Below are positions 1 through 58,889 of a stretch of DNA of 58,889 nucleotides, one piece after another. The translations under genes and the position numbers were made by a program. The stretch covers positions 1 through 58,889 of the forward strand of contig JAUIML010000003.1 in the NCBI GenBank assembly GCA_030432715.1, given 5' to 3'. Each line of letters starts with the position of its first letter. Within the stretch, counting starts at the first letter, position 1. This stretch comes from Acidimicrobiia bacterium. GTDB taxonomy: Bacteria > Actinomycetota > Acidimicrobiia > Acidimicrobiales > Aldehydirespiratoraceae. The notes below the pieces were generated by a model, which was not told where the DNA came from, did not search any database, and saw nothing but the letters and a program-made list of their open reading frames with translations.

Positions 1-743
1 ACGAAGTTGAATCCAGGGCCCCGGAAGAACGAGCCGATCATCACGAGAACCGCCCAGAACATGAGGTGGATCGTCATGAGGGAGACCGCGAACTTGCGAT
101 CCTCGGGCTTGTTCGACGGGTTCTTGTCGATGTAGGGCGCCAGGATCAGGACGAACAGGCCGATGCCCGGGATGGTCACACCGGCGACCATCGGGTGGAA
201 CATCGTGAGGAGCTCCTGGAGACCGAGGAAGTACCACGGCGCCTTCGACGGGTTGGGGGTCTCGTTGAAGTTGGCGAGCTCGAGCAGCGGGGCGTTGACG
301 AAGATCGAGAAGATCAGGGTGAACGCGGTGATGAACAGGGCCGCCGCGAACTCGATGACCAGGAGGTGGGGCCACACGTGGACCTTGTCCTGTGGGACCG
401 CCTTGACGTCCTGGATCGACCCCGACTTGACGACGGTGAGCAGTCGCTGGGTGTGGCCGCCGGGACCGGTGGCCAGGGGTGCGGCGGCTGCTGCCGCGGG
501 CGCCGCGGCGGGCGCGGCCGTCGCCACGGCACCGCCGGTGTCGCCACCGTCGGCCTTGGACTTGGCGGCCTTGGAGCGCTCGAGCAGGTGGGCCGGGATC
601 TTGGACGCGGCCTCCTTCTGTTCGTCGCTGAGTTCGGTCTCCTCGGCCGGGGCGGCGTCGCCCGACGCCGCAGCCTTGGCCGCGGCGGCCTTGGCCCTGG
701 CCTCTTCGGCCCGCTTGCGGAGATGCTCTGGGACTTCGGTCAT
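1..743 (-). CDS. Cytochrome b6/f subunit IV-like (menaquinol:cytochrome c reductase, C-terminal half of split cytochrome b); 3' end runs off the window
   Basis: Manual translation from ATG at 743: MTEVPEHLRKRAEEARAK...DKVHVWPHLLVIEF...NETPNPSKAPWYFLGLQELL...APYIDKNPS. This carries the PEWY-equivalent motif and TM helices. It lies directly downstream of cytochrome b6. Absent from the ORF track because it has no stop in the window. Confidence 0.9.
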   Translation of the reverse strand, partial: MTEVPEHLRKRAEEARAKAAAAKAAASGDAAPAEETELSDEQKEAASKIPAHLLERSKAAKSKADGGDTGGAVATAAPAAAPAAAAAAPLATGPGGHTQRLLTVVKSGSIQDVKAVPQDKVHVWPHLLVIEFAAALFITAFTLIFSIFVNAPLLELANFNETPNPSKAPWYFLGLQELLTMFHPMVAGVTIPGIGLFVLILAPYIDKNPSNKPEDRKFAVSLMTIHLMFWAVLVMIGSFFRGPGFNF

Positions 744-770
744 CGTTCCTCGTCTCTACCCATCCCCGGC

Positions 771-1568
771 CTACAGCGGACCCGAGATGCCGCCGTCCTT
801 GCGCACCCGCCAGAAGTGAATCGCCATGAAGATGACGATCACGAACGGGAGCATCAGAACGTGGAGTACGTACCAACGCAACAGGGTGTCGGTGCCGATC
901 TCGACGCCGCCGAGCAGCACGAATCTCACCTGATCACCGAAGACGGGGGTGTACCCCATCATGTTCGTTCCCACGGTCACCGCCCAGAGGGCCAGCTGAT
1001 CCCAGGGCAGGAGGTAGCCGGTGAACGACAACAACAGGGTGAGCATCAGCAGGATCACGCCGATGACCCAGTTGAACTCACGGGGTGGCTTGTAGGCGCC
1101 GTGGTAGAAGACGCGAGCCATGTGGAGGAACACGGTCAGCACCATGAGGTGCGCACCCCATCGGTGCATGTTGCGGACCAGCAGACCGAAGGTGACCGAG
1201 GTCTGCAGGGTGTAGATGTCGTCCCAGGCGGCCGCCGCGGTCGGGCGGTAGAAGAACATGAGGAAGATGCCGGTGACGGTCAGGAGGATGAAGAGGAAGA
1301 AGCTGAGCCCACCGAGGCAGAGGGTGTAGCTGACCTTGACGGCGTGACGCTTCACCTTCACCGGGTGCAGGTGGTACAGCACCGAGTTCATGATCACGTA
1401 GGACCGGTTCCTCGGGCTGTCGGTGTAGCCCTTCCGGAAGATCGAACCGGGACGGAAGATCGAATTCCAGGCCTGGCTGGAGACGATGTCGTCGCCGAGC
1501 TGCGACATGGAGTCCTGCACCCGCTGCGGGAGTGGCTTCTGGATTTCTTCGTCGGTGTCGTTCGCCAT
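771..1568 (-). CDS. Cytochrome b6-type N-terminal cytochrome b subunit (PetB/QcrB-like)
   Basis: YTLCLGG; heme ligands in RNMHRWGAH...FLH and LHV...AIH; GYLLPWDQ; C-terminus RKDGGISGPL as in cytochrome b6. Confidence 0.95.
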   Translation of the reverse strand: MANDTDEEIQKPLPQRVQDSMSQLGDDIVSSQAWNSIFRPGSIFRKGYTDSPRNRSYVIMNSVLYHLHPVKVKRHAVKVSYTLCLGGLSFFLFILLTVTGIFLMFFYRPTAAAAWDDIYTLQTSVTFGLLVRNMHRWGAHLMVLTVFLHMARVFYHGAYKPPREFNWVIGVILLMLTLLLSFTGYLLPWDQLALWAVTVGTNMMGYTPVFGDQVRFVLLGGVEIGTDTLLRWYVLHVLMLPFVIVIFMAIHFWRVRKDGGISGPL

Positions 1569-1596
1569 GATGCGTCTTTCTCCTGCGTCGCCCGGC

Positions 1597-2013
1597 TCAG
1601 CCGAGGCGCATTCCGTATCCGTAGCCGTGAGAGTTGGTTCGTTGGTGGGCGTCGCCGCCGGCGGCGGGGTCGCCGATCTTGCCGAGGATGATCACGCCGG
1701 TGGGGCAGCGATCGACACAGAGTGCGCAGCGGGTGCACACGTCGTCGTCGATCGTGAAGATCACGTGGTCGTTGGGGTCGGTGCCCGGGAGTTCGGTGCC
1801 GATGGCCTCGTCGATGGCGTCGGGGCGCACCATGAAGATGCACTTCCACGGGCAGATGTCGACGCAGCCCTCGCACATGATGCACTCGGACTGGTCGATG
1901 TGGATGAACTGCTTGGGCTTCACCGCCTGGCTGAGCCAGGCCGCATCGACTTCCTGGAGCACGTAGTCGTCGCGGAACTCCGGCATCGGGGGATTCGCAT
2001 CGGTCTTGGTCAC
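1597..2013 (-). CDS. 2x[4Fe-4S] ferredoxin-like protein
   Basis: CIMCEGCVDICP and CTRCALCVDRCP motifs. GTG start overlaps the upstream stop (GTGA). Confidence 0.92.
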   Translation of the reverse strand: MTKTDANPPMPEFRDDYVLQEVDAAWLSQAVKPKQFIHIDQSECIMCEGCVDICPWKCIFMVRPDAIDEAIGTELPGTDPNDHVIFTIDDDVCTRCALCVDRCPTGVIILGKIGDPAAGGDAHQRTNSHGYGYGMRLG

Positions 2014-2462
2014 GACGCCGCACCCTCCTTGACGAGGGGACGACCGAAGCTCGAACGGGCCGGCGCGGTCGACTCCTGCGCCTTGCCGCGATTCTGCCAG
2101 ACCGACCAGAGCCAGATGTTGCCACCGAGCACCACGCCGTAGATGACGACGGCGATGATGTGCTCGATGTGGAGATAGTTGATCGTGATGGGGTTCCAGC
2201 CGCCCTCGGTCTGGGGCTTGAGGAAGCCGCCGGGGCCGTGGAAGAACTTGTCGGAACGCCAGTTGAGCTCGTTCTCCGCCCAGACGAGCCACTGGTGCGG
2301 CACGACGCCGTAGGCCCAGAACATGAGGAAGAACACCACGAAGGCACCCATCATCGCCTCGCCCCAGGTGTGGGGCTGACCGACCGGACGTCGCTTCGCG
2401 TACGCGAGAATGCCCCCCACGATGACGGCGGTGATGACGATGGAGAGGGTGAAAGCAACCAC
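2010..2462 (-). CDS. Hypothetical membrane protein (about 3 TM), first gene of the cytochrome b operon
   Basis: AGGAG RBS then GTG at 2462. Hydrophobic segments; translationally coupled to the ferredoxin. Confidence 0.8.
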   Translation of the reverse strand: MVAFTLSIVITAVIVGGILAYAKRRPVGQPHTWGEAMMGAFVVFFLMFWAYGVVPHQWLVWAENELNWRSDKFFHGPGGFLKPQTEGGWNPITINYLHIEHIIAVVIYGVVLGGNIWLWSVWQNRGKAQESTAPARSSFGRPLVKEGAAS

Positions 2463-2497
2463 GAGCGGCTCCTGCTGGAGTCGTGGACCCACGGGGC

Positions 2498-2515
2498 TCG
2501 TGAATCCACGCACAA
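2498..2515. promoter_or_regulatory. Putative Rex operator upstream of the cytochrome b operon
   Basis: TCGTGAA-TCCA-CGCACAA resembles TTGTGAA-N4-TTCACAA and the site upstream of rex (15153-15170). Confidence 0.55.
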
Positions 2516-2664
2516 GTGTAGACCCGAGCGGACCTGCGACTCGGGTTGGGCGAAGGTTTACCACGGGAAAAGTCGCCCGGACCCAATCCGGCGCCGCAGA
2601 AATCTGACGCGGGTTCGATTCCCTCCCCAAGTTGCTCCTACGTGCGACACTGCCTCTATCCTTC

Positions 2665-2692
2665 GCTCGGTCTGCACGCGTGCAGACCGAGC
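2665..2692. repeat. Perfect 28-bp palindrome in the divergent intergenic region
   Basis: GCTCGGTCTGCACGCGTGCAGACCGAGC equals its own reverse complement. Confidence 0.9.
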
Positions 2693-2730
2693 TGTAGAGA
2701 TCTTGTCCTGACCCCGCACCGGAGACGACG

Positions 2731-3552
2731 GTGACCGAAGTACCCGAGCATCTGCTCAAGAAGGCCGCAGAGGCCCGTGCCCGCCTCAAGGGTGAGAGCA
2801 CCGACGCCGCCGAAACCGCCGAGGCGCCCGCCGCCGAGGCCGCGCCCGCATCGGCCGCACCGGTTCCCGCCGCGGCCGCGGTGCCCGCCGAGCCCGAGCC
2901 CGAACCCGAGCCGGTCCCCGACACGCCCTGGGTCGCGGCGGCCAAGGCCCGCAAGACCATTCCGGTCTGGGTCATGCCCGTGCTCTTGTTCCTCCCCTTC
3001 TGGGCCATCTACTACGTCGGCTATCTCGAGCGTCCGCCGGCCGAGGGCGGTCTCGCGGTCGAAGGCGAGGAGATCTACGCCCAGTGCGCCGGCTGCCACG
3101 GTGGCGGCGGTGGCGGTGGCACCGGCCGCCAGCTCAACGACGGTGAGGTCACCCGTACCTTCCCGCACGGCGTCACGGAGAACGGCTACGACGGCCTCGC
3201 CGGCATGATCGCCTGGGTGGCCAACGGCTCGAACAAGACCGCCGAACTCGAGGGTGGCCCCGGCTACGGCGATCCCGATCGCGAGGGTGGCCAGCACCAG
3301 ATCGGTGGGGGCGGCATCATGGCCGGCTTCGCCGCAGGCCTCAACGTCGAGACCCTCGGCGCCGTGGTCTTCCACGAGCGCTCGCAGTTCGGCGACCTCG
3401 AGGCCGACCTCGTCATCGAGGAGCTCGAACTCATCGAGGAGTGGATCGAGGTCATGGAAGAGGAGGGGATCGAGATCGTCGACATCCCCTACGACACCGT
3501 GCACGAGACCCTCGAGACGGCTCGCGGCAACCTCGGTCTCGCCGAGAGCTGA
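2731..3552 (+). CDS. Membrane-anchored monoheme c-type cytochrome
   Basis: CAGCH heme-binding motif after a TM helix (IPVWVMPVLLFLPFWAIYY). Likely distal Met in GGIMAGF. Confidence 0.9.
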   Translation: MTEVPEHLLKKAAEARARLKGESTDAAETAEAPAAEAAPASAAPVPAAAAVPAEPEPEPEPVPDTPWVAAAKARKTIPVWVMPVLLFLPFWAIYYVGYLERPPAEGGLAVEGEEIYAQCAGCHGGGGGGGTGRQLNDGEVTRTFPHGVTENGYDGLAGMIAWVANGSNKTAELEGGPGYGDPDREGGQHQIGGGGIMAGFAAGLNVETLGAVVFHERSQFGDLEADLVIEELELIEEWIEVMEEEGIEIVDIPYDTVHETLETARGNLGLAES

Positions 3553-3555
3553 CCC

Positions 3556-4368
3556 TCAGCCCACCTCGACGACGGCGCGCGATCCCAACTCGGCGCGCAA
3601 CGAGTCGGCCAAGGCGGCCAGCGCCGGGTCGTCGGCGAGCAGCGCGATCTTGGCGTCGATGACGTCGCCCTCGACCGGCCATCCGAGCACCCACGCGGTG
3701 AACGTCTCCGACAGGTCCTCGTGGGCCGAGGTCGACGCGTAGGAGTTGACGAAGTGTGCCTCGTCGCCGCTCGCGACGCCGTCAGGCCAGAACCGTTGGG
3801 CGTAGCGGGCCAGGACCGACCCTTCGGCCGCGCACCCGAGGTCGATCACCACACCGTCGCAGTCGTCGACATGGCTGAAGGTGAACACCGCACGGTCGAG
3901 CGTGACCACGTGCGACAGCTCGTGGACGATCGTCTCCTCCAGCAGGGCACGATCGGGAAGGTCGGCCACGTCGAGACTGAGGATCCAGCCGCCGGTCGCC
4001 GACGGGTGGACGACGCCGACGAGGCCCCGCGGCTCCTCGCGCACCACCGAGAGCTGAGCCAGTGCGTCGCGGTGGGCCGCCGGCCAGATGCCGTCGACGA
4101 CCTCCCAGACGGCGGCCAGCTCGCCCTGCAGCTCGTCGCCGGCGCCGCCGTCGACGACGATCACGTCGCCGACCCGTTCGACGGTCTGACGGTACGACAC
4201 CCGTTCGACGACACGGGCGGTCTCGTCGCCGAGCTCGACGCCGGCGAGGCCGACCCGGGTCGCCGGCGGACCGCCATCGCCGTCCCACGGAGCGGCGATG
4301 TTCAGCGCCGCGGCGAGGCCCACAGCCACCGAGAGTCCTGCGATCCGTGTTCGTCGTGTGGCCATCAT
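3556..4368 (-). CDS. Secreted putative zinc metallopeptidase
   Basis: N-terminal signal or anchor; IVHELSH (HExxH) and FVNSYASTSAHEDLSETF motif. Confidence 0.7.
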   Translation of the reverse strand: MMATRRTRIAGLSVAVGLAAALNIAAPWDGDGGPPATRVGLAGVELGDETARVVERVSYRQTVERVGDVIVVDGGAGDELQGELAAVWEVVDGIWPAAHRDALAQLSVVREEPRGLVGVVHPSATGGWILSLDVADLPDRALLEETIVHELSHVVTLDRAVFTFSHVDDCDGVVIDLGCAAEGSVLARYAQRFWPDGVASGDEAHFVNSYASTSAHEDLSETFTAWVLGWPVEGDVIDAKIALLADDPALAALADSLRAELGSRAVVEVG

Positions 4369-4564
4369 CTTCCGTCCGATCCGTCCGCTCCCGAGGATAG
4401 AGACCTCTCCGGCGCGGTCTCCATGGGCCGTCCGGCACGCTCTTCCTGAGCCCTCCGGCACGGGGGCGACGATCCGGTGGGCCGGAAGCACCAGTCGGGC
4501 GCGGTGACCCGCGAGACTGAGGCCGCGGCGCAGCGATGACGACTCGACCCGCGGAGGCGACCAG

Positions 4565-6199
4565 GTGGACATCACGACGAGCGAGGAGTGGTCGGCCGTC
4601 GCCGACCACGCAAGCCGCTTCGACGACCTCGAACTGCGCCGGCTCTTCGCCGACGACCCCTCACGAGCCGACACGATGACGCTGCTCGTCGGCGATCTGT
4701 TCATCGACATGTCCAAGCACCGTGTCACCGCAGCGGTGCTCTCCGACCTCGTCGCCCTGGCCGAACGGGCCGGTCTCCCGGAGCGCATCGAGTCGATGCT
4801 GCGCGGTGATCGCATCAACACGACCGAGGACCGGGCCGTCCTCCACACCGCCCTGCGAGCTCCGGCCGATCGGGTGATCGAGGTCGACGGCGAGAACGTC
4901 GTCCCTGCGGTCCACGCCGTGCTGCGCAAGATGACGGCGTTCACCGACCGCGTCCGCGACGGCGACTGGACCGGGCACACGGGCCGAGCGATCGAGACGG
5001 TCGTGAACATCGGGATCGGAGGGTCGGACCTCGGCCCGGTGATGGCCTACGAGGCGCTGGCCGCCTTCCACCACCCGCGCCTGCGCTGCCGGTTCGTGTC
5101 CAACGTCGACGGCAGCGACCTCCACGCAGCGGTCCGCGACCTCGATCCGGCCACCACCCTCTTCGTCGTCTCCTCGAAGACCTTCACCACCCAGGAGACC
5201 CTCACCAACGCCCACTCGGCGAGGCGCTGGTTGACTGCGGCACTCGGCGACGAGGCAGTCGCCACCCACTTCGTCGCCGTCTCCACGAATGCGCCCGAGG
5301 TGCAGGCATTCGGGATCGACACCAACAACATGTTCGGCTTCTGGGACTGGGTCGGCGGTCGCTATTCCGTCGACTCGGCGATCGGACTCACGCTCATGCT
5401 CGCGATCGGAGCCGAGCACTTCATGGCGTTCCTCGAAGGCTTCCGGCTCGTCGACGAACACTTCGCGCGGGAGCCACTCGAGCGCAACGCACCCGTCCTG
5501 CTCGGTCTCCTCGAGGTCTGGTACCGGACGTTCAACGACCTGCCCACCCGAGCGGTCCTCCCCTACTCGCGGTACCTGCACCGCTTCCCGGCCTACCTCC
5601 AGCAGCTCGACATGGAGAGCAACGGAAAGCGGGTGCGCGCCGACGGCACCGAGGTCACCCACGAGACGGGACCCATCGTCTGGGGCGAGCCCGGCACCAA
5701 CGGACAGCATTCGTTCCACCAGTTGCTGCACCAGGGCACCACCATCGTGCCGGCCGACTTCATCGTGATGGCCCGCCCTGACCACACCGAGGACGAGATC
5801 CCGGGGATCGGTGTCCATCACGACCTGCTCGTCGCGAACTGTTTCGCCCAGTCAGAGGCGTTGGCCTTCGGCCGGACGGCCGACGAGGTGGCTGCCACCG
5901 AGCCCGACCCGGCGCTGGTGCCCCACCGCACCTTCCCGGGCAACCGGCCCTCGACCACGATCATGGCGCCGGCCCTCACGCCCTCGGTCCTCGGGCAACT
6001 CATCGCCCTCTACGAGCACCAGGTGTTCACCCAGGGCGTGGTCTGGGGGCTCAACTCCTTCGACCAGTGGGGGGTCGAGCTCGGCAAGGTGCTCGCCCAG
6101 GCGATCGTGCCCGAGCTCAGCGACCCATCGCTGCCGCTCGCGCACGACCCCTCGACCAACGCCCTGATCGAGCGCTACCGCAACGATCGGGCGAACTGA
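4565..6199 (+). CDS. pgi: Glucose-6-phosphate isomerase
   Basis: [50 protein letters not shown]. Confidence 0.98.
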
Positions 6200-6200
6200 C

Positions 6201-6980
6201 TCAGCGGGCCAGGATCAGCTGGAACTCGACGATGCCGTCGTCGGCCACCGACACCACGATCGGGGCCGAGGGCGGAGTGACGCCGAAATCCTCCCAGAAG
6301 AGCCCGGTGCTCCCGACGATGACGGCGAAGCCGTCGTCTCGCACGTTGGCGTCGATGTCGAACTCGACGCTCCGGGTCACGCCGGCCACCGTCAGGTCGC
6401 CCTCGATCGAGAAGCTCTGCGCGTCGCCGCCGACCTCGAGTGACGACACGTCGACACCACCCGCGAACGTGAAGGTGGCCTCGGGGAACTCGCTGGCGTT
6501 GATGGCCCTGCGAATCGCGTTCTCGCGACGGGAGTCGTTGGACGAGATGGTGGTCATGTCGACGGTCACCTCCGCGCCCGTGAGCTGACCGTCGGTGATC
6601 GTCACGGTGCCGGTCACGTTGCCGGAGCGCCCGACCGCGGTCACCGCCCCGACCGTCAGCTCCTCGTCGACCCGGAACCCGGCGAAGCTGCCACTGGCCG
6701 ACTCGAAGTCGAACTCGCCCACTTCGTCGTCGACGACCCAGACGCCATCGATCCCGTCGGCGACAACCGGGGCGTCGTCGCCAGTCCCCTCGTCGTCACC
6801 GTCGTCGGGATCAGCGTCGCCACCATCACCATCGGCGGCCAGGTCGGCATCGAGCTGGTCGTTGGCGCTGCCCACGTCGACCGCGTCGGGGGCGTCGTCC
6901 TTGAGGAAGAGGAACCACACGGCCACCGCCACTGCGATCACCGCGACCAGTCCGCCACCGATCAGATACTTCTTGTTCAT
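6201..6980 (-). CDS. YceI-family lipid/polyisoprenoid-binding protein, membrane anchored
   Basis: N-terminal TM; FAGFRVDEEL...AVGRS...VDMTTISSNDSRRENAI...GDLTVAGVTRSV pattern. Confidence 0.85.
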   Translation of the reverse strand: MNKKYLIGGGLVAVIAVAVAVWFLFLKDDAPDAVDVGSANDQLDADLAADGDGGDADPDDGDDEGTGDDAPVVADGIDGVWVVDDEVGEFDFESASGSFAGFRVDEELTVGAVTAVGRSGNVTGTVTITDGQLTGAEVTVDMTTISSNDSRRENAIRRAINASEFPEATFTFAGGVDVSSLEVGGDAQSFSIEGDLTVAGVTRSVEFDIDANVRDDGFAVIVGSTGLFWEDFGVTPPSAPIVVSVADDGIVEFQLILAR

Positions 6981-7055
6981 TGTCCTGCTCCTGAGAGGGT
7001 CGTTGGTCGCCTGTTCGTGCACCGAAGCCGAACGGTTCGCGATTTCGATGAGAAA

Positions 7056-8318
7056 TCAGAGATTCTTCGCCACCCGGCGAACGGCCTCGATCGTGGCATC
7101 GACCTCGTCGCTACCGTGGGCGAGGCTGGGGAAGAGGGCCTCGTAGGCCCCGGGAGCGAGCGCCACGCCGGCCTCGAGCATCCCGTGGAAGAAGCGTTCG
7201 TACACGCCGTTCTCACAGACGGCCTTGGCCCCCTCGAAGTCGACCGGCGCCTGCGGGCCGAAGAAGAGGCCGAGCAGAGGGCCGACCCGCGGCACGGAGG
7301 CGACCACGCCGGCGTCGGCGAAGGCCTCGATCATCCCGGCCTGGAGCGTCGCCGCGGTGGCGGTCAGCTGGTCGTAGGCGGCCGGCGTGAGCTGCTCGAG
7401 TTGGGCCAGACCGGCCGCCATGGCGAGCGGGTTCCCCGACAGGGTCCCCGCCTGGTACACCGGCCCGAGCGGGGCCAGGTGCGACATGATCTCGCGTGAG
7501 GCGCCGAAGGCGCCCACGGGCAGTCCGCCGCCGATCACCTTGCCGAAGCACCAGATGTCGGGCTTGACCTCGAACCACTCGGCCGCCCCGCCGCGGCAGA
7601 GGCGGAACCCGGTGATCACTTCGTCGAACATCAACAAAGCACCCGTGTCGTCGCACGCGGCGCGCAGGCCGGCGAGGAAGCCGGGCTGGGGCTCGATGAG
7701 CCCCATGTTGGCCGCGACCGGTTCGACGATGACCGCCGCGACCGTGTCGTCGATCTCGGGGACGACGTTGTAGGGCGCGACGATCGTGTCGGCGACCGCC
7801 CCTTCGGTGACCCCTTCGGATCCCTTGAGTCCCTGTTGGGCGACTCCCGACCCTCCGGCGACGAGCAGCGAGTCGGAGTGGCCGTGGTAGTTGCCGGCGA
7901 ACTTGAGGATGCGGTCTCGACCGGTCGCGCCGCGGGCGAGACGGATCGCCGTCATCGTCGCCTCGGTGCCGGACGACACCATGCGCACCATCTCCATGCC
8001 GTCGATGCGGCGACACATCTCCTCGGCCAACAGCACCTCCGCCTCGGTCGGCGCGCCATAGCTGGTGCCCTTGGCTGCCGCCGACTCGACCGCCGCGGTG
8101 ACCGCGGGGTGGGCGTGGCCGAGGATGCCGGGGCCGTAGCTCATCACGTAGTCGATGTAGCGGTTGCCCTCGACGTCGTAGACGTGCGGCCCCTCGGCCC
8201 GAGCGACGAAGTAGGGGGTGCCACCGACCGAGCCGAAGGCCCTGACCGGGGAGTTGACCCCGCCGGGGATCACGGCGCGGGCGCGCTCGAACAGCGCGGC
8301 GTTCGTCGGCTCGGTCAC
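7056..8318 (-). CDS. hemL: Glutamate-1-semialdehyde 2,1-aminomutase
   Basis: IPGGVNSPVRAF, FDEVITGFR, FGKVIGGGLPVGA, QAGTLSGNP. GTG overlaps the hemB stop. Confidence 0.97.
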   Translation of the reverse strand: MTEPTNAALFERARAVIPGGVNSPVRAFGSVGGTPYFVARAEGPHVYDVEGNRYIDYVMSYGPGILGHAHPAVTAAVESAAAKGTSYGAPTEAEVLLAEEMCRRIDGMEMVRMVSSGTEATMTAIRLARGATGRDRILKFAGNYHGHSDSLLVAGGSGVAQQGLKGSEGVTEGAVADTIVAPYNVVPEIDDTVAAVIVEPVAANMGLIEPQPGFLAGLRAACDDTGALLMFDEVITGFRLCRGGAAEWFEVKPDIWCFGKVIGGGLPVGAFGASREIMSHLAPLGPVYQAGTLSGNPLAMAAGLAQLEQLTPAAYDQLTATAATLQAGMIEAFADAGVVASVPRVGPLLGLFFGPQAPVDFEGAKAVCENGVYERFFHGMLEAGVALAPGAYEALFPSLAHGSDEVDATIEAVRRVAKNL

Positions 8319-9295
8319 TGCATCAGCTCCGACAGTCGGCGGGCGAAGTAGGTGAGGATCAGGTCGGCGCCCGCCCGCTTGATGGCGAGGGTGTGTTCGA
8401 AGGCCACGGCGTCGAGCTCGAGCCAACCCCGCTCGGCGGCTGCGTGGACCATCGCGTACTCGCCGCTGACGTGGTAGGCCGCAATCGGGATGTCGACCTC
8501 GGCCCGGGCCCGGGCGATGACGTCGAGGTAGGGCAGGGCGGGCTTGACCATGACCATGTCGGCACCCTCCGCGATGTCTTCGCGGATCTCCTCCATCGCC
8601 TCGCGGGCGTTGGCCACGTCCTGCTGGTAGCCCTTGCGGTCTCCGCCACCGGTGATGGTCACGTCGACCGCATCGCGGAACGGCCCGTAGAGGGCCGTGG
8701 CGTACTTGGCCGCGTAGGCGAGGATCGCGGTCTCGTCGAAGCCGGCGTCGTCGAGCGCTTCACGGATCGCGAACACCTGCCCGTCCATCATCCCCGACGG
8801 CGCAACGATGTCGGCGCCGGCCGTCGCCTGGGCGACGGCGATCTGCTCGTAGAGCTCGAGTGTCGCGTCGTTGTCGGGCTGGCCGCTGTGGTCGAGCACG
8901 CCACAGTGACCGTGGTCGGTGTATTCGTCGACGCACAGGTCGGCGATCAGCACCATGTCGTCGCCGTGGTCGTCGCGGAGATCCCCCAGTGCGACCTGCA
9001 CGATGCCGTCGGGGTTCCACGCCTCGGATCCCTCGGCGTCCTTGTGTTCGGGCACGCCGAACAGCACCACCGCGGGCACCCCGAGATCCTTTAGCTGGCG
9101 TACCTCCTGGCGCAACGACGCCCGGGAGTGCTGGAACTGGCCGGGAAGCGACTCGATGGGTTGGGGTTCGTCGATCCCTTCGCGCACGAAGAGCGGGGCG
9201 ATGAAGTCGTCGGGGTGGAGTCGGGTCTCGCTCACCATGCGCCGCAACGTGGGCGTACGGCGGAGGCGACGCAGACGACGCTGGGGAAAGGTCAC
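8315..9295 (-). CDS. hemB: Porphobilinogen synthase
   Basis: RRLRRLR, DLCVDEYTDHGHCG, APSGMMDG, MVKPAL, AYHVSGEYAM. Confidence 0.97.
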   Translation of the reverse strand: MTFPQRRLRRLRRTPTLRRMVSETRLHPDDFIAPLFVREGIDEPQPIESLPGQFQHSRASLRQEVRQLKDLGVPAVVLFGVPEHKDAEGSEAWNPDGIVQVALGDLRDDHGDDMVLIADLCVDEYTDHGHCGVLDHSGQPDNDATLELYEQIAVAQATAGADIVAPSGMMDGQVFAIREALDDAGFDETAILAYAAKYATALYGPFRDAVDVTITGGGDRKGYQQDVANAREAMEEIREDIAEGADMVMVKPALPYLDVIARARAEVDIPIAAYHVSGEYAMVHAAAERGWLELDAVAFEHTLAIKRAGADLILTYFARRLSELMQ

Positions 9296-9304
9296 GCCGT
9301 GAGG

Positions 9305-9979
9305 CTACCGAGGTGTGCGGTGCCGACCCGCCTCGTGGCGGGCCCGCACCTGGCGGTCGGCGGCGCGCGCGAAGTCGGGATGGACGTTGCGGAGCTCGAC
9401 CCAACGACCCGTGCCGTCGAGCACGACCGACACGCGGCGACGGTTGGCGAGCGTGGAACTGACCGTCAACGCCACCAGGCCACCGAGCATCGCCACCACG
9501 AGGAGGACCACGCCGAATGACTCGTGACGAACCGGCAGCCAGTCGACATAGGCCGAGGGCGCGGCGAGCACGGCGACACCGGTGACGAAGGCGAGCACCG
9601 GAACGGCCGCGACCCAGTTGCCCCAGCCGATGATGCGGTTCTGGTCCTCGAGCGCGGCGCGGGTCATGGGCACCGACCCGCCGACCCGACCCGGGCGCCG
9701 ACCGAAGACCCACATGACGGCGATGGCGACGATGCCGAGGGGTCCGAGCAACAGCAACAGCAACCACCAGGCCTGGAAGGACGACTCGTCGCTCTCGACG
9801 CCCACCAGCCCGTCGGCCGGGGCCCCGGTGCGGGCACAGACCATCGGCAGGTCGCCCACCACGAAATCATCGACGGGGACCCGGGCGAGACAGCCCTGCG
9901 CTCGCCGGGACGACGGCGACACCGCGGCCAACAGCGCGAGGAAGCCGACCACGAGGACGCCGAAGATCAGGACGGACAT
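9305..9979 (-). CDS. Hypothetical membrane protein
   Basis: Several hydrophobic helices; LPMVCARTG and C-terminal VELRNVHPDFA; fills the gap in the operon orientation. Confidence 0.7.
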   Translation of the reverse strand: MSVLIFGVLVVGFLALLAAVSPSSRRAQGCLARVPVDDFVVGDLPMVCARTGAPADGLVGVESDESSFQAWWLLLLLLGPLGIVAIAVMWVFGRRPGRVGGSVPMTRAALEDQNRIIGWGNWVAAVPVLAFVTGVAVLAAPSAYVDWLPVRHESFGVVLLVVAMLGGLVALTVSSTLANRRRVSVVLDGTGRWVELRNVHPDFARAADRQVRARHEAGRHRTPR

Positions 9980-9983
9980 CTGC

Positions 9984-10637
9984 TCAGACTAGGCCGAAGC
10001 GGCCGAACGGGAAATCGAGGAGCGAGTCGAGCAGCAGGTCGGCGTCGTGCGGTGGATCGAGCACGGTGATGCGGTTGGGCACGACGAGGCAGGTCATGCC
10101 GGCGGCCTTGGCCGCCGCGCACCCGTGCCGTGAGTCCTCGATCGCAACCGCATCGCCCGGATCGACACCGAGTTCGGCTGCCGCCGAGAGGTAGAGGTCC
10201 GGGGCCGGCTTGCCCCGGTCGACGTGGTCGCGGGTCCGGATGGTGACGAAGTGGTGGATCAGCTCGAGCCGTTGGAGGTGCGGCTCGACCCACGCGGACG
10301 TGGAACTCGACGCGACCGCGAGCGGGATTCCGGCGTCGGCCGCCGCAGAGATGACCTCGACGACGCCGGGGAACAGCCCCATCTCCTCGGCCCAGGTCGC
10401 CCGCCGGCGGGCGGCCGACCGGATGATCTCCGGATCGGGCGGCTCGCCCAGCGCCTCTTCGAGCAGTTCGGGCAGCGACTTGTTGTCGGCGAGTCCGATC
10501 CCCTTGACCCACTCCTCGAGTGCGTAGTCGAGGCCGTGGGCGCGGAAGGCATCCCTGACGAGCTCGAAGATGGGCCACTCGGTGTCGGCGATCGTGCCGT
10601 CGAAGTCGAAGACGATGGCCGCCGGCCTCTCGCTCAC
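9984..10637 (-). CDS. HAD-superfamily phosphatase
   Basis: FDFDGT, ASSS, GKPAPDLY, IEDS motifs. Confidence 0.92.
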   Translation of the reverse strand: MSERPAAIVFDFDGTIADTEWPIFELVRDAFRAHGLDYALEEWVKGIGLADNKSLPELLEEALGEPPDPEIIRSAARRRATWAEEMGLFPGVVEVISAAADAGIPLAVASSSTSAWVEPHLQRLELIHHFVTIRTRDHVDRGKPAPDLYLSAAAELGVDPGDAVAIEDSRHGCAAAKAAGMTCLVVPNRITVLDPPHDADLLLDSLLDFPFGRFGLV

Positions 10638-10969
10638 AGGGCGAGATGTTCGTCGTCGCGCAGCTTGGTGGCCATCGTGAACGCGGCCCCCCGCAGGGTG
10701 CGCAGGCGGTCGTTCACCGGGCGCACACGATCGTCGGCGATCGCGTGGCCGTTGGCCGGGTGGATCGTCAGGTCCCGCAGGCTGCCCATACCGCCGAACG
10801 CAGCCAACAGGTGACCCAGGGCGTCGGGGTGACCTTCGGCGATGAGTCGTCGATCGCGCTCGATCCAGTCGGCCCAACGATCCTCGTCCCAGGCCCGCAG
10901 GAGCGATCCGAGTTCGTCGAGCACCCGGAGGAGATCGTCTCGTTCGGGGGTGGCATTGCGGCGGGCCAT
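10634..10969 (-). CDS. Small hypothetical protein (DUF6966-like, GGMGS motif)
   Basis: WADWIE...LLAAFGGMGSLRD. Stop overlaps the HAD start. Confidence 0.7.
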   Translation of the reverse strand: MARRNATPERDDLLRVLDELGSLLRAWDEDRWADWIERDRRLIAEGHPDALGHLLAAFGGMGSLRDLTIHPANGHAIADDRVRPVNDRLRTLRGAAFTMATKLRDDEHLAL

Positions 10970-11005
10970 CACCCAAGAGTGGCGCACCGGAGGCCGTCGC
11001 GGGGG

Positions 11006-12217
11006 TCAGACGGTGAAGTCGAGTACGAACCAGTGGTCGGCGTGGGGTTCCTCGTTGAAGGGCTCGACCTCCACGAAACCCTCGCTGCGATAGAGCGAGA
11101 TGGCTTCGGTCAGCGCCCGGTTGGTCTCGAGCCGCACGCCGGAACGCCCCATGGCCCTGGCCTCGGCCACCAGGCGGCGCAGCAGTCGGCGACCGACACC
11201 ACGCCCCCGGACCTCGTCGCTCACCCACATCCGCTTGATGTCGATGACTGCGGGATCGACCGCCTTCAGAGCACCACAGGCGACCGGCCGCCCGGCCAAT
11301 CGGCCCGCCACGAACAACCCGTCGGGCGGACTGATCTCGTGCGGGTCCGACGTGAAGATCGCCGCCCGGTCGAGGCCGGTCTCGAACCGTCGATCGATTT
11401 CGGCGTAGTACTGCTCGATCAGCCAGCGGGCATCGTCGCTGTCGGCCGGCTCGGGCCGCAGGAGGACCATCGTCGGCACCGCCGCCACGATGGCCTCCAC
11501 GAGGCCGGGGATCGTGTGGGGATCGGCTTCGACGTCGACCGACAGGTCGAGGGCCCGCGCCGCTTCGGCGGTGGCCGGCCCGATGCAGGCCAGCACGGGC
11601 GGCAGGTTCTCACGCCCCACTCCCTCCACGAGGTGGCGGACCGTCGAGGCCGATGTGAAGGCGGCGACGTCGGCATGGCGACAGGTCGTGCGGTCGGCGG
11701 TCGGCACCGGCACGCCGACCGTGCGGTAGGCCGCGACGTCGTGCACGGTCCATCCGCGGGATCGCAGCCCTTCGGGAAGCACGGCCCGAGCGGTCTCGGC
11801 CCGGGCGAGCACCATGGTGCCGCCGTCCGGTCCGGGGTCGGGAAGCGCATCGAGGAGCCCCTCCGCGATCGAGCTGCCCGGCACGAGGTCGACGCGCAGC
11901 CCGGCGGCGAGGGCCCGGGCCCTCGTGCCGGGACCGATCGCCGCGACCGACACGCCGTCGGGCAGTGGTCGATCACGGAGCGCGGCGGCCACCCGCGTTG
12001 CGCCGTTGGGGCTGCTGACCACCAGCCAGTCGCCGGCGTCGAGCGAGGCCAACGCCGCCCGGAGGGCCGCACCGTCGTCAGCCGGATCGGTGATCTCGAT
12101 GACCGGGACGGGGACCGCGGTGGCCCCTTCGGCCTCGAGCGCCGACACGAGGGAGGCCGACTGTGCGCGCGGTCGAGTGACGACCACCCGGACACCGTGG
12201 AGCGGCGCGACGCTCAC
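11006..12217 (-). CDS. hemD: Uroporphyrinogen-III synthase fused to a C-terminal GNAT acetyltransferase
   Basis: VVVTRPRAQ, SSPNGA, AIGPGT, AYRT, FTSASTV, ACIGPATA, then in frame IKRMWV...RGRGVGRRLL...RLETN...AISLY. Confidence 0.9.
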   Translation of the reverse strand: MSVAPLHGVRVVVTRPRAQSASLVSALEAEGATAVPVPVIEITDPADDGAALRAALASLDAGDWLVVSSPNGATRVAAALRDRPLPDGVSVAAIGPGTRARALAAGLRVDLVPGSSIAEGLLDALPDPGPDGGTMVLARAETARAVLPEGLRSRGWTVHDVAAYRTVGVPVPTADRTTCRHADVAAFTSASTVRHLVEGVGRENLPPVLACIGPATAEAARALDLSVDVEADPHTIPGLVEAIVAAVPTMVLLRPEPADSDDARWLIEQYYAEIDRRFETGLDRAAIFTSDPHEISPPDGLFVAGRLAGRPVACGALKAVDPAVIDIKRMWVSDEVRGRGVGRRLLRRLVAEARAMGRSGVRLETNRALTEAISLYRSEGFVEVEPFNEEPHADHWFVLDFTV

Positions 12218-13107
12218 CGAGCGTCCACGAGCAGGTCGGCGCCACCCGCGTCGTCGAGCAGATGGCGGGCCGCGGCCCGCCCGAGCGCCTCGGGCTCGCG
12301 TCCCCGCCGGCGGTCGCGGATCAGGACCCGGCCGTCGAGCGAGGCCAACACGGCGACCAGTTCGATCTCGTCGCCCTCGAGCACGGCGTGAGCCCCGGCC
12401 GGAAGGTCGCAGTCGCCGCCGAGTTCGGAGAGGAAGGCCCGTTCGGCGTCGACGGCTCGACGGGTCGGCGCATGGTCGATCGCCCGCAACCGCTCGATGG
12501 TCGGGCCGTCGTCGACCCGGCACTCGATGGCCAGTGCGCCCTGAGCGACCTGGGGCAGCATCACCGACGGGTCGAGACGGTCGATCACGGGAGCCGAGAG
12601 CCCGAGCCGGTCGATCGCCGCAGCCGCGACCACGATCGCGTCGAAGTCGGCGGCCTTCTCCATCCGCGTGGGCACATTGCCCCGCAGCTCGGAGAACCGC
12701 AGGTCGGGTCGCAGCCAGGCCATCTGCGCCCGGCGCCGAACCGACCCCGTGGCCACGTGGGCCCCCGGCGCGAGATCGTCCCAGCGGCAGCCAACGAGCG
12801 CATCGCGGGGGTCGGCCCGTTCGGGGACGGCGATCAGCACCAGGCCGTCGGGTGTTTCCGCCGGGAGATCCTTGCCGGAGTGCACGGCGAGATCGGCGCG
12901 GCCGTCGAGCACCGCCGCCTGGACCTCTTTGACGAAGACGCCCTTGCCGCCGATCGCGTGCAGGGGGGTGGACTTGTCGCGGTCGCCGAGCGTCGACACG
13001 ATCACCTCGTCGACCCCGCCGCCGCCCGACGCGTCGAGCAGGGCGCCCACGTGGGCCGTCTGCCAACGGGCGAGAGCGCTGCCCCGGGTGGCCGCCCGCA
13101 AGGTCAT
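12214..13107 (-). CDS. hemC: Hydroxymethylbilane synthase
   Basis: ATRGSALARWQ, GKGVFVKE, VHSGKD, GSVRR, LRGNVPTR, LGGDC. Confidence 0.96.
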   Translation of the reverse strand: MTLRAATRGSALARWQTAHVGALLDASGGGGVDEVIVSTLGDRDKSTPLHAIGGKGVFVKEVQAAVLDGRADLAVHSGKDLPAETPDGLVLIAVPERADPRDALVGCRWDDLAPGAHVATGSVRRRAQMAWLRPDLRFSELRGNVPTRMEKAADFDAIVVAAAAIDRLGLSAPVIDRLDPSVMLPQVAQGALAIECRVDDGPTIERLRAIDHAPTRRAVDAERAFLSELGGDCDLPAGAHAVLEGDEIELVAVLASLDGRVLIRDRRRGREPEALGRAAARHLLDDAGGADLLVDAR

Positions 13108-13117
13108 CGTCGGCGGC

Positions 13118-14377
13118 TCAGAGATCGAACAGGTCGCGCAACGACTCGGCCAGGCGATCGCCGCGGGCTCGCCCGGCGGCGTCCTTGAGCCGAACGGTCG
13201 GCTGGTGGAGCAGCTTGTTGACGATGCCCTTCGTGAGGGCCTCGACCGCCTCGCGTTCGGCCGGCTCCAGGCCGGCGAGCTTCTTGGCATGACGCTCGAG
13301 CTCGGTCGTGCGGATGAACTCGGCGGTGGCGCGGAGGTCGCCGATCAGCGGAGCGACCTCACGGGCCGACACCATCGCGTGATAGCGGTCGACCTCGGCG
13401 TCGACGATCGCCCGCACGCTCTCGACCTCGTTGTTGCGTCCTTCCAGACCCGTGTCGATGAACGCACCGATGTCGTCCATGTCGAGCAGGGTCACCCCGG
13501 GCAGCGCCCGGGCCGCGGGGTCGACGTCGCGGGGGACGGCGACGTCGACGATCACGAGATCGCGGCCGTCGCGCTGGGCGGCGAGGCCGGTGACGTCGGA
13601 GGCTTCGAGGATGAGGTCCTGCGCACCCGTGGTCGTGACCAACACGTCGACCCGAGCGAGGGCGGTCGCCAACTGGTCGAGGGGCACGGCGACACCGGCG
13701 CAGGCCGAGGCGAGCGCCACGGCCCGCTCCCAGGTGCGGTTGGCGACGAGGACCTCTGCGGCGCCGGCCTTGGCCAACGACTTGACCGTTCCCTCGGCCA
13801 TCTCACCCGCGCCGATCACCAGGACGGTGCGACCGCGGATGCCGCCGATGCGGTCACCGGCGAGCGCCACTGCGGCCTGCGAGACCGAGGCGATCCCGCG
13901 GGCGATCGAGGTCTCGGTGCGGGCCCGCTTGCCGGTCTCGACCGCATGGCGGAACAGCCCGCCCAGGGCGGAGCCGACCGTGCCCTCGACGCGCGCCGTC
14001 TCCCAGGCGTCGCGGACCTGCCCGAGGATCTCGTGTTCGCCGACCACGGCCGAATCGAGACCGGCGGCGACGGAGAAGAGGTGGCGGACGGCCTCGGTGT
14101 CGTGATGGGCGTAGAGGTGGTCGGCGACGTCTTCGGGGGCCAGCCCGGCCTGCCGGGCGAGGAACTCGCGGACGTCCTGGTAGCCACCGTGGAACCGCTC
14201 GGCGAAGGCGTAGACCTCGATTCGGTTGCAGGTCGACACCACGACGACTTCGGAGAGGTTCTCGGCCTCACCCAGTCCGGAGAGCGCCTTGGGGAGGCCA
14301 CCGGGCGCGATCGTCATCCGCTCGAGCTTGGCGAGCGGGGTCGACCGGTGGTTGCAGCCAATGGCGACGATCGACAC
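13118..14377 (-). CDS. hemA: Glutamyl-tRNA reductase
   Basis: STCNRIE, GLDSAVVGEHEILGQV, IGAGEM, DVAVPRDV, KLLHQP. Confidence 0.97.
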   Translation of the reverse strand: MSIVAIGCNHRSTPLAKLERMTIAPGGLPKALSGLGEAENLSEVVVVSTCNRIEVYAFAERFHGGYQDVREFLARQAGLAPEDVADHLYAHHDTEAVRHLFSVAAGLDSAVVGEHEILGQVRDAWETARVEGTVGSALGGLFRHAVETGKRARTETSIARGIASVSQAAVALAGDRIGGIRGRTVLVIGAGEMAEGTVKSLAKAGAAEVLVANRTWERAVALASACAGVAVPLDQLATALARVDVLVTTTGAQDLILEASDVTGLAAQRDGRDLVIVDVAVPRDVDPAARALPGVTLLDMDDIGAFIDTGLEGRNNEVESVRAIVDAEVDRYHAMVSAREVAPLIGDLRATAEFIRTTELERHAKKLAGLEPAEREAVEALTKGIVNKLLHQPTVRLKDAAGRARGDRLAESLRDLFDL

Positions 14378-14504
14378 GGAGGGCCTTACGGGCAGCGGAT
14401 GTGGTGGGAAACGTGCGGCCGGCGACGAGCACGCGTCGGCAACACTCCAGCGTGACGGAAAAGGCGGTGCTTTGCCAACCTCTGGGCCGTCGCGGCGACC
14501 TTCG

Positions 14505-15134
14505 TCACAGGTCCCGCTGAAGATGGAATCCCAGGATCTGCAGCTCCGTCGACAGATCCACCATCCGGACCTCGACCGTGTCGGGCACGCTGACCACCCG
14601 CGGACTGAAATCGAGAATCGACCGCACCCCCGCGGCCACCAGCAGATCGGCCGTCTCCTGCGCGGCCTCGGCCGGTGTCGCGATCACCCCGATGGCGACC
14701 TCGAGATCGTGGACGAGGGCCGCGAGCTCGTCGGGAGAATGCACCCGAAGCCCGTCGATGGTGGTGCCGACGATCTCGGGATCGACGTCGATCGCGGCCA
14801 CCACCGGGAACCCCCGCTCGGTGAACCCCGTGTGCTTGGCCAGGGCCCTGCCCAGGTTGCCGAGCCCGCACACGACGACCGGCCAGGTGTTGGCCACGCC
14901 CAGCGCCCGGCTCACCTCGAAGGTGAGGTGACGCACGTCGTAGCCGACCCCGCGGGTGCCGTGGGTCCCGAGGTAGCTGAGGTCCTTGCGCACCTTGGCC
15001 GCGTTCACCCCGGCCCGTTCCGCCAGGACGTCGGAACTCGTCGTGGGCTCTCCCGCCGCAGCCAGTTCGGTCAGGCTGCGCAGGTACAACGGAAGCCGGG
15101 CGACCGTCGCCTCGGGGATGTGTCCTGTAGCCAC
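14505..15134 (-). CDS. rex: Redox-sensing transcriptional repressor Rex
   Basis: IPEATVARLPLY, KVRKDLSYLG..GTRGVGY, GLGNLG; upstream of hemA. Confidence 0.96.
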   Translation of the reverse strand: MATGHIPEATVARLPLYLRSLTELAAAGEPTTSSDVLAERAGVNAAKVRKDLSYLGTHGTRGVGYDVRHLTFEVSRALGVANTWPVVVCGLGNLGRALAKHTGFTERGFPVVAAIDVDPEIVGTTIDGLRVHSPDELAALVHDLEVAIGVIATPAEAAQETADLLVAAGVRSILDFSPRVVSVPDTVEVRMVDLSTELQILGFHLQRDL

Positions 15135-15152
15135 ACGCTTACGGTACGGAAT

Positions 15153-15170
15153 TCGTGAACGCTTTCACAA
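15153..15170. promoter_or_regulatory. Rex operator (autoregulation of rex-hem)
   Basis: TCGTGAA-CGCT-TTCACAA, near-consensus, about 19 bp upstream of the rex start and next to a TACCGT -10. Confidence 0.85.
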
Positions 15171-15179
15171 GCGCACGAG

Positions 15180-16673
15180 TCAGCGAAGTTCGCGGCGCAG
15201 GACCTTTCCACCGAGACCACGGGGGATCTCGTCGACCACGTCGACCTTCGTGGGGCACTTGTAGCGGGCGAGTTCGGTCGCACACCATTCGATGAGTTCG
15301 TCCTCCTCGACGGCGCGGTCGGGCTTCGCGACCACGAACGCCTTGACGGCCTCGCCGCTGTGGGGGTGCGGAACCCCGACCACACCGGCCTCGGCCACGG
15401 CCGGATGGGTCTCGAGCACCCGCTCGACTTCGGCGGGGAAGACGTTGAACCCGCTGACGATGATCAGATCCTTCGCCCGGTCGACGAGATAGAGGATGCC
15501 GTCGTCGTCGACCACGGCCATGTCGCCCGTGTGCAACCAGCCGTCGGCGTCGAGCACCCTCGCGGTCGCCTCGGGATCGTCGAAGTACCCGGGAAACACG
15601 TTGGGCCCCCGCACGAGCACTTCACCCGTGTCGCCGATGTAGACGTCGTCGCCCTCGGCGTCGACCAAGCGGACCTCGACGCCCGGAATGGGTCGACCGA
15701 TGGAGCCGACCGGGTCGTCGCCCGACGCGACGGTGACGGACGGACTCGCCTCGGTCAGGCCGTAGCCCTCGTGGATCCGAAAACCCAGCCGGTCGCGGGC
15801 GTCGTGGACCACGCGGTCGGGAATCGACGCGGCGCCCGAGACGGCCAGGCGGAGCGAGGCGAACGCCTCCGGCCGGGCGTCGTCGACATGGGTGAGCGCC
15901 GACCACATGGTGGGCGGACCGGCCAGCACCGTCACCCGTTCGTGTTCGATCGTGTCGATCATCGACATCGGGTCGAACCGCTCGACGAGGACGAGCGTGC
16001 TCCCCACCCACATCGCCAGATTGAGGATCGAGTTCAGCCCGAGCACGTGGAACAGGGGCACGACACAGATCGAGACGTCGTCGGGGCGGGTCACCTGGTC
16101 GGGACGACTCAGCATCTGGCGGAGGTTGGCCGCGAAGTTGCCGTGGGTCAGCATGGCGGCCTTCGGGCTGCCGGCGGTGCCGCTCGTGAAGAGCAGGGCG
16201 CAGAGGTCGTCGTCGGCCCGATCGACGATCGGGGCACCGTTGTCGAGCTGCATGGCCTCGTCCAGATCCACGGTGCCGCCGAGGTCGGCGCCGGTCGGTG
16301 CGAAGATGTGCTCGAGGGTGGGCACCGCCGAACGGTCGAGATCCCGCAGCGTCGCGATGCCCGCCGGACCGGCGATGACGGCGCGGACGCCCACGGCCGA
16401 GAACTCGCGTTCGACCTCCGGCGCCGGCGCCTGCGGGTTGACCGGCACGGCCACGAAGCCGGCGCCGATGACGGCGTACCAGGCCCGCACGAAGCGGGGG
16501 TTGGTGCCACACATGATCGCGACCCGATCGCCTTCGTCGAGGCCCAGCCGTCCGAGCACGCCGCGCACCGCATCGATCTCGTCACGGAGTCGCCCGTAGC
16601 TGATGCGGTCGCCGCCGGCGACGATCGCGGTCCGGTCGCCGGGGTGGTCTTCGAGGAGTGTCGCCAGGTTCAC
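15180..16673 (-). CDS. Long-chain fatty acid-CoA ligase (AMP-binding)
   Basis: FTSGTAGSPK, EGYGLTE, GWLHTGD, DRAKDLIIVSGFNV, ARYKCP. Confidence 0.93.
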   Translation of the reverse strand: MNLATLLEDHPGDRTAIVAGGDRISYGRLRDEIDAVRGVLGRLGLDEGDRVAIMCGTNPRFVRAWYAVIGAGFVAVPVNPQAPAPEVEREFSAVGVRAVIAGPAGIATLRDLDRSAVPTLEHIFAPTGADLGGTVDLDEAMQLDNGAPIVDRADDDLCALLFTSGTAGSPKAAMLTHGNFAANLRQMLSRPDQVTRPDDVSICVVPLFHVLGLNSILNLAMWVGSTLVLVERFDPMSMIDTIEHERVTVLAGPPTMWSALTHVDDARPEAFASLRLAVSGAASIPDRVVHDARDRLGFRIHEGYGLTEASPSVTVASGDDPVGSIGRPIPGVEVRLVDAEGDDVYIGDTGEVLVRGPNVFPGYFDDPEATARVLDADGWLHTGDMAVVDDDGILYLVDRAKDLIIVSGFNVFPAEVERVLETHPAVAEAGVVGVPHPHSGEAVKAFVVAKPDRAVEEDELIEWCATELARYKCPTKVDVVDEIPRGLGGKVLRRELR

Positions 16674-16715
16674 GGCCGCATGATGCCACGCGCCTGCTGC
16701 CGGACGACAAGGAGG

Positions 16716-16741
16716 CTCAAGGATCCCGGCGGTCGGCCGAA
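16716..16741 (+). promoter_or_regulatory. Putative sigma-28/WhiG-type promoter for the CAP gene
   Basis: CTCA-N16-GCCGAA, 11 bp before the ATG. Confidence 0.6.
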
Positions 16742-16752
16742 GGGAAGGTGTC

Positions 16753-17392
16753 ATGAACCGCGCCCCGGATACCCGACGTCTCCGCACCCGGAACCGGCTG
16801 GTGTTCGTGGTCGTCGCCACCCTGGCGGTGGTCGGTTCACTGCTCTGGCACGAGCCGGCGGCCGTCTCGGCCTCGGCGGACGACGAGGCCGCCTTCGTCG
16901 CTGCGCTCAACCAGGTGCGGGCGGAACACGGGCTGGCGCCCTTCGTCGTGAACCGGGAGCTCTCCGACCTGGCCCGCGCCCATGCGCAGGTGATGGCCGA
17001 CGCCGGCGAGATCTTCCATGCCAGCCCGATCAGCGCCGGGTTCACCGGATCGTGGAAGAAGCTCGGCGAGAACGTCGGTGTCGGCGCCAACGTTCAGGTG
17101 TTGGTCGATGCCTTCGTCGCCAGTTCGGGCCACTTCGCGAACATCATCGACCCGTCGTTCGTCGAGATCGGGGTGGGCGTCGTGTGGAAGGACTCCGCCC
17201 TCTACACCACCCACCGCTTCCTCCAACCCCAGGCTGCGGTCCACCACGACCGCACCCCCGACCACCACCACCCCGCCCACCACGACCGCACCGCCGGTCA
17301 CCACCACGACCGTTGCACCGCTCCCCGCTCCGGCGATCACTCCGGAACGGATGATCGCCCTGCTCGAGATGCTCGACCAGGTCGGAACCTGA
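16753..17392 (+). CDS. Secreted CAP/SCP-domain protein with Thr/Pro-rich tail; frameshift near 17240
   Basis: LNQVRAEHGL...GENVG...SSGHFANI...IGVGV. The Thr-rich tail (TTTAPPTTTT...) is in another frame and ends at 17392, 5 nt before the next ATG. Confidence 0.8.
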
Positions 17393-17397
17393 ACTCG

Positions 17398-18357
17398 ATG
17401 ACATCCACCGACGCCCCCTCGATCATCACCCGCGCCCTCTCCCGCTCGTTCGACGATCGCGTCGCGGTCGACGGCCTCGATCTGGAAGTCCGACGCGGCG
17501 AGGTCCTCGCCCTGCTGGGCCCGAACGGGGCGGGCAAGACCACGACCGTGAGAATGCTCAACGGTGTGCTCACCCCCGACCGCGGAGAGGTGCGGGTTCT
17601 CGGGCTCGACCCTACGGTCAACGGTGACGAGGTGCGCCGACGCACCGGCGTACTCACCGAGAACGCCGGGCTCGACGACCGGCTGACGGCACGCGAGAAC
17701 CTCGAATACACCGCTCGGATGCGCGGCTACTCGATCGCCGACGCCCACGCTCGCGTCGCCGACCAGCTCGATCGCTTCTCCATGCGCGACATGGCCGACC
17801 TCCGCACGGCGGGGTTCTCGACCGGCCAGCGCAAGCGCCTGGCGCTCGCCCGCGCCCTGCTCCACGACCCCGAGATCCTCTTCCTCGACGAACCCACGTC
17901 GGGTCTCGATCCGGCTGCGACCCGCGAGGTCACCGACCTGATCGGCACCCTCGCCCGCGAGCACGGCCGCACGGTGCTCCTCGCCACCCACTTCCTCGGT
18001 GAGGCCGGCCGGGTCGCCGACCGAATGGCGGTCCTCGACCGCGGACGACTCCGGGCCCTCGGGCGACCGGACGACCTCGCCGCCGAACTCTGGGACGGTG
18101 TGCCCGCCGACCTCGACTTCGGCGGCCCCGTGAGCCAGGCCGTGCTCGATCTCGTCGACAGTGTCGACGGCGTGTTGCGCACCGAGGCCCGGGCAACGGG
18201 AGCCACGATCGCCATCCGCGACCGGGCCACGATGGCCCGGGTCCTCGCCACCCTCGCCGGTCGCCGGATCGACGTCTTCGGGGCGACGATCCGTCAGGCC
18301 TCGATGGAGGACGTCTACTTCGCGCTGGAGTCGAGCTTCGCCACGGAGCCCCGATGA
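17398..18357 (+). CDS. ABC transporter ATP-binding protein
   Basis: GPNGAGKTT, FSTGQ, LFLDEPT, H-loop. Confidence 0.93.
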   Translation: MTSTDAPSIITRALSRSFDDRVAVDGLDLEVRRGEVLALLGPNGAGKTTTVRMLNGVLTPDRGEVRVLGLDPTVNGDEVRRRTGVLTENAGLDDRLTARENLEYTARMRGYSIADAHARVADQLDRFSMRDMADLRTAGFSTGQRKRLALARALLHDPEILFLDEPTSGLDPAATREVTDLIGTLAREHGRTVLLATHFLGEAGRVADRMAVLDRGRLRALGRPDDLAAELWDGVPADLDFGGPVSQAVLDLVDSVDGVLRTEARATGATIAIRDRATMARVLATLAGRRIDVFGATIRQASMEDVYFALESSFATEPR

Positions 18358-19232
18358 CCACGACCTCACCCGCCACCACCCCACCCGCCTCCACCCCACC
18401 CGCCTCGGCCACTCCCCGCCTCGGTCCCGACGTCCACGCGATCCGAGCCATCGTCGCCCGGGATCTCCGCGCCGTACGCCGCAGCAAGGCGGTCGTGATC
18501 CCGATGCTCACCGTGCCGGTGATCCTGATGGTCGTGCTGCCGCTGGTGGTCGGCTACGCGGCGCGGCGAGCGAGCCGAACCGGTGCCCGCATCGAGTTCC
18601 TCGACTCCCTGCCCTCGCAGTTGGCCGATCCCATCTCGAGCCTCCCTCCCGAGGAGCAGCTGCTGACCCTCGTGCTCGGCTTTCTCCTTGCCCCCCTCTT
18701 CCTCATCGTCCCGCTCATGGTGTCGGCGGTGTTGGCCGCCGACGCGTTCGCCGGGGAGAAGGAGCGTCGAACGATGGAGACGCTCCTGCATCTCCCGATC
18801 GCCGACCGCGACCTGTTCATCGCCAAGTTCCTGACCGGCTTCCTGCCTGCGGTGGCCGTCTCCTGGATCGGCTTCGCCTGCTTCACCGTGGTCGCCAACG
18901 CCGTGTCCTACGGCATCGTCGACGGGCTCGTGGTGCCCAACGCGCTCTGGTTGATCGTCATCTTCTGGGTGGCCCCGGCCATCGCCACGCTCGGTCTCGG
19001 GATCATGGTGCGGGTCTCGGCCCGGTGCAGCACCACCCAGGAAGCGAACCAGCTCGGCGGTGCGGTGATCCTTCCGCTGGTCTTCCTCGCGGTCGGCCAG
19101 TCGACGGGCCTCCTGCTCGTCGATGCCCCGCTGGCCCTCGCCATCGGCGGCGTCATCTGGTTGGTCGCCCTCACGCTCGTGGTGCGCGGCGCGGCACGGT
19201 TCACCCGGGACCGGGTGGCCGGAACCGGCTGA
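18354..19232 (+). CDS. ABC-2 type permease
   Basis: FAGEKERRTMETLL, multiple TM helices; ATGA overlap with the ATPase. Confidence 0.92.
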   Translation: MTTTSPATTPPASTPPASATPRLGPDVHAIRAIVARDLRAVRRSKAVVIPMLTVPVILMVVLPLVVGYAARRASRTGARIEFLDSLPSQLADPISSLPPEEQLLTLVLGFLLAPLFLIVPLMVSAVLAADAFAGEKERRTMETLLHLPIADRDLFIAKFLTGFLPAVAVSWIGFACFTVVANAVSYGIVDGLVVPNALWLIVIFWVAPAIATLGLGIMVRVSARCSTTQEANQLGGAVILPLVFLAVGQSTGLLLVDAPLALAIGGVIWLVALTLVVRGAARFTRDRVAGTG

Positions 19233-19244
19233 GGACTCCCGCGC

Positions 19245-19334
19245 TCAGCGGGCGAGCAGGAAGAACTGCAACGCGCCCGCCGCCAGGATGGCCATCAACA
19301 GGAGGGCGATCACGAGCGTGGTGCCCGACCGCAT
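19245..19334 (-). CDS. 29-aa single-TM small protein
   Basis: MRSGTTLVIALLLMAILAAGALQFFLLAR*. ATG overlaps the DUF62 stop (TGATG); GC-rich third positions. Confidence 0.7.
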   Translation of the reverse strand: MRSGTTLVIALLLMAILAAGALQFFLLAR

Positions 19335-20197
19335 CAGGGTCGCCGCCCCAGCTCGACCGGGGTGACGACCCCCTGATTGGTGCCCTCGGCGAGGGTCGAG
19401 ATCCGCACCTCGTCACCCTCGCCCAAGCCGAACTCGGCGGCGGCCGAGGTGCGAGCGGCGGCCACCGAGAGCAACCCACTCGAGTCGACGACGAGGCCGA
19501 CCCGCCCGGTCGGGATGTCGTCGTAGGCATCGGCACGAACGCCGACCCGGTCGTCGCCCCCGATCGTGACGCCGAGCAGCTCGCCGAAGGCGGCGAGTTC
19601 GAGCGGATCGACGTTGAGCTGGCAGTTGCCGAACCGGTCGACCCAGAGCACTTCACACACGAGGGTCTCGCCCTCGACCTGACTGACCGGGAGGATGCCG
19701 GGCATGAGTCCGGCCGGGTCGATCTCGGGGCCGAGGTCGGTCAGGGGCACGCCGTTGCAGAGATGGGCGGCCGCCGGGGCGAACACGTCACGGCCGTCGA
19801 ACGTCGACCCGCCGGCTGCATCGAGGCGATGGTCGGCTGAGGTGAGCTCGACCGCCCGGGTCGCTCCACCGACCAACCCGACGGCCGGGGCGAGCAGCCC
19901 GTTGTCGGGACCGACCAGGTACGAGGCGCCGTCGCCGACCTCGATCGCGATCGGACGACGCGCCGTGCCGACGCCGGGGTCGACCACCGCGACGACGACT
20001 CCCGGGCACAGATAGTTCGCGGCGCGGGCCAGCGCGAGACCACCGGCCCGCGTGTCGTGGGGGGCGATGCCGTGGGTGACGTCGATGACGGCGGCATGGG
20101 GGGCGATCGAACGGATCACCGAGTGCACGACCCCCACGAATTCGTCGCCGTGTCCGAAGTCGGACAGGAACGAGACGGTGTCGAAACGCGGGTTCAC
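19334..20197 (-). CDS. SAM hydroxide adenosyltransferase / chlorinase-fluorinase family (DUF62)
   Basis: FLSDFG, VVDPGVGTARR, GPDNG, STFDGRDVFAP, VDRFGN. Confidence 0.93.
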   Translation of the reverse strand: MNPRFDTVSFLSDFGHGDEFVGVVHSVIRSIAPHAAVIDVTHGIAPHDTRAGGLALARAANYLCPGVVVAVVDPGVGTARRPIAIEVGDGASYLVGPDNGLLAPAVGLVGGATRAVELTSADHRLDAAGGSTFDGRDVFAPAAAHLCNGVPLTDLGPEIDPAGLMPGILPVSQVEGETLVCEVLWVDRFGNCQLNVDPLELAAFGELLGVTIGGDDRVGVRADAYDDIPTGRVGLVVDSSGLLSVAAARTSAAAEFGLGEGDEVRISTLAEGTNQGVVTPVELGRRP

Positions 20198-20231
20198 GCT
20201 CGCGACGCTACCGGTGCGGTCGGGCCGGTGG

Positions 20232-21023
20232 TCACTCGGCGCCCAGCTCGCGGGAGCGCTCGGCGGCGGCATGGACGACGTCGGCCACCAGACCGAGGAA
20301 GTCGGCATCGTCGAACACGGCGAGACCGGCGGCGGTGGTGCCACCCTTCGAGGTCACGTTGGTGCGCAGCACCGCCGGGTCCTCGCCCGACGTCGACAGC
20401 AGCGTGGCCGCGCCGAGCAGGGTCTGGCGGGCGAGTGCATCGGCCGTCGCCGGGTCGAGGCCTTCGGCGACGCCGGCCGCTATGAGACCCTCGGCCATCC
20501 GGAAGAGATACGCGGGGCCCGACCCGGAGAGTCCGGTGACGGCGTCGAGGTCGGCCTCGTCGACCGTGACCACGAGCCCGACGGCCGACAGGATCCCGGC
20601 CGCCCACTCGAGATCATCGGCGTCGGCGTGGGCGCCGGCCGCGATGCCGGCGGCGCCCTGACCGACCAGAGCCGGGGTGTTCGGCATGCACCGCACCACG
20701 GCGGTGCCCTCACCCATCGCCGCTTCGATGGCGGCGGTGCGGACGCCGGCCGCGATCGACAGCACCCGGCGCACACCGGCGGTCGTGAGGCCCGTGAGGA
20801 CCAGGGGCACCACGTCGGGTTTGACGGCCACGAGGGCATCGGTGCCGGGGACGGGTTCGGTGCCGGCGGAGAGCCCCGGGTACCGCTCGGTCAACTCCTG
20901 CCGGCGAGCGGCGACCGGTTCGACGACGTGCAGGTCATCGGGCTGCGCCCAACCCTGCTCGATCATTCCGCCGAGGAGCGCCTCGGCCATCTTGCCGCCG
21001 CCGATCATCTGGAGCTTGGTCAC
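20232..21023 (-). CDS. proC: Pyrroline-5-carboxylate reductase
   Basis: GGGKMA, AVKP, SIAAG, RCMPNTP, GLSGSGPAY, VTSKGGTT. Confidence 0.96.
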   Translation of the reverse strand: MTKLQMIGGGKMAEALLGGMIEQGWAQPDDLHVVEPVAARRQELTERYPGLSAGTEPVPGTDALVAVKPDVVPLVLTGLTTAGVRRVLSIAAGVRTAAIEAAMGEGTAVVRCMPNTPALVGQGAAGIAAGAHADADDLEWAAGILSAVGLVVTVDEADLDAVTGLSGSGPAYLFRMAEGLIAAGVAEGLDPATADALARQTLLGAATLLSTSGEDPAVLRTNVTSKGGTTAAGLAVFDDADFLGLVADVVHAAAERSRELGAE

Positions 21024-21131
21024 GGCCGGACACCGTATGCGAAACCCGGTGGAGGCAGGACCCGCGCACTTCCCCGAGCGCTTCGCACCTCCACCGGGTC
21101 AAGGACGAATATACATGGGATGATATGAAAG

Positions 21132-21596
21132 TCAATCCTTGAAGCGGGAGGCGAAGCCGAGGCGCATCGCCGGCCGGAAGACCAGTTCGACGGCCGCCCA
21201 CATCGACCCGAGGATGCGGTCGAGCTCGGCATCGGTGACGGCCGCCACCGGCAGCGATCCCCGCAGGAAGACCGCGTCCTCGTCGCCCAGCTCGAGGTGG
21301 AGCCCCGTCAGCTTGTGGTTGCGGCGCAGGAGATGCTCGAACAACTCGGCCCGGTTCTCCTCCGGCGCCGGCATCAGGAAGGTCTCGAAGCCGAGAGTGC
21401 GTTGACCCAGCGTCCACCAGGCGGTCCACACGTCCTTCTCCTCGCCGAGGAATCGGATGTACCAGCGGATCACGTCGCCTTCGGCCCGCTCGACGGCATC
21501 GATGGCGGGATTGTCGGCCATCTCGGCCGCGAGCCATTCGTCGATCCGCCGCTCCAGGGCGGCGAGTTCGGCGGGCGTGGCCGGCGGTGACTGCAC
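21132..21596 (-). CDS. YbjN-domain (CesT-like chaperone fold) protein
   Basis: RFLGEEK...PAPEENRAELFEHLLRRN...LDRILG...LGFASRF. Follows mshA, as is common in actinobacteria. Confidence 0.8.
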   Translation of the reverse strand: MQSPPATPAELAALERRIDEWLAAEMADNPAIDAVERAEGDVIRWYIRFLGEEKDVWTAWWTLGQRTLGFETFLMPAPEENRAELFEHLLRRNHKLTGLHLELGDEDAVFLRGSLPVAAVTDAELDRILGSMWAAVELVFRPAMRLGFASRFKD

Positions 21597-21600
21597 GATG

Positions 21601-22812
21601 TCAGGCGAGACAGTCGACGGGTTCGCGCAGGGCGAGGTCGGCGTAGACCCGGCGGAGGCGGGCCGCCATGGTGGTCCACGTGTAGCTGACGGCGGCCTCG
21701 GCCGCCTGTCGCGAGAGTTCGTCGGCCAGCAACGGCGAGTCGAGAATGCGTCGGGTGGCGGCCGCGAAGTCGCGGGGGTCACGGCCGCTGATCCGGAATC
21801 CGGTACGCCCCTCTTCGACCAGGGTGCGGAGCCCGCCGACGTCGGAGGCGACGACCGGCGTGCCGCAGGCCGCCGCTTCGAGGGCGACGAGGCCGAACGA
21901 CTCGCTCCGGGAGGGCACGAGGCACACGTCGGCGGCGCGGTAGTAGGTGGACAGCACGTGGTGCGGCTGGGGCGGCACCATCGACACGCGGTCGACGAGG
22001 CCGCGATCGGCGATGAGCTTCTCGATCTTGCGGACCTCGTCGTCGCCCTCGATCCCGCTCGACCCGCCGACGATCAGGAGGCGCGCATCGTCGATGTCGA
22101 GCGCGGCGAGCGCCTCGACCGCGACGTCGACCCCCTTCAGCGGCTGGATGCGGCCGACGAAGAGCAGGAGAGGCGACGCATCGAGCCCCAACGCCGCTCG
22201 GGCACCGTCGCGAGCGCCGGGCGAGAAGAAGGCGTGGTCGACCCCGGGCGGCACGACCTCGACCCGGTCGGCATCGGCCCCGTAGTGGGTGACGAGTTCG
22301 TGGAGCTCGGTGACCGAGTTGGCGGTGATCACGTCGGCGCAGCGGATCACCTCGGCCTCGGCATCGATGCGACGCTGCGGCTCGTCGTCGCCCGTCTCGG
22401 CCTTGACCCGGGCCAGCGTGTGGAACGTTGTGACCAGCGGCAGATCGAGCTGGTGCTTCAACCGGTGGCCCGCCACACCCGAGAGCCAGTAGTTGGCGTG
22501 GATGACGTCGACGGGACGCTCGACGAGATCACGCCCGACGGCCTCGGTGAACTCATCGACGATGTCGGGCAATGCCTCCTTGGCGAGCCCGACGGGACCG
22601 GCGTCGACGTGGACGACCCGGAACCCGGGCTCGACCTCGACCACGTCGGGGAGATCGTCGTCCCAACGACGCACGTAGACGGTCGCATCGGTGCCGCCCT
22701 GAGCCAACGACGACACGAGCTCGCGGATGTAGACGTTCATCCCTCCCGCGTCGCCGTGCCCGGGCTGGACCAGGGGCGACGTGTGCAAGGACAGAACGGC
22801 GACGCGGCTCAC
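21601..22812 (-). CDS. mshA: D-inositol-3-phosphate glycosyltransferase (mycothiol synthesis)
   Basis: SLHTSPLVQPGHGDAGGMNVY, HANYWLSG, VGRIQPLKG, SESFGLVALEA. Confidence 0.92.
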   Translation of the reverse strand: MSRVAVLSLHTSPLVQPGHGDAGGMNVYIRELVSSLAQGGTDATVYVRRWDDDLPDVVEVEPGFRVVHVDAGPVGLAKEALPDIVDEFTEAVGRDLVERPVDVIHANYWLSGVAGHRLKHQLDLPLVTTFHTLARVKAETGDDEPQRRIDAEAEVIRCADVITANSVTELHELVTHYGADADRVEVVPPGVDHAFFSPGARDGARAALGLDASPLLLFVGRIQPLKGVDVAVEALAALDIDDARLLIVGGSSGIEGDDEVRKIEKLIADRGLVDRVSMVPPQPHHVLSTYYRAADVCLVPSRSESFGLVALEAAACGTPVVASDVGGLRTLVEEGRTGFRISGRDPRDFAAATRRILDSPLLADELSRQAAEAAVSYTWTTMAARLRRVYADLALREPVDCLA

Positions 22813-22894
22813 GACCTGTCCCAACGCACGGGGCCGACCAGACATTCCGTGACCCTGCGGGCGGGCGACCGGCCGGCGAGCGCAGGGTCGCCGA

Positions 22895-23422
22895 TCACGA
22901 GGGGGAGGTGGACGCTTCTCCGCCGGCGATCCGACGGGCGAGCTCGTCGTTGAGCGAGTCGATGGTGTCGTGGAGCGAGCGGCGACTCGTCGACAGTCGC
23001 TCCTCGAAATCGCGCAGGGCGATGACGGCCGCGGACAGCTCGTCGTCACCCAGATCGGCCACCTCGGTCATGATGGACGGCCCGACCACGTCGTCGAGCA
23101 CCGCGGTGAGCGGATCCACCACGGCTTCGGGCGGATCGAGCTCCTGGTCGACACGCCCCGATCCCGGCGCCCGGACCCCATCGCTCAACAGCTCGGGCAG
23201 GCGGGCCACCAGGTCGGCCAGGTCGCCGCCGCCGCCCTCGGTGCGGCGCTTGGTCTCGGCCACGATCACGTCGAGGCGTCCCTGCGCCAGCCGGCGCACA
23301 TAGGAGACCCCGTTCTCGAGGTCGGTGCACTCCGAACGCATCCTGCGGAGATCATCGGTTGCGGACTCGGCGAGCCCGGCCAGGTAGCCGGCCTCCAGCA
23401 CTCGTTGGAGATCTGGGATCAT
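22895..23422 (-). CDS. rsiG: RsiG (AmfC)-family c-di-GMP-binding anti-sigma factor
   Basis: ENGVSYVRRLAQGRLD matches E-x3-S-x2-R-x3-Q-x3-D. A second helix, EERLSTSRRSLHDTID, has H in place of Q. Confidence 0.8.
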   Translation of the reverse strand: MIPDLQRVLEAGYLAGLAESATDDLRRMRSECTDLENGVSYVRRLAQGRLDVIVAETKRRTEGGGGDLADLVARLPELLSDGVRAPGSGRVDQELDPPEAVVDPLTAVLDDVVGPSIMTEVADLGDDELSAAVIALRDFEERLSTSRRSLHDTIDSLNDELARRIAGGEASTSPS

Positions 23423-23496
23423 CGGGATGGGTCGACCTTGCTTCTCGTCGCGCGTCTCGTCGCGGCTTCTCGGTGGTGTCCGGCGGACGCGGCAGC

Positions 23497-23757
23497 CTAC
23501 CTGCCGCGGACCGCCGCGCCGGATCCGCCCGAGACCGGAGGCAACACGGCGACCTCGTCGCGGTCGCCGACCGGGTGGTCGCGCCCGACGGCCTCGCCGT
23601 TGCACCACACCGCGGCCGTCTCGAGAATGCCCGCGAAATCGGATCCGTAGCGAGCCACCGCGGCGTCGAGCACCTCGCCCACGGTGGCACCGGGAACGGT
23701 GTCGTGCTTCGTGCCGGCGGCCTCGCGGGCCGAGGCGAACAAGCGGAGCTGGGCCAT
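23497..23757 (-). CDS. MoaD/ThiS-family sulfur carrier with C-terminal extension
   Basis: LRLFASAREAAG...DEVAVLPPVSGG followed by SGAAVRGR. Confidence 0.85.
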   Translation of the reverse strand: MAQLRLFASAREAAGTKHDTVPGATVGEVLDAAVARYGSDFAGILETAAVWCNGEAVGRDHPVGDRDEVAVLPPVSGGSGAAVRGR

Positions 23758-23843
23758 GGACGACCACCGTAGCGGGAGGCCCTCGCGCGCCCCATCGCCA
23801 TCCCCGCCACTGTCAGTGTGCGCCGGTACGGTCGGCGCTGATC

Positions 23844-24437
23844 ATGTTGAACGTGCTTGTCGCCCGTCACGGGCAGTCGGAGTGGAACGCCGTGGGGCGC
23901 TGGCAGGGCCAGGCCGACCCGCCGTTGTCCGACCTCGGCCGCGCCCAGGCGGCCGGTGCGGCGATGCAGCTCGGCGCGTTCGATGCCATCGTCGCAAGCG
24001 ACCTCGACCGTGCCCTCACCACCGCGATGATCATCGCCGAGCACCTCGGCATCGGCCCGGTCCTCGTCGAACCCTCCTTCCGCGAACGCCACGCCGGCGA
24101 GTACCAGGGGCTCACCCGCGAGGAGATCGAAGCTCGCTTCCCCGGCAACCTCGATGCCGGGATCTGGCCGCCGGGTTGGGAGCCCGACCGCGAGGTCCAC
24201 ATCCGAGTGACCGAAGGTCTGGAGCGGGTCCGCGACGAGATCGGGTCGGGCGATGTGCTGATCATCTCCCACGGCGGCGTGATCTACAGCCTCGAAGGGC
24301 ACCACGGTGTCCCCCACGAACGCATCGCCAATCTCGGGGCCCGCTGGTTCCACCACGACGAGCGCGGCTGGCGGCTGGGCGAACGGGTGCAGCTCTCCCC
24401 CGACGAGGTCACCATCGAGAACCAGGACATCTTCTGA
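23844..24437 (+). CDS. Histidine phosphatase family protein
   Basis: ARHGQSEWN...QGQADPPLS...SDLDRA...SHGG. Confidence 0.92.
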   Translation: MLNVLVARHGQSEWNAVGRWQGQADPPLSDLGRAQAAGAAMQLGAFDAIVASDLDRALTTAMIIAEHLGIGPVLVEPSFRERHAGEYQGLTREEIEARFPGNLDAGIWPPGWEPDREVHIRVTEGLERVRDEIGSGDVLIISHGGVIYSLEGHHGVPHERIANLGARWFHHDERGWRLGERVQLSPDEVTIENQDIF

Positions 24438-24450
24438 TGGGTCCCCGCCG

Positions 24451-25011
24451 ATGATGTCGTCGCGCTATCCCGTCGAGGTGATCCGCTCCGAGCGGCGGGT
24501 GAAGACCGTCTCGGCCCGCATCGTCGACGGTGTGATCCGGGTCCGGATCCCGGCCTGGATGTCGGAGAGCGACGAGCGGAAGTTCGTCACCGACGTCGTC
24601 GAGCGGATCGAACAGGAACGCCGTTCCCACGCAATCGATCTCGAGGCGCGGGCGGCAGCCCTCGCCGACGAGTTCGATCTACCGAAGCCCGAGTCGATCC
24701 GCTGGTCGAAGACCCAACGTCAACGCTGGGGGTCGTGTTCGGTCCACAGCGGCCACATCCGGGTCTCCGACCGCCTGGTCGACGTGCCGCCCTGGGTGCT
24801 CGACCACGTGATCGTGCACGAGCTCGCCCACCTCCGCGTCGCCGACCACTCCCCCGCCTTCCAGGCGCTGGTCAACCGCAACCCGCTCGCGGAGCGGGCC
24901 ACCGGCTATCTCCTGGCGGTGAGCGACCGCCTCGACCGACTCGAGCCCGCGCCGTCCGCCGGAGCCGAGGAGATCGTCGATCACTTCGACGGTCTCGACG
25001 CAGCCGGCTGA
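24451..25011 (+). CDS. YgjP/DUF45-like metallopeptidase
   Basis: RSERRVKT, QRWGSCS, VIVHELAHL, HSPAF. Confidence 0.88.
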   Translation: MMSSRYPVEVIRSERRVKTVSARIVDGVIRVRIPAWMSESDERKFVTDVVERIEQERRSHAIDLEARAAALADEFDLPKPESIRWSKTQRQRWGSCSVHSGHIRVSDRLVDVPPWVLDHVIVHELAHLRVADHSPAFQALVNRNPLAERATGYLLAVSDRLDRLEPAPSAGAEEIVDHFDGLDAAG

Positions 25012-26459
25012 GCGGCCTTCGCCGCCAACCAGGCCGCTTCCTCGTGGCCCAGCGGTGTGCTCGGTGGCGCATCGGTCCAGACCCAGAGTTCCTCGGAGAT
25101 CGCCCGCCAGTTCGCGGTCGCCCCGAGCTGACCGAGGATCGAGAAGAGACCGAGGTTGATGCGTTGGATGAGGGCGAACGTGGGCGGGACGTTGGTGTGC
25201 TTCAGGATGTCGTGCGTCTTCGCGTCGAAGGTCCGGTAGAGCAGGTCGACCGTGTAGTCGGTGGTGACCATGACCGGCTCGTCGTCGAGGATGAGCTCGT
25301 AGTAGGCCGCGAACCAGTCGAAGATCTCCTGGTCCTCGAAGGGGGCGCCGGGTCGCAGGACCAGCTGATCCTCGGCCGCCGAACGGAAGCGGGCCGGGTC
25401 TCGATCGATCATCGCCCGGATCAGCACCGCGAACTGGTCGACCTCGTCCTCGGCGAAGTGCTTCACGAGTCCGAAGTCGAGAAACGCGACCCGGCCGTCG
25501 TCGGCCAGGAGATAGTTGCCGGGATGGGGGTCGCCGTTGAACAGGTACTGACGGTTGAGGCTGCGGAACACGAAGCGGTAGACGATCTCGGCGACCCGCT
25601 GACGCTCTTCCTCCGGTGCCTCGTAGACCTCCTCGAAGGGCCGACCCCGCACGAACTCGGTGGTGAGCACGTTGACGGTGGTCAGGTCGTCGTGGACGGC
25701 GGGCACCCACACGTGAGGGTGGCCTTCGTAGTAGTCGGCGAACACCTTCTGGTTCCTCGCCTCGTTCAGATAGTCGAGCTCCTCGTTGATCCGGTCGCGC
25801 AGCTCCCGGACCAGCTCGTCGGGGTTGAGTCCCGGATACACGAGGGCGAGCAACATCGCGAGCCGTTCGGTGTTGTCGAGGTCGGCGGCGATCGCCTCGG
25901 CGATCCCCGGGTACTGCACCTTGACCGCGACCTCGCGGCCGTCGACCGTGACCGCCCGATGCACCTGACCGATCGACGCGGCCGCGACGGGCGTCTCGTC
26001 GATCTCGAGGAACATCTCGTGGAGGGGACGGCCCAGTGATCGCTCGATCTCGGTGAGGGCGAGATCCGACGGCATGGGTGGCGCGTCGGACCGCAGGCTG
26101 GCGAGCGCCTGACGCATGGGCTCGGGCATGCCTTCGTCGAGATAGCTGGCCATCTGCCCGAGCTTCATGAGGGCGCCCTTCATCTCCCCGAGCGAACCCA
26201 CGACGTCGTCGGCCTCGCGGCGCTCGAGTTCGGCCTGGAGCCGTCGCCGGGTCTCGTCGGACGCGAGCCTCGACCGGGCCTTGGTCACACCCCGATCGGC
26301 CGCCCGGCGGGCCACGAGCCGCCCCATCTCGACCCGCCGCTGCCCCCGGGTCAACGCCGCGATCGGCGAGTGGGCGACGCCGACGCGACCGCGACCGACC
26401 ACGGCCACCACGACTGCGACGAGGCCGGCCAGGCCGAGGAGGCCGACGACCCGCTTCAC
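24981..26459 (-). CDS. ABC1/UbiB-family atypical kinase
   Basis: KGALMKLGQ, AAASIGQVH, VAVKVQYP, EELDY, DPHPGN, LDFG. Confidence 0.93.
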   Translation of the reverse strand: MKRVVGLLGLAGLVAVVVAVVGRGRVGVAHSPIAALTRGQRRVEMGRLVARRAADRGVTKARSRLASDETRRRLQAELERREADDVVGSLGEMKGALMKLGQMASYLDEGMPEPMRQALASLRSDAPPMPSDLALTEIERSLGRPLHEMFLEIDETPVAAASIGQVHRAVTVDGREVAVKVQYPGIAEAIAADLDNTERLAMLLALVYPGLNPDELVRELRDRINEELDYLNEARNQKVFADYYEGHPHVWVPAVHDDLTTVNVLTTEFVRGRPFEEVYEAPEEERQRVAEIVYRFVFRSLNRQYLFNGDPHPGNYLLADDGRVAFLDFGLVKHFAEDEVDQFAVLIRAMIDRDPARFRSAAEDQLVLRPGAPFEDQEIFDWFAAYYELILDDEPVMVTTDYTVDLLYRTFDAKTHDILKHTNVPPTFALIQRINLGLFSILGQLGATANWRAISEELWVWTDAPPSTPLGHEEAAWLAAKAAQPAASRPSK

Positions 26460-26460
26460 G

Positions 26461-26691
26461 TCAGCTCGGCGCAGCGTCGGATGCAGGGTCGGCCGCAGCC
26501 TCGGCGTCGCCGAGTCCGGCGACCAGCGCTTCGGCGGTGTCGAGATCGTCGGCGTCGAGCGCATCGAGTGCGGCGGACACGTTGTCGAGATCGGTCTCGA
26601 ATCCGTCGAGCACGGCATCGCCTTCCGACGGCGGCGGCGCGGCGGGCTCACCGACCGGTGCGGCTGACTCGGGAACGTCCGTCTCGTGCAT
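26461..26691 (-). CDS. Small acidic hypothetical protein
   Basis: 76 aa, GC3-rich. TAGCCT -10 lies 7 nt upstream of the ATG; stop abuts the ABC1 start. Confidence 0.6.
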   Translation of the reverse strand: MHETDVPESAAPVGEPAAPPPSEGDAVLDGFETDLDNVSAALDALDADDLDTAEALVAGLGDAEAAADPASDAAPS

Positions 26692-26774
26692 CTCGCCGAG
26701 GCTAGCCGGGCCGTGCGCCCGCCCGAACGGCCGCGCGATTGGGCGCACACCCCGAGTTCGGGCACAGTGGCTCC

Positions 26775-28736
26775 ATGGCTTCCTCTCCAGACGCCGAGCG
26801 TCACCCCCATGCCGGTCTCCCGTTCGACGACGACGACGCCGCGATCGCCGCGGCCCTCGAAGACGTCAGCATCCCGACCCTGCTGTGCACGATGGTCCAC
26901 ATCACCGGCGATCCGTCGTGGGTTCGCGGCGACCTGCGCCCCGCCGGCCTGTTCCTCAACGAGTACCAGGGGTTCATGGACGAGGAGGCGAAGGCCGAGG
27001 CGCGGCGTCGAGCCCTGCCCGAGATCATCCGCTTCCGCGACAACGGCTGTGTGCTGCCGGAGTCCCAACCCGATGCCGAACTCCTCCACGAGATGATGAA
27101 CTTCATCGGCTGCGACGAGATCCCCGACGACGTCGTGCCGATGATGCTCGACGAGATGGGACTCGGCGACGTCGACGTGAACCGCGTCGACTGGGCCGAC
27201 GACGTGGCACCCGAGGCGCGAGCCGACTTCCCCGTGGTCGTGATCGGGTGCGGCCAGTCGGGGCTCCTGGCCGGGATCCGCCTACAGGAAGCAGGCATCC
27301 CGTTCACCATCATCGAGAAGAACGGCGGACCGGGCGGTACGTGGTGGGAGAACAGCTATCCCGGAGCTCGGGTCGATGTGGGCAGCCACTTCTACTGCTA
27401 CTCGTTCGAACCCTCCGACCACTGGACCGAGTACTTCTCCCAGCAACCCGAACTCCAGCGCTACTTCCAGAACGTGATGGAGGACCATGGCATCGACGCG
27501 AACTGCCGCTTCCACACCGAGGTGGTCGCCGCCACGCTCGACGAGGAGAGCGGCCGGTGGTCCGTCGTGGTCCGGGACGCAGACGGCAACGAGGACACGC
27601 TCGAAGCGCGAGCCCTCATCAGCGCCGTGGGCTCGCTAAACCGTGCCAAGATGCCCGACATCGAGGGCATCGACGACTTCGCCGGACCCTCGTTCCACTC
27701 GACACGATGGGACCACACCGTCGACTACGAGGGAAAGAAGTTCGCCCTGGTCGGAGCCGGGGCGAGCGGGTTCCAGATCGCGCCCACGATCGCCGACGAC
27801 GTCGAACACCTCACGGTCTTCCAACGCACCGCCCAGTGGATGTTCCCCAACCCCAACTACCACGAGAAGGTCCCGGAAGGGCAGAAGTGGGCCATCCGTC
27901 ATCTCCCGTTCTTCGGGCGTTGGTTCCGCTTCCTCCAGTTCTGGCCGGGCTCCGGCGGCGACCTCTCGGGTTCCCGCATCGATCCCGACTACGACGACAG
28001 CGACGGGCTCGCGGTGAGCGAGCGCAACGCCGCGACCCGCGGCTTCTTCGAGGGCTGGATCCGCGAACAACTCGCCGACGCCCCGGAGCTGCTCGACGAC
28101 GTCATCCCCGACTATCCGGCCACCGGGAAGCGCACGTTGCAGGACAACGGCTCGTGGCTGCGATGCCTCACCCGCGACGACGTCGACCTGGTTCGCACCG
28201 GCATCGAGCGCATCGAGCCCGACGGCGTGCGCACCGTCGACGGCGTGCTCCACGAGGCCGACATCATCTGCTACGCCACCGGCTTCCATCACAACCGCTT
28301 CCTGTGGCCCATGGACATCCGCGGCCGAGGCGGCAAGACCCTGGTCGAGCACTGGGGTGAGGAACCGTCGGCCTACCTCGGTATCACCGTGCCCGAGTTC
28401 CCGAATCTGTTCTGCATGTACGGCCCGGGCACCAACCTCGCCCACGGCGGCAGCCTGATCTTCCACTCGGAGTGCCAGATCACCTACATCATGGGCTGCA
28501 TCGAGCAACTCATACGCGGCGGGCACACGACGATGGAGCCCAAGCAGGAGGTGCACGACGAGTTCGAGGCCCGCCGGAACGCGGAGATCCACCAGATGGT
28601 GTGGTCGCACCCGTCGATCCAGCACACCCACTTCAAGAACGCCAACGGCCAGATCTTCACCCTGTCGCCGTGGCCGATCCACAACTATCAGCAGTGGACC
28701 AAGGCCCCGAATCCCGACGACTACGTGTTCACGTAG
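26775..28736 (+). CDS. Baeyer-Villiger monooxygenase (4-hydroxyacetophenone monooxygenase-like)
   Basis: GCGQSG, GGTWWENSYPG, FAGPSFHSTRW fingerprint, GAGASG, ATGF; N-terminal extension. Confidence 0.92.
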   Translation: MASSPDAERHPHAGLPFDDDDAAIAAALEDVSIPTLLCTMVHITGDPSWVRGDLRPAGLFLNEYQGFMDEEAKAEARRRALPEIIRFRDNGCVLPESQPDAELLHEMMNFIGCDEIPDDVVPMMLDEMGLGDVDVNRVDWADDVAPEARADFPVVVIGCGQSGLLAGIRLQEAGIPFTIIEKNGGPGGTWWENSYPGARVDVGSHFYCYSFEPSDHWTEYFSQQPELQRYFQNVMEDHGIDANCRFHTEVVAATLDEESGRWSVVVRDADGNEDTLEARALISAVGSLNRAKMPDIEGIDDFAGPSFHSTRWDHTVDYEGKKFALVGAGASGFQIAPTIADDVEHLTVFQRTAQWMFPNPNYHEKVPEGQKWAIRHLPFFGRWFRFLQFWPGSGGDLSGSRIDPDYDDSDGLAVSERNAATRGFFEGWIREQLADAPELLDDVIPDYPATGKRTLQDNGSWLRCLTRDDVDLVRTGIERIEPDGVRTVDGVLHEADIICYATGFHHNRFLWPMDIRGRGGKTLVEHWGEEPSAYLGITVPEFPNLFCMYGPGTNLAHGGSLIFHSECQITYIMGCIEQLIRGGHTTMEPKQEVHDEFEARRNAEIHQMVWSHPSIQHTHFKNANGQIFTLSPWPIHNYQQWTKAPNPDDYVFT

Positions 28737-30155
28737 TCACGACACCGGCTGCTGGCGGCTCTGCGCGGAGCCAGCCGGGTAGAAGGTGGCCATGATCGCG
28801 GCCGAGATGGCGTAGCACACGACGATCCACGCGTAGCCGGCTCGGAACCCGGCGACGTCGAGATCGGCGGCGAGCGTCAGCACCACGGAGATGCCGATGG
28901 CGTAGCCGACCTGCTGGAGCGTGCGCGTCGTGGCGTTGGCGCTGGCGAACTGTCGCGGTTCGACCTCGGCCATCGCTGCGCTCTGGAGTCCGGCGATGGT
29001 GGCGCCGACACCGAGACCGAGCACGAGCATCGCCGGGATGAAGACCGTGAGGACCTGCTGTTCCTCCGACATCCTCGCCAACAACGACAGATACGAGGCA
29101 CTCGCCGCCATCGCCCCGATCGAGATGACCCAGCGATGCCCGATCCGGTCGGCCAGGCCACCGAACGGTGCGGACGAGACCGCGCCGACCACGGGGCCGG
29201 CCGACATCGCAAAGCCGGTTTGGAGCACGCTCATGTCCCACAGGCTCTGGAGCATGAAGCTGTTGAGCAGGAAGCCTGCGGTGAAGGCGAGCGAGAAGAC
29301 CCAGATCGACGCAGCGGCGACCGAGAACGAGCGGTGGCGAAACAGCGAGAGGTCGAGCAGGGGTGAGGCATGGCGGGCCGAGCGCCACACGACGACGGGC
29401 ATGAGGGCCAACCCGACCAGGATCGGAGCGAGCACCCAACCGTCGGTCCAGCCGTGGGACTCCGAGCGGACGATGCCCGACATCACCAGGCCGACACCGA
29501 CCACGCCGATCGGTACACCGATGAGGTCGAAGCCGGCGGCTGCATCGTCGTCGCGGCTTTCGGGCACGAGGCGGCGGGCGGCCCAGAGCACCGCAGCCCC
29601 CAACGGGATGTTGACCAGGAAGATCAGGCGCCACCCGGAGGCTTCGATCAGCAGCGCCCCAACGGTCGGGCCGAACGCGGCGCCCAGCGCTCCCATCGCG
29701 CCCCACACCCCGATCGCAACGCCGCGCTTCGACAGGGGGAATCGGGGCAGCACCATCGCCAGCGACGCCGGGGTCAACAGTGCCCCGCCGACAGCCTGGA
29801 CGACCCGGGCGGCGATGAGGGCGTTGGCGTTGGGGGCGAGGCCACACAGCGCCGAGCCGAGGAGGAAGCCGACGACCCCGGTCATGAACATGCGTCGTCG
29901 GCCGCGGCGATCGGCGAGCCGACCGGACAGCAACAGGAGCGACGCCAGGGCGATGTTGTAGCCCGACACGACCCACGACAGCTCGGTGGTCGTGGCCTCG
30001 AAGTCGGTCGCGATCGAGGGCAGGGCGACGTTGACCACCGACACGTCGATCACCACCAGGAAGGCCGCCGACGTCGCCACCGCCAGGGCGAGCCACGCCT
30101 CGCGCGACACCTCGGTCGGAGCCGGGGGAACGGGTGGCGGGGTGCGGGACTCCAT
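28737..30155 (-). CDS. MFS DHA2-type efflux transporter
   Basis: DVSVVNVALPSI, GRLADRRGRR, GWRLIFLVNIP. Confidence 0.92.
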   Translation of the reverse strand: MESRTPPPVPPAPTEVSREAWLALAVATSAAFLVVIDVSVVNVALPSIATDFEATTTELSWVVSGYNIALASLLLLSGRLADRRGRRRMFMTGVVGFLLGSALCGLAPNANALIAARVVQAVGGALLTPASLAMVLPRFPLSKRGVAIGVWGAMGALGAAFGPTVGALLIEASGWRLIFLVNIPLGAAVLWAARRLVPESRDDDAAAGFDLIGVPIGVVGVGLVMSGIVRSESHGWTDGWVLAPILVGLALMPVVVWRSARHASPLLDLSLFRHRSFSVAAASIWVFSLAFTAGFLLNSFMLQSLWDMSVLQTGFAMSAGPVVGAVSSAPFGGLADRIGHRWVISIGAMAASASYLSLLARMSEEQQVLTVFIPAMLVLGLGVGATIAGLQSAAMAEVEPRQFASANATTRTLQQVGYAIGISVVLTLAADLDVAGFRAGYAWIVVCYAISAAIMATFYPAGSAQSRQQPVS

Positions 30156-30222
30156 CGGCCCGAGGACCGTAGTCCGGGAATGCCTCCGTCCCCGACGTCG
30201 CGGGTCGTACTCTGGGGGCGAC

Positions 30223-30684
30223 ATGACTTCGACCGTCAACCCGACGCCGCTGCTCGATGGCCCACGACGCAGCCTGGCCCTGGCCCTGATCTCCCTCGTC
30301 CTCGCCCTGATGACGGTCGACGGCGTCGTCACCTGGACCGAGGCTCGCGATGCCGACGACATCGTCGAGCAGGTCGTCGCCGCGAACCCCGATCGCTACC
30401 CGACCGGGGTCGGGGCCAACTGCGGCATCTGCCAGCCCGACGACCGGGCGACGATCGCCGCGAACACCGACGGCGACCGTCTCGACCGCGACACCGTCAC
30501 CGTCAAGACCTGGCTGGCGGTGATCGGCCTGATCGCCTCCGTGGCCCTGACCATCGCGTCCGGCCCCGGGTCGTCGCGCAACGTGCTGGCCGCCGCGATC
30601 GTGATCGCCGCGGCCGCGTTCTTCGTGCCGCTGGTCCTCCACGGCGACACGATCGACATCGTCACGACCGCCCACGGCGGCTAG
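30223..30684 (+). CDS. Hypothetical membrane protein with CGIC motif
   Basis: Three hydrophobic segments; loop contains NCGICQP. Confidence 0.7.
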   Translation: MTSTVNPTPLLDGPRRSLALALISLVLALMTVDGVVTWTEARDADDIVEQVVAANPDRYPTGVGANCGICQPDDRATIAANTDGDRLDRDTVTVKTWLAVIGLIASVALTIASGPGSSRNVLAAAIVIAAAAFFVPLVLHGDTIDIVTTAHGG

Positions 30685-30691
30685 CGCCACC

Positions 30692-31459
30692 GTGCTCGAC
30701 GGACGCGTGGCGGTGGTCACCGGCGGTGGCCGCGGCATCGGCCGCGCCCTGGCCCACTCGATGGCATCGGCCGGGGCCGACGTGGTGATCAGCGCCCGCA
30801 CGGCCACCGACCTCGACCGCGTCGTCGACGAGATCACGCAGTCGGGCGGCCGCGCGACGGCCGCCGTGGCCGATGCGACCGACCGGAGCGACGCGGTCCG
30901 GCCCGTCCAGGCCGCACTCGACACCTACGGCCGCGTCGACATCCTCGTCAACAACGTCGGCGGAACCGCACCGGGCGACCAGCATCCGTACGGCGACGAC
31001 CTCGACGCCATCGAGGCGACGCTGACCCTCAACCTCACGTCGGCGTTCTGGATCACCCACGCCGCGCTCCCCCACATGCGGACGCAGGGCTACGGCCGCG
31101 TGATCTCCATCGGTTCGGGCGCGTCGCGACGGGCCGCCGCCTCGTGGGCCTACACCACCGCCAAACACGGGTTGGTCGGGTTCACGTCACAACTCGCCGC
31201 GATCACCGGGACCGACGGGATCACCGTCAACTGCCTCTGCCCGGGATGGACCAACACCTCGCTCGTGGATTTCGAGCGACTGGCCCGGAGCCGCGACGTC
31301 ACGCCGCGCGAGGCGAGGGCCGCGGCCGAAGCCGAGTCGGCCCAGGGCCGCATCCTGGAGCCCGAGGAACTCGGCCCGCTCGCGGTGCTGCTCGCGTCAC
31401 CGGCGGGCGGTGCGATCACGGGCCAGACCATCGGCGTCGACGGCGGCTACCGCCTCTGA
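30692..31459 (+). CDS. SDR-family oxidoreductase
   Basis: TGGGRGIG, NNVG, YTTAK, PG, VDGG. Confidence 0.94.
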   Translation: MLDGRVAVVTGGGRGIGRALAHSMASAGADVVISARTATDLDRVVDEITQSGGRATAAVADATDRSDAVRPVQAALDTYGRVDILVNNVGGTAPGDQHPYGDDLDAIEATLTLNLTSAFWITHAALPHMRTQGYGRVISIGSGASRRAAASWAYTTAKHGLVGFTSQLAAITGTDGITVNCLCPGWTNTSLVDFERLARSRDVTPREARAAAEAESAQGRILEPEELGPLAVLLASPAGGAITGQTIGVDGGYRL

Positions 31460-32626
31460 GCGTCGGCCCAGACCGGCCACCGGGGCCATGAAGGGGCTGC
31501 GCATGAGGGCGACGGCGAGCAGGGCCGCTCCCGCCACCATGAAGTACATGCCCTCGTAGTCGACGGCGTCGGCGATCACCCCGAGCAGCAACGCGCCGGC
31601 CGAGTTGGCGAGGTCGCCGAACGTGGTCACCGTGGCGACGACCTTGGAACGCTCGTGGTCCTCGGCCGAGTCGACGGCGATCAGCATCAGGAGCGGGACG
31701 TTCCACGCCATCCCCGCGGCGATGACGAACGCACCCACGTAGAGCTGTCCGGCGCCGTCGGCGGTGGCGAGGATGACGGCACCGGTCGCGACGACGGTGT
31801 GCGACACCGAGGCCAGGTTGCGGCGGTCGAAGCGGTCGATCACCCAGCCGCCGGCGAACCGCAGGACGAGGGTGGTGCCCGAGTAGGTGAGCAGCAACCA
31901 ACGCGCCTCCTCGATGCCGAACTCCTCGCTGTAGTCCTGGATGAACCCGTTGAAGCCCATGAAGGTGATGAAGATCAGGAGGTTGACCAGTCCGATCCGG
32001 GCCGCGACCGGGTGGAAGACGTCGCGGAGGCCCTCGGCCGGCCGGACCTCGTCGGGCTTCGTCTCCGGCAGGACGAGTGCCACCAGGGCCGAGAGCCCAG
32101 CGGCGCCCGCCGCGACGGCGAACGTCCAGGCGAAGCCGTGGGCCTGGAGCATCGATTCGCCGAGGATCGGCCCGATCGCGAAGCCGACGAACACCGCCAC
32201 GGAGAACGTCGAGAAGACCCTGGCGCGGTGTCGAGCCGAGGGCATCTCGGTCGCGGTGGTCGCCTGGGCCAGGTACATCAGCGAACTGCACGCGCCGGTC
32301 ATGATCCGCACGAGCAGGAGCACCCACAACTCGCCGGTGTCGGCGGCGGGAACGTGGAGGAGTTGGAACACCGCGATGCCGAGCGCCCCACCGATCATCA
32401 GCGGGCGTCGCCCGATTCGGTCGGATGCGACGCCGGCGACCGGGCGCACGAGCAGCATCCCGAGGGCGAACACCGCGAACGCCAGCCCGATGTCGGTCTT
32501 CGACCCGCCGAGCTCGTCCTCGACCAGTCTGGGAAGCACCGGGAAGGAGATCCCGGCCACCGTGAAATAGGCGATGCCGGCTGCGAACAACGCCAGGACC
32601 CGAGGTGTGTAGGCGCGCTCGCTCAC
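31397..32626 (-). CDS. MFS transporter
   Basis: 12-TM pattern; SDRIGRR and IDRFDRR loop motifs. Confidence 0.88.
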   Translation of the reverse strand: MSERAYTPRVLALFAAGIAYFTVAGISFPVLPRLVEDELGGSKTDIGLAFAVFALGMLLVRPVAGVASDRIGRRPLMIGGALGIAVFQLLHVPAADTGELWVLLLVRIMTGACSSLMYLAQATTATEMPSARHRARVFSTFSVAVFVGFAIGPILGESMLQAHGFAWTFAVAAGAAGLSALVALVLPETKPDEVRPAEGLRDVFHPVAARIGLVNLLIFITFMGFNGFIQDYSEEFGIEEARWLLLTYSGTTLVLRFAGGWVIDRFDRRNLASVSHTVVATGAVILATADGAGQLYVGAFVIAAGMAWNVPLLMLIAVDSAEDHERSKVVATVTTFGDLANSAGALLLGVIADAVDYEGMYFMVAGAALLAVALMRSPFMAPVAGLGRRSEAVAAVDADGLARDRTARR

Positions 32627-32701
32627 CACCAGCACCGTAGGCCGTGGCGCCCGTTTCCACGATCGTGCACACGTGACCGCCACGGCACTAGAACACACTG
32701 C

Positions 32702-33385
32702 GTGCCCGTCGACCCCGACCAACAAGCCGCCGACATCCGTCGGTTCCACAAGTGGGCTCGGCGGATCCGCCGCCTGGGTCACCTGCTCCGCCGGATCTCG
32801 TACCATCCGCCGGAGATCGGCGACGAGATCCCCCGCCGGGTGGTGATGGTGGCCAACCACCGGAGCCTGTCCGACGTCTTCGTCGCCATCGAGGCGCTCG
32901 CCCACTACGACTTCCCGGCCCGATGCCTGGTGCGCGCCAAGTACTTCGAGGCCCCCGGCGCGGGACGATTCCTCCGCACCCTCGGCTGCATCCCGGCCGG
33001 CGACGGCAAGCGACAGTCGATCGAGGTCGCCAAGGAGACGCTCGAGGCCGACCGACCCGTCGCGGTGATGATCGAGGGCAAGATCGTGCCCCCGGATCGA
33101 CGCGAGGCCGACGGACTCGGCGAGATCCGCCCCGGGTTCATCGAGATCGCCCGCGCCGGCAAGGCCGACGTGTTGCCGATCGCCCTCGTGAACACCGAAC
33201 ACATCTGGCGCAGCCGGGGCAGGTTGCCCCGCATTCCGTGGCGCGGACGGCCCCACATCGAGGTCCACACCGGCCGGCTGGTCGAAGTCGAGGGCCGGTC
33301 CGACGAGGAGATCATGGCCGACACCCGTGCGATGATCGCCGGGTACCTGGCCGAGGCCCAGCAATCCGAACTGCGCCGCGCCTGA
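32702..33385 (+). CDS. Lysophospholipid acyltransferase (PlsC family)
   Basis: ANHRSLSD, MIEG, VLPIAL. Confidence 0.88.
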   Translation: MPVDPDQQAADIRRFHKWARRIRRLGHLLRRISYHPPEIGDEIPRRVVMVANHRSLSDVFVAIEALAHYDFPARCLVRAKYFEAPGAGRFLRTLGCIPAGDGKRQSIEVAKETLEADRPVAVMIEGKIVPPDRREADGLGEIRPGFIEIARAGKADVLPIALVNTEHIWRSRGRLPRIPWRGRPHIEVHTGRLVEVEGRSDEEIMADTRAMIAGYLAEAQQSELRRA

Positions 33386-33405
33386 CCCGAAGGGGAGACC
33401 CCGTC

Positions 33406-34896
33406 ATGGGAACCCAACCCAACATCCTCATGATCGTGTCGGACGAGGAACGCCGCAACGGCTGGCTCGCGGGCAAGGCCGACATGCCGGCCCATGACCG
33501 ACTCGCGGCCGACGGCCTCACGTTCAACCGCTACTACACCCACTCGTCGCCGTGCTCGCCCTCGCGGGCCAGCCTCTACACGGGCAGCTATCTCGCCCAG
33601 CACGGGGTGTCGGACAATGTGTCGTTCCCCGCCCACACGGCCCTCGATCCAGCCATCCCGACCATCGGCAGCCTGCTGGTGGACCAGGGGTACTACTCCG
33701 CCTATCTCGGGAAGTGGCACCTCTCCCACGAACACATACCCGAGATGACGCGCCACGGCTACCAGGACTTCCGCGGCAACGACATGCACTACACCGGGGC
33801 CGCGTGGAGCGGAAGGTTCTTCGACCCGATCATCACCGCCGACGCGATCAACTGGCTACGCGACCACGCCCACGACGACCGGCCGTGGCACCTCACCGTC
33901 GCCCTGGTGAACCCCCACGACATCATGTGGTACCCGATCGACCATCCCAGCTATCAGAAGACCAACCCGGAGGACGCCAAGGTCTTCGAGTTCATGCGCA
34001 ACCTCCGGATGGAGGGCGTCCCGGTCGAACCCATGTCGGAGGATTACGCCGAGCGCTTCGACACCCTGCCCGAGAACTTCCACGACGACCTCCACACGAA
34101 GCCCGAGATCCAGCGGGCGTGGCGGCAGGTCCGCAACCACGAGCACTTCGTCGGCACGATGGATCTCGCCGACGAACGATCCTGGCTCCGCCAACTCGAC
34201 TACTACGCGTACCTCCACGAAGAGCTCGACAAGAACCTCGCCGAGCTGCTCGGGACCCTCGACGAGCTCGGGATCTACGACGACACCGTCATCGCCTACA
34301 CGTCCGACCACGGCGATGCGTGCGGCTCCCACGGGCTGCGGGCCAAGTTGCCCTGCGTCTACGAAGAGGTGATGGGGGTGCCGCTGACGATCAAGGCACC
34401 GGGGATCACCCAGCCTGGCACCGAGACCGATGCCCTCGCGACCCATGTCGACCTCGCCGCGACCCTGTGTGCGCTCGGCGGGGTCGATGTCGACGACACG
34501 CCGTCGTTGTCCGGCGTCGACCTGCGGCCCGCGCTCGCCGACCCTGGCGCGTCACCCCGTGACCACGTCTTCTTCAGCCAGGACAGCGCCCAGTCACCAC
34601 TCATCCGCAGCGTCCGCTATGCCGTGCGCGGCTTCTTCGACGGCGCGACCAAGTACGCCCGCTACTACGGCATCGGCGGCGGCATCGAACGCGATGGCCG
34701 ACCGGCCGAGTCACCCAAACTCTTCGACGTCGATGCCGCGTTCGAGGATCACGATCACGAGTGGTACGACCTCGACGAGGACCCCCACGAGCTCGTCAAC
34801 CTGGCCAACGACCCGAGTCGCCGCGACGAACTCCGGGCCAACTTCGCCCGCCTGCTCGACATCGAGGCGGCCGAACTCGGCGCCCCGCAGACCTAG
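33406..34896 (+). CDS. Formylglycine-dependent sulfatase (no signal peptide)
   Basis: PNILMIVSDE, CSPSR, GKWHL, TSDHG, YDLDEDPHELVNLA. Confidence 0.93.
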   Translation: MGTQPNILMIVSDEERRNGWLAGKADMPAHDRLAADGLTFNRYYTHSSPCSPSRASLYTGSYLAQHGVSDNVSFPAHTALDPAIPTIGSLLVDQGYYSAYLGKWHLSHEHIPEMTRHGYQDFRGNDMHYTGAAWSGRFFDPIITADAINWLRDHAHDDRPWHLTVALVNPHDIMWYPIDHPSYQKTNPEDAKVFEFMRNLRMEGVPVEPMSEDYAERFDTLPENFHDDLHTKPEIQRAWRQVRNHEHFVGTMDLADERSWLRQLDYYAYLHEELDKNLAELLGTLDELGIYDDTVIAYTSDHGDACGSHGLRAKLPCVYEEVMGVPLTIKAPGITQPGTETDALATHVDLAATLCALGGVDVDDTPSLSGVDLRPALADPGASPRDHVFFSQDSAQSPLIRSVRYAVRGFFDGATKYARYYGIGGGIERDGRPAESPKLFDVDAAFEDHDHEWYDLDEDPHELVNLANDPSRRDELRANFARLLDIEAAELGAPQT

Positions 34897-35594
34897 TACT
34901 CCGACGGTCGGGGATCCATGTAGACGAGGAGCCGACCGAGGTCGTCGGAGGTCGTCAACTTGATGTTCGAGCGGGGCGATTCGACCAGTCCGATGTTCGC
35001 GCCGAGCCGTCTCGCCATGTCGAGCGTGGTCTCTCCCGACTCGCCTCCGCGCATCTCCTCGGCGATGCGCCGCAGGAGGCTGAGGCGGTAGGCGGTGGGG
35101 TCGACGGTGAACCCGGTGATGTCTCGCGAGATGACCCAGTCGAGGTTGTCGTTGGCCCGCACGAAGGTCGTTTCGTTGGACCGCACGAACGCCTGCATGC
35201 CGTCGTGCTCGCCGATGCCGTCGACGATCGCCTCGATCAACTCGTCGGGGGTGTTGGGCGAGGCCGCGTTGCGCAGGATCGCGGCGGCGTCGGGATCCAT
35301 GTCGTCGGGAATGGCGGCGATTCCCGCCAGCACCGACTCGCGGCGCGTGTCCCCGCCCACCACCATGTCGATCTCACGGCCCGGAAGGTGGTCGCGGATG
35401 TGACCGGCGATCTCCTCACGGGCGGACTCGCCGACGACCGTGACCACGTGATGCCCGAGCCGGGTGTGTTGGTCGAGGGAATGGATCAGGACGGGGCGGC
35501 CCAGCAAGGGGAGGAGTTGCTTGGGACGATTCGCGCCGAATCGACTTCCGGTCCCGGCGGCGAGAACGATCGCAACCGGGCGTGGTCCACTCAC
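34893..35594 (-). CDS. IspD/TarI-like nucleotidyltransferase (divergent)
   Basis: LAAGTGSRFG..PKQ, GGDTRRESV, NIKLTTSDDL; RNAASP in place of HDxxRP. Confidence 0.8.
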   Translation of the reverse strand: MSGPRPVAIVLAAGTGSRFGANRPKQLLPLLGRPVLIHSLDQHTRLGHHVVTVVGESAREEIAGHIRDHLPGREIDMVVGGDTRRESVLAGIAAIPDDMDPDAAAILRNAASPNTPDELIEAIVDGIGEHDGMQAFVRSNETTFVRANDNLDWVISRDITGFTVDPTAYRLSLLRRIAEEMRGGESGETTLDMARRLGANIGLVESPRSNIKLTTSDDLGRLLVYMDPRPSEY

Positions 35595-36523
35595 GGCATC
35601 CCGAGAACGGCGTCGATCGTGGGCGCGAGCGCATCGGCCAGGGAGGGCATTCGCGGGGCGGCGAAGGCAATCATGCGCTCGGCATCGGCGAGGGTCACCG
35701 TGAGCGTCCCGTCGCGGGGTTCGCGATAGGAGACCTCGAGGTCGCGGCCGGCGACCGCCGAGAACGTGCGGGTCAGGTCGTCGAGGGTCGTCGCCTCGCC
35801 AGAGCCGCAGTTGAGCGAAGGCGGCGGCGTGCGGTCGGCGAGGGCGGCCGCGACACAGGTGTCGACCACGGTGTCGATCGACACGAAGTCGCGCACCGTC
35901 TCGGGGCTTCCCGGGAGAACCACCCGTCCACCGTGGCACGCCGCGTCGAGCAGTGCACCGACATAGCCGGTGTTGGTCGGCTGGCCCGGACCGAAGACGG
36001 AGAACGGACGGATGGAACACACCTCGAGCCCGTGGTCGGCCGCGAACCGGACGCCGTACTGCTCGGCGACGACCTTGCCCAGCGCGTAGGCATCGATGGG
36101 GACCACGAGGTCGTCCTCGTGCGACGGTCGACCCTGGTTCTCGCCGTAGACCTTGGCGCTCGACAGGTTCACGAGGCGGGGGACCCCGTACTCGACCATG
36201 GCCTCCAACAGTCCGAGGGTGCCGGAGACGTTGACCTCGATGTGACGCAACGGCTGCGACTCGACCTCGTCGACCTGGTGCACGCCGGCGCAGTGCACGA
36301 CGGCATCGACACCCTGGAGGTGGTGCGTCCACTGATCGCGGTCGAGGATGTCGGCGACCACGATCTCGGGCTCACGATCGAGCGCGCGGGCAGCCAACCC
36401 GGGAAGGGTCACGGCGCCGAACCGGGGAAGATCGACGACGGTGACGCGTACGCCTTGCTCGAGCAGCGTCAGGCCGACGTGGTGGCCGATGAAGCCGACC
36501 CCTCCGGTGATGAGGACGTGCAC
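35591..36523 (-). CDS. NAD-dependent epimerase/dehydratase
   Basis: ITGGVGFIG, SSAKVYG, YALGK, RPFSVFGPG, RDFV. Confidence 0.92.
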   Translation of the reverse strand: MHVLITGGVGFIGHHVGLTLLEQGVRVTVVDLPRFGAVTLPGLAARALDREPEIVVADILDRDQWTHHLQGVDAVVHCAGVHQVDEVESQPLRHIEVNVSGTLGLLEAMVEYGVPRLVNLSSAKVYGENQGRPSHEDDLVVPIDAYALGKVVAEQYGVRFAADHGLEVCSIRPFSVFGPGQPTNTGYVGALLDAACHGGRVVLPGSPETVRDFVSIDTVVDTCVAAALADRTPPPSLNCGSGEATTLDDLTRTFSAVAGRDLEVSYREPRDGTLTVTLADAERMIAFAAPRMPSLADALAPTIDAVLGMP

Positions 36524-36536
36524 GGGGCGAGGCCGG

Positions 36537-37373
36537 TCAGTTCGTCCGTCGGCTTCCCCACCCGGCGATGTTCGGGCCGGGAGGAGGCAACGTCGGAGTG
36601 GTGCGCCGTTGTTCGAGATCCTGCGAGCGACGAACCAGCTCGGCTTCCCACTCGACGAGCTCGGCTTCACGGTCGCGCAGCGTCTGCTCGCGAAGGTCGA
36701 ACTCACCGTCGCGAAGATCGATCTCGTCGTCGCGGAGATCGATCTCGGGATCAGCCGGCCCGTCGTCGGCGGCGCTCTCTCGCTCGTCGATCGTGGTGAT
36801 GGCCTCGTCGACCAGGCGCTGGGCCTCCAGCCGCTCGGCCTCGATCACGGCACGGAGTTCGCCGAGTTCGCGCTCGGCATCGCCGACCGCTGCGAGGCGA
36901 CTGTCGGCCTGCTCCTCCAGGTCGATGAGTTCGGCTCGGCGGGCGGCCACCTGACCCTCGTGCTCACGCACGCGTTCCCACGCTTCCGCGAGGCGCTCGG
37001 CTTCGGCCTCGGCGGTCGCGGCGATCGCCCCCTTGGCTTCGACGGCCTCGCTCGAAGCCTTGGCCCGGATGGCCGCTGCTTCCGTTCGTGCCTCGCGGAC
37101 GGCGGCTTCCATCCGCGAGAGATCGAGTTGGAGCCGTTCGTGAGCCCGACGAGCGTCGGCGACTTCGCTCAGCGTCGTCTCGAGGGTGGCGTTGGCCGAC
37201 TCGATCTGGGCCCGCATCGCGTCGATCGCCTCGCGCTTCTGCTCGTGGAGCAAGGTGACCACCCGGTTGGCGGTGGCCTCGCCGCACTCGCGCCGAATCG
37301 CCTGGGCGACGCGGGTGATGATCACGCCCCACTCCCCCGCTTCGAGGGCTTCGTTCTCGTCGAGTGTGGTCAC
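36537..37373 (-). CDS. Coiled-coil hypothetical protein
   Basis: A/E/R-rich heptads with C-terminal (I/F)DLRD repeats; GTGA overlap with wzc. Confidence 0.75.
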   Translation of the reverse strand: MTTLDENEALEAGEWGVIITRVAQAIRRECGEATANRVVTLLHEQKREAIDAMRAQIESANATLETTLSEVADARRAHERLQLDLSRMEAAVREARTEAAAIRAKASSEAVEAKGAIAATAEAEAERLAEAWERVREHEGQVAARRAELIDLEEQADSRLAAVGDAERELGELRAVIEAERLEAQRLVDEAITTIDERESAADDGPADPEIDLRDDEIDLRDGEFDLREQTLRDREAELVEWEAELVRRSQDLEQRRTTPTLPPPGPNIAGWGSRRTN

Positions 37374-39004
37374 AGCAGGGCTCGTTCCTTGTCGCGACCG
37401 CGTTGGCCGGCGAGGTAGATCGGGTGGCTCGCCCGCGAGCGGTTGGCCACGAGGCCGACCAGGTTGGCGCCCGAGTTGCGAAGAAGGTCGATCGTCAGCT
37501 GGAGCTCTTCACGACGGGAGTCGGCGGGGTCGTACACGACCACCACGGCATCGGCCTGCAGGGCGACGAGACGGGAGTCGGACGTGCCGAGGGTGGGCAT
37601 CGCGTCGACGATGATGAGGTCGTAGGCATCCGAGAGCTGCTCGAGGGCGAGCCCGAAGCGATCCGACCGCAGGAGGTCGCTGGCCGAATCCGACTGGGCA
37701 CAGTCGATCACGTGGAGGGTGGGGAGATGGGTGGGGATCAACACGTCTTCGATGGCCGCGTGGCCGGCCAGGAGATCGGTGAGCCCCATGCCCCGATGCT
37801 CGAGCTCGAGCCGATCGACGACCGAGGGGTTGGCGAAGTCGGTGTCGATGACGAGCACCCGGGTGCCCCTCGAGGCCTCGGCCTGCGCGACGTTGACGAC
37901 GGTCTGGGTCTTGCCGACGCCGGCCCGATCCGAGCTGAAGACGATGCTCTGGAGCGGGTTGGACACGTTGCTCAGCCAGAGGCTGTTGAGCAGGACCTGG
38001 TACCCCTGGAGTTCCTTCGGTGACAGGTCGGCGAAACGCTTGATGCGGCCCGGCGCGCTGCGCTCGCTGCGGATCTCGCCGATCGTGGCCATCACCGGGG
38101 TCTCCACGAGACGGGCCAGCTCGGCCCCGTCGAAGGGACGGCTGTCGAGCAGATCCCGCAGGATGGCGAGGATCGCACCGACGATGAGACTGACCACCAC
38201 GGCCAACACGATGTTGCGGGGGATGTCGGGCGAGATCGGCGAGGATGGGGCCTCCGGCCGGCGAAGGAGCACACCGATCGACTCCGGATCCTCCAGATCG
38301 ACCAGCAGACCGCGGAGTTCCGCGATCCGGACGTCGAGTCGGCCGATCTGCGAGCTCAGGCCGTTGAGCGTCGGCTGTCGTTCGGCCACGAGGAGCTGAT
38401 ACGTGGAATCGGCAGCCAGCCGGTCGATTTCGCTCACCGCCGCGTCGACGGCGAGACGGGCCTCCTCGAGTTCCTCGTTGATCACCCGCCGATCGGCGGC
38501 GACATTGGCCCGCGTGGTCTCGACCGCTTCCAGTTGCTCGCTGAACGCAGTGCGGAACTCGTCGAGCCGTGCCTGCAGGTAGGTCTCCGCGGCCGCTTCG
38601 GCCCCGATTCGCGCGAGCTCGGCTTCCGGTGCTTCGACGGTGAGGGCGATCACGTTGATCTCCTCGGTCTTCTGGGCGGAGGCCTGGGCCAGGAGCTCGG
38701 CATCGACCTCGGCACGGAAGCCGGCAGCCTCCTCGACGGCGTCGAGATACTGGTCACGCCTGAAGTAGGCGAGTTCGGCAATCGGCTCGCGGAAGAGCTC
38801 GTCGTCGCGCTGCTGGAAGAGCGCCTGGTTCTCCTCCGTCAGCACCTCGACCACGGCGCGTGACGAGTAGGTCGCTTCTCGTGTGAAGGAGATGATCGCG
38901 ACGAGTCCCACGACGAGGACGATGGTGCCCGCGACCCAAGGCCAGCGCCTCCGGAACAGGGCGACGTAATCGCCGAGTCCCAGTTCCTCCGAGTTCTGTT
39001 CCAC
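37370..39004 (-). CDS. Wzz/Wzc-type polysaccharide co-polymerase with BY-kinase-like ATPase domain
   Basis: N-terminal TM after RRRW, coiled coil, PSSPISP + TM, AGVGKT, VIDTD, IIVDAMP. Confidence 0.9.
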   Translation of the reverse strand: MEQNSEELGLGDYVALFRRRWPWVAGTIVLVVGLVAIISFTREATYSSRAVVEVLTEENQALFQQRDDELFREPIAELAYFRRDQYLDAVEEAAGFRAEVDAELLAQASAQKTEEINVIALTVEAPEAELARIGAEAAAETYLQARLDEFRTAFSEQLEAVETTRANVAADRRVINEELEEARLAVDAAVSEIDRLAADSTYQLLVAERQPTLNGLSSQIGRLDVRIAELRGLLVDLEDPESIGVLLRRPEAPSSPISPDIPRNIVLAVVVSLIVGAILAILRDLLDSRPFDGAELARLVETPVMATIGEIRSERSAPGRIKRFADLSPKELQGYQVLLNSLWLSNVSNPLQSIVFSSDRAGVGKTQTVVNVAQAEASRGTRVLVIDTDFANPSVVDRLELEHRGMGLTDLLAGHAAIEDVLIPTHLPTLHVIDCAQSDSASDLLRSDRFGLALEQLSDAYDLIIVDAMPTLGTSDSRLVALQADAVVVVYDPADSRREELQLTIDLLRNSGANLVGLVANRSRASHPIYLAGQRGRDKERALL

Positions 39005-39245
39005 GAGTGTGGACTCCCACTTCCGACGGCCAGCAACGAAACGAAGATAGCACCCTGTGGAAAACCTCCCGCAAGGGCCGTATGGCTCAATGGGCCGAGG
39101 TGGGACGGAGCCAGGGCCTCCATGCCCGCTCCGAACCATGGGTGGTAAGGCCCATGGCCACCGGTCACATCATGGGCGACAATTCGTCTGTACTGTCGTC
39201 GGCGCTAGCGTTGGACGAATCCACTCGGCGGAAGCAGCCGCATCG

Positions 39246-40529
39246 ATGTCCACAATCCAGGCGAGAGCGACGGCGGTGCGGCACGGGTTGCTCGCCGCGT
39301 CCGCTCACTCGTCGGGCCCGGCCGACTCGACGCCGACCACCTCCGTCGCGCTCTGGCTCTTCCTCGCCGCGGTGTTCCTGATGCCGCTGCAACTCGAGAT
39401 CGAGAGCTTCAAGGACGCCACGGGAACCCGTCTCCCTCCCGGCGATGCCCTCCTCGCACTCTCCGTGCTCGCCGCGCCGCACACGGTTGTCTTCCGACGC
39501 CAGCGGATCACCTTGCTGCCCCTCGCGATGATGGTGATGCTCGCCTGGGGATTGTTCATCGCGTTGGTCTATGCAGGGGGTGCCACCGACCACGCCTTCA
39601 CCGTGAAGTTCATCGGAGCCGCCGTCCTCGCGATCTGGGGTCTCGTCACCATCACCCACGTACGGGCCGGTCACGGCACTCGGATCATCCGGGTCTTCCT
39701 CGTCGGCATGGCCTTCTGGGCGGTGGTCTCCTTCGTGGACTGGCGCTACGTCGACTTCCTGGGATTCGTCGACCCGAAGACGCCGACCCGATTCGGGGGG
39801 ACCCAGTTCGATCCCAACAACGCGGGCGCCGCATTCGCCGTCGCCCTCGTGATGCACTGGAAGTTCGGTCATCGCGTCTTCGCCACCCGGTGGGTGCGGT
39901 TCCTCGTCGGCGCCGTCTTCGTGGTCGCCCTGTACTACACGTTCTCCCGCGGTGGCTACATCAGCCTCGCGGCCGGCGCCGCCGTCGTCCTGCTCTTCGA
40001 CACCGTCCGCACCGGACGGTGGCTGCGCTACGCACTGATCGGCGGGTTGATCGTGGTGGGTACGTTCGCGATCGGCGTGATCGGCGACTCCATCGACGAG
40101 TTCGAACGTCGGCCCGACAACATCAACAGCCGCGACGAGATCCTCGACAAGGGGCTCGATCGGTTCGTCGACTCGGGCGGACTCGGTATCGGCCTGGGCA
40201 CGTACCGAGCCGAGACCGACACCATCGTCCACAACACCGCGCTCGGCCTTCTCGTCGAGATGTCCGTCGTCGGACTCGCGTTCTTCCTCGCCCTCGCGAT
40301 CATCCCGCTGCAGGAAGGCCTGAGGATTCGATCGTTCGATCGCGACCTCGCGCTGGCGATCATCGGGGGCCACACGGTCATGGTCGTTGCGAGTGGCGGA
40401 ATCGAGGCCATGTATCAACGTCAGTGGTGGCTCGTCATCGGCTTGGCGGCAACCCCCGCCGCCGCCCGAGCCATCGGCCGCCCGAGGGGGGCCGACCCGC
40501 TCGACGTGGCAGCCGGCGCTCACCCATGA
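39246..40529 (+). CDS. O-antigen ligase/Wzy-like polymerase
   Basis: RFGGTQFDPN, TFSRGG, GIGLG, HNTALGLLVE; about 10 TM. Confidence 0.88.
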   Translation: MSTIQARATAVRHGLLAASAHSSGPADSTPTTSVALWLFLAAVFLMPLQLEIESFKDATGTRLPPGDALLALSVLAAPHTVVFRRQRITLLPLAMMVMLAWGLFIALVYAGGATDHAFTVKFIGAAVLAIWGLVTITHVRAGHGTRIIRVFLVGMAFWAVVSFVDWRYVDFLGFVDPKTPTRFGGTQFDPNNAGAAFAVALVMHWKFGHRVFATRWVRFLVGAVFVVALYYTFSRGGYISLAAGAAVVLLFDTVRTGRWLRYALIGGLIVVGTFAIGVIGDSIDEFERRPDNINSRDEILDKGLDRFVDSGGLGIGLGTYRAETDTIVHNTALGLLVEMSVVGLAFFLALAIIPLQEGLRIRSFDRDLALAIIGGHTVMVVASGGIEAMYQRQWWLVIGLAATPAAARAIGRPRGADPLDVAAGAHP

Positions 40530-41470
40530 GCGACTCACCCATGAGCGACGAGTCCCCCGATCCGAGTGCGGTGATCTTCGTCGGCGGCTGCGACCGAAGC
40601 GGCACGACGATCGTCAGTCGGCTGATCGCAGAACAGCTGGGGCTGATCATGCTTCCCGAGGCGTACTTCCACGCCGTGGCGTTCCGCCGGTTCGGGGCCG
40701 ATGTTTCCGCCCTGGTCGCGCTGCGCCACTGGCGACGCCGCAGCTGGGGGCTCTCGGTCGACGACGACCGCCGCGACATGCGACTGGCCCCGTACCTGCG
40801 CGAGTGCATGTCCGACATCCAGGAGTCACGCCGCGGGCGGCGCACGCCCCTGCGCACCGTCGAGAGCACTCCGGAGAACATCGAGATCGGATCGACGCTC
40901 CTCTCCGAGTTCGCCGACGCGACCCTGGTCCACGTCGTGCGCGACCCACGGGCCGTCGCCGCGTCGCTGCGGGCCGCCGACTTCGGGCCCACGACCGTGC
41001 AGGAGTGCGCCCGCTTCTGGAAACAACGGGTGGCCAGCGGACTCGCCCTCGAGACCTCCCAGCCCGATCGGGTCGCTCGGGTGCGCTACGAGAGCTTCCT
41101 CGCCGATCCGACCGACCTGCCCGGACCCTTGGCCGGCGTGGCCCCGAGCCGCGACTTCACGTTCGAACCCGAGCGCGACGCGATTCTCGACCCGACCAGT
41201 CGGCAGCTGCAGACCCAGGCGCTCGCCGCGGTCGACACGAGCCGTATCGACGGTTGGCGGTCCATCCTCACGCCCGAGGAGGTCGGCATGATCGAATACG
41301 AGTGCCGCGAGCTGATGGTCGCGTTCGGCTACGAACTCGAGGGTTCGCCAGACGCCAGGACGTCGACGCAACGGCTCCTGACGTCGACCCGGTCCGCGCT
41401 CGGCGAACTCACGACCGGATCGTTCCGCCGACTAGTGCGGGTGGCGCGAGCTCGGGTCCGGCACCGCTGA
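40526..41470 (+). CDS. PAPS-dependent sulfotransferase
   Basis: GGCDRSGTT, ESTPEN, HVVRDPRAVAAS, VRYE. Confidence 0.9.
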   Translation: MSDSPMSDESPDPSAVIFVGGCDRSGTTIVSRLIAEQLGLIMLPEAYFHAVAFRRFGADVSALVALRHWRRRSWGLSVDDDRRDMRLAPYLRECMSDIQESRRGRRTPLRTVESTPENIEIGSTLLSEFADATLVHVVRDPRAVAASLRAADFGPTTVQECARFWKQRVASGLALETSQPDRVARVRYESFLADPTDLPGPLAGVAPSRDFTFEPERDAILDPTSRQLQTQALAAVDTSRIDGWRSILTPEEVGMIEYECRELMVAFGYELEGSPDARTSTQRLLTSTRSALGELTTGSFRRLVRVARARVRHR

Positions 41471-42295
41471 CCGGGGGGCGTCTCGGAAGAAGACGAAGTC
41501 CGACACATAGGTCGCCGGAAGGACACCCGACTCGAACCCCTCGCCGCTGTAGTTCGATGCAGAGAGTTGGTCGACCTGGTCGCGGGTGACATCGAAGTCG
41601 TCGATGGGCACGAGCCCGCCGTCGCGGATGAAGAAGCCATGGGGAAACTCGGTGGCGAGGTCGTCGATCGTGGCCGCGAGCGCATCGACACCACAGTGCC
41701 GGGCTTCGATCTCGATGATGAGCGTCGGCACGTCGCCCAGGCAGCCGCGCATGCCCTTCAGCACGTTCCCCTCGAGACCCTCGACATCGATCTTCACGAC
41801 GTCGAAGGGCCCCGACGCCTGCCAGATGTCGTCGACCGTCGCAACCGGCGTGATCTCGACCATGGCATTGGCGAGGCGCTCGCGCCCGGTCGCCAGCCAG
41901 TGCATGGGATTGCCGTCGCGATCGAGTGGAACCGAGAGGTGCATGACGCCCGCGACGGCGTCCACCGCGGCGGGGAGGAAGACCCGGCCGGGGGCGGACG
42001 TCGCCCACTTGGAGAGGCGCACGCGGTGGGTCGCGCCGGGTTCGACCGCGACGACCATCCCGTCTCGACCGACCCGGCCGGCCGCGACGGCGGCGTAGTC
42101 GCCACGATTCGCGCCGATGTCGAGATACCGCCCGCCGGGTTCGAGGTGCGTCTCCAGCAGGTCGACGATGACGTCGCCTGCCCGCCGGCGCCGAAGGATG
42201 GCCAAACGAGACGGCAACCTGACGAGGACCCGGTGGATCAGCCGGCTGACGGGCCCAAGTGACCGAAGTTTCTGAAGCATCCGCCGCTCGTTCAT
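41432..42295 (-). CDS. FkbM-family methyltransferase
   Basis: LDIGANRG, VAVEP, VKIDVEGLE. Confidence 0.9.
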   Translation of the reverse strand: MNERRMLQKLRSLGPVSRLIHRVLVRLPSRLAILRRRRAGDVIVDLLETHLEPGGRYLDIGANRGDYAAVAAGRVGRDGMVVAVEPGATHRVRLSKWATSAPGRVFLPAAVDAVAGVMHLSVPLDRDGNPMHWLATGRERLANAMVEITPVATVDDIWQASGPFDVVKIDVEGLEGNVLKGMRGCLGDVPTLIIEIEARHCGVDALAATIDDLATEFPHGFFIRDGGLVPIDDFDVTRDQVDQLSASNYSGEGFESGVLPATYVSDFVFFRDAPRSAVPDPSSRHPH

Positions 42296-43275
42296 CGGGA
42301 GAGTGAATGGCCCACGCGGGATACCACCTCGTCCCAGTTGTATACCCGTCGGTAGACCTGCGCGGCAATGTCGCGATCGGCGACGTCGAGCGGTGCCCGG
42401 GCCAGGCCCTCACGGAGGAGACCGACGAGCTCATCGTGGCTCGCGAAGAACCGCACCCCACCGAGGTCGACTTCGCGGAAGATCGGGGTGTCGCGACAGA
42501 TCACCGGGGAACCACAGGCGCGAGCCTCCGCCACCGGGAGTCCGAATCCTTCGCTGTGCGACGGCACGACCGTGACCGTGGCCTCGTTGTAGAGCGCGAC
42601 CAGCGCTTCGTCGGAGACATCGGAGACCAGGTGCACCCGTTGGGGCGGGATCCCCTCCGAGGTGAGCACCTCGAGGGCGCGGTCCCGCCCCCGGGTCACG
42701 ACGGTGAGTCGGGCATCGGGTTCGTCGAGCGCGGCGAACGCCGCCGCGAGGTCTTCGAACCCCTTGTTCGCGTTCATCGAGCCGACATACAGGATCGAGG
42801 GACGGTCGGGGGTCGACGCACCCGGCTGCACCGAGAAATGCGGCTCGACGCCGGCTCCCACGTTGACGATGGTCGGTCCCTCGTCGGCGAGCCATTCGCG
42901 GATCGCATCGGCGCTCTGCTCGCTGATCGTGAAGATGAACTCCGCGCGCCGCGCGCCACGGCGAACGACGGTGTCGTAGTACGCGCGGTAGTAGCGGGGA
43001 AAGCCGAGCGACGGGTCGCGCTGCATCAACCCGTAGATGAAGATCGAATACGGGACCGAACGCAGAAGCGGGCTGCTGAACCCCATGCTGAGGAAGTAGT
43101 CGGCGTCACCCGTTCGCCGAAGGGCGCCGGAGATCTGCACCGGAGCGAGCGGCGTGCCGGCGCGCCCCTCGAGCGGGAGACGGCGGAGGCCCAGACCCTC
43201 GGTCACGTGATGGGCGTACCGGCCGATGCCGGACATGCCCTCCCAACGAGGGTCGGTGTAGACGGAACGGTTCAG
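42292..43275 (-). CDS. GT4 glycosyltransferase (start uncertain: CTG 43275 or ATG 43236)
   Basis: DPRWEGMSGIGRY, YVGS...KG, SEGFGLPVAEA. Confidence 0.88.
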   Translation of the reverse strand: MNRSVYTDPRWEGMSGIGRYAHHVTEGLGLRRLPLEGRAGTPLAPVQISGALRRTGDADYFLSMGFSSPLLRSVPYSIFIYGLMQRDPSLGFPRYYRAYYDTVVRRGARRAEFIFTISEQSADAIREWLADEGPTIVNVGAGVEPHFSVQPGASTPDRPSILYVGSMNANKGFEDLAAAFAALDEPDARLTVVTRGRDRALEVLTSEGIPPQRVHLVSDVSDEALVALYNEATVTVVPSHSEGFGLPVAEARACGSPVICRDTPIFREVDLGGVRFFASHDELVGLLREGLARAPLDVADRDIAAQVYRRVYNWDEVVSRVGHSLSR

Positions 43276-45053
43276 ACGGATCTCAGGATCATGCCCTCTT
43301 GGGCGTCGAGTGTCACCGAGGTGACCAGATTGCCCGCAGGGTCGCGCATGGGTTCGTCCGGTGTGTAGGTCACCGGCCCGTTGCCGGGCTCGTTGAGGAG
43401 TACGACACCCTCGGTGAACTCGCGGACGAAGAGTCCGTCGTGGTAGGTCCGATCGGCGATCGCGTGCCCGAGATCGACATCGAACTCGCTCCACCAACCG
43501 TCGGGCGAACCCATCGACTTGCTGTCGGTGCTCACGAGATCGTTGCCGTTGTTCACGAGCAGCAGGGCGGCGAAGTTGTAGCGCTGCTCGGCTTCGTTCG
43601 TCGCCGACCGATCGACGAAGATCACGTTCGTACCGAGGGCATGGATTCGGTCGATGTTGTCGAAGAAGGCGAGGAGCGAGAACTTGCCCGCACCGCCTTT
43701 GAGGCCGCCATCGTTGACCCCCCGCTCGAGCGAGATGTAGTCGGCTGCCCGGATCGCCCGGTTGACGTACTGGTTCGAGAACGTCGGCGCATCGGCATAC
43801 CAGATCGTGTTGTGGACGATCTCGAGTTGGGGGAACTCGGCCCGCAACTGCTCCAGGAACTCCGCGAGGTATCGCTGCCAATCGGCCAGCGTCAGGGCGA
43901 CCCCGGTGCGCGGATCGATCGGGGTCGCCTCGTTGCCGTTCTGGTCGCCGAAGCGCCACATGAAGTTGACGTCGTCGAGCTTCAGTCCGGTGTAGCCGCG
44001 CTCGACCAGGTCTCTCACCTGCTCGACGAAGTCGGCACGGTACGCGGGGTTCCCGACATCCCCGGCGAAGTGGGCGCATCCGCCGCCGCACCCGAACGGG
44101 ATGTAGACCGGGTCGCCGTCCGCATCGCGCAGGACCCATTCGGGGTGATCGACCGATCGAGCATCGGATGCCGTGTCGGTGCTGATGCCGTAGGAGTTGC
44201 GGTAGGCCCAGACGTCGGAGAACGACTCGAGACGCGAGTCCCAGTAGGGGACGAACACGATGGCTCGGTCGACGTGCTCCTCGAACCAGGACCAGTGACC
44301 CCCCGAGGTCCACTGGTTCCACGACGAGTTCGCGGTCACCACGAACCCGGCGGAGCCCTCCGAGCAGCACACGGCCCCGGTCGAGTCGTCGGAGCCGGCG
44401 CCTTCGGACCGGAGCTGGTTGTAGAGGCGGATCAGGAACGCAGCCATCTGCTCACGCGTGACCACCGCCGCGGGCGAGTACTGCGTCGGCGAGGTGCCGG
44501 TGGTGATGCCGAGTCCGTAGATGCAGCCGACGGCCTCGACCGCGAACGAGGAATCGGGGACGTCGGTGAACGGCGTGGCGCCCGGCGTGCAGCTGTTGTC
44601 GCTGACCTCGTCGTAGAAGCGGGCCAGAAACGCAGCCATCTGTTCTCGGCTCACCGGTGCCCGTGGGGAGTACCGGGTCGGACTCGTCCCCGCGGTGATC
44701 CCGAGTCGATACATGCATCCGATCGGTCCGGCCGCGTACGAGGCGGCGTCGACGTCGACGAACGGTGTGGCGGCCGGGCTGCACGGCTGTGGGACCAGGA
44801 CCTCGTAGAGCCGCCCGAGGAAGGTCGCCATCTGCTCGCGGGTGACCGTCGCCCGAGGGCTGAACGTGGTCGGCGAGGTGCCGGCGGTGACGCCGAGGGA
44901 ATAGAGCGCCTCGATCGAGGGCTCGGCGAACGAATTGCCGATGTCGTCGAAGGGTGTCGGGCCGGTGGCCGCCGCCGTCTCCGCGGGGAGCAGGAGCGCC
45001 GCGATCAGCGCACACGTCATCATCGTGTGGCTGAGTCTGCTCAGTCGCTTCAT
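43272..45053 (-). CDS. Secreted S-layer-homology (SLH) protein with putative glycoside hydrolase domain
   Basis: Signal peptide; three GITxGTSPTxYSP...VTREQMAAFL repeats; C-terminal HPEWVLRD, DVGNP, GYTGLKLDDVN, RxF..G.V. Confidence 0.82.
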   Translation of the reverse strand: MKRLSRLSHTMMTCALIAALLLPAETAAATGPTPFDDIGNSFAEPSIEALYSLGVTAGTSPTTFSPRATVTREQMATFLGRLYEVLVPQPCSPAATPFVDVDAASYAAGPIGCMYRLGITAGTSPTRYSPRAPVSREQMAAFLARFYDEVSDNSCTPGATPFTDVPDSSFAVEAVGCIYGLGITTGTSPTQYSPAAVVTREQMAAFLIRLYNQLRSEGAGSDDSTGAVCCSEGSAGFVVTANSSWNQWTSGGHWSWFEEHVDRAIVFVPYWDSRLESFSDVWAYRNSYGISTDTASDARSVDHPEWVLRDADGDPVYIPFGCGGGCAHFAGDVGNPAYRADFVEQVRDLVERGYTGLKLDDVNFMWRFGDQNGNEATPIDPRTGVALTLADWQRYLAEFLEQLRAEFPQLEIVHNTIWYADAPTFSNQYVNRAIRAADYISLERGVNDGGLKGGAGKFSLLAFFDNIDRIHALGTNVIFVDRSATNEAEQRYNFAALLLVNNGNDLVSTDSKSMGSPDGWWSEFDVDLGHAIADRTYHDGLFVREFTEGVVLLNEPGNGPVTYTPDEPMRDPAGNLVTSVTLDAQEGMILRSV

Positions 45054-45116
45054 GCGGACCCCTGGACGAACTCGGCACAAACCCGAGAAGGCACAGGGCC
45101 ATCCCGTCTCAGCTTG

Positions 45117-45143
45117 TATCGGCACCGCCCGTGCCCACTTGAG
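45117..45143 (-). promoter_or_regulatory. Putative sigma-28/WhiG-type promoter for the SLH-hydrolase
   Basis: Minus strand CTCA-N16-GCCGATA. Confidence 0.6.
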
Positions 45144-45226
45144 CGTGCAACCTAGCGGACGCGGATCCCGTCGTGGCGGCGGCCACCGGCGCCGACCCTC
45201 ACCGGGCACCGGCCTAAACTCCGCCG

Positions 45227-46438
45227 GTGCAACTGAGGAAGTCCTTGCTGAGCCGCGGGTCGACGCTGGCGTTCGACCAGATGCTCAGCAGCATGTCGAA
45301 CCTGCTGATGGGCCTCCTCGCGATCCGCTCTCTCGGGCTCGACGACTTCGGCGCGTTCTCGACCGTCTACGTCGCCTACATCCTCGTTCTCGGACTGATC
45401 CGCGCCGCCGTCGTCGATCCGTACATGGCGGGGATCTACGCGCATGACGAGCCGCACGACCGTCTGCAGCTCGTCCTCATCTTCGGTCTGGGCGGCTTCG
45501 TCTTCGGGCTCGTCGCGGCCGGGTCGATCCTTGCCCTCGACATGTCGAGCGTGACCGTCGCCCTGCTGCTGGTTCCGACGATCACCGGCGTCTTCGTGCT
45601 CGATGCCGTGCGCTACATCGGCTTCAAGGTGCCGGCGATGGCGGGTCCGTGCGTCGCCGATGGGATATGGGTGGCCATCGCACTGGTGGCGCTGCTGACC
45701 GTGGGCGACGAGCTCACCGTCGGCGAGGTGCTCCTGCTCTGGGCCGGAGCCGGCACGGTGGGACTCCTCGTCGCGATTCCCTTCGTGCCGCGCATCGAGT
45801 TCGGTCACGTTCGCTTCGATGCGCTCACCACGCACCGAAAGCTGCGGACCGCATACGCCCTCGACTATTCGCTCTCGAGCGGCGTCGGCCAGCTCGGCGC
45901 CCTGCTGCTCGGGGTGTTGTTCGGGTTCGCGGCGCTCGGATCGTTTCGCGCCGTCAGCCTCGTGATGCGACCGGCGACGACCGTCGTCACGGCGGTCCAG
46001 TCCGTTCTCCTGAACGAGTTCGACATGCGAACGCAGCGCCCCGGCGCGAACGTGCTCCGCTTCGCCCAACTGGTCGCGCTCGCCCTGTTGGCCATCTCCG
46101 TCCTCTGGTCGGCGTTCATCCTGCTCCTCCCGGAGAGTTGGTTGGTCGACCTGATGGGTCCTGACTGGCTGCGGGCGAAGAACCTCGTCCTGCCGGTGGC
46201 GGTCCTCAACTTCGGTCTCGTCGCGATCGTCCCGGCCCAGCTTCTGCTGCGCTTCCGACGGGCGTCCCGCTCGTTGTTGCAGGCGCGGGTGTTCGGCTCG
46301 ATCGCGCTGATCGGGGGGTTGCTCGTGGGTGACTACATCGCCGCGGTTCGCGCCGCGGTCTGGGGGATGGCCCTGGGCGCGCTGTTGGGCGCCGCGGTGT
46401 TCTGGATCGCCGTGTATCGCACCCCGAGCGAGCGCTGA
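45227..46438 (+). CDS. Wzx-like flippase / polysaccharide biosynthesis membrane protein
   Basis: DQMLSSMSN...RSLGLDDFGAF; about 12 TM; in the EPS locus. Confidence 0.8.
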   Translation: MQLRKSLLSRGSTLAFDQMLSSMSNLLMGLLAIRSLGLDDFGAFSTVYVAYILVLGLIRAAVVDPYMAGIYAHDEPHDRLQLVLIFGLGGFVFGLVAAGSILALDMSSVTVALLLVPTITGVFVLDAVRYIGFKVPAMAGPCVADGIWVAIALVALLTVGDELTVGEVLLLWAGAGTVGLLVAIPFVPRIEFGHVRFDALTTHRKLRTAYALDYSLSSGVGQLGALLLGVLFGFAALGSFRAVSLVMRPATTVVTAVQSVLLNEFDMRTQRPGANVLRFAQLVALALLAISVLWSAFILLLPESWLVDLMGPDWLRAKNLVLPVAVLNFGLVAIVPAQLLLRFRRASRSLLQARVFGSIALIGGLLVGDYIAAVRAAVWGMALGALLGAAVFWIAVYRTPSER

Positions 46439-46445
46439 GGTCCGT

Positions 46446-47852
46446 TCACACGGAGAAGAGCACCGCGGCCTCACGCGGACCGAGCGTGATCGACTGGACG
46501 AGCCGGCCGTCGAGGGTGCGCATGATCTGTCCGAGCTCGATCGTCGTACGGGCGGCCCCCGGTTCGGTCAGGAAGACGGCGCCGCGGCTGAAGGCCCGTC
46601 GATGGACTCCGTCCTCGAATCGCCGTTCACCGACCGCCGCGCCCAGGTCCGTGTCGAACCCGCCCCACAGGGACGACGGCGAAACGTGGGAGACCACATC
46701 CGAGGTGATCGCGTCGTGGCCGTTGCTGGTGAGGAGGGCCCCGCCGAGGTTGTACTCCAGCACCGCTGCGGAGTCCGCCGCCTTGTCGACCAGGACCACG
46801 GCCGCACCGTTCTCGTGGATCCGGTCGATCATCGCCATGAACGACCGGATCCCCCACCGGCCTCCACCGCCCTCGAGGCCGCCATCGCCGTAGCCGCGCT
46901 CGAGGGCGATGACGTCGGCCGACCGGATCGCGCGGTCGATCAGGGGGTCGGCGAGTCCGGGCGAGTCGCTGAACCAGATGATGTTGTGCATGATCTCGAG
47001 GTCGGGGAACTCGGCCCGGATCAGTTCGAGGAACTCGGTGAAGTACCGACGCCAGTCCTCGAGTTCGAGCGGGGCGCCGGTACGCGGGTCGATCGGCGTC
47101 GACGGACCCCCGTCGACCGTGCCGAAACGCCACTCGAAGTTGACGTCGTCCAGCATCAGGCCGGGGTACCCGCGGTCCACGAGCCCCGCGACGTAATCGA
47201 GGAAATCGGCGCGGAAGCCTGGGTCGCCGATGTCGGCGGCGTAGCGCGGGCAGCCGCCACCGCAGGCGAAGGGGATGTACACGGCATCTCCGTTCGCATC
47301 GCGCAGGATCCACTCCGGATGCTCGATGGCGCGACGGTCCTTGGTCGTGTTGACCGAGATGCCGTATGCGTTCTGGTACACCAACACGTCGCGGTAGCTG
47401 TCGAGACGCGTGTCCCAGTACGGCTCGAACACCACCATCCGGTCGAAGGTGGCGCCGAGCCAGTCCCAGTGTCCACCGGAGGTGTAGCGGTCGTAGCTCG
47501 ATCGAGCGTTGACGGTCAGGCCGAGGGTCCCCTCTCCGTGGGACAGCCACCGATCGGGTTGAGCCGTGGCCTCGACCACTGGCTCGACGGCCTCGGCGAC
47601 CGGCACGACGACCTCGGCTTCCTCGACCGCCGGCCCTGCGACCGCGACCACTCGCTCGACGGCCTCAGAGGCCGGCACCACGACCTCGGGCTCCTGGACG
47701 ACCGGCGCCGGAAGCTCACGGACGGCTTCCGTCTCGACCGTCCCCCCACGGACGGCCGCCACCAGCCCACAGGCCACCGCGACCACGAGGACCGCGGTGG
47801 ACCGGGCGACACCCGATCGACGGGGCCTCGGGGCCTCGGGGTGCTCGACCAC
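46446..47852 (-). CDS. Membrane-anchored putative glycoside hydrolase, paralog of the C-terminal domain of 43272-45053
   Basis: Shares TSGGHW, PYWD.RL, HPEW.LRD, PF.CGGGC, LDDVNF, PIDPRTG, HN.IW, LERG. AGGAG RBS; EAVE/VVVP repeat stalk. Confidence 0.82.
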   Translation of the reverse strand: MVEHPEAPRPRRSGVARSTAVLVVAVACGLVAAVRGGTVETEAVRELPAPVVQEPEVVVPASEAVERVVAVAGPAVEEAEVVVPVAEAVEPVVEATAQPDRWLSHGEGTLGLTVNARSSYDRYTSGGHWDWLGATFDRMVVFEPYWDTRLDSYRDVLVYQNAYGISVNTTKDRRAIEHPEWILRDANGDAVYIPFACGGGCPRYAADIGDPGFRADFLDYVAGLVDRGYPGLMLDDVNFEWRFGTVDGGPSTPIDPRTGAPLELEDWRRYFTEFLELIRAEFPDLEIMHNIIWFSDSPGLADPLIDRAIRSADVIALERGYGDGGLEGGGGRWGIRSFMAMIDRIHENGAAVVLVDKAADSAAVLEYNLGGALLTSNGHDAITSDVVSHVSPSSLWGGFDTDLGAAVGERRFEDGVHRRAFSRGAVFLTEPGAARTTIELGQIMRTLDGRLVQSITLGPREAAVLFSV

Positions 47853-47919
47853 CGCTGATCTCCTGTTCGGGTTCCGCACCTGCAACCGGCAGGGCCACCG
47901 CGGCGCGGCAGGAGTACCC

Positions 47920-47946
47920 ATCGGCCCGGAGCACCGTTGAGTTGAC
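47920..47946 (-). promoter_or_regulatory. Putative sigma-28/WhiG-type promoter for the second hydrolase
   Basis: Minus strand GTCA-N17-GCCGAT. Confidence 0.45.
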
Positions 47947-47963
47947 GAGCCGGCGGCGAGATG

Positions 47964-49149
47964 TCAGCCGCACTCCGCATGGCCGCGCGCACCGCCGCCG
48001 GCCCGACGCAGTGCGAGCCATTGGGCGAAGGCGAGGTAGGCACCGAACCAGGTCGCGACCGCGAACAGGACCGCACCCCACTCGAGCCCCCCGATCGAGA
48101 AACCCACCACGGGCAGCGTCCACTGGGCCAGGGTCGCCGCCCAGCGGGCGGCGAGACTCTCCCTCGTGGCGTCGGCGACGCGAAGCGCGATGAGCGGCGC
48201 GCGCCAGACCGAAAGCCCCACGAACCGCGCCCCCGTCGCGAAGAAGAGCGCGTGCGACACCTCCGCGATCTCCAGATCGAACGGACCGGGCGCGAGTTCG
48301 GCCATGTTGGCCAGCGCGAGCACGATCATCCATCCCGACGTCAGGGCTGCGGCGACCACGGCGATCCGGGCCAACACGCCCGGCGCGACGACATGGATCC
48401 CGTTCGCGCGAACCAGGGTCGGTACCAGGAACGTGGACAAGGCCACGTAGACGACGGAGAGCGGAGAGAACACGAGCACCGCGGAGGCGACCGCACCGCT
48501 CGATTCGGCACTCAGCATGACGGCGGCCAGGAGCAGGAAGACGACGTAGACGCTGCGGGCGAGCGCCGCCTCGATGCCGAGCCGGACGCTCTGCCGGCCG
48601 GCAACCGCGGTGAAGGTCGAGCAGTCGACCCCCCGGGCCGTCACCCCCCTCAGCAGCGTCGGGCCGGCGCTGACCGTCGCGCCGAAGAGCCACGCCCCCA
48701 GGTAGCCCACGGCCGACATGGTCCAGAGCCCGAGCGCATCCCCGGTTGCGGCAGCGACCACCACGAACAGCCACACCGGGAGCGCCACACGCAGCCACGA
48801 GCAGCATCGTCCGCACGTCGCCCCCCAGGAGCATCCCGAGCGACGCGAAGACGAGACCGAAGACGAGACCGATCGCGAGGGCGATGGCCGAAGCTCCCGA
48901 GAGAAACCTCGCGTGGCTTCCGCCCCCGTCGTCGCTCCCGCGGAAGTGCACGAGGATCGCTTCGCCCAGCGATCCCTGGACAACTGTCACCACGAGCTGG
49001 CACGCCTGGAAGATCAAGGCGAACCGACCGAAGGTCGCCAGATCGGACGAGGTCAGAACGAGCGCGGGCGGCAGGAAGTTGGTGAGGCTGGAGACACCCT
49101 GCGCACCGATCGTCGCGGACGCGTTGCGGATCGCGGCCGCGCCCTTCAT
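47964..49149 (-). pseudogene. Second Wzx-like flippase, frameshifted near 48770-48780
   Basis: N-half AQGVSSLTNF...FGRFALIF is in one frame and the C-half WLFVVVAAA... in another. A segment present in the paralog is missing. Confidence 0.75.
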
Positions 49150-49991
49150 CGCGAGGCGAACAGGCGCCGCGCTTCACGCTCCACGACCGCCCAGTGGACC
49201 CGGCCGACCGTGCGGAGACCGACCTGGGTCGCCAACCCGGCGAGTCCGACTCGCTGGGGTTCCTGCTGGCGCAGCCGCGCCTGCTTCCCGAGCTCCGCCT
49301 CGACGGCCGCGAGGTCGGTCAGGTCGGCGATCGGCTCGCAGACGGCGCGGAGGATCGAGCGCTCGGGCCACACGAGGTGCGACCCCGGGCGGGCGACCCA
49401 TCGCGACAGAAGGCCGGCGGCGACCACTCGAGCCGCAGCAGCCGACACCGGCAGCACCGTGGCGGGGCCGAAGTCGAAGACCCACAGCTCCCCGCTCTTG
49501 GTCCAGCCGATGTTCTTGGGGTCGAGCCCCTTCCAGACGGCGACCTCGGGCGGATCGTGCGAGATCGTCCGTTCGTCGAGGATCGAACGCAGAGCCCGCC
49601 CGACCTGGCCGGCCGGCGCGGCGTGTCGGGGCAAGGCCTGGCTGATGGAGTCGATCGTGCTCATCTCGATGAACGGCGCCACCAGCAGCAGTCGTTCGTC
49701 GACTCGACCGAGGACGGGAACCACCCGCAGACCGTCGACGAGCGTGTCGGGCAGCGACGCGACGAAGTCGGTCTCTCCCCGAAAGCCCTTGTCGTGACGG
49801 CCGCCGATCCGGTCGGCGAACTGCTTCACGAAGTAGCGGGTGCCGTCGGCCGACTCGGCCCGTCCCACCCGAGACCAGTTTCGCTGCTTCACCGACTGGA
49901 TCGTGAGTTCGCCGACCCCGTCGACGACGAGACGTTCGCGGACGGTGATCACGTCGAGCGGCGATGTCGGGCGCGGATCGTCCATCGTCAT
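49146..49991 (-). CDS. Protein-kinase-like/phosphotransferase-fold protein
   Basis: YFVKQF, helix-C E, LLVAPFIE, GLDPKNI, WVFDFG. Confidence 0.65.
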   Translation of the reverse strand: MTMDDPRPTSPLDVITVRERLVVDGVGELTIQSVKQRNWSRVGRAESADGTRYFVKQFADRIGGRHDKGFRGETDFVASLPDTLVDGLRVVPVLGRVDERLLLVAPFIEMSTIDSISQALPRHAAPAGQVGRALRSILDERTISHDPPEVAVWKGLDPKNIGWTKSGELWVFDFGPATVLPVSAAAARVVAAGLLSRWVARPGSHLVWPERSILRAVCEPIADLTDLAAVEAELGKQARLRQQEPQRVGLAGLATQVGLRTVGRVHWAVVEREARRLFASR

Positions 49992-50198
49992 CGCCGTGCG
50001 CCGCGAGCCGCAGCCGGGCGTGGGAGTCGTGGATGGGTTGGCGTGCGATGCATGAGGGAGAACTCGGGAGAGCGAGGCTCACAGTACCGCTGACGAAGGA
50101 TCCGACTGCGGAAGGCGTGACGGTCAGTCGGTCGACCAGACGGCCCTGCGGGCTTACACTCCATCATCGGCAGCCGGGCGTAGGGAAGTAGGACACGA

Positions 50199-51173
50199 AT
50201 GGGCACCGGAGACCGCAGGGCCGCACGCGGTGCCGGCCCCCCTGGGGGTTCCGCCGACGATCTCGTGTCCATCGTCGTCCTGAACTGGAACAGCGGCGAC
50301 CTCGGCGTCGCTGCCGTGGCTTCGGCGTTCGCCCAGTCATGGCATGCCGTCGAAGTGATCGTGGTCGACAACGCCAGCACCGATCACTCGCTCCGACTGA
50401 TCCTCGACCGCCACCCCGACGTCGAGCTCGTCCAGAACGAGGCCAACCTCGGATTCGCACGCGGGATGAACAGCGGAATCGCCGTCGCCCGCGGCGCGTT
50501 CGTCCTTCCCCTCAACTGCGACGCCGAGCTCGACCCCACGTATGTCGAACGGCTGGTCGAGGTCCTGCGCTCCCATCCCGACGCGGCCGCCGCCGGCGGG
50601 CGCGTCTCATCGGGGCGGGTCGGAGAGTCGGGACCGCTCGCGGTCACGGCGACCATGCGAACCCGCAATCTGCCGGTCTCGGACCCGATCGCAGCCGACA
50701 AGCTCAACGGTGCGTGCCCGCTGTTTCGCCGCACGGCACTCGACCTCGTACGCGCCGAATTCGGTGGACCCTACGACGACTCCTACGACATGTACGGCGA
50801 GGACGTCGATCTCGCACTGACCCTCGGCGCACTCGGGTGGACGCTTCGCTACGAACCCGAAGCGCGCGCCACCCACGTGCGGTCGTACGGCTCGGCGCCG
50901 AGGGTGGCCGATCGACGGGGGCGTTTCCGTGTCTCGACGTTGGCGAACCGCCACCGCAACATCGTCCGCCACGCGCCCGCGCCGTGGCCGGCCACGACCC
51001 TCTTCGCGCTCGGACAGGACATGGGATTCATGGTCCTGCGGATCCTGGCCCGCGACCGCGACGCCGTTCGCGACGTGACGGCAGCCTGGCGCCGGGTGGT
51101 CCGGAACCTGCGCGCGGACCTGCGGAAGCGGCGGACGCTCAGGCGGCGGAAGGGCCAGGAGCCGAGGCGCTGA
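50199..51173 (+). CDS. GT2 glycosyltransferase
   Basis: VSIVVLNWN, VVDNASTD, NLGFARGMN, LNCD, YGEDVDL. Confidence 0.93.
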   Translation: MGTGDRRAARGAGPPGGSADDLVSIVVLNWNSGDLGVAAVASAFAQSWHAVEVIVVDNASTDHSLRLILDRHPDVELVQNEANLGFARGMNSGIAVARGAFVLPLNCDAELDPTYVERLVEVLRSHPDAAAAGGRVSSGRVGESGPLAVTATMRTRNLPVSDPIAADKLNGACPLFRRTALDLVRAEFGGPYDDSYDMYGEDVDLALTLGALGWTLRYEPEARATHVRSYGSAPRVADRRGRFRVSTLANRHRNIVRHAPAPWPATTLFALGQDMGFMVLRILARDRDAVRDVTAAWRRVVRNLRADLRKRRTLRRRKGQEPRR

Positions 51174-52371
51174 GCACCCTACGCACCGCGCCGACGTCGC
51201 TGTCGGCGACGACCGCAAACCAGGGCCCGCCGGCGATGCACCCGGCGAAGGCGCGTACGAACTCGCCGGCCACCACGTCGCGCTGAGCCCGGGTCACCCG
51301 CGGGCTCCGCAGCACGGCAGCCGTGTGGCGCAGCAGCGCGTCGGTACCCGGCGGCCATTCCTTGCGGTGCTCGGCGCGAACCCGCTGCGTCCATCGCCGA
51401 ACGGCCGATCGGGACGGTTCATCGAGCGCGGCGAGCAGGCCGTCGTCGCCCGACAGCAGGCTGAGGTCCACGTCGACGCGACCGTCGAGGTCGGACTGCT
51501 CATCGTCGGGCCCGGCATCGTCGGACCGGGAGACGATCAGCGGCTCACGGTCGTCGGGGCGGAACAGGGTCGGTACCGAGTCGATGGTCCTCGCGACGAA
51601 CGGACCCTCCGGGTCGCCGGCGAACTCGGGGGCGAAGGGCGCCTCCGGCCGGTCGAGGGTCGACACGAAGACCTCGGGGTCGTCGGCGAGCAACCGGGCG
51701 TAGTGTCCGACCTGCCAGCCCGATGCCGCCCTCGAGCGGGCCCGGGCCACGAGCTGCTCGGGATCGCGCTCGTTGTACTGCACGATCACGTAGCCGTCGA
51801 CGAGCTCCCCGGGCCGGTGTGATCGAGGGATCACCTTGGAGTGCAGGGCGGGATCGAAGTCGCGGCTGCCGTCGTCGAAGAAGAAGCGCGACTCGGGGAC
51901 CCCCGGCCACATGGTGTGGAGAACCCGCTGCCGCATGGGAACCCCCGACTTCCATCGTTGTTCGTCGTCGGGGTGGAGGAACGCGTGCGCGACCCGCACT
52001 CGCACCGAGGGATGCAGCGCCGGATGGCGGGCCGCCAACATCGGCCGCGGGTCCTGGTCGAGGAACTCGTCGGCGTGGAGCACGCCGATCCAGTTGTCGA
52101 CCCCGTGGTCCCGGCGGATGCGGTCGAGGAGCACCTGCCGGGCACCGTCGGTCACGCCGTCGGGGAACCAGTCGGCGTCGCGGGCGTGCCAGCACACCTC
52201 GGGTCGCGCCGCGAGAATCGCATCGGTGCGGGCCACCCGATCTGGGTCGGTCGTGCCGTCGAGCACATAGATCCGATCGAACCAGCGCACCGCGCCGGCC
52301 AGGGTCTCGGCCAGGACGTCGTCCTCGTCGCGGATCATCATCATGCCGATCAGGCGGTCGCCGTCGCCCAC
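51139..52371 (-). CDS. GT2-like glycosyltransferase
   Basis: MMIRDEDDVL...YVLDG...WIGVLHADEFL. Confidence 0.75.
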   Translation of the reverse strand: MGDGDRLIGMMMIRDEDDVLAETLAGAVRWFDRIYVLDGTTDPDRVARTDAILAARPEVCWHARDADWFPDGVTDGARQVLLDRIRRDHGVDNWIGVLHADEFLDQDPRPMLAARHPALHPSVRVRVAHAFLHPDDEQRWKSGVPMRQRVLHTMWPGVPESRFFFDDGSRDFDPALHSKVIPRSHRPGELVDGYVIVQYNERDPEQLVARARSRAASGWQVGHYARLLADDPEVFVSTLDRPEAPFAPEFAGDPEGPFVARTIDSVPTLFRPDDREPLIVSRSDDAGPDDEQSDLDGRVDVDLSLLSGDDGLLAALDEPSRSAVRRWTQRVRAEHRKEWPPGTDALLRHTAAVLRSPRVTRAQRDVVAGEFVRAFAGCIAGGPWFAVVADSDVGAVRRVLSASAPGPSAA

Positions 52372-52521
52372 GCCCCCCAGGCTGTGGAGCCGGCCCGGCC
52401 GGCTCCGCCGGACCAGGGCGGTCGGGTGATCCCGGAGCTCCCGGAGGCGGCCTCGGCCCGGGAGCCGACCGCGTCGGCGGGGCCATCGCCAACGTTCGCC
52501 GAACTGAGCCACACTGGCGCG

Positions 52522-53457
52522 GTGCCCAGTTCCCCTGAATCGCACGTGACGATCCTACTCTCGACGTTCAACGGCGAACGATGGCTCCCCGCACTCCTCG
52601 ACTCGATTCGGGCACAGACGCACGGTGAGTGGACCCTCCTCGTCCGCGACGACGGGTCCACCGATCGCACCGGCTCGCTGATCGATGCCGCGGCGAACGA
52701 CGACCCCAGGGTCCGTCGACACGACGACGATCTCGGCAATCTCGGTCCCGCGGCGTCGTTCATGATCCTGCTCGGACTGGTCGAGTCGGGCTGCTTCGCG
52801 TTCTGTGACCAGGACGACGAGTGGCTTCCCGACAAGCTCGAGCAGACTCTCGCGGCCATGCCCGGCGACCCCATCGCCGCGGTCTACACCGATGCCACGC
52901 TGGTCAGCGCCACGGGCGAGGTGCTCCATCCCTCCGCCCTCGCCGAACGCGGCCTCTCACCAGATCGCGCACTCCCCTTCGGCCAACTCCTCGTCAACAA
53001 CGCGGCGATCGGCGCGACGATGGTCGGCACGGCCGACCTCGCGCGGCGGGCCGTCGAACTGGCCGACGACCGCCCCGTCCTGATGCACGACTGGTGGGTG
53101 GCGCTGGTGGCCGAGCACCAGGGAACGCTGGCGTGCCATCGGCGGTCGACCCTGCGGTGGCGACGGCACGACGCAACCGTGACCGGTGGGCGCCCGAGCG
53201 GGATACGCGGCCGATCGGCGCGGCGCCGCGAGTACCTGCGCTGGTCCATCGACGCCGGCCGCCGGTTGTCGAGCGCCGGCCATGCCGTCGACGCCGGCCA
53301 CGACGCTGCCGCACGCGCGATCGGGGCGCTCGACCCCTCTGCGCCCGGTGTGGTTGCACTGTCCAGACTGTGGTCATCACACGGCGTGAGAGCGTGGCCG
53401 ATGCGGCGGCAGTGGCCACTACTCCTCGCCGTCGCGCTGGGCCGAACGGATCAATGA
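52522..53457 (+). CDS. GT2 glycosyltransferase (rhamnosyltransferase-like)
   Basis: LLSTFNGERWL, RDDGSTD, FCDQDDEWLPDKL, MHDWW. Confidence 0.9.
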   Translation: MPSSPESHVTILLSTFNGERWLPALLDSIRAQTHGEWTLLVRDDGSTDRTGSLIDAAANDDPRVRRHDDDLGNLGPAASFMILLGLVESGCFAFCDQDDEWLPDKLEQTLAAMPGDPIAAVYTDATLVSATGEVLHPSALAERGLSPDRALPFGQLLVNNAAIGATMVGTADLARRAVELADDRPVLMHDWWVALVAEHQGTLACHRRSTLRWRRHDATVTGGRPSGIRGRSARRREYLRWSIDAGRRLSSAGHAVDAGHDAAARAIGALDPSAPGVVALSRLWSSHGVRAWPMRRQWPLLLAVALGRTDQ

Positions 53458-53569
53458 CGTCAGTTCCTCGCTCTGGGTCTTGCGCGAAACCACTCTTGGT
53501 GGCCACACTGTGGGCAACTAGTGGCAAAAGTCACCGAGAAGCCCGCCTTTCGCACCCAAGAGCCGGACG

Positions 53570-55411
53570 TTGAGCAACACCACCGACGCAACCTCACGGA
53601 CAATCCATGTCGTCGACGAGCCCCGCGTCGACGGACCCCGTCAGCGGCGCTTCTACGAGCGGCATCTCAAGCGACCGATCGACGTCGTCGGGGCCGCCAT
53701 CCTCATCGTGTTGACCGCCCCACTGACCGCGTTGGTGGCGCTCGCCGTGGCGGTCACGCTGGGTCGCCCGGTGATCTTCCGTCAGACCCGCGTCACCAAG
53801 GGTGCGGAAGACTTCACGATGTTCAAGTTCCGTTCGATGCGGCCCGAGGACAAGCCGATGGCCGACGGGCAGTACCACGCACCGAAGGACGACCCTCGCC
53901 ACACCCGCTTCGGCAAGTTCATCCGCCGAATCTCGCTCGACGAGCTTCCTCAGCTCTGGAACGTGTTGCGCGGCGACATGAGCCTCATCGGCCCGCGCCC
54001 CGAGCTGCCGGCCGTGGTGAAGGCCTTCGATCTCGCCGGACACCCTCGTCACGAGGTGCGGGCCGGGATGACCGGGCCATGGCAGGTGTCGGAGTACCGC
54101 AACGGCTACGTCCACATGAACGTCCACGTCGACGCGGAGTACGTGGGCGACCTGACGTTCCGCCGCGACATGGAGATCGCGCTGCGGACGATCGGATTGT
54201 TCATCGGGCTCGGTCATCCGGCGCTGCCTTCGGAGCTCGCCGCGCCGCCTCACCTGCGGGCGCCGTCGGACAAGCCCTTGCGGGTCCTGCATGTCCTCGA
54301 GCCGGCCATGGCCGGCGTGCCCGCCTACGTGGAGAAGCTCGGGCGCGAGCTCCACGGCCGCGGGATCGACCAGATCGTGGTGACCACCGATCGACAGGAG
54401 TGGGCCTTCGACGAGTGGCCGACCCGGGTGATCCACCTGCCCTGGAAGCGCAACCTGCGCGACACGCTCGCCGTGTCGAAGACGATCCGTCAGCTCGTCA
54501 TCGACGAACAGATCGACCTCGTCCACGCCCACGCCACCTTCGCCGGTCTCGCCACCCGGGTTCGCCGTCTCGGCGCACCCGTGATCTACCAGCCGCACGG
54601 ATGGGGCCACCTGTCGATCCGGCGTCGTTCGGTCGCCCACGCAGTGCGCGCCGTGGAGAAGCGACTCGACCGGCACACCGATGTGCTCCTCACGCTCAGC
54701 GAGCACGAGGACGCCGACGCCCCGATCGCCCGCGAGACCCAGCGCGTGCGCCCGGTGGTGGACCTCACCGGGTTCGAGTCGCTCCCCGACATCGACCGCA
54801 TCGAGACCCGCCTCGAGCTGGGGTGGGGACGCGACGAACGGATCCACATCTGTGTGGGCGAGCTCAGCCACCGCAAGAACCAGATGGCACTCGCCGTCGC
54901 GTGGACCAAGCACGCAGGTCCCCGCGACCGCCTCGTGTTCGTCGGCGACGGCGCGTTGCGGGGCGAACTCGAGGAGCTGTGCAGCGACCGCATCCAGTTG
55001 GTCGGCTGGCGCAGCGACATCGCCCGCCTGATGGGCGCGGCCGACTCCCTCGTCGTCCCGTCGCTCGGCGAGGGCTTCTCACTCGTGATCCTCGAGGCCT
55101 TGGCCTGCGGCCTCCCCGTCTTCTCCACCTCGATCGGTGGCACCGAGATCATCTCGCCCGCCGATGGCCGCGTCCTGACCACGCCCGACGAGGTCGTCCG
55201 GGCTGCGATCGCGTCGCCTCTGCCCGACGGTGGCCCCGAGGAGCGCCTCGCTCGCGCCGAGCGCCATCACAACGCGGCGTCGCTCGAAACGGTCGCCGAC
55301 GACTTCATCGAGATCTATGCCCGCACCGTCGGACGCGAGCAGGACATCGTCGACCTCCGCGACGACCGGGCTCACGAACCGGTGCAGGGCCAGACCACGC
55401 CCCGCGCCTAG
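53570..55411 (+). CDS. Priming phosphoglycosyl transferase fused to a GT4 glycosyltransferase
   Basis: KRPID..., FKFRSM, SLDELPQLWNVLRGDMSLIGPRP, then LRVLHV...HAH...EGFSLVILEA. Confidence 0.92.
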   Translation: MSNTTDATSRTIHVVDEPRVDGPRQRRFYERHLKRPIDVVGAAILIVLTAPLTALVALAVAVTLGRPVIFRQTRVTKGAEDFTMFKFRSMRPEDKPMADGQYHAPKDDPRHTRFGKFIRRISLDELPQLWNVLRGDMSLIGPRPELPAVVKAFDLAGHPRHEVRAGMTGPWQVSEYRNGYVHMNVHVDAEYVGDLTFRRDMEIALRTIGLFIGLGHPALPSELAAPPHLRAPSDKPLRVLHVLEPAMAGVPAYVEKLGRELHGRGIDQIVVTTDRQEWAFDEWPTRVIHLPWKRNLRDTLAVSKTIRQLVIDEQIDLVHAHATFAGLATRVRRLGAPVIYQPHGWGHLSIRRRSVAHAVRAVEKRLDRHTDVLLTLSEHEDADAPIARETQRVRPVVDLTGFESLPDIDRIETRLELGWGRDERIHICVGELSHRKNQMALAVAWTKHAGPRDRLVFVGDGALRGELEELCSDRIQLVGWRSDIARLMGAADSLVVPSLGEGFSLVILEALACGLPVFSTSIGGTEIISPADGRVLTTPDEVVRAAIASPLPDGGPEERLARAERHHNAASLETVADDFIEIYARTVGREQDIVDLRDDRAHEPVQGQTTPRA

Positions 55412-55467
55412 CTGTACGCGGCCGATCTCTCGACCCCCTGAGGTGCGGGACCGGTAACCTCGCCGGT

Positions 55468-55544
55468 GGGCCGCTAGCTCATCGGGTTAGAGCAGGGGAC
55501 TTTTAATCCCAAGGTGCCGGGTTCGAGTCCCGGGCGGCCCACCA
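55468..55544 (+). tRNA. tRNA-Lys (anticodon UUU)
   Basis: GGGCCGC acceptor pairs with GCGGCCC-A-CCA; anticodon loop CT-TTT-AA; GTTCGAGTCC T-arm. Confidence 0.96.
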
Positions 55545-55613
55545 ACCGAAACGCTCGGCTGGCGGCGACCCCTCAACGCCTCCGCACAGCTCACGAACGG
55601 CGCGATTCGCCAT

Positions 55614-55892
55614 TCACGTCCCTGACGGCGGGTGTGCAAGCGCAAAGAGCCAGTAGATGGAAGCGCTGACAAGGATTGCTCGCCTGCCCCCGAATGCTGC
55701 TGGCGCTACCCCTATGGCTCCGAGGATCACGACACCGAATCGCACGACGGTCCGGTCTTCCTCCCATGACTCGGGCACTGCCGGAAGCCAGGCCTCCAAC
55801 TCAAGCGGTTCTCTTGTTCCGAACAGGAGCAGGCCGCTGACGCCAACCGACAGTACGGCTGCAATCACAACCAGTCGTGGCCTACGGTTCAT
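55614..55892 (-). CDS. Small hypothetical membrane protein (possibly a remnant)
   Basis: MNRRPRLVVIAAVLSVG... with hydrophobic segments; atypical codon usage. Confidence 0.4.
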   Translation of the reverse strand: MNRRPRLVVIAAVLSVGVSGLLLFGTREPLELEAWLPAVPESWEEDRTVVRFGVVILGAIGVAPAAFGGRRAILVSASIYWLFALAHPPSGT

Positions 55893-56031
55893 GAGGCACT
55901 CTCTCCGGCACGCAGCGAGGTGCAAGGGACGGGTGCAGAGGCGACACGATACTCCACTCACGCTCCCACCCTGGCCGCGTAGCGAGCATATCAGCCCCAA
56001 AGCGAAGGACTCTTACCGACAATCCCGCCGG

Positions 56032-56395
56032 CTAACCCAAGTCGATCTCGACGACTTCACCGGCGCGCCAAACCGGGAAACGAGCGCACGGACCGATCAG
56101 GTCTTCGAGGGAACCCTGCTTCGCACGATTGCCGCCGACCGCAACCGAAACGACCCCCCCATCTAGCGTGGCCTGGATCGCTGCCTCGACCTCCTGCTTT
56201 GCCGAGGCAGGCCATACGACAGCATGGCCGTCGACGAGGAGACAGTTGCCCCGGATCTCCGTAGTGCCGGTGAGACGGGCTCGCGCTGCACTCGGGCTTG
56301 AACCAACGAGATACGTGACGCCATCCTCCGTCTCCATGGCCACTGACACTGATTCGCCACGCTCTCCTTCATCGCTACTACAACCGCTCGCCCAG
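56032..56395 (-). pseudogene. 5'-truncated lipoprotein-like ORF
   Basis: ASGC|SSDEG lipobox-like sequence without a signal h-region; ARLTG...GNCL...VVWP...VGG motif. Confidence 0.45.
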
Positions 56396-56473
56396 TGCGC
56401 TGCGCGCCGCCGTCGAGCCGACGACGTCGGAGAACAGGACGGTGGCCGTGGTGGGCCGGTGGTCTTCTGACAC
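56378..56473 (-). pseudogene. N-terminal remnant of a class III adenylate/guanylate cyclase
   Basis: Manual translation VSEDHRPTTATVLFSDVVGSTAARSALGERL* matches the TVLFxDxxGST first metal-binding motif. Confidence 0.65.
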
Positions 56474-56607
56474 CGCGCCAGAGTACGGCACCGCTCACCT
56501 CGGCGTTCCACTGTCCAGAAGGATGCCTCTCGGCGAAGGCCGCCAGCGGCGGCCTCGACCCTCGTCAACCTGGGTTGACGACTCTCTCGTGCCGACGCTT
56601 CGGCGGG

Positions 56608-57087
56608 TCAGCCGCGCATGACGGCGAGGCGGCCGATCGCCCGCCGACTGATGCGGCTGGCCGCCACGGGGGCGACGTCCATGAGCGTCATCAGCTCGGC
56701 CCGGTCCAGCTCTCGCACCCGGGTGATGCCGGTGGTGCGGACCGTGGCGGTGCGGGGCAGCGCCACCGGTGCGGCGCCGGGTCCACCGGGGCGGGTGTAG
56801 AGCAGCGCCACTTCGCCGAAGAACTCGCCGGCGGCCAGGGTGTTGACGACCTCGCCGTTGACGACGACCTCGACCTCACCCTCGATGATGAGCGAGAAGC
56901 GCTCGGCCCGGGAACCCTCGGACACGATCTCGGCGCCGGGCAGATAGACGTATTCGGTGCCGAGATCACGCACTCGGCGGCGGGCACGACGCCCCACTTC
57001 GCCACAGACGCTCTCCCACCAGTACTCGTTGCCCGCCGTGGTCCGGACCTGGGTGGCGGTTGCGGGTGTGGTCGTGGTTGCGGTCAT
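56608..57087 (-). CDS. Stand-alone cyclic-nucleotide-binding domain protein
   Basis: IVSEG...IIEGEVEV...GEFFGEVALL...PRTATV; AAGGGGAG RBS. Confidence 0.9.
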   Translation of the reverse strand: MTATTTTPATATQVRTTAGNEYWWESVCGEVGRRARRRVRDLGTEYVYLPGAEIVSEGSRAERFSLIIEGEVEVVVNGEVVNTLAAGEFFGEVALLYTRPGGPGAAPVALPRTATVRTTGITRVRELDRAELMTLMDVAPVAASRISRRAIGRLAVMRG

Positions 57088-57201
57088 CGTGCTCCCCTTG
57101 CGGTGACTCGGCCGGCGCTTCCGGCTCGTGCCCGATGCGGACACAGTTGTCATCCAACCCGCTGCCCCGGATCCGTTCCGTGACGTGGGTTCCACACGGC
57201 G

Positions 57202-57217
57202 TGTGTCGTTGGTCACA
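57202..57217. promoter_or_regulatory. Putative CRP-family operator
   Basis: TGTGT-CGTTGG-TCACA versus consensus TGTGA-N6-TCACA. Confidence 0.5.
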
Positions 57218-57261
57218 GGGCCGCGTTCACGGCAGCGGCTCGGGCATCTACCATCGGGTCC

Positions 57262-58053
57262 GTGCCGTTCCGACAGATCTTCACCGTCCTGCTCGCGATG
57301 ATCGTGATCCTGCTCGCCGCCCTGGTCGTGCTGAGCTGGGGCGACGACGACGGCGACACGGCCGATCCCACCGAAACCACGCTGGCGCCCGACGACGAAT
57401 CGACCAGCACCACCAGCTCCACCACCACCACGCTGGCGCCGGTGACCACCTCGATCCCCGTCGACTGCGTCTCCGATCCCGACACCCCCGATACCGAGAC
57501 CACCACGACCACCACGGGCGACGTGACCACCACGTTCAACCCCGACGGAGCCGACGATGACGAGACCGACGACGGCACCGACGACGTCGCCCTCGAGCCC
57601 ACGCTCGGGCGCAACTCCTCGCTCAGCACCGTGGGCCTCGACACCGTCACCTTCGGGCTGACCGTCAACCAGGCCGAGCGGGCCTCCGGCCATCGGATGA
57701 GCAACTGCGAACCGGTCACCGACTGCTACCGGGTCACGCCCGACGGCGCCCCGACCGGCATCAGCTTCGTGGTCGACAACGGCACCATCGAGCGGGTCGA
57801 CATCGTCGGCGACAGCCCGATCACCACGCTCTCCGGGGCCGGGATCGGCACGACCGACGAAGAGCTCGACGAGTTGTTCGGCGACCAGCTCGACCGCGTC
57901 GACCTCGGCGGCGGACGCACCGACGTCGTGTTCGTCCCCGCCGACGACAACGACCAGGAGTTCCGCGTGGCCTTCACCACCCTCGACGGTGCGGTCGAGT
58001 CGCTGCGGTCCGGGCGGGTGCCCCTCGTGCTCGAGACCGAGGCCTGCGCCTAG
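57262..58053 (+). CDS. Secreted or membrane-anchored Thr-rich hypothetical protein
   Basis: N-terminal TM, Thr/Asp-rich linker, C-terminal domain with TLSGAGIG and paired Cys. Confidence 0.8.
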   Translation: MPFRQIFTVLLAMIVILLAALVVLSWGDDDGDTADPTETTLAPDDESTSTTSSTTTTLAPVTTSIPVDCVSDPDTPDTETTTTTTGDVTTTFNPDGADDDETDDGTDDVALEPTLGRNSSLSTVGLDTVTFGLTVNQAERASGHRMSNCEPVTDCYRVTPDGAPTGISFVVDNGTIERVDIVGDSPITTLSGAGIGTTDEELDELFGDQLDRVDLGGGRTDVVFVPADDNDQEFRVAFTTLDGAVESLRSGRVPLVLETEACA

Positions 58054-58607
58054 GAGAACGGGTCGGTCGGGAGCGAGCGCACGAACCCCAGGCACTCCAC
58101 GACGACCGACCCGACACCACCCGGCACGAACTCGCCGGTGGCGAGGTCGAGATCCGTCACGAACTCGACGTCGACGAACTCGAGCCGTTCACCGTCGAAC
58201 TCGAACGGCAGCACCCCTTCGAGGCGGGGTTCGAACAGCACCGCATCGTCGCACTCCCCCCCCTGGAGGCCCACGTAGGGCTCGGCCTCGAAGGCGCGGA
58301 CACGACCCACCACGGGTTTGCCGTTGACATCCAGCCCGTTCACCGCGACCTCGACCTCGCTCGCGCCCCCGGCCGCGCAGACGGCGTCGAGCTCGTACAC
58401 GGCGGGCCCGATCTCGATCACTGCCGACGACAGCGGCACCGTGGTCGTCGTCGTCGTCACAGTTGTGGTCGGGGCCCGGGTGGTGGTGGGCGCCCGTTGA
58501 CCGGTGGGGCCGTCCTCCACCGAACACCCGGCCACGAGCAGCACCGCGGCGAGCAAGGCCGCCACGGCAAGGGTCGCCGACAGGGGCGGCAGGACGGGGC
58601 GGCGCAT
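58050..58607 (-). CDS. Hypothetical lipoprotein
   Basis: Signal with VAGC lipobox and Thr-rich linker. Confidence 0.78.
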   Translation of the reverse strand: MRRPVLPPLSATLAVAALLAAVLLVAGCSVEDGPTGQRAPTTTRAPTTTVTTTTTTVPLSSAVIEIGPAVYELDAVCAAGGASEVEVAVNGLDVNGKPVVGRVRAFEAEPYVGLQGGECDDAVLFEPRLEGVLPFEFDGERLEFVDVEFVTDLDLATGEFVPGGVGSVVVECLGFVRSLPTDPFS

Positions 58608-58634
58608 CCTTGCAGGGTAGAGCGGGTCAAAACG

Positions 58635-58667
58635 GGAAACGGACCGCCCGGTCGGCGGTCCGTTTCC
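58635..58667 (-). terminator. Intrinsic terminator hairpin
   Basis: 14-bp perfect stem GGAAACGGACCGCC/GGCGGTCCGTTTCC, followed on the minus strand by CGTTTT. Confidence 0.75.
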
Positions 58668-58799
58668 AGATGCACTCTCGGGAGTCCAATCCGACAGGTG
58701 ATCCGTTGCCGCTGAGCGGCGTCACCGGTACTACGCACGAGATGGGCCCGAGTCGCGCGATTTCTCGGATTTCTTCGCGACTGGGCCGAACGACCCAGT

Positions 58800-58889
58800 T
58801 CAGGACACGTCGGAGCGGTGGACCCGCAGCGCGCCCCGTGCCAGATGCGTGTTGGGCACGTGCACCGTGGTCCCGTCACTCTCGATCTC
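58800..58889 (-). CDS. C-terminus of a probable MscS-family channel (partial)
   Basis: EIESDGTTVHVPNTHLARGALRVHRSDVS*; DG..V.VPN motif. Confidence 0.55.
   Translation of the reverse strand, partial: EIESDGTTVHVPNTHLARGALRVHRSDVS

Follow-up and report, generated by a model that had tools for sequence, protein, structure and literature searches.

The window, a stretch of 58,889 nucleotides from an Acidimicrobiia bacterium, encodes at its left end a group of respiratory proteins, among them subunit IV and cytochrome b6 on the minus strand and a divergently transcribed cytochrome c. Its features are as follows:

3..551, minus: subunit IV, linker 2 and then the PetD-like membrane core; the gene continues past the window start
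552..605, minus: subunit IV, internal-type copy of the leader motif, SKIPAHLLERSKAAKSKA
606..689, minus: subunit IV, linker 1, 28 aa, Ala/Glu-rich
690..743, minus: subunit IV, residues 1-18, N-type copy, MTEVPEHLRKRAEEARAK, from the translation with ATG at 743-741
774..1568, minus: cytochrome b6 (PF00033, E 1.4e-46), same operon as subunit IV
1600..2013, minus: NuoI-like 2x[4Fe-4S] ferredoxin subunit (Fer4 families)
2013..2492, minus: three-helix membrane protein, start uncertain (2462-2492)
2028-2048, minus: cytoplasmic C-terminal tail FGRPLVK of the three-helix membrane protein
2731..2784, plus: cytochrome c, residues 1-18, N-type copy, (V/M)TEVPEHLLKKAAEARAR, GTG start at 2731
2785..2952, plus: cytochrome c, linker, 56 aa, Ala/Pro/Glu-rich
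2953..3549, plus: cytochrome c, membrane anchor (KTIPVWVMPVLLFLPFWAIYYV), haem domain and acidic C-terminal extension, with the haem site CAGCH at 3085-3099

Subunit IV was assigned to the PetD family by a PF00032 match at residues 157-238 (29.4 bits against a cut-off of 20.7) and by the adjoining cytochrome b6 gene directly upstream; its full-length relatives have about 259 aa. The cytochrome c of the window scored below the Pfam cut-offs of class I cytochrome c profiles (23.3 against 27 and 18.1 against 21.3), whereas relatives such as those of loci L010 and L072 scored above them, and the haem-site C, C and H and the distal Met were invariant among 61 related sequences. The two proteins are unrelated, as a preliminary description of this DNA had held, one matching PF00032 and the other weakly matching class I cytochromes c and containing CAGCH. 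The best NCBIfam match of the ferredoxin subunit was NuoI (TIGR01971, E 8e-10, under the cut-off), and this subunit was strongly conserved, with a mean column identity of 73% across 55 loci. The three-helix membrane protein matched nothing in Pfam or NCBIfam. Its gene lies just upstream of the ferredoxin gene in the operon, and the [YF]GRPL[VI] tail in which it ends sits 8-12 residues before the stop in all 66 six-frame matches from the loci and the window.

Translation showed that subunit IV (743, minus strand) and the divergent cytochrome c (2731, plus strand) both start with MTEVPEHL, and the preliminary description, which had reported this shared leader, placed it correctly. Its accompanying observations were also borne out: subunit IV has a second copy, whose IPAHLLERSKAAK core at 599-561 lies within 552-605; the synonymous codons of the two leaders differ (GTC CCA vs GTA CCC); and in both proteins the motif is followed by a linker rich in Ala, Pro, Glu and Gly up to the first hydrophobic helix. 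The motif has an N-terminal form, x-E-[IV]-P-E-H-L-[LR]-K-R-[AS]-x-x-[AR]-[RK], and an internal form, [KR]-I-P-A-H-L-L-E-R-S-[KR]. In a six-frame translation of the window, [IVL]P[EAD]HL[LRIVM] matched exactly three times, always within these two genes, while residue shuffles averaged 0.17 matches and reached three in 1 of 300 cases.

The motif was present in 111 of 120 cytochrome c relatives, starting at residue 4 in 109 of the 111; six of the nine relatives lacking it were N-terminally truncated and the other three had Y replacing H. Two copies were found by a strict regular expression in 117 of 120 subunit IV relatives, the internal-type copy being recovered in 117 by the strict and in 119 by a relaxed expression, and the copies were spaced 40-52 aa apart (119 relatives). 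Absence from orthologues, named beforehand as grounds for dropping the idea of a functional leader, was thus not what we observed. M1, P5, E6, H7 and L8 were invariant in 73 subunit IV sequences, and in the 61 cytochrome c sequences (35-82% identity) E3, P5, L8 and L9 were invariant, like C119, C122 and H123, so that four of the 12 invariant columns fall in the motif and its residues equal the haem ligands in invariance. The mean majority-residue fraction in subunit IV was 0.86 and 0.83 for the two motifs against 0.39 (linker 1) and 0.51 for the linkers, and in cytochrome c it was 0.79 for the motif against 0.58 for the haem domain; the cytochrome c linker varied from 44 to 68 aa (A 31%, P 20%, E 8%; 110 relatives). 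The motif columns are therefore islands of conservation amid poorly conserved linker.

A profile search with the motif against 1.84 billion proteins gave 316 carriers at E <= 1e-3, including the complex I subunit NuoC and unrelated proteins. The first copy was typically matched at residues 2-19, and among the matches listed those from genomes were almost all from Acidimicrobiia. NuoC (PF00329) bears the same leader within nuoA-B-C-D operons (loci L008 and L031). The extra carriers comprise about two dozen unrelated, mostly unannotated bodies with one to six copies each, among them a TIR-domain protein and a chagasin-type inhibitor without visible respiratory link. In 28 hand-picked non-respiratory carriers, only one pair of which is related outside the leader, copies are N-terminal, internal or C-terminal (the latter two positions in P0243, P0288 and P0298), and 13 of the 28 have no predicted membrane helix; in most multi-copy carriers a single N-type copy precedes internal-type copies by 23-58 residues. 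Judged by sequence, the motif is modular, being shared by non-homologous carriers. Its presence on both respiratory subunits thus stands as first described, but it is not private to them. Non-respiratory carriers, which were to count against a function if they occurred at random, do exist; the occurrence is nevertheless not random, because the N-terminal, multi-copy, linker-flanked form is kept.

The extra carriers did not occur in any of the 135 genome loci listed and were seen in metagenome catalogues only. Some of them may be assembly chimeras, since adaptor-like tails and frameshifts are common among 112 unclassified profile matches. No family in Pfam, NCBIfam or PHROGs covers the leader (residues 1-60 of carriers), a profile search of the PDB with the motif gave a chance-level match to PcrA alone (E 1.4), and no description matching the leader was found in the literature. 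Over the extended module of three long variants (L055, L069 and P0364), sub-threshold or borderline, zero-stretch matches to MIF turned up and were read as noise.

The two leaders also form the longest inverted repeat in positions 1-3600 (693-746 and 2728-2781, 54 nt, 81%), so we considered whether the shared feature is not a protein feature but an RNA element at the 5' ends, an inverted DNA repeat in concerted evolution or the product of mis-called starts. Across 131 unique instances, however, synonymous sites vary freely, all four Pro, all four CTN Leu, both Glu and both His codons occurring at the motif, and positions left free by the search pattern are conserved as well (K at position 10 in 115, R/K at position 16 in 129). 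The RNA folded no better than shuffled sequences (z -0.50, -1.39 and 0.02), and the leader region had no Rfam match. Synonymous third-position identity of the two leaders was slightly higher within a genome (108/178 = 0.61) than across genomes (0.53 +/- 0.03), a small excess that favours concerted evolution, yet at this level there has been no recent gene conversion between them. Shine-Dalgarno-like GGAG/GAGGA sequences 3-7 nt 5' of both starts, the internal and C-terminal copies, the same peptide in the distant nuo operon and the unchanged motif residues across relatives of 35-82% identity further contradict a non-protein origin, which is almost certainly wrong. The motif is translated, and selection acts on the peptide itself, as the codon differences had first suggested, and the true starts do not lie downstream of it.

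AlphaFold2 gave a poor overall model of subunit IV (mean pLDDT 60.3, pTM 0.27), in which helices at residues 6-26 and 51-64 begin right after P5 and P50 (block pLDDT 61-80; 69-80 for the N-type copy at 6-26) and linker residues 27-38 and 66-110 fall below pLDDT 50. In this model, each motif is a predicted helix that starts after the proline and is flanked by low-confidence linker. What is established for PetD, complex I and the maturation of haem c places the N-terminus of subunit IV, that of cytochrome c before its single anchor, and NuoC in the cytoplasm. This topology, the low linker conservation and the low pLDDT agree with the anatomy of a tethered cytoplasmic peptide, as was originally proposed.

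We thus consider the leader to be a modular cytoplasmic docking helix on a flexible tether for a putative shared protein partner, a reading to which we give a probability of roughly 0.55. The proline would cap a short amphipathic helix, which a tether of 40-70 flexible Ala/Pro/Glu/Gly residues would hold at the cytoplasmic membrane face, and the helix would act as a docking handle for one putative cytoplasm-facing protein common to the carriers. Because the copy number is one in cytochrome c and NuoC, two in subunit IV and higher in other carriers, binding would be multivalent, which would hold complex I, the Rieske/b6 complex and its membrane-anchored cytochrome c together at a single site or within a single assembly. 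We infer protein binding by the leader, with co-localisation or co-assembly as its consequence. Of the docking or assembly peptide originally suggested, the translated, conserved, cytoplasmic and tethered character is retained, and the restriction to two respiratory subunits is given up.

The N-type and internal-type copies are charge-swapped at equivalent positions: position 0 is E in 86/86 N-type and K/R in 61/63 internal-type copies, and position 3 is E in 85/86 and A in 52/63 (both E being set by the search pattern in most N-type copies), and position 7 is K/R in 78/86 and E/D in 54/63. Positions 0 and 7 are almost invariant within subunit IV. The swap, together with the usual layout of one N-type copy ahead of internal-type ones, would suit a self-complementary zipper in which the two helix types pair in cis or across carriers; cytochrome c and NuoC, having N-type copies only, would latch onto the internal-type helix of subunit IV without a third protein. 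Such a zipper would be weak, as the apolar face offers just two leucines and alanines at a mean hydrophobicity of -0.15 to -0.53, and intra-helical salt bridges or helix-dipole effects explain the swapped charges equally well; we regard direct pairing as quite unlikely.

The same helix properties bear on whether the motif instead lies as a basic amphipathic helix on anionic lipid such as cardiolipin, clustering its carriers or anchoring soluble ones. Basic residues do follow the hydrophobic I-x-x-x-L-L core, the membrane as a partner has no stoichiometric limit, and the 13 extra carriers without a predicted membrane helix could use such an anchor. The hydrophobic moment (Eisenberg) is, however, 0.19-0.34 with negative mean hydrophobicity, and the Ala-rich apolar face consists of I, L, L and Ala without Phe or Trp (for comparison, the SepF membrane helix quoted in PMC7118173 has a moment of 0.31 and a mean hydrophobicity of 0.06). 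An extra anchor would also be superfluous for integral membrane carriers, and the strict invariance of Pro and near-invariance of His would be left unexplained, making lipid binding improbable.

A docking helix could alternatively serve biogenesis or quality control, being bound transiently by a dedicated chaperone, assembly factor or protease adaptor and playing no part in the finished architecture. The first copy is nearly always at the extreme N-terminus, where it leaves the ribosome first, and residue 2 is limited to T, A, V, P or S in the 131 instances. The redox-enzyme maturation proteins (REMPs) of the NarJ/TorD/DmsD class provide a precedent, as cytoplasmic proteins recognising N-terminal signal peptides on respiratory enzymes (PMC3316669, PMC3712460). 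Unlike those leaders, the peptide shows no SRRxFLK-like twin-arginine motif right before a hydrophobic region: subunit IV lacks an RR pair in its N-type copy, and where cytochrome c copies contain RR, 44-68 residues separate them from the anchor. NuoC and subunit IV, moreover, have no cofactor requiring proofreading, internal and C-terminal copies exist, and long-tethered multi-copy arrays fit avidity better than a single hand-over. A purely transient tag is therefore unlikely, if less so than the zipper.

A close architectural parallel is FtsZ, in which a body and a disordered linker end in a short conserved terminal peptide that serves as a landing pad for SepF, FtsA, ZipA and others (PMC7118173); the carriers are its mirror image. 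The cores are also akin, with an acidic residue, I/V, P, x, an aromatic residue, L and then basic residues (I-P-x-H-L-R-K vs I-P-A-F-L-R-K): the E. coli tail (locus L136) reads DIPAFLRKQAD against EVPEHLRKRAE in subunit IV, the best local motif-profile match in E. coli FtsZ falls exactly at IPAFLRK (residues 374-380), and some copies have Y (VPEYLL, VPDYLL) or F (VPEFLF, VPAFLL) for H. In Corynebacterium glutamicum the tail reads DDLDVPSFLQ, of which D, P and F are conserved (PMC7118173). The motif might thus mimic the FtsZ tail and bind its receptor, such as SepF in Actinobacteria, placing carriers relative to the division machinery. The profile match nevertheless amounts to 1.5 bits (conditional E 0.018 for one protein) and is subject to a look-elsewhere effect, since the motif was informally compared with many known peptides. 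FtsZ tails have D-[IV]-P-x-F-L at the extreme C-terminus, whereas here the peptide is N-terminal or internal, often multi-copy, with His at the aromatic position in nearly all copies, and is borne by respiratory subunits rather than a cytoskeletal protein; its partner is putative, and no biological reason for a link is known. We consider FtsZ mimicry as improbable as lipid binding.

As partner of the docking helix, our first candidate would be the n-side part of the b6 complex, a module organised around the NuoI-like ferredoxin, a choice that we regard as doubtful. NuoC contacts NuoI in complex I (PMC3144371); against docking to the ferredoxin, three or more ligands per complex would compete for one small protein. 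As a hint on the partner, the conserved [YF]GRPL[VI] tail recurs in only two of 395 proteins collected, P0243 and P0379, which are unrelated proteins and both leader carriers.

Contacts at these N-termini have precedents. In the chloroplast cytochrome b6f complex, the PetD N-terminus, on the same subunit and n-side face, makes a regulatory contact: STT7 phosphorylates its Thr4, and function is impaired when five residues are deleted (PMC13287000). It is short, however, without tether, repeat or counterpart on other complexes, and no sequence similarity to the leader was found. The 11-subunit complex I of Bacillaceae likewise has a lineage-specific NuoC N-terminal extension, proposed to contact partner proteins; the account in PMC3144371 calls other NuoC extensions unrelated and, in its description of them, reports no motif shared with other respiratory complexes. 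That extension belongs to a different lineage and is likened here by its description.

Since the motif also occurs on proteins without visible respiratory link, the putative partner may be a general hub, with respiratory co-localisation only part of the story. More speculatively, and with odds well short of even, the motif would act as a portable address label for a cytoplasmic hub, so far undescribed and common to the Acidimicrobiia, and would have been copied onto dozens of unrelated proteins; these perhaps include mobile-element proteins, given that the extra carriers come from metagenome catalogues and are absent from the genome loci listed. If so, the hub would bind NuoC, subunit IV (with two helices per monomer) and the anchored cytochrome c, and would thereby join complex I to the Rieske/b6 complex and its electron acceptor in one tether-based respiratory assembly; the unrelated carriers of the label would use or exploit the same hub.

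The window (58,889 bases, 69% G+C) starts within a minus-strand operon, from which the gene of a cytochrome c diverges:

about 2492/2462 to 2013, minus strand: membrane protein with three helices, not assignable to a known family
2013-1600, minus strand: 2x[4Fe-4S] ferredoxin, with a GTG start overlapping the stop of the preceding gene and AAGGAGG ahead of the start
1568-774, minus strand: cytochrome b6
743 to past the window start, minus strand: subunit IV
from 2731, plus strand: membrane-anchored monohaem cytochrome c, divergent from the operon

In related loci (L numbers, from a genome scan for the motif described below), the operon is extended by genes for a Rieske protein and another anchored cytochrome c. 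This unusual Rieske/b6 operon, present at 3-2492 (minus) in the window and in L005, L032, L045, L069 and L073, has the gene order membrane protein, NuoI-like 2x[4Fe-4S] ferredoxin, cytochrome b6, subunit IV, Rieske protein and anchored cytochrome c. PDB profile searches with the ferredoxin and with subunit IV each returned no close solved relative. The Rieske proteins at L073:2781-3629, L032:2852-3739 and L005:2806-3657 have an additional membrane helix at the N-terminus; a cytoplasmic loop some 80 residues long, in which the stretches LSRETRxRD and GREVERAA are conserved, follows this helix and leads to a Tat-like NRRQFLNRS. Elsewhere in the window, 7059-15134 (minus) holds a haem biosynthesis cluster (hemL-like aminotransferase, hemB, hemC, hemA) and then a Rex-type redox repressor. 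Between the cytochrome c gene and pgi, an ORF at 3556-4450 (minus) had no match in Pfam; its product has a hydrophobic stretch at the N-terminus and contains HELSH, an HExxH-like motif.

Subunit IV begins with MTEVPEHLRKRAEEARAK and the cytochrome c with (GTG)TEVPEHLLKKAAEARAR, and a second core copy, SKIPAHLLERSKAAKSKA, lies 45 residues further on in subunit IV. The core regular expression matched three times in the six-frame translation of the entire window, always in these leaders, against 0.17 matches expected. The common leader and the second subunit IV copy noticed in the preliminary description are thus borne out as stated. Furthermore, the motif is not missing from orthologues: among the 120 top-ranking relatives of the cytochrome c (37-95% identity), 111 have it, in 109 cases at residue 4, and both copies were found in 117 of the 120 best subunit IV relatives by the strict regular expression and in 119 by a relaxed one, these being close relatives only (76-98% identity). 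Among the nine motif-less cytochrome c relatives, six are predictions truncated at the N-terminus, and in the other three Tyr replaces His. When 61 cytochrome c sequences with identities as low as 35% were aligned, 12 columns proved invariant, namely E3, P5, L8 and L9 of the leader, C, C and H of the haem site, a distal Met and a few Gly/Tyr. The motif columns are conserved far above the flanking linkers and, in cytochrome c, also above the haem domain. The window cytochrome c also has a very acidic C-terminal extension beyond the haem domain (EADLVIEELELIEEWIEVMEEEGIEIVDIPYD..., 3376-3549, plus), which is poorly conserved (0.40).

The motif occurs in two forms, an N-type (E-[IV]-P-E-H-L) and an internal type ([KR]-I-P-A-H-L-L-E-R-S). 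The residue before I/V is E in the N-type and K/R in 61 of 63 internal-type copies, and the residue after Pro is E in the N-type and A in 52 of 63 internal-type copies; both N-type Glu residues were fixed by the search pattern in most loci, yet cytochrome c relatives retrieved by full-length similarity show no variation at these two positions either. Three residues after His, K/R stands in 78 of 86 N-type copies, whereas E/D stands in 54 of 63 internal-type copies. A direct pairing of N-type with internal-type helices is conceivable, and we consider it unlikely. In some lineages the motif is lengthened to a module of roughly 28 residues (IPEHLLRRSAEAKAKALGVPVEQVLAEM) that occurs in two to six repeats (L055, L069 and the database proteins P0244 and P0364), with His replaced by Lys in later repeats:

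L055:728-2035, minus strand: extended-module locus
L069:1061-2035, minus strand: extended-module locus

This module resembles Pfam MIF weakly: its matches fall short of the cut-off or just exceed it, and none includes a significant aligned stretch. A metal- or haem-ligating role of the motif His was rejected, as A, F, Y, K, D or G is found there in several later copies. The cytochrome c anchor begins with KTIPVWVM (2953-2976, plus; [KR]-x-IP-x-W-[VA]-M in relatives), reminiscent of the internal-type [KR]IPAHLL.

In 131 distinct DNA instances, all synonymous codons occur at Pro, Leu, Glu and His, and positions left free by the search pattern are likewise conserved. This upholds the protein-level selection proposed in the preliminary description: the leader is a translated peptide under selection. 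Synonymous third positions common to both leaders agree at 61% within one genome versus 53 +/- 3% between genomes, a small excess that fits shared codon usage and excludes gene conversion in the recent past. For the three motif regions, RNA folds were no better than those of shuffles, and Rfam had no match, so that an RNA element was rejected as the cause. Given the protein-level evidence and these RNA results, a 54-nt inverted repeat in the window (81%) is a DNA shadow of the protein motif, and an artefact at the nucleic-acid level is highly improbable as the origin of the leader. At residue 2, the 131 N-type instances of the loci have T, A, V, P or S and no other residue. Each of these permits removal of the initiator Met, and the mature N-terminus may accordingly be T-E-I-P-E-H.

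To survey its distribution, 185,579 species genomes were scanned with the back-translated N-terminal motif, yielding at least 135 stretches. Among the 135 listed, two are chance matches, one inside a Tsukamurella monooxygenase and the other an ORF of 22 codons, and the remainder belong to subunit IV, to cytochrome c or, as a third family, to the complex I subunit NuoC. A relaxed regular expression gave at least 221 matches in 149 ORFs of the listed loci, comprising 79 subunit IV, 32 cytochrome c, three NuoC and 35 leaders whose protein body is lost beyond the end of the locus. The leader-bearing NuoC sits within nuoA-nuoB-nuoC-nuoD (L008) and occurs in genomes of 68% and 46% G+C (L008, L031); in one MAG it shares a contig with a leader-bearing subunit IV (L008, L032). 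The listed loci are mostly assigned to Acidimicrobiia, its orders or families, or unspecifically to Actinomycetota, and they include the cultured Aquihabitans sp. G128 and Salinilacustrithrix flava, both Acidimicrobiia. Seven listed loci are labelled Bifidobacterium (L033, L046, L054, L079, L088, L089, L106), three Acidobacteria (L040, L085, L086) and one Planctomycetaceae (L126). Wherever the body of the leader-bearing gene is contained in one of these loci, it is subunit IV or cytochrome c, and L040, the one fully annotated, has the typical Acidimicrobiia operon. Since those examined have the same operon, these loci are probably mis-binned or mislabelled contigs.

A profile search, which the preliminary description had called for, used a profile of 18 positions built from 149 motif segments and covered 1.84 billion representative proteins. 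The search returned 316 carriers at E <= 1e-3, 34 of them at E <= 1e-10, with lower scores for single-copy carriers. The best 150 of the 316 comprise 36 subunit IV, one cytochrome c, one NuoC and 112 unclassified proteins; most of the latter are pieces of subunit IV leaders that are short, carry frameshifts or have adaptor tails. From these 150, we chose by eye 28 extra carriers (27 from the unclassified) in which the sequence after the leader is clearly different. They contain one to six copies each, the first usually at residue 4, with C-terminal copies in P0243, P0288 and P0298. Membrane helices were predicted in 15 of the 28; in 14 of these they follow the leader, whereas in P0298 they precede the copies. 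Outside the leader, only one pair is related. One TIR domain and one chagasin-type inhibitor domain were recognized; the former is in P0321 (244 aa; PF13676 and PADLOC TIR models), whose two-copy leader is much like that of subunit IV and which represents a genuine fusion or else a chimera from assembly. The remaining extra carriers had no match in Pfam, PHROGs, NCBIfam or PADLOC, and Pfam at E <= 1 gave only noise. A mobile-element origin is unsupported, as tblastn found no match in phage records for P0362 or P0241, nor in plasmid records for P0241, these collections having few Acidimicrobiia elements. No extra carrier was seen among the 135 listed genome loci, and some may be assembly chimeras. 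A search for longer carriers with residues 1-80 of P0241 gave eight matches, five of them subunit IV, three through frameshifts (P0391, P0393, P0395) and two longer than usual (P0392, P0394).

The copies on the three respiratory carriers are all cytoplasmic, as follows from the established topology of PetD, haem c domains and NuoC. In cytochrome c, a linker of 44-68 residues (A 31%, P 20%) separates motif and anchor, and in subunit IV the two copies are 40-52 residues apart. AlphaFold2 with 73 subunit IV sequences gave a poor overall model (mean pLDDT 60.3, pTM 0.27), in which helices at residues 6-26 and 51-64 each start directly after the motif Pro (block pLDDT 61-80), and residues 27-38 and 66-110 have pLDDT below 50. 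Across carriers, the leader is found on unrelated bodies in variable copy number, and its surroundings evolve fast. A short, conserved, Pro-capped helix on a disordered tether, together with this modular spread and strict conservation, argues for a protein-docking handle: such a helix would act as a docking motif, and multivalent binding of the leaders would bring together complex I, the b6 complex and its cytochrome c. We put this reading at somewhat better than even, about 0.55. The leader could instead be a transient tag for biogenesis or turnover, which we regard as rather unlikely, or its helix could bind lipid, for which we see little likelihood. Mimicry of the FtsZ tail is equally improbable: the E. 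coli tail DIPAFLRKQAD can be aligned with EVPEHLRKRAE and is the best motif-profile match inside E. coli FtsZ, but this match amounts to only 1.5 bits and the tail is in reversed orientation relative to the leader.

For the docking handle, a possible partner is indicated by a second peptide. The tail of the operon's membrane subunit (2013-2492, minus) contains S-x-[YF]-G-R-P-L-[VI]-[KR], 8-12 residues from the stop, a position that holds in all 66 six-frame matches from the window and 64 related loci (window copy FGRPLVK, 2028-2048). By the positive-inside rule, this tail is predicted to be cytoplasmic. Of 395 collected proteins, two alone contain the tail peptide, the unrelated leader carriers P0243 and P0379, and P0379 also weakly resembles the membrane subunit's final helix and tail (E 0.008, one comparison). 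The ferredoxin gene comes after the tail, and its best curated match, under the cut-off, is NuoI; a passage of PMC3144371 describes NuoC as contacting NuoI in complex I. With the tail peptide on leader carriers, the NuoI-like ferredoxin and the NuoC-NuoI contact, a ferredoxin-centred n-side module is our first candidate for the partner.

The leader is covered by no curated family or solved structure in Pfam, NCBIfam, PHROGs or PDB, and motif-string and topic searches of the literature found no published description, in line with the preliminary description, which knew of no function for it. It is filed as a tethered short linear docking motif in kind, belonging to no named family. Related features appear in earlier reports: the C. 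glutamicum FtsZ tail DDLDVPSFLQ binds SepF (PMC7118173), cytochrome b is split in the Acidimicrobiia member Ilumatobacter (PMC4122944), the N-terminus of chloroplast PetD is regulatory (PMC13287000), and an unrelated NuoC extension is described for Bacillaceae (PMC3144371).

In practice, the motif helps to place the correct starts of these genes in MAGs of Acidimicrobiia and singles out a group of unannotated proteins which probably share its partner. It also draws attention to a peculiar Rieske/b6 complex that includes a NuoI-like ferredoxin and a membrane subunit of no known family. If the docking role is true, the leader would be a clear bacterial addition to the few known hub short linear motifs, the FtsZ tail being the most familiar example. 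Bacterial respiratory supercomplexes are known to be held by rigid subunit contacts; a shared label on flexible tethers across complex I, complex III and cytochrome c would, if true, represent a different organisation of the electron-transport chain.

Follow-up and report, generated by a model that had tools for sequence, protein, structure and literature searches.

Candidate sigma-28-type promoters precede CAP and GHL15 hydrolase genes on an Acidimicrobiales contig that encodes an RsiG homologue

Introduction

The RsiG–WhiG switch controls sporulation in Streptomyces, and the targets of the RsiG-(c-di-GMP)2-WhiG system of Streptomyces venezuelae are reportedly the sporulation regulators whiH and whiI. 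In Bacillus subtilis, the SigD regulon includes the secreted, wall-anchored autolysins LytC, LytD and LytF and belongs to the switch by which cells become dispersed and motile. In Rubrobacter radiotolerans, where the complex is (RsiG)2-(c-di-GMP)2-WhiG, the available portions of the published account predict that the switch governs pili, naming type IV pilus and DGC/PDE genes; this regulon was inferred from an intergenic motif no more than 200 bp from start codons, with the −35 searched as TAAA, and comprises 12 sites supported by transcription start mapping (PMC8325347). A 2026 phylum-wide survey gives motility, chemotaxis, pili, sporulation, antibiotic synthesis and c-di-GMP turnover as outputs; polysaccharide is not mentioned in its main text, and its regulon table lists neither Acidimicrobiia nor the Thermoleophilia genera looked for (PMC13595943). 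In Actinoplanes missouriensis, the FliA-family sigma factors (WhiG1) use CTCA-N16-17-GCCGAACT promoters. The matrix-degrading hydrolases gimA and gimB of this species are, according to the excerpts at hand, activated by TcrA and not directly by FliA (PMC12691653).

Here we analyse contig JAUIML010000003.1, a fragment of an uncultured Acidimicrobiales metagenome-assembled genome; the entire contig (58,889 bp) is the window. The source organism is an uncultured actinobacterium of marine type. The window encodes an RsiG homologue and holds three promoter-like sites (S1, S2 and S3) upstream of genes for a CAP-domain protein and two GHL15 proteins. As in S. venezuelae, RsiG is of the twin-motif type, of similar length and alignable (6pfj) over residues 23–171, and the promoter type is GCCGA at −10 with T(A/C)AA at −35. 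Unlike that system, the genes proposed as targets encode secreted hydrolases, a CAP protein and an exporter, motif 2 of RsiG carries His for Gln, and the candidate switch is represented on the contig by RsiG. R. radiotolerans offers a parallel as a non-sporulating actinobacterium that has redeployed the switch to its cell surface, as we propose here; its RsiG is however a single-motif homodimer, its targets are other genes, and S1–S3 are known from sequence alone. The Actinoplanes promoters share their −35 core and spacing with S1 and S2, but WhiG1 is tied to flagellar clusters and is reportedly unbound by RsiG.

Results

A twin-motif RsiG homologue

22895..23422, minus strand: RsiG homologue, 175 aa, twin-motif (Pfam PF22802; PDB 6pfj_T)

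This protein matches PF22802 with E = 1.4e-24 (86 bits against a cut-off of 27) and PDB 6pfj_T with E = 1.5e-12 across residues 23–171. Motif 1 (E36-S40-R43-Q47-D51) fits E(X)3S(X)2R(X)3Q(X)3D exactly, while motif 2 (E140-S144-R147-H151-D155) has His in place of Gln; both are invariant in 20/20 aligned Acidimicrobiales homologues. [quoted passage not shown]

WhiG is reported wherever RsiG occurs, with r = 0.88 between the presence of WhiG2 and that of RsiG, in the available parts of the phylum-wide survey; among the rows found in its Table S1, three of three for Acidimicrobiia give WhiG1 = 0 and WhiG2 = 1, and Acidithrix and Ilumatobacter have one WhiG2 and one RsiG each (PMC13595943). The 58,889-bp contig itself contains no sigma-28-family gene, which counts against a WhiG reading, and the window holds no flagellar genes.

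Promoter-like sites before CAP and GHL15 genes

Genes were mapped by a home-made procedure based on codon bias, which yields 43 oriented upstream gaps totalling 4,884 nt. The classical sigma-28 −35 is CTAAAG, one base away from CTCAAG, and the published rule for sigma-28-type promoters is XT(C/A)AX at −35 with GCCGA, of which CGA is invariant, at −10. We used the published WhiG/FliA queries in their preprint form as a union (CTCA-N16-17-GCCGA and T[AC]AA-N16-GCCGA); the journal wording of the rule, a pentamer and a 16-nt spacer, is exact for S3 only, S1 and S2 being shorter by one base. Under the preprint queries S1 and S2 read CTCA-N16-GCCGA and S3 reads TCAA-N16-GCCGA. By direct reading against our gene map, S1–S3 exist and are, as the initial annotation described them, intergenic and correctly oriented; each lies no more than 200 bp before a start codon.

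16715..16743, plus strand: S1, promoter-like site gCTCAAg-N14-GCCGAAGG (direct reading; 13/13 to gCTCAAg/GCCGAW)
16753..19232, plus strand: likely three-gene operon of CAP, ABC ATPase and ABC-2 permease genes (Pfam, frame analysis)
16753 to about 17388, plus strand: gene for a secreted CAP-domain protein (Pfam CAP, 56.3 bits)
ATG 17398 to 18357, plus strand: ABC ATPase gene (Pfam ABC_tran, 111 bits)
18354–19232, plus strand: ABC-2 permease gene (Pfam ABC2_membrane_2)

S1 lies in a 79-nt divergent gap between an acyl-CoA synthetase gene (minus) and the CAP ORF (plus), with −35 CTCAA at 16716–16720, a 15-nt spacer and −10 GCCGAAGG at 16736–16743. The −10 octamer is 9 nt from ATG 16753, implying a leaderless or nearly leaderless mRNA. 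A Shine-Dalgarno-like GGAAGG between the −10 and the ATG counts against the promoter reading; it would not be part of the mRNA except in the leaderless case. Frame analysis indicates an apparent frameshift in the CAP ORF near 17240.

45116..45144, minus strand: S2, promoter-like site gCTCAAg-N14-GCCGATAC (direct reading; 13/13 to gCTCAAg/GCCGAW)
43272..45053, minus strand: predicted secreted hydrolase with signal peptide, three SLH repeats and GHL15 TIM barrel (Pfam)
42292–43236, minus strand: GT4 glycosyltransferase gene, after a 35-nt gap from the SLH-GHL15 gene (Pfam)
41432–42205, minus strand: FkbM-type methyltransferase gene, with an 86-nt gap upstream (Pfam)

S2 has its −35 CTCAA at 45143–45139, a 15-nt spacer and −10 GCCGATAC at 45123–45116, and does not differ from S1 in gCTCAAg or GCCGA. 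The −10 octamer is 62 nt from ATG 45053 of the SLH-GHL15 gene, whose product scores 99.4 bits for Pfam SLH and 43.0 bits for GHL15 (PF14885; cut-off 27). Its AlphaFold model has a pLDDT of 84.9 overall and above 90 across the GHL15 domain, and a Foldseek search with the GHL15 model returned GH168 endo-fucanases and the PelA hydrolase domain as best PDB matches. GHL15 shares a (beta/alpha)8 barrel with the PelA hydrolase domain (5tcb) and GH168 at a target-normalised TM-score of ~0.6, at a sequence identity of only 12–17%. By its score above the gathering cut-off and its modelled TIM-barrel hydrolase fold, the protein belongs to the glycoside-hydrolase-like GHL15 family. Because the GT4 and methyltransferase genes are co-directional and downstream, with gaps of 35 and 86 nt, they could be co-transcribed from S2, which probably also drives them as a putative operon.

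47918..47947, minus strand: S3, promoter-like site cGTCAAc, as TCAA-N16-GCCGATGG (direct reading)
46446..47852, minus strand: GHL15 paralogue with N-terminal signal/anchor, acidic linker and GHL15 domain (Pfam GHL15, 36.0 bits, cut-off 27)

S3 begins 18 nt past the TGA (47966–47964) of the preceding gene and comprises −35 GTCAA (47946–47942), a 16-nt spacer and −10 GCCGATGG (47925–47918); its extended −35 is weaker (10/13). The favoured, if uncertain, start codon, GTG 47852, comes with a Shine-Dalgarno sequence (AGGAG) and lies 65 nt from the −10 octamer; the alternative start, ATG 47921, overlaps the −10. On the GHL15 tree the paralogue is sister of the SLH-GHL15 gene (support 99*). Counterparts of S3 by position occur in two other loci, L001 (CTCAC-N16-GTCGATGG) and L005 (CTCAA-N16-GACGATGG), flanked as in the window by GHL15 and the corresponding membrane-protein gene.

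Both GHL15 genes sit within a Wzx/Wzy-type cluster with Wzz-kinase, Wzy, glycosyltransferases and a priming transferase (Pfam).

Site statistics within the window

In the 4,884 nt of oriented gaps, the published queries match exactly S1–S3: three matches against a shuffle mean of 0.09, with at least three in 0/2,000 shuffles and 0.37 expected from the whole-window motif density, in a window that the initial annotation had selected post hoc. In the 43 gaps only the CAP gene and the two GHL15 genes are preceded by the motif, which agrees with the absence before housekeeping genes noted in that annotation. The accompanying statement that housekeeping genes show TANNNT boxes instead is not diagnostic, any TANNNT being found in just 17/43 gaps. 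Sense-strand TANNNT is absent from the S1 and S3 gaps and occurs once in the S2 gap (TAGGTT, 45154–45149), and intergenic DNA of 43000–50400 has no sigma-70 consensus.

Across the whole window, GCCGAW is very common (201 copies), and the weak test of CTCA-N15-17-GCCGA gave 9 occurrences against 3.7 ± 2.2 in shuffled sequence, with at least 9 in 2/100 shuffles. The 43 gaps hold five GCCGAW and five TCAA, three of each kind being paired, and TCAA-N15-16-GCCGAW occurs three times in the window, at S1, S2 and S3. The counts in the oriented gaps support S1–S3 as non-random matches to the published WhiG/FliA promoter rules.

A fourth site, CTAC-N16-GCCGAT at 50166..50191 (minus), had been put forward as a weaker promoter. 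The sequence is there, but its −35 CTACT misfits T(C/A)A and no published-rule query returns it; we rejected it as sigma-28-type.

Recurrence upstream of GHL15 homologues

We compared 76 loci with a GHL15 alignment, 53 from Actinomycetota and 23 from other phyla. Upstream of GHL15 in sense orientation, CTCAA-N15-16-GCCGA, a pattern refined after the data had been seen, occurs at 6/53 Actinomycetota loci (L013, L017, L030, L042, L046 and L050) against 0.10 expected, with no antisense matches and none at the 23 loci of other phyla; eight loci match when one −10 mismatch is allowed. Poisson P values for such counts overstate independence because the loci are akin to one another. With the published strict pattern, the 576 oriented gaps of the 53 loci gave 17 matches against a shuffle mean of 4.8, with at least 17 in 0/500 shuffles.

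The composition of the sites agrees with a specific −10. For CTCAA-N15-16-NNCGA, NN is GC in 6/9 sites before GHL15 and in 6/79 elsewhere in the loci, which indicates that the −10 is GCCGA rather than just CGA. A flanking G, outside the search pattern, accompanies CTCAA at 12/16 sites on either side. On the GHL15 tree the matches fall into sister groups (L013+L017, L030+L046, L042+L076 and L001+L005+L007) within which boxes are conserved and spacers have diverged.

Three results count against the pattern. A strict match is absent from all of the 12 nearest GHL15 relatives (L001–L012, 45–54% identity), among which one-mismatch versions occur in L001, L005 and L007 only. Acidimicrobiia alone gave one strict match against 0.27 expected, an enrichment that is not significant. 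Finally, a convincing motif was not found at CAP genes adjoining GHL15 in Thermoleophilaceae.

In Thermoleophilia the motif also precedes genes for Bac_transf (L055), Wzz-kinase (L035), glycosyltransferases (L024 and L043), a methyltransferase (L041) and Wzy (L076). Some of these motif-bearing genes are polysaccharide synthesis genes (Wzz-kinase, priming transferase, GT2 and Wzy).

Discussion

The best explanation as a whole, to which we give an even chance, is that S1–S3 are sigma-28-type promoters read by a WhiG2 sigma under RsiG/c-di-GMP gating. They are most likely real promoters for a sigma-28-family sigma (FliA/SigD/WhiG type), with the local consensus gCTCAAg, a 14–15-nt spacer and GCCGA(A/T). 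S1 would drive the secreted CAP-domain protein and the ABC-2 exporter, S2 the SLH-anchored GHL15 polysaccharide hydrolase, probably with the GT4 and methyltransferase genes, and S3 the second GHL15 hydrolase. We infer that the host genome carries a WhiG gene; the sigma would most likely be the organism's WhiG2-clade factor, with the RsiG of 22895–23422 as its partner. On the model of Streptomyces and Rubrobacter, c-di-GMP-bound RsiG would sequester the sigma, and a fall in c-di-GMP would allow transcription of the envelope and exopolysaccharide genes. The position of S1–S3 before two hydrolase genes and a CAP gene suggests a c-di-GMP switch over the surface matrix, a plausible new output of the known RsiG–WhiG switch; the hydrolases may act on the matrix, and their role may be its dispersal.

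Beyond this contig, uncultured Acidimicrobiales, with Solirubrobacterales as a parallel case, may have rewired the RsiG–WhiG2 switch to an exopolysaccharide/envelope module. Such a module may consist of GHL15 endo-hydrolases and a CAP protein with an ABC-2 exporter, joined in Thermoleophilia by Wzz, Wzy and the priming transferase, and may form a sigma/anti-sigma route from c-di-GMP to matrix that is on at low c-di-GMP, which would be opposite in sign to the usual rule that high c-di-GMP makes matrix. We regard this combination, taken jointly, as doubtful. If S1–S3 are real, the uncharacterised GHL15 family gains a regulatory context: we found no characterised member, and regulation of the family is absent from the listed titles and abstract openings of the four papers that mention it. 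The sites would also connect c-di-GMP with the surface matrix in aquatic actinobacteria that are abundant and uncultured, and provide a short, testable promoter set for cultured relatives such as Ilumatobacter.

The same promoters and switch could serve the building or maturing of surface polysaccharide, not dispersal, with the GHL15 enzymes acting like the hydrolases encoded in Pel, Psl, cellulose and alginate clusters; we consider this quite possible, though we lean against it. PelA-type hydrolases are likewise encoded within a polysaccharide gene cluster, and the Wzx/Wzy-type setting of both GHL15 genes, the GT4 and methyltransferase genes after S2, the PelA-like fold and the motif before Thermoleophilia synthesis genes all point this way. 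In the window, however, the only synthesis genes with a site are those downstream of S2. The loci compared are all, by the way they were selected, polysaccharide neighbourhoods, which means that any intergenic match precedes such genes, and one-mismatch matches are noisy.

It seems improbable that the matches are coincidences of GC-rich DNA and that the genes use other promoters or read-through. The abundance of GCCGAW, the weak whole-window test, the post hoc choice of window and the lack of strict matches among the nearest relatives would fit coincidence, as would S3, whose extended motif scores no higher than another gap site (48832) and which lies inside a co-directional gene string. Chance accounts poorly, however, for the shuffling result in oriented upstream DNA, the recurrence before GHL15 homologues with its empty antisense and other-phyla controls, the GC bias of the bases preceding CGA, and the concordance of sister pairs.

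Another unlikely reading invokes a flagellar, FliA/WhiG1-like sigma independent of RsiG, which would place the hydrolases in a motility regulon with flagellar assembly, not c-di-GMP, as the gate. The consensus CTCA-N15-17-GCCGAA given in the initial annotation, with its CTCA −35, derives from Actinoplanes WhiG1-clade sigmas, which in the available text RsiG reportedly does not bind (PMC13595943), so that RsiG control does not follow automatically. In the accessible sections, flagellar clusters are reported in 41–91% of species of basal classes including Acidimicrobiia and Thermoleophilia (PMC10746217), and Conexibacter and Thermoleophilum appear with both WhiG1 and WhiG2 in the listed entries. 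Against WhiG1 stand the Acidimicrobiia rows found in Table S1, all with WhiG2 alone of the two (PMC13595943), and the invariance of the RsiG motifs, which implies that a partner sigma has been retained. The link to RsiG is restored because WhiG1 and WhiG2 clades reportedly both read similar promoters and TCAA in S1–S3 matches T(A/C)AA; the earlier interpretation as a whole is partly supported.

It is very improbable that the element is instead bound by a transcription factor or read by a different alternative sigma, such as an ECF type that recognises AAC at −35 and CGA/CGT at −10. In favour of this reading, S3 has AAC within its −35 (GTCAAC), CGAT-like −10 elements occur in some ECF promoters of mycobacteria, and no sigma was identified on the contig. 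Against it, the −10 is specifically GCCGA, the −35 CTCAAG fits the published XT(C/A)AX, and promoters recognised by a sigma typically combine fixed boxes with spacers that vary freely, here at 15–16 nt.

Under the WhiG2 and RsiG reading, the window would resemble B. subtilis SigD in that a sigma-28-family sigma co-expresses secreted, anchored hydrolases; SigD differs in that the substrate is peptidoglycan instead of a polysaccharide matrix and the anti-sigma is FlgM, not c-di-GMP-loaded RsiG.

Candidate sigma-28-type promoters lie upstream of a CAP gene and two hydrolase genes

Four candidate sigma-28-type (WhiG/FliA) promoter sites, S1 to S4, had been named in the initial annotation, and direct reading of the window sequence bore out their positions:

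16716-16743, + strand: S1, CTCAA (16716-16720), 15-nt spacer, GCCGAAGG (16736-16743); ATG of the CAP ORF 9 nt on
45143-45116, - strand: S2, CTCAA (45143-45139), 15-nt spacer, GCCGATAC (45123-45116); ATG of the SLH-GHL15 gene 62 nt on
47946-47918, - strand: S3, GTCAA (47946-47942), 16-nt spacer, GCCGATGG (47925-47918); GTG of the GHL15 paralog 65 nt on
50191-50166, - strand: S4, -35 of CTAC, before a kinase-like gene

S1 and S2 are identical in gCTCAAg and GCCGA, the extended -35 is poorer at S3 than at either, and TCAA is common to all three; these are also the only three copies of TCAA-N15-16-GCCGAW across the window. S4, offered as a weaker fourth site, satisfies no motif rule and was rejected because its -35 fails.

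S3 begins 18 nt past the stop of the preceding gene. An ATG at 47921, in frame with the GHL15 paralog, lies within its -10 box; translation of the paralog from this ATG would rule out S3 as the promoter of that gene. Codon bias and an AGGAG Shine-Dalgarno sequence favour GTG 47852 as the probable start.

The -10 alone is uninformative because GCCGAW has 201 copies in the window. Across the whole window the bipartite motif was weakly enriched (9 versus 3.7 in shuffles; 9 reached by 2 of 100 shuffles). On a gene map drawn by codon bias, the oriented upstream gaps numbered 43 and totalled 4,884 nt. There, the two queries of a 2026 preprint (CTCA-N16-17-GCCGA for WhiG1 and T(A/C)AA-N16-GCCGA for WhiG2) together matched exactly S1, S2 and S3, against a shuffle mean of 0.09 (3 reached by none of 2,000 shuffles) and 0.37 matches expected from the density across the window. 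The proposed excess over shuffled sequence thus held in the oriented gaps and was weak window-wide: position, not whole-window count, carries the signal. The remark that housekeeping genes show TANNNT boxes instead proved uninformative, since that box is present in just 17 of the 43 gaps; we consider its absence from the S1 and S3 gaps notable. A sigma-70 consensus scan of 43000-50400 returned a single match, within coding DNA, and an Rfam search of the window found no riboswitch and one tRNA only.

The gene downstream of S1 does encode a CAP domain, as annotated, but its ORF is not straightforward: the domain occupies one frame, and a Thr/Pro-rich tail that ends in TGA at about 17386-17388 occupies the +1 frame. 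In the assembled sequence, the CAP frame continues into an ABC ATPase as a single 534-aa ORF (16753-18357), and the ATPase has its own ATG at 17398. Codon bias and the Thr/Pro-rich +1 tail point to a frameshift, or an indel in the assembly, close to 17240, and to CAP and the ATPase being separate genes. S1 would serve as promoter for CAP together with the ABC ATPase and an ABC-2 permease, and its geometry implies a leaderless mRNA.

The GHL15 genes lie in a polysaccharide cluster

The model of the GHL15 domain (PF14885, a glycoside-hydrolase-like family) is confident (pLDDT 84.9), and its fold is nearest to GH168 endo-1,3-fucanases and the PelA hydrolase domain (TM-score normalised to target about 0.6, identity 12-17%); as modelled, the domain has the (beta/alpha)8 fold of a polysaccharide endo-hydrolase. 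A signal peptide and three SLH repeats accompany the domain in SLH-GHL15, and an N-terminal anchor in its paralog. Both genes lie within a Wzx/Wzy-type cluster (about 35-55 kb of the window) containing a Wzz-kinase, Wzy, glycosyltransferases and a priming transferase; downstream of S2, GT4 and FkbM methyltransferase genes follow SLH-GHL15 co-directionally.

A sulfatase gene (33406-34896) sits at the cluster edge and, as the GHL15 fold is closest to sulfated-fucan-cutting enzymes, the cluster's polymer could be sulfated. Directly after the last cluster gene is a tRNA-Lys(TTT) (55468-55544), followed by about 1 kb (55545-56607) without a convincing gene; together these could form an island boundary.

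The motif recurs upstream of GHL15 genes in other Actinomycetota

The hydrolase is at most 56% identical to its closest relatives, which are proteins of Acidimicrobiales MAGs. A profile search of genome contigs, with an alignment of 44 GHL15 proteins as query, gave 76 loci, labelled L001-L076, of which 53 are actinobacterial (15 Acidimicrobiia-like, 36 from Thermoleophilia and 2 from elsewhere in Actinomycetota) and 23 belong to other phyla. CTCAA-N15-16-GCCGA, its CTCAA picked once the window had been seen, lay in sense orientation upstream of GHL15 in 6 of the 53 actinobacterial loci, against 0.10 expected from the remainder of the same loci; the antisense count was 0, as was that in other phyla (0/23 loci). 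Permitting a single mismatch at either of the first two -10 positions raised the number to 8 loci. The published pattern, fixed a priori, gave 9 matches upstream of GHL15 versus 3.4 expected, and in 576 oriented gaps 17 versus a shuffle mean of 4.8, with 17 reached by none of 500 shuffles; P values here are generous because the loci are related to one another and three of them (L003, L004 and L009) are nearly identical.

The two bases preceding CGA were GC in 6 of 9 sites upstream of GHL15 versus 6 of 79 elsewhere, and the -10 is therefore GCCGA. A G, which was not part of the search pattern, stood on each flank of CTCAA in 12 of 16 sites per side. On a quick maximum-likelihood tree (IQ-TREE), the window's GHL15 paralogs are sisters (99*). 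The motif is found in the sister pairs L013 and L017, L030 and L046, and L042 and L076, also in L001 and L005, and in L050; L007, which has it too, belongs to a four-row clade shared with L001 and L005. Across sister pairs the boxes are constant and the spacers divergent.

Two results count against the promoter reading: among Acidimicrobiia alone there was 1 strict match versus 0.27 expected, and the 12 nearest GHL15 relatives had no strict motif upstream (0/12). In the 5 kb upstream at the 15 Acidimicrobiia-like loci, L050 alone carried a perfect site, CTCAA-N15-GCCGATAA, and L001, L005 and L007 had one-mismatch sites. Those of L001 and L005 are counterparts of S3: they share its CGATGG and occupy the same gap, from a homologous membrane-protein gene to GHL15. 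In two Solirubrobacteraceae loci, a near-identical TCACTGATACGAAC...GCCGATTC element (gaps L013 15717-16496 and L055 17512-17551) lies 13-15 nt ahead of the gene start; it could represent a further conserved site of the sigma-28 type, or an element of another kind.

CTCAA-N15-16-GCCGA also precedes synthesis genes in Thermoleophilia loci, which are polysaccharide neighbourhoods by construction:

L055 14979-15006, - strand: before a priming transferase; strict
L035 5066-5094, - strand: before a Wzz-kinase; strict
L024 335-363, + strand: before a GT2 gene; strict
L043 8218-8245, - strand: before a GT2 gene; one mismatch
L041 828-856, + strand: before a methyltransferase; one mismatch
L076 19190-19218, - strand: before Wzy; one mismatch

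CAP-domain genes lie near GHL15 in 4 of the 36 Thermoleophilia loci, three of them close relatives:

L051, L054 and L066, about 7230-7790 in each: CAP-domain genes about 2.3 kb from GHL15
L072 14117-14509: CAP-domain gene about 4 kb from GHL15

This proximity hints at a shared system for GHL15 and the CAP protein. No convincing motif was found upstream of these four Thermoleophilaceae CAP genes, and comparative support for S1 is thus lacking; the evidence for it comes from the window.

An RsiG homolog is encoded in the window

Pfam (57 ORFs) and NCBIfam (23 ORFs) searches of the window, which is an entire contig of 58,889 bp, found no gene for a sigma factor, DGC or PDE. A six-frame motif scan found the signature of RsiG, the c-di-GMP-loaded anti-sigma of WhiG:

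22895-23422, - strand: RsiG homolog, 175 aa (Pfam RsiG, E=1.4e-24)

It aligns over its full length with the solved S. venezuelae RsiG (E=1.5e-12) and has at least 208 homologs, mostly of 175 aa, the named ones being from Acidimicrobiales MAGs. Both c-di-GMP motifs are invariant in 20 aligned Acidimicrobiales homologs, the second having His (H151) for Gln in 20/20. In published RsiG logos, the frequent Gln-to-His change falls in the first motif. According to PMC8325347, an RsiG carrying His binds c-di-GMP, 3 of 4 Acidimicrobiales have the twin-motif form, and Rubrobacter regulons were predicted via the same type of motif search.

A phylum survey (PMC13595943) reports that WhiG is always present where RsiG occurs, that the partner of RsiG is the WhiG2 clade and not WhiG1, and that promoters of both clades are alike (-35 XT(C/A)AX, -10 GCCGA); it counts one WhiG2 and no WhiG1 in each of Acidimicrobium, Acidithrix and Ilumatobacter. 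Neither Acidimicrobiia nor the Thermoleophilia genera searched for are named in any row of its regulon table. The cultured relative Ilumatobacter coccineus is listed as having WhiG2 and RsiG and as lacking flagella. Flagellar clusters are described as common in these classes (PMC10746217, from the Acidimicrobiia/c-di-GMP literature). With the RsiG and kinase-like proteins as queries, tblastn returned no match in the 76 GHL15 loci.

Candidate output of the RsiG-WhiG switch

We propose that a WhiG2-clade sigma would read gCTCAAg-N14-15-GCCGA(A/T) and would be sequestered by c-di-GMP-loaded RsiG. A drop in c-di-GMP would free the sigma, leading to expression of the hydrolases and the CAP/exporter unit, with matrix dispersal, or else matrix synthesis and maturation, as the outcome. 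Published work already describes the switch, the motif and this way of searching, and RsiG and WhiG2 are known from the lineage; the new part, as read from the sequence, would be the candidate output (secreted hydrolases and CAP/exporter). Titles and abstract openings of GHL15-naming papers contained no report of GHL15 regulation, and those among the matches listed proposed no link between WhiG and exopolysaccharide.

Other features of the window

Cytochrome b is encoded as two ORFs, with N-terminal and C-terminal domains separate, like b6/subunit IV-type complexes:

3-743 and 771-1568, - strand: split cytochrome b

Within a hem gene cluster, uroporphyrinogen-III synthase and an acetyltransferase domain share a single ORF:

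11006-12148, - strand: HEM4 and GNAT domains
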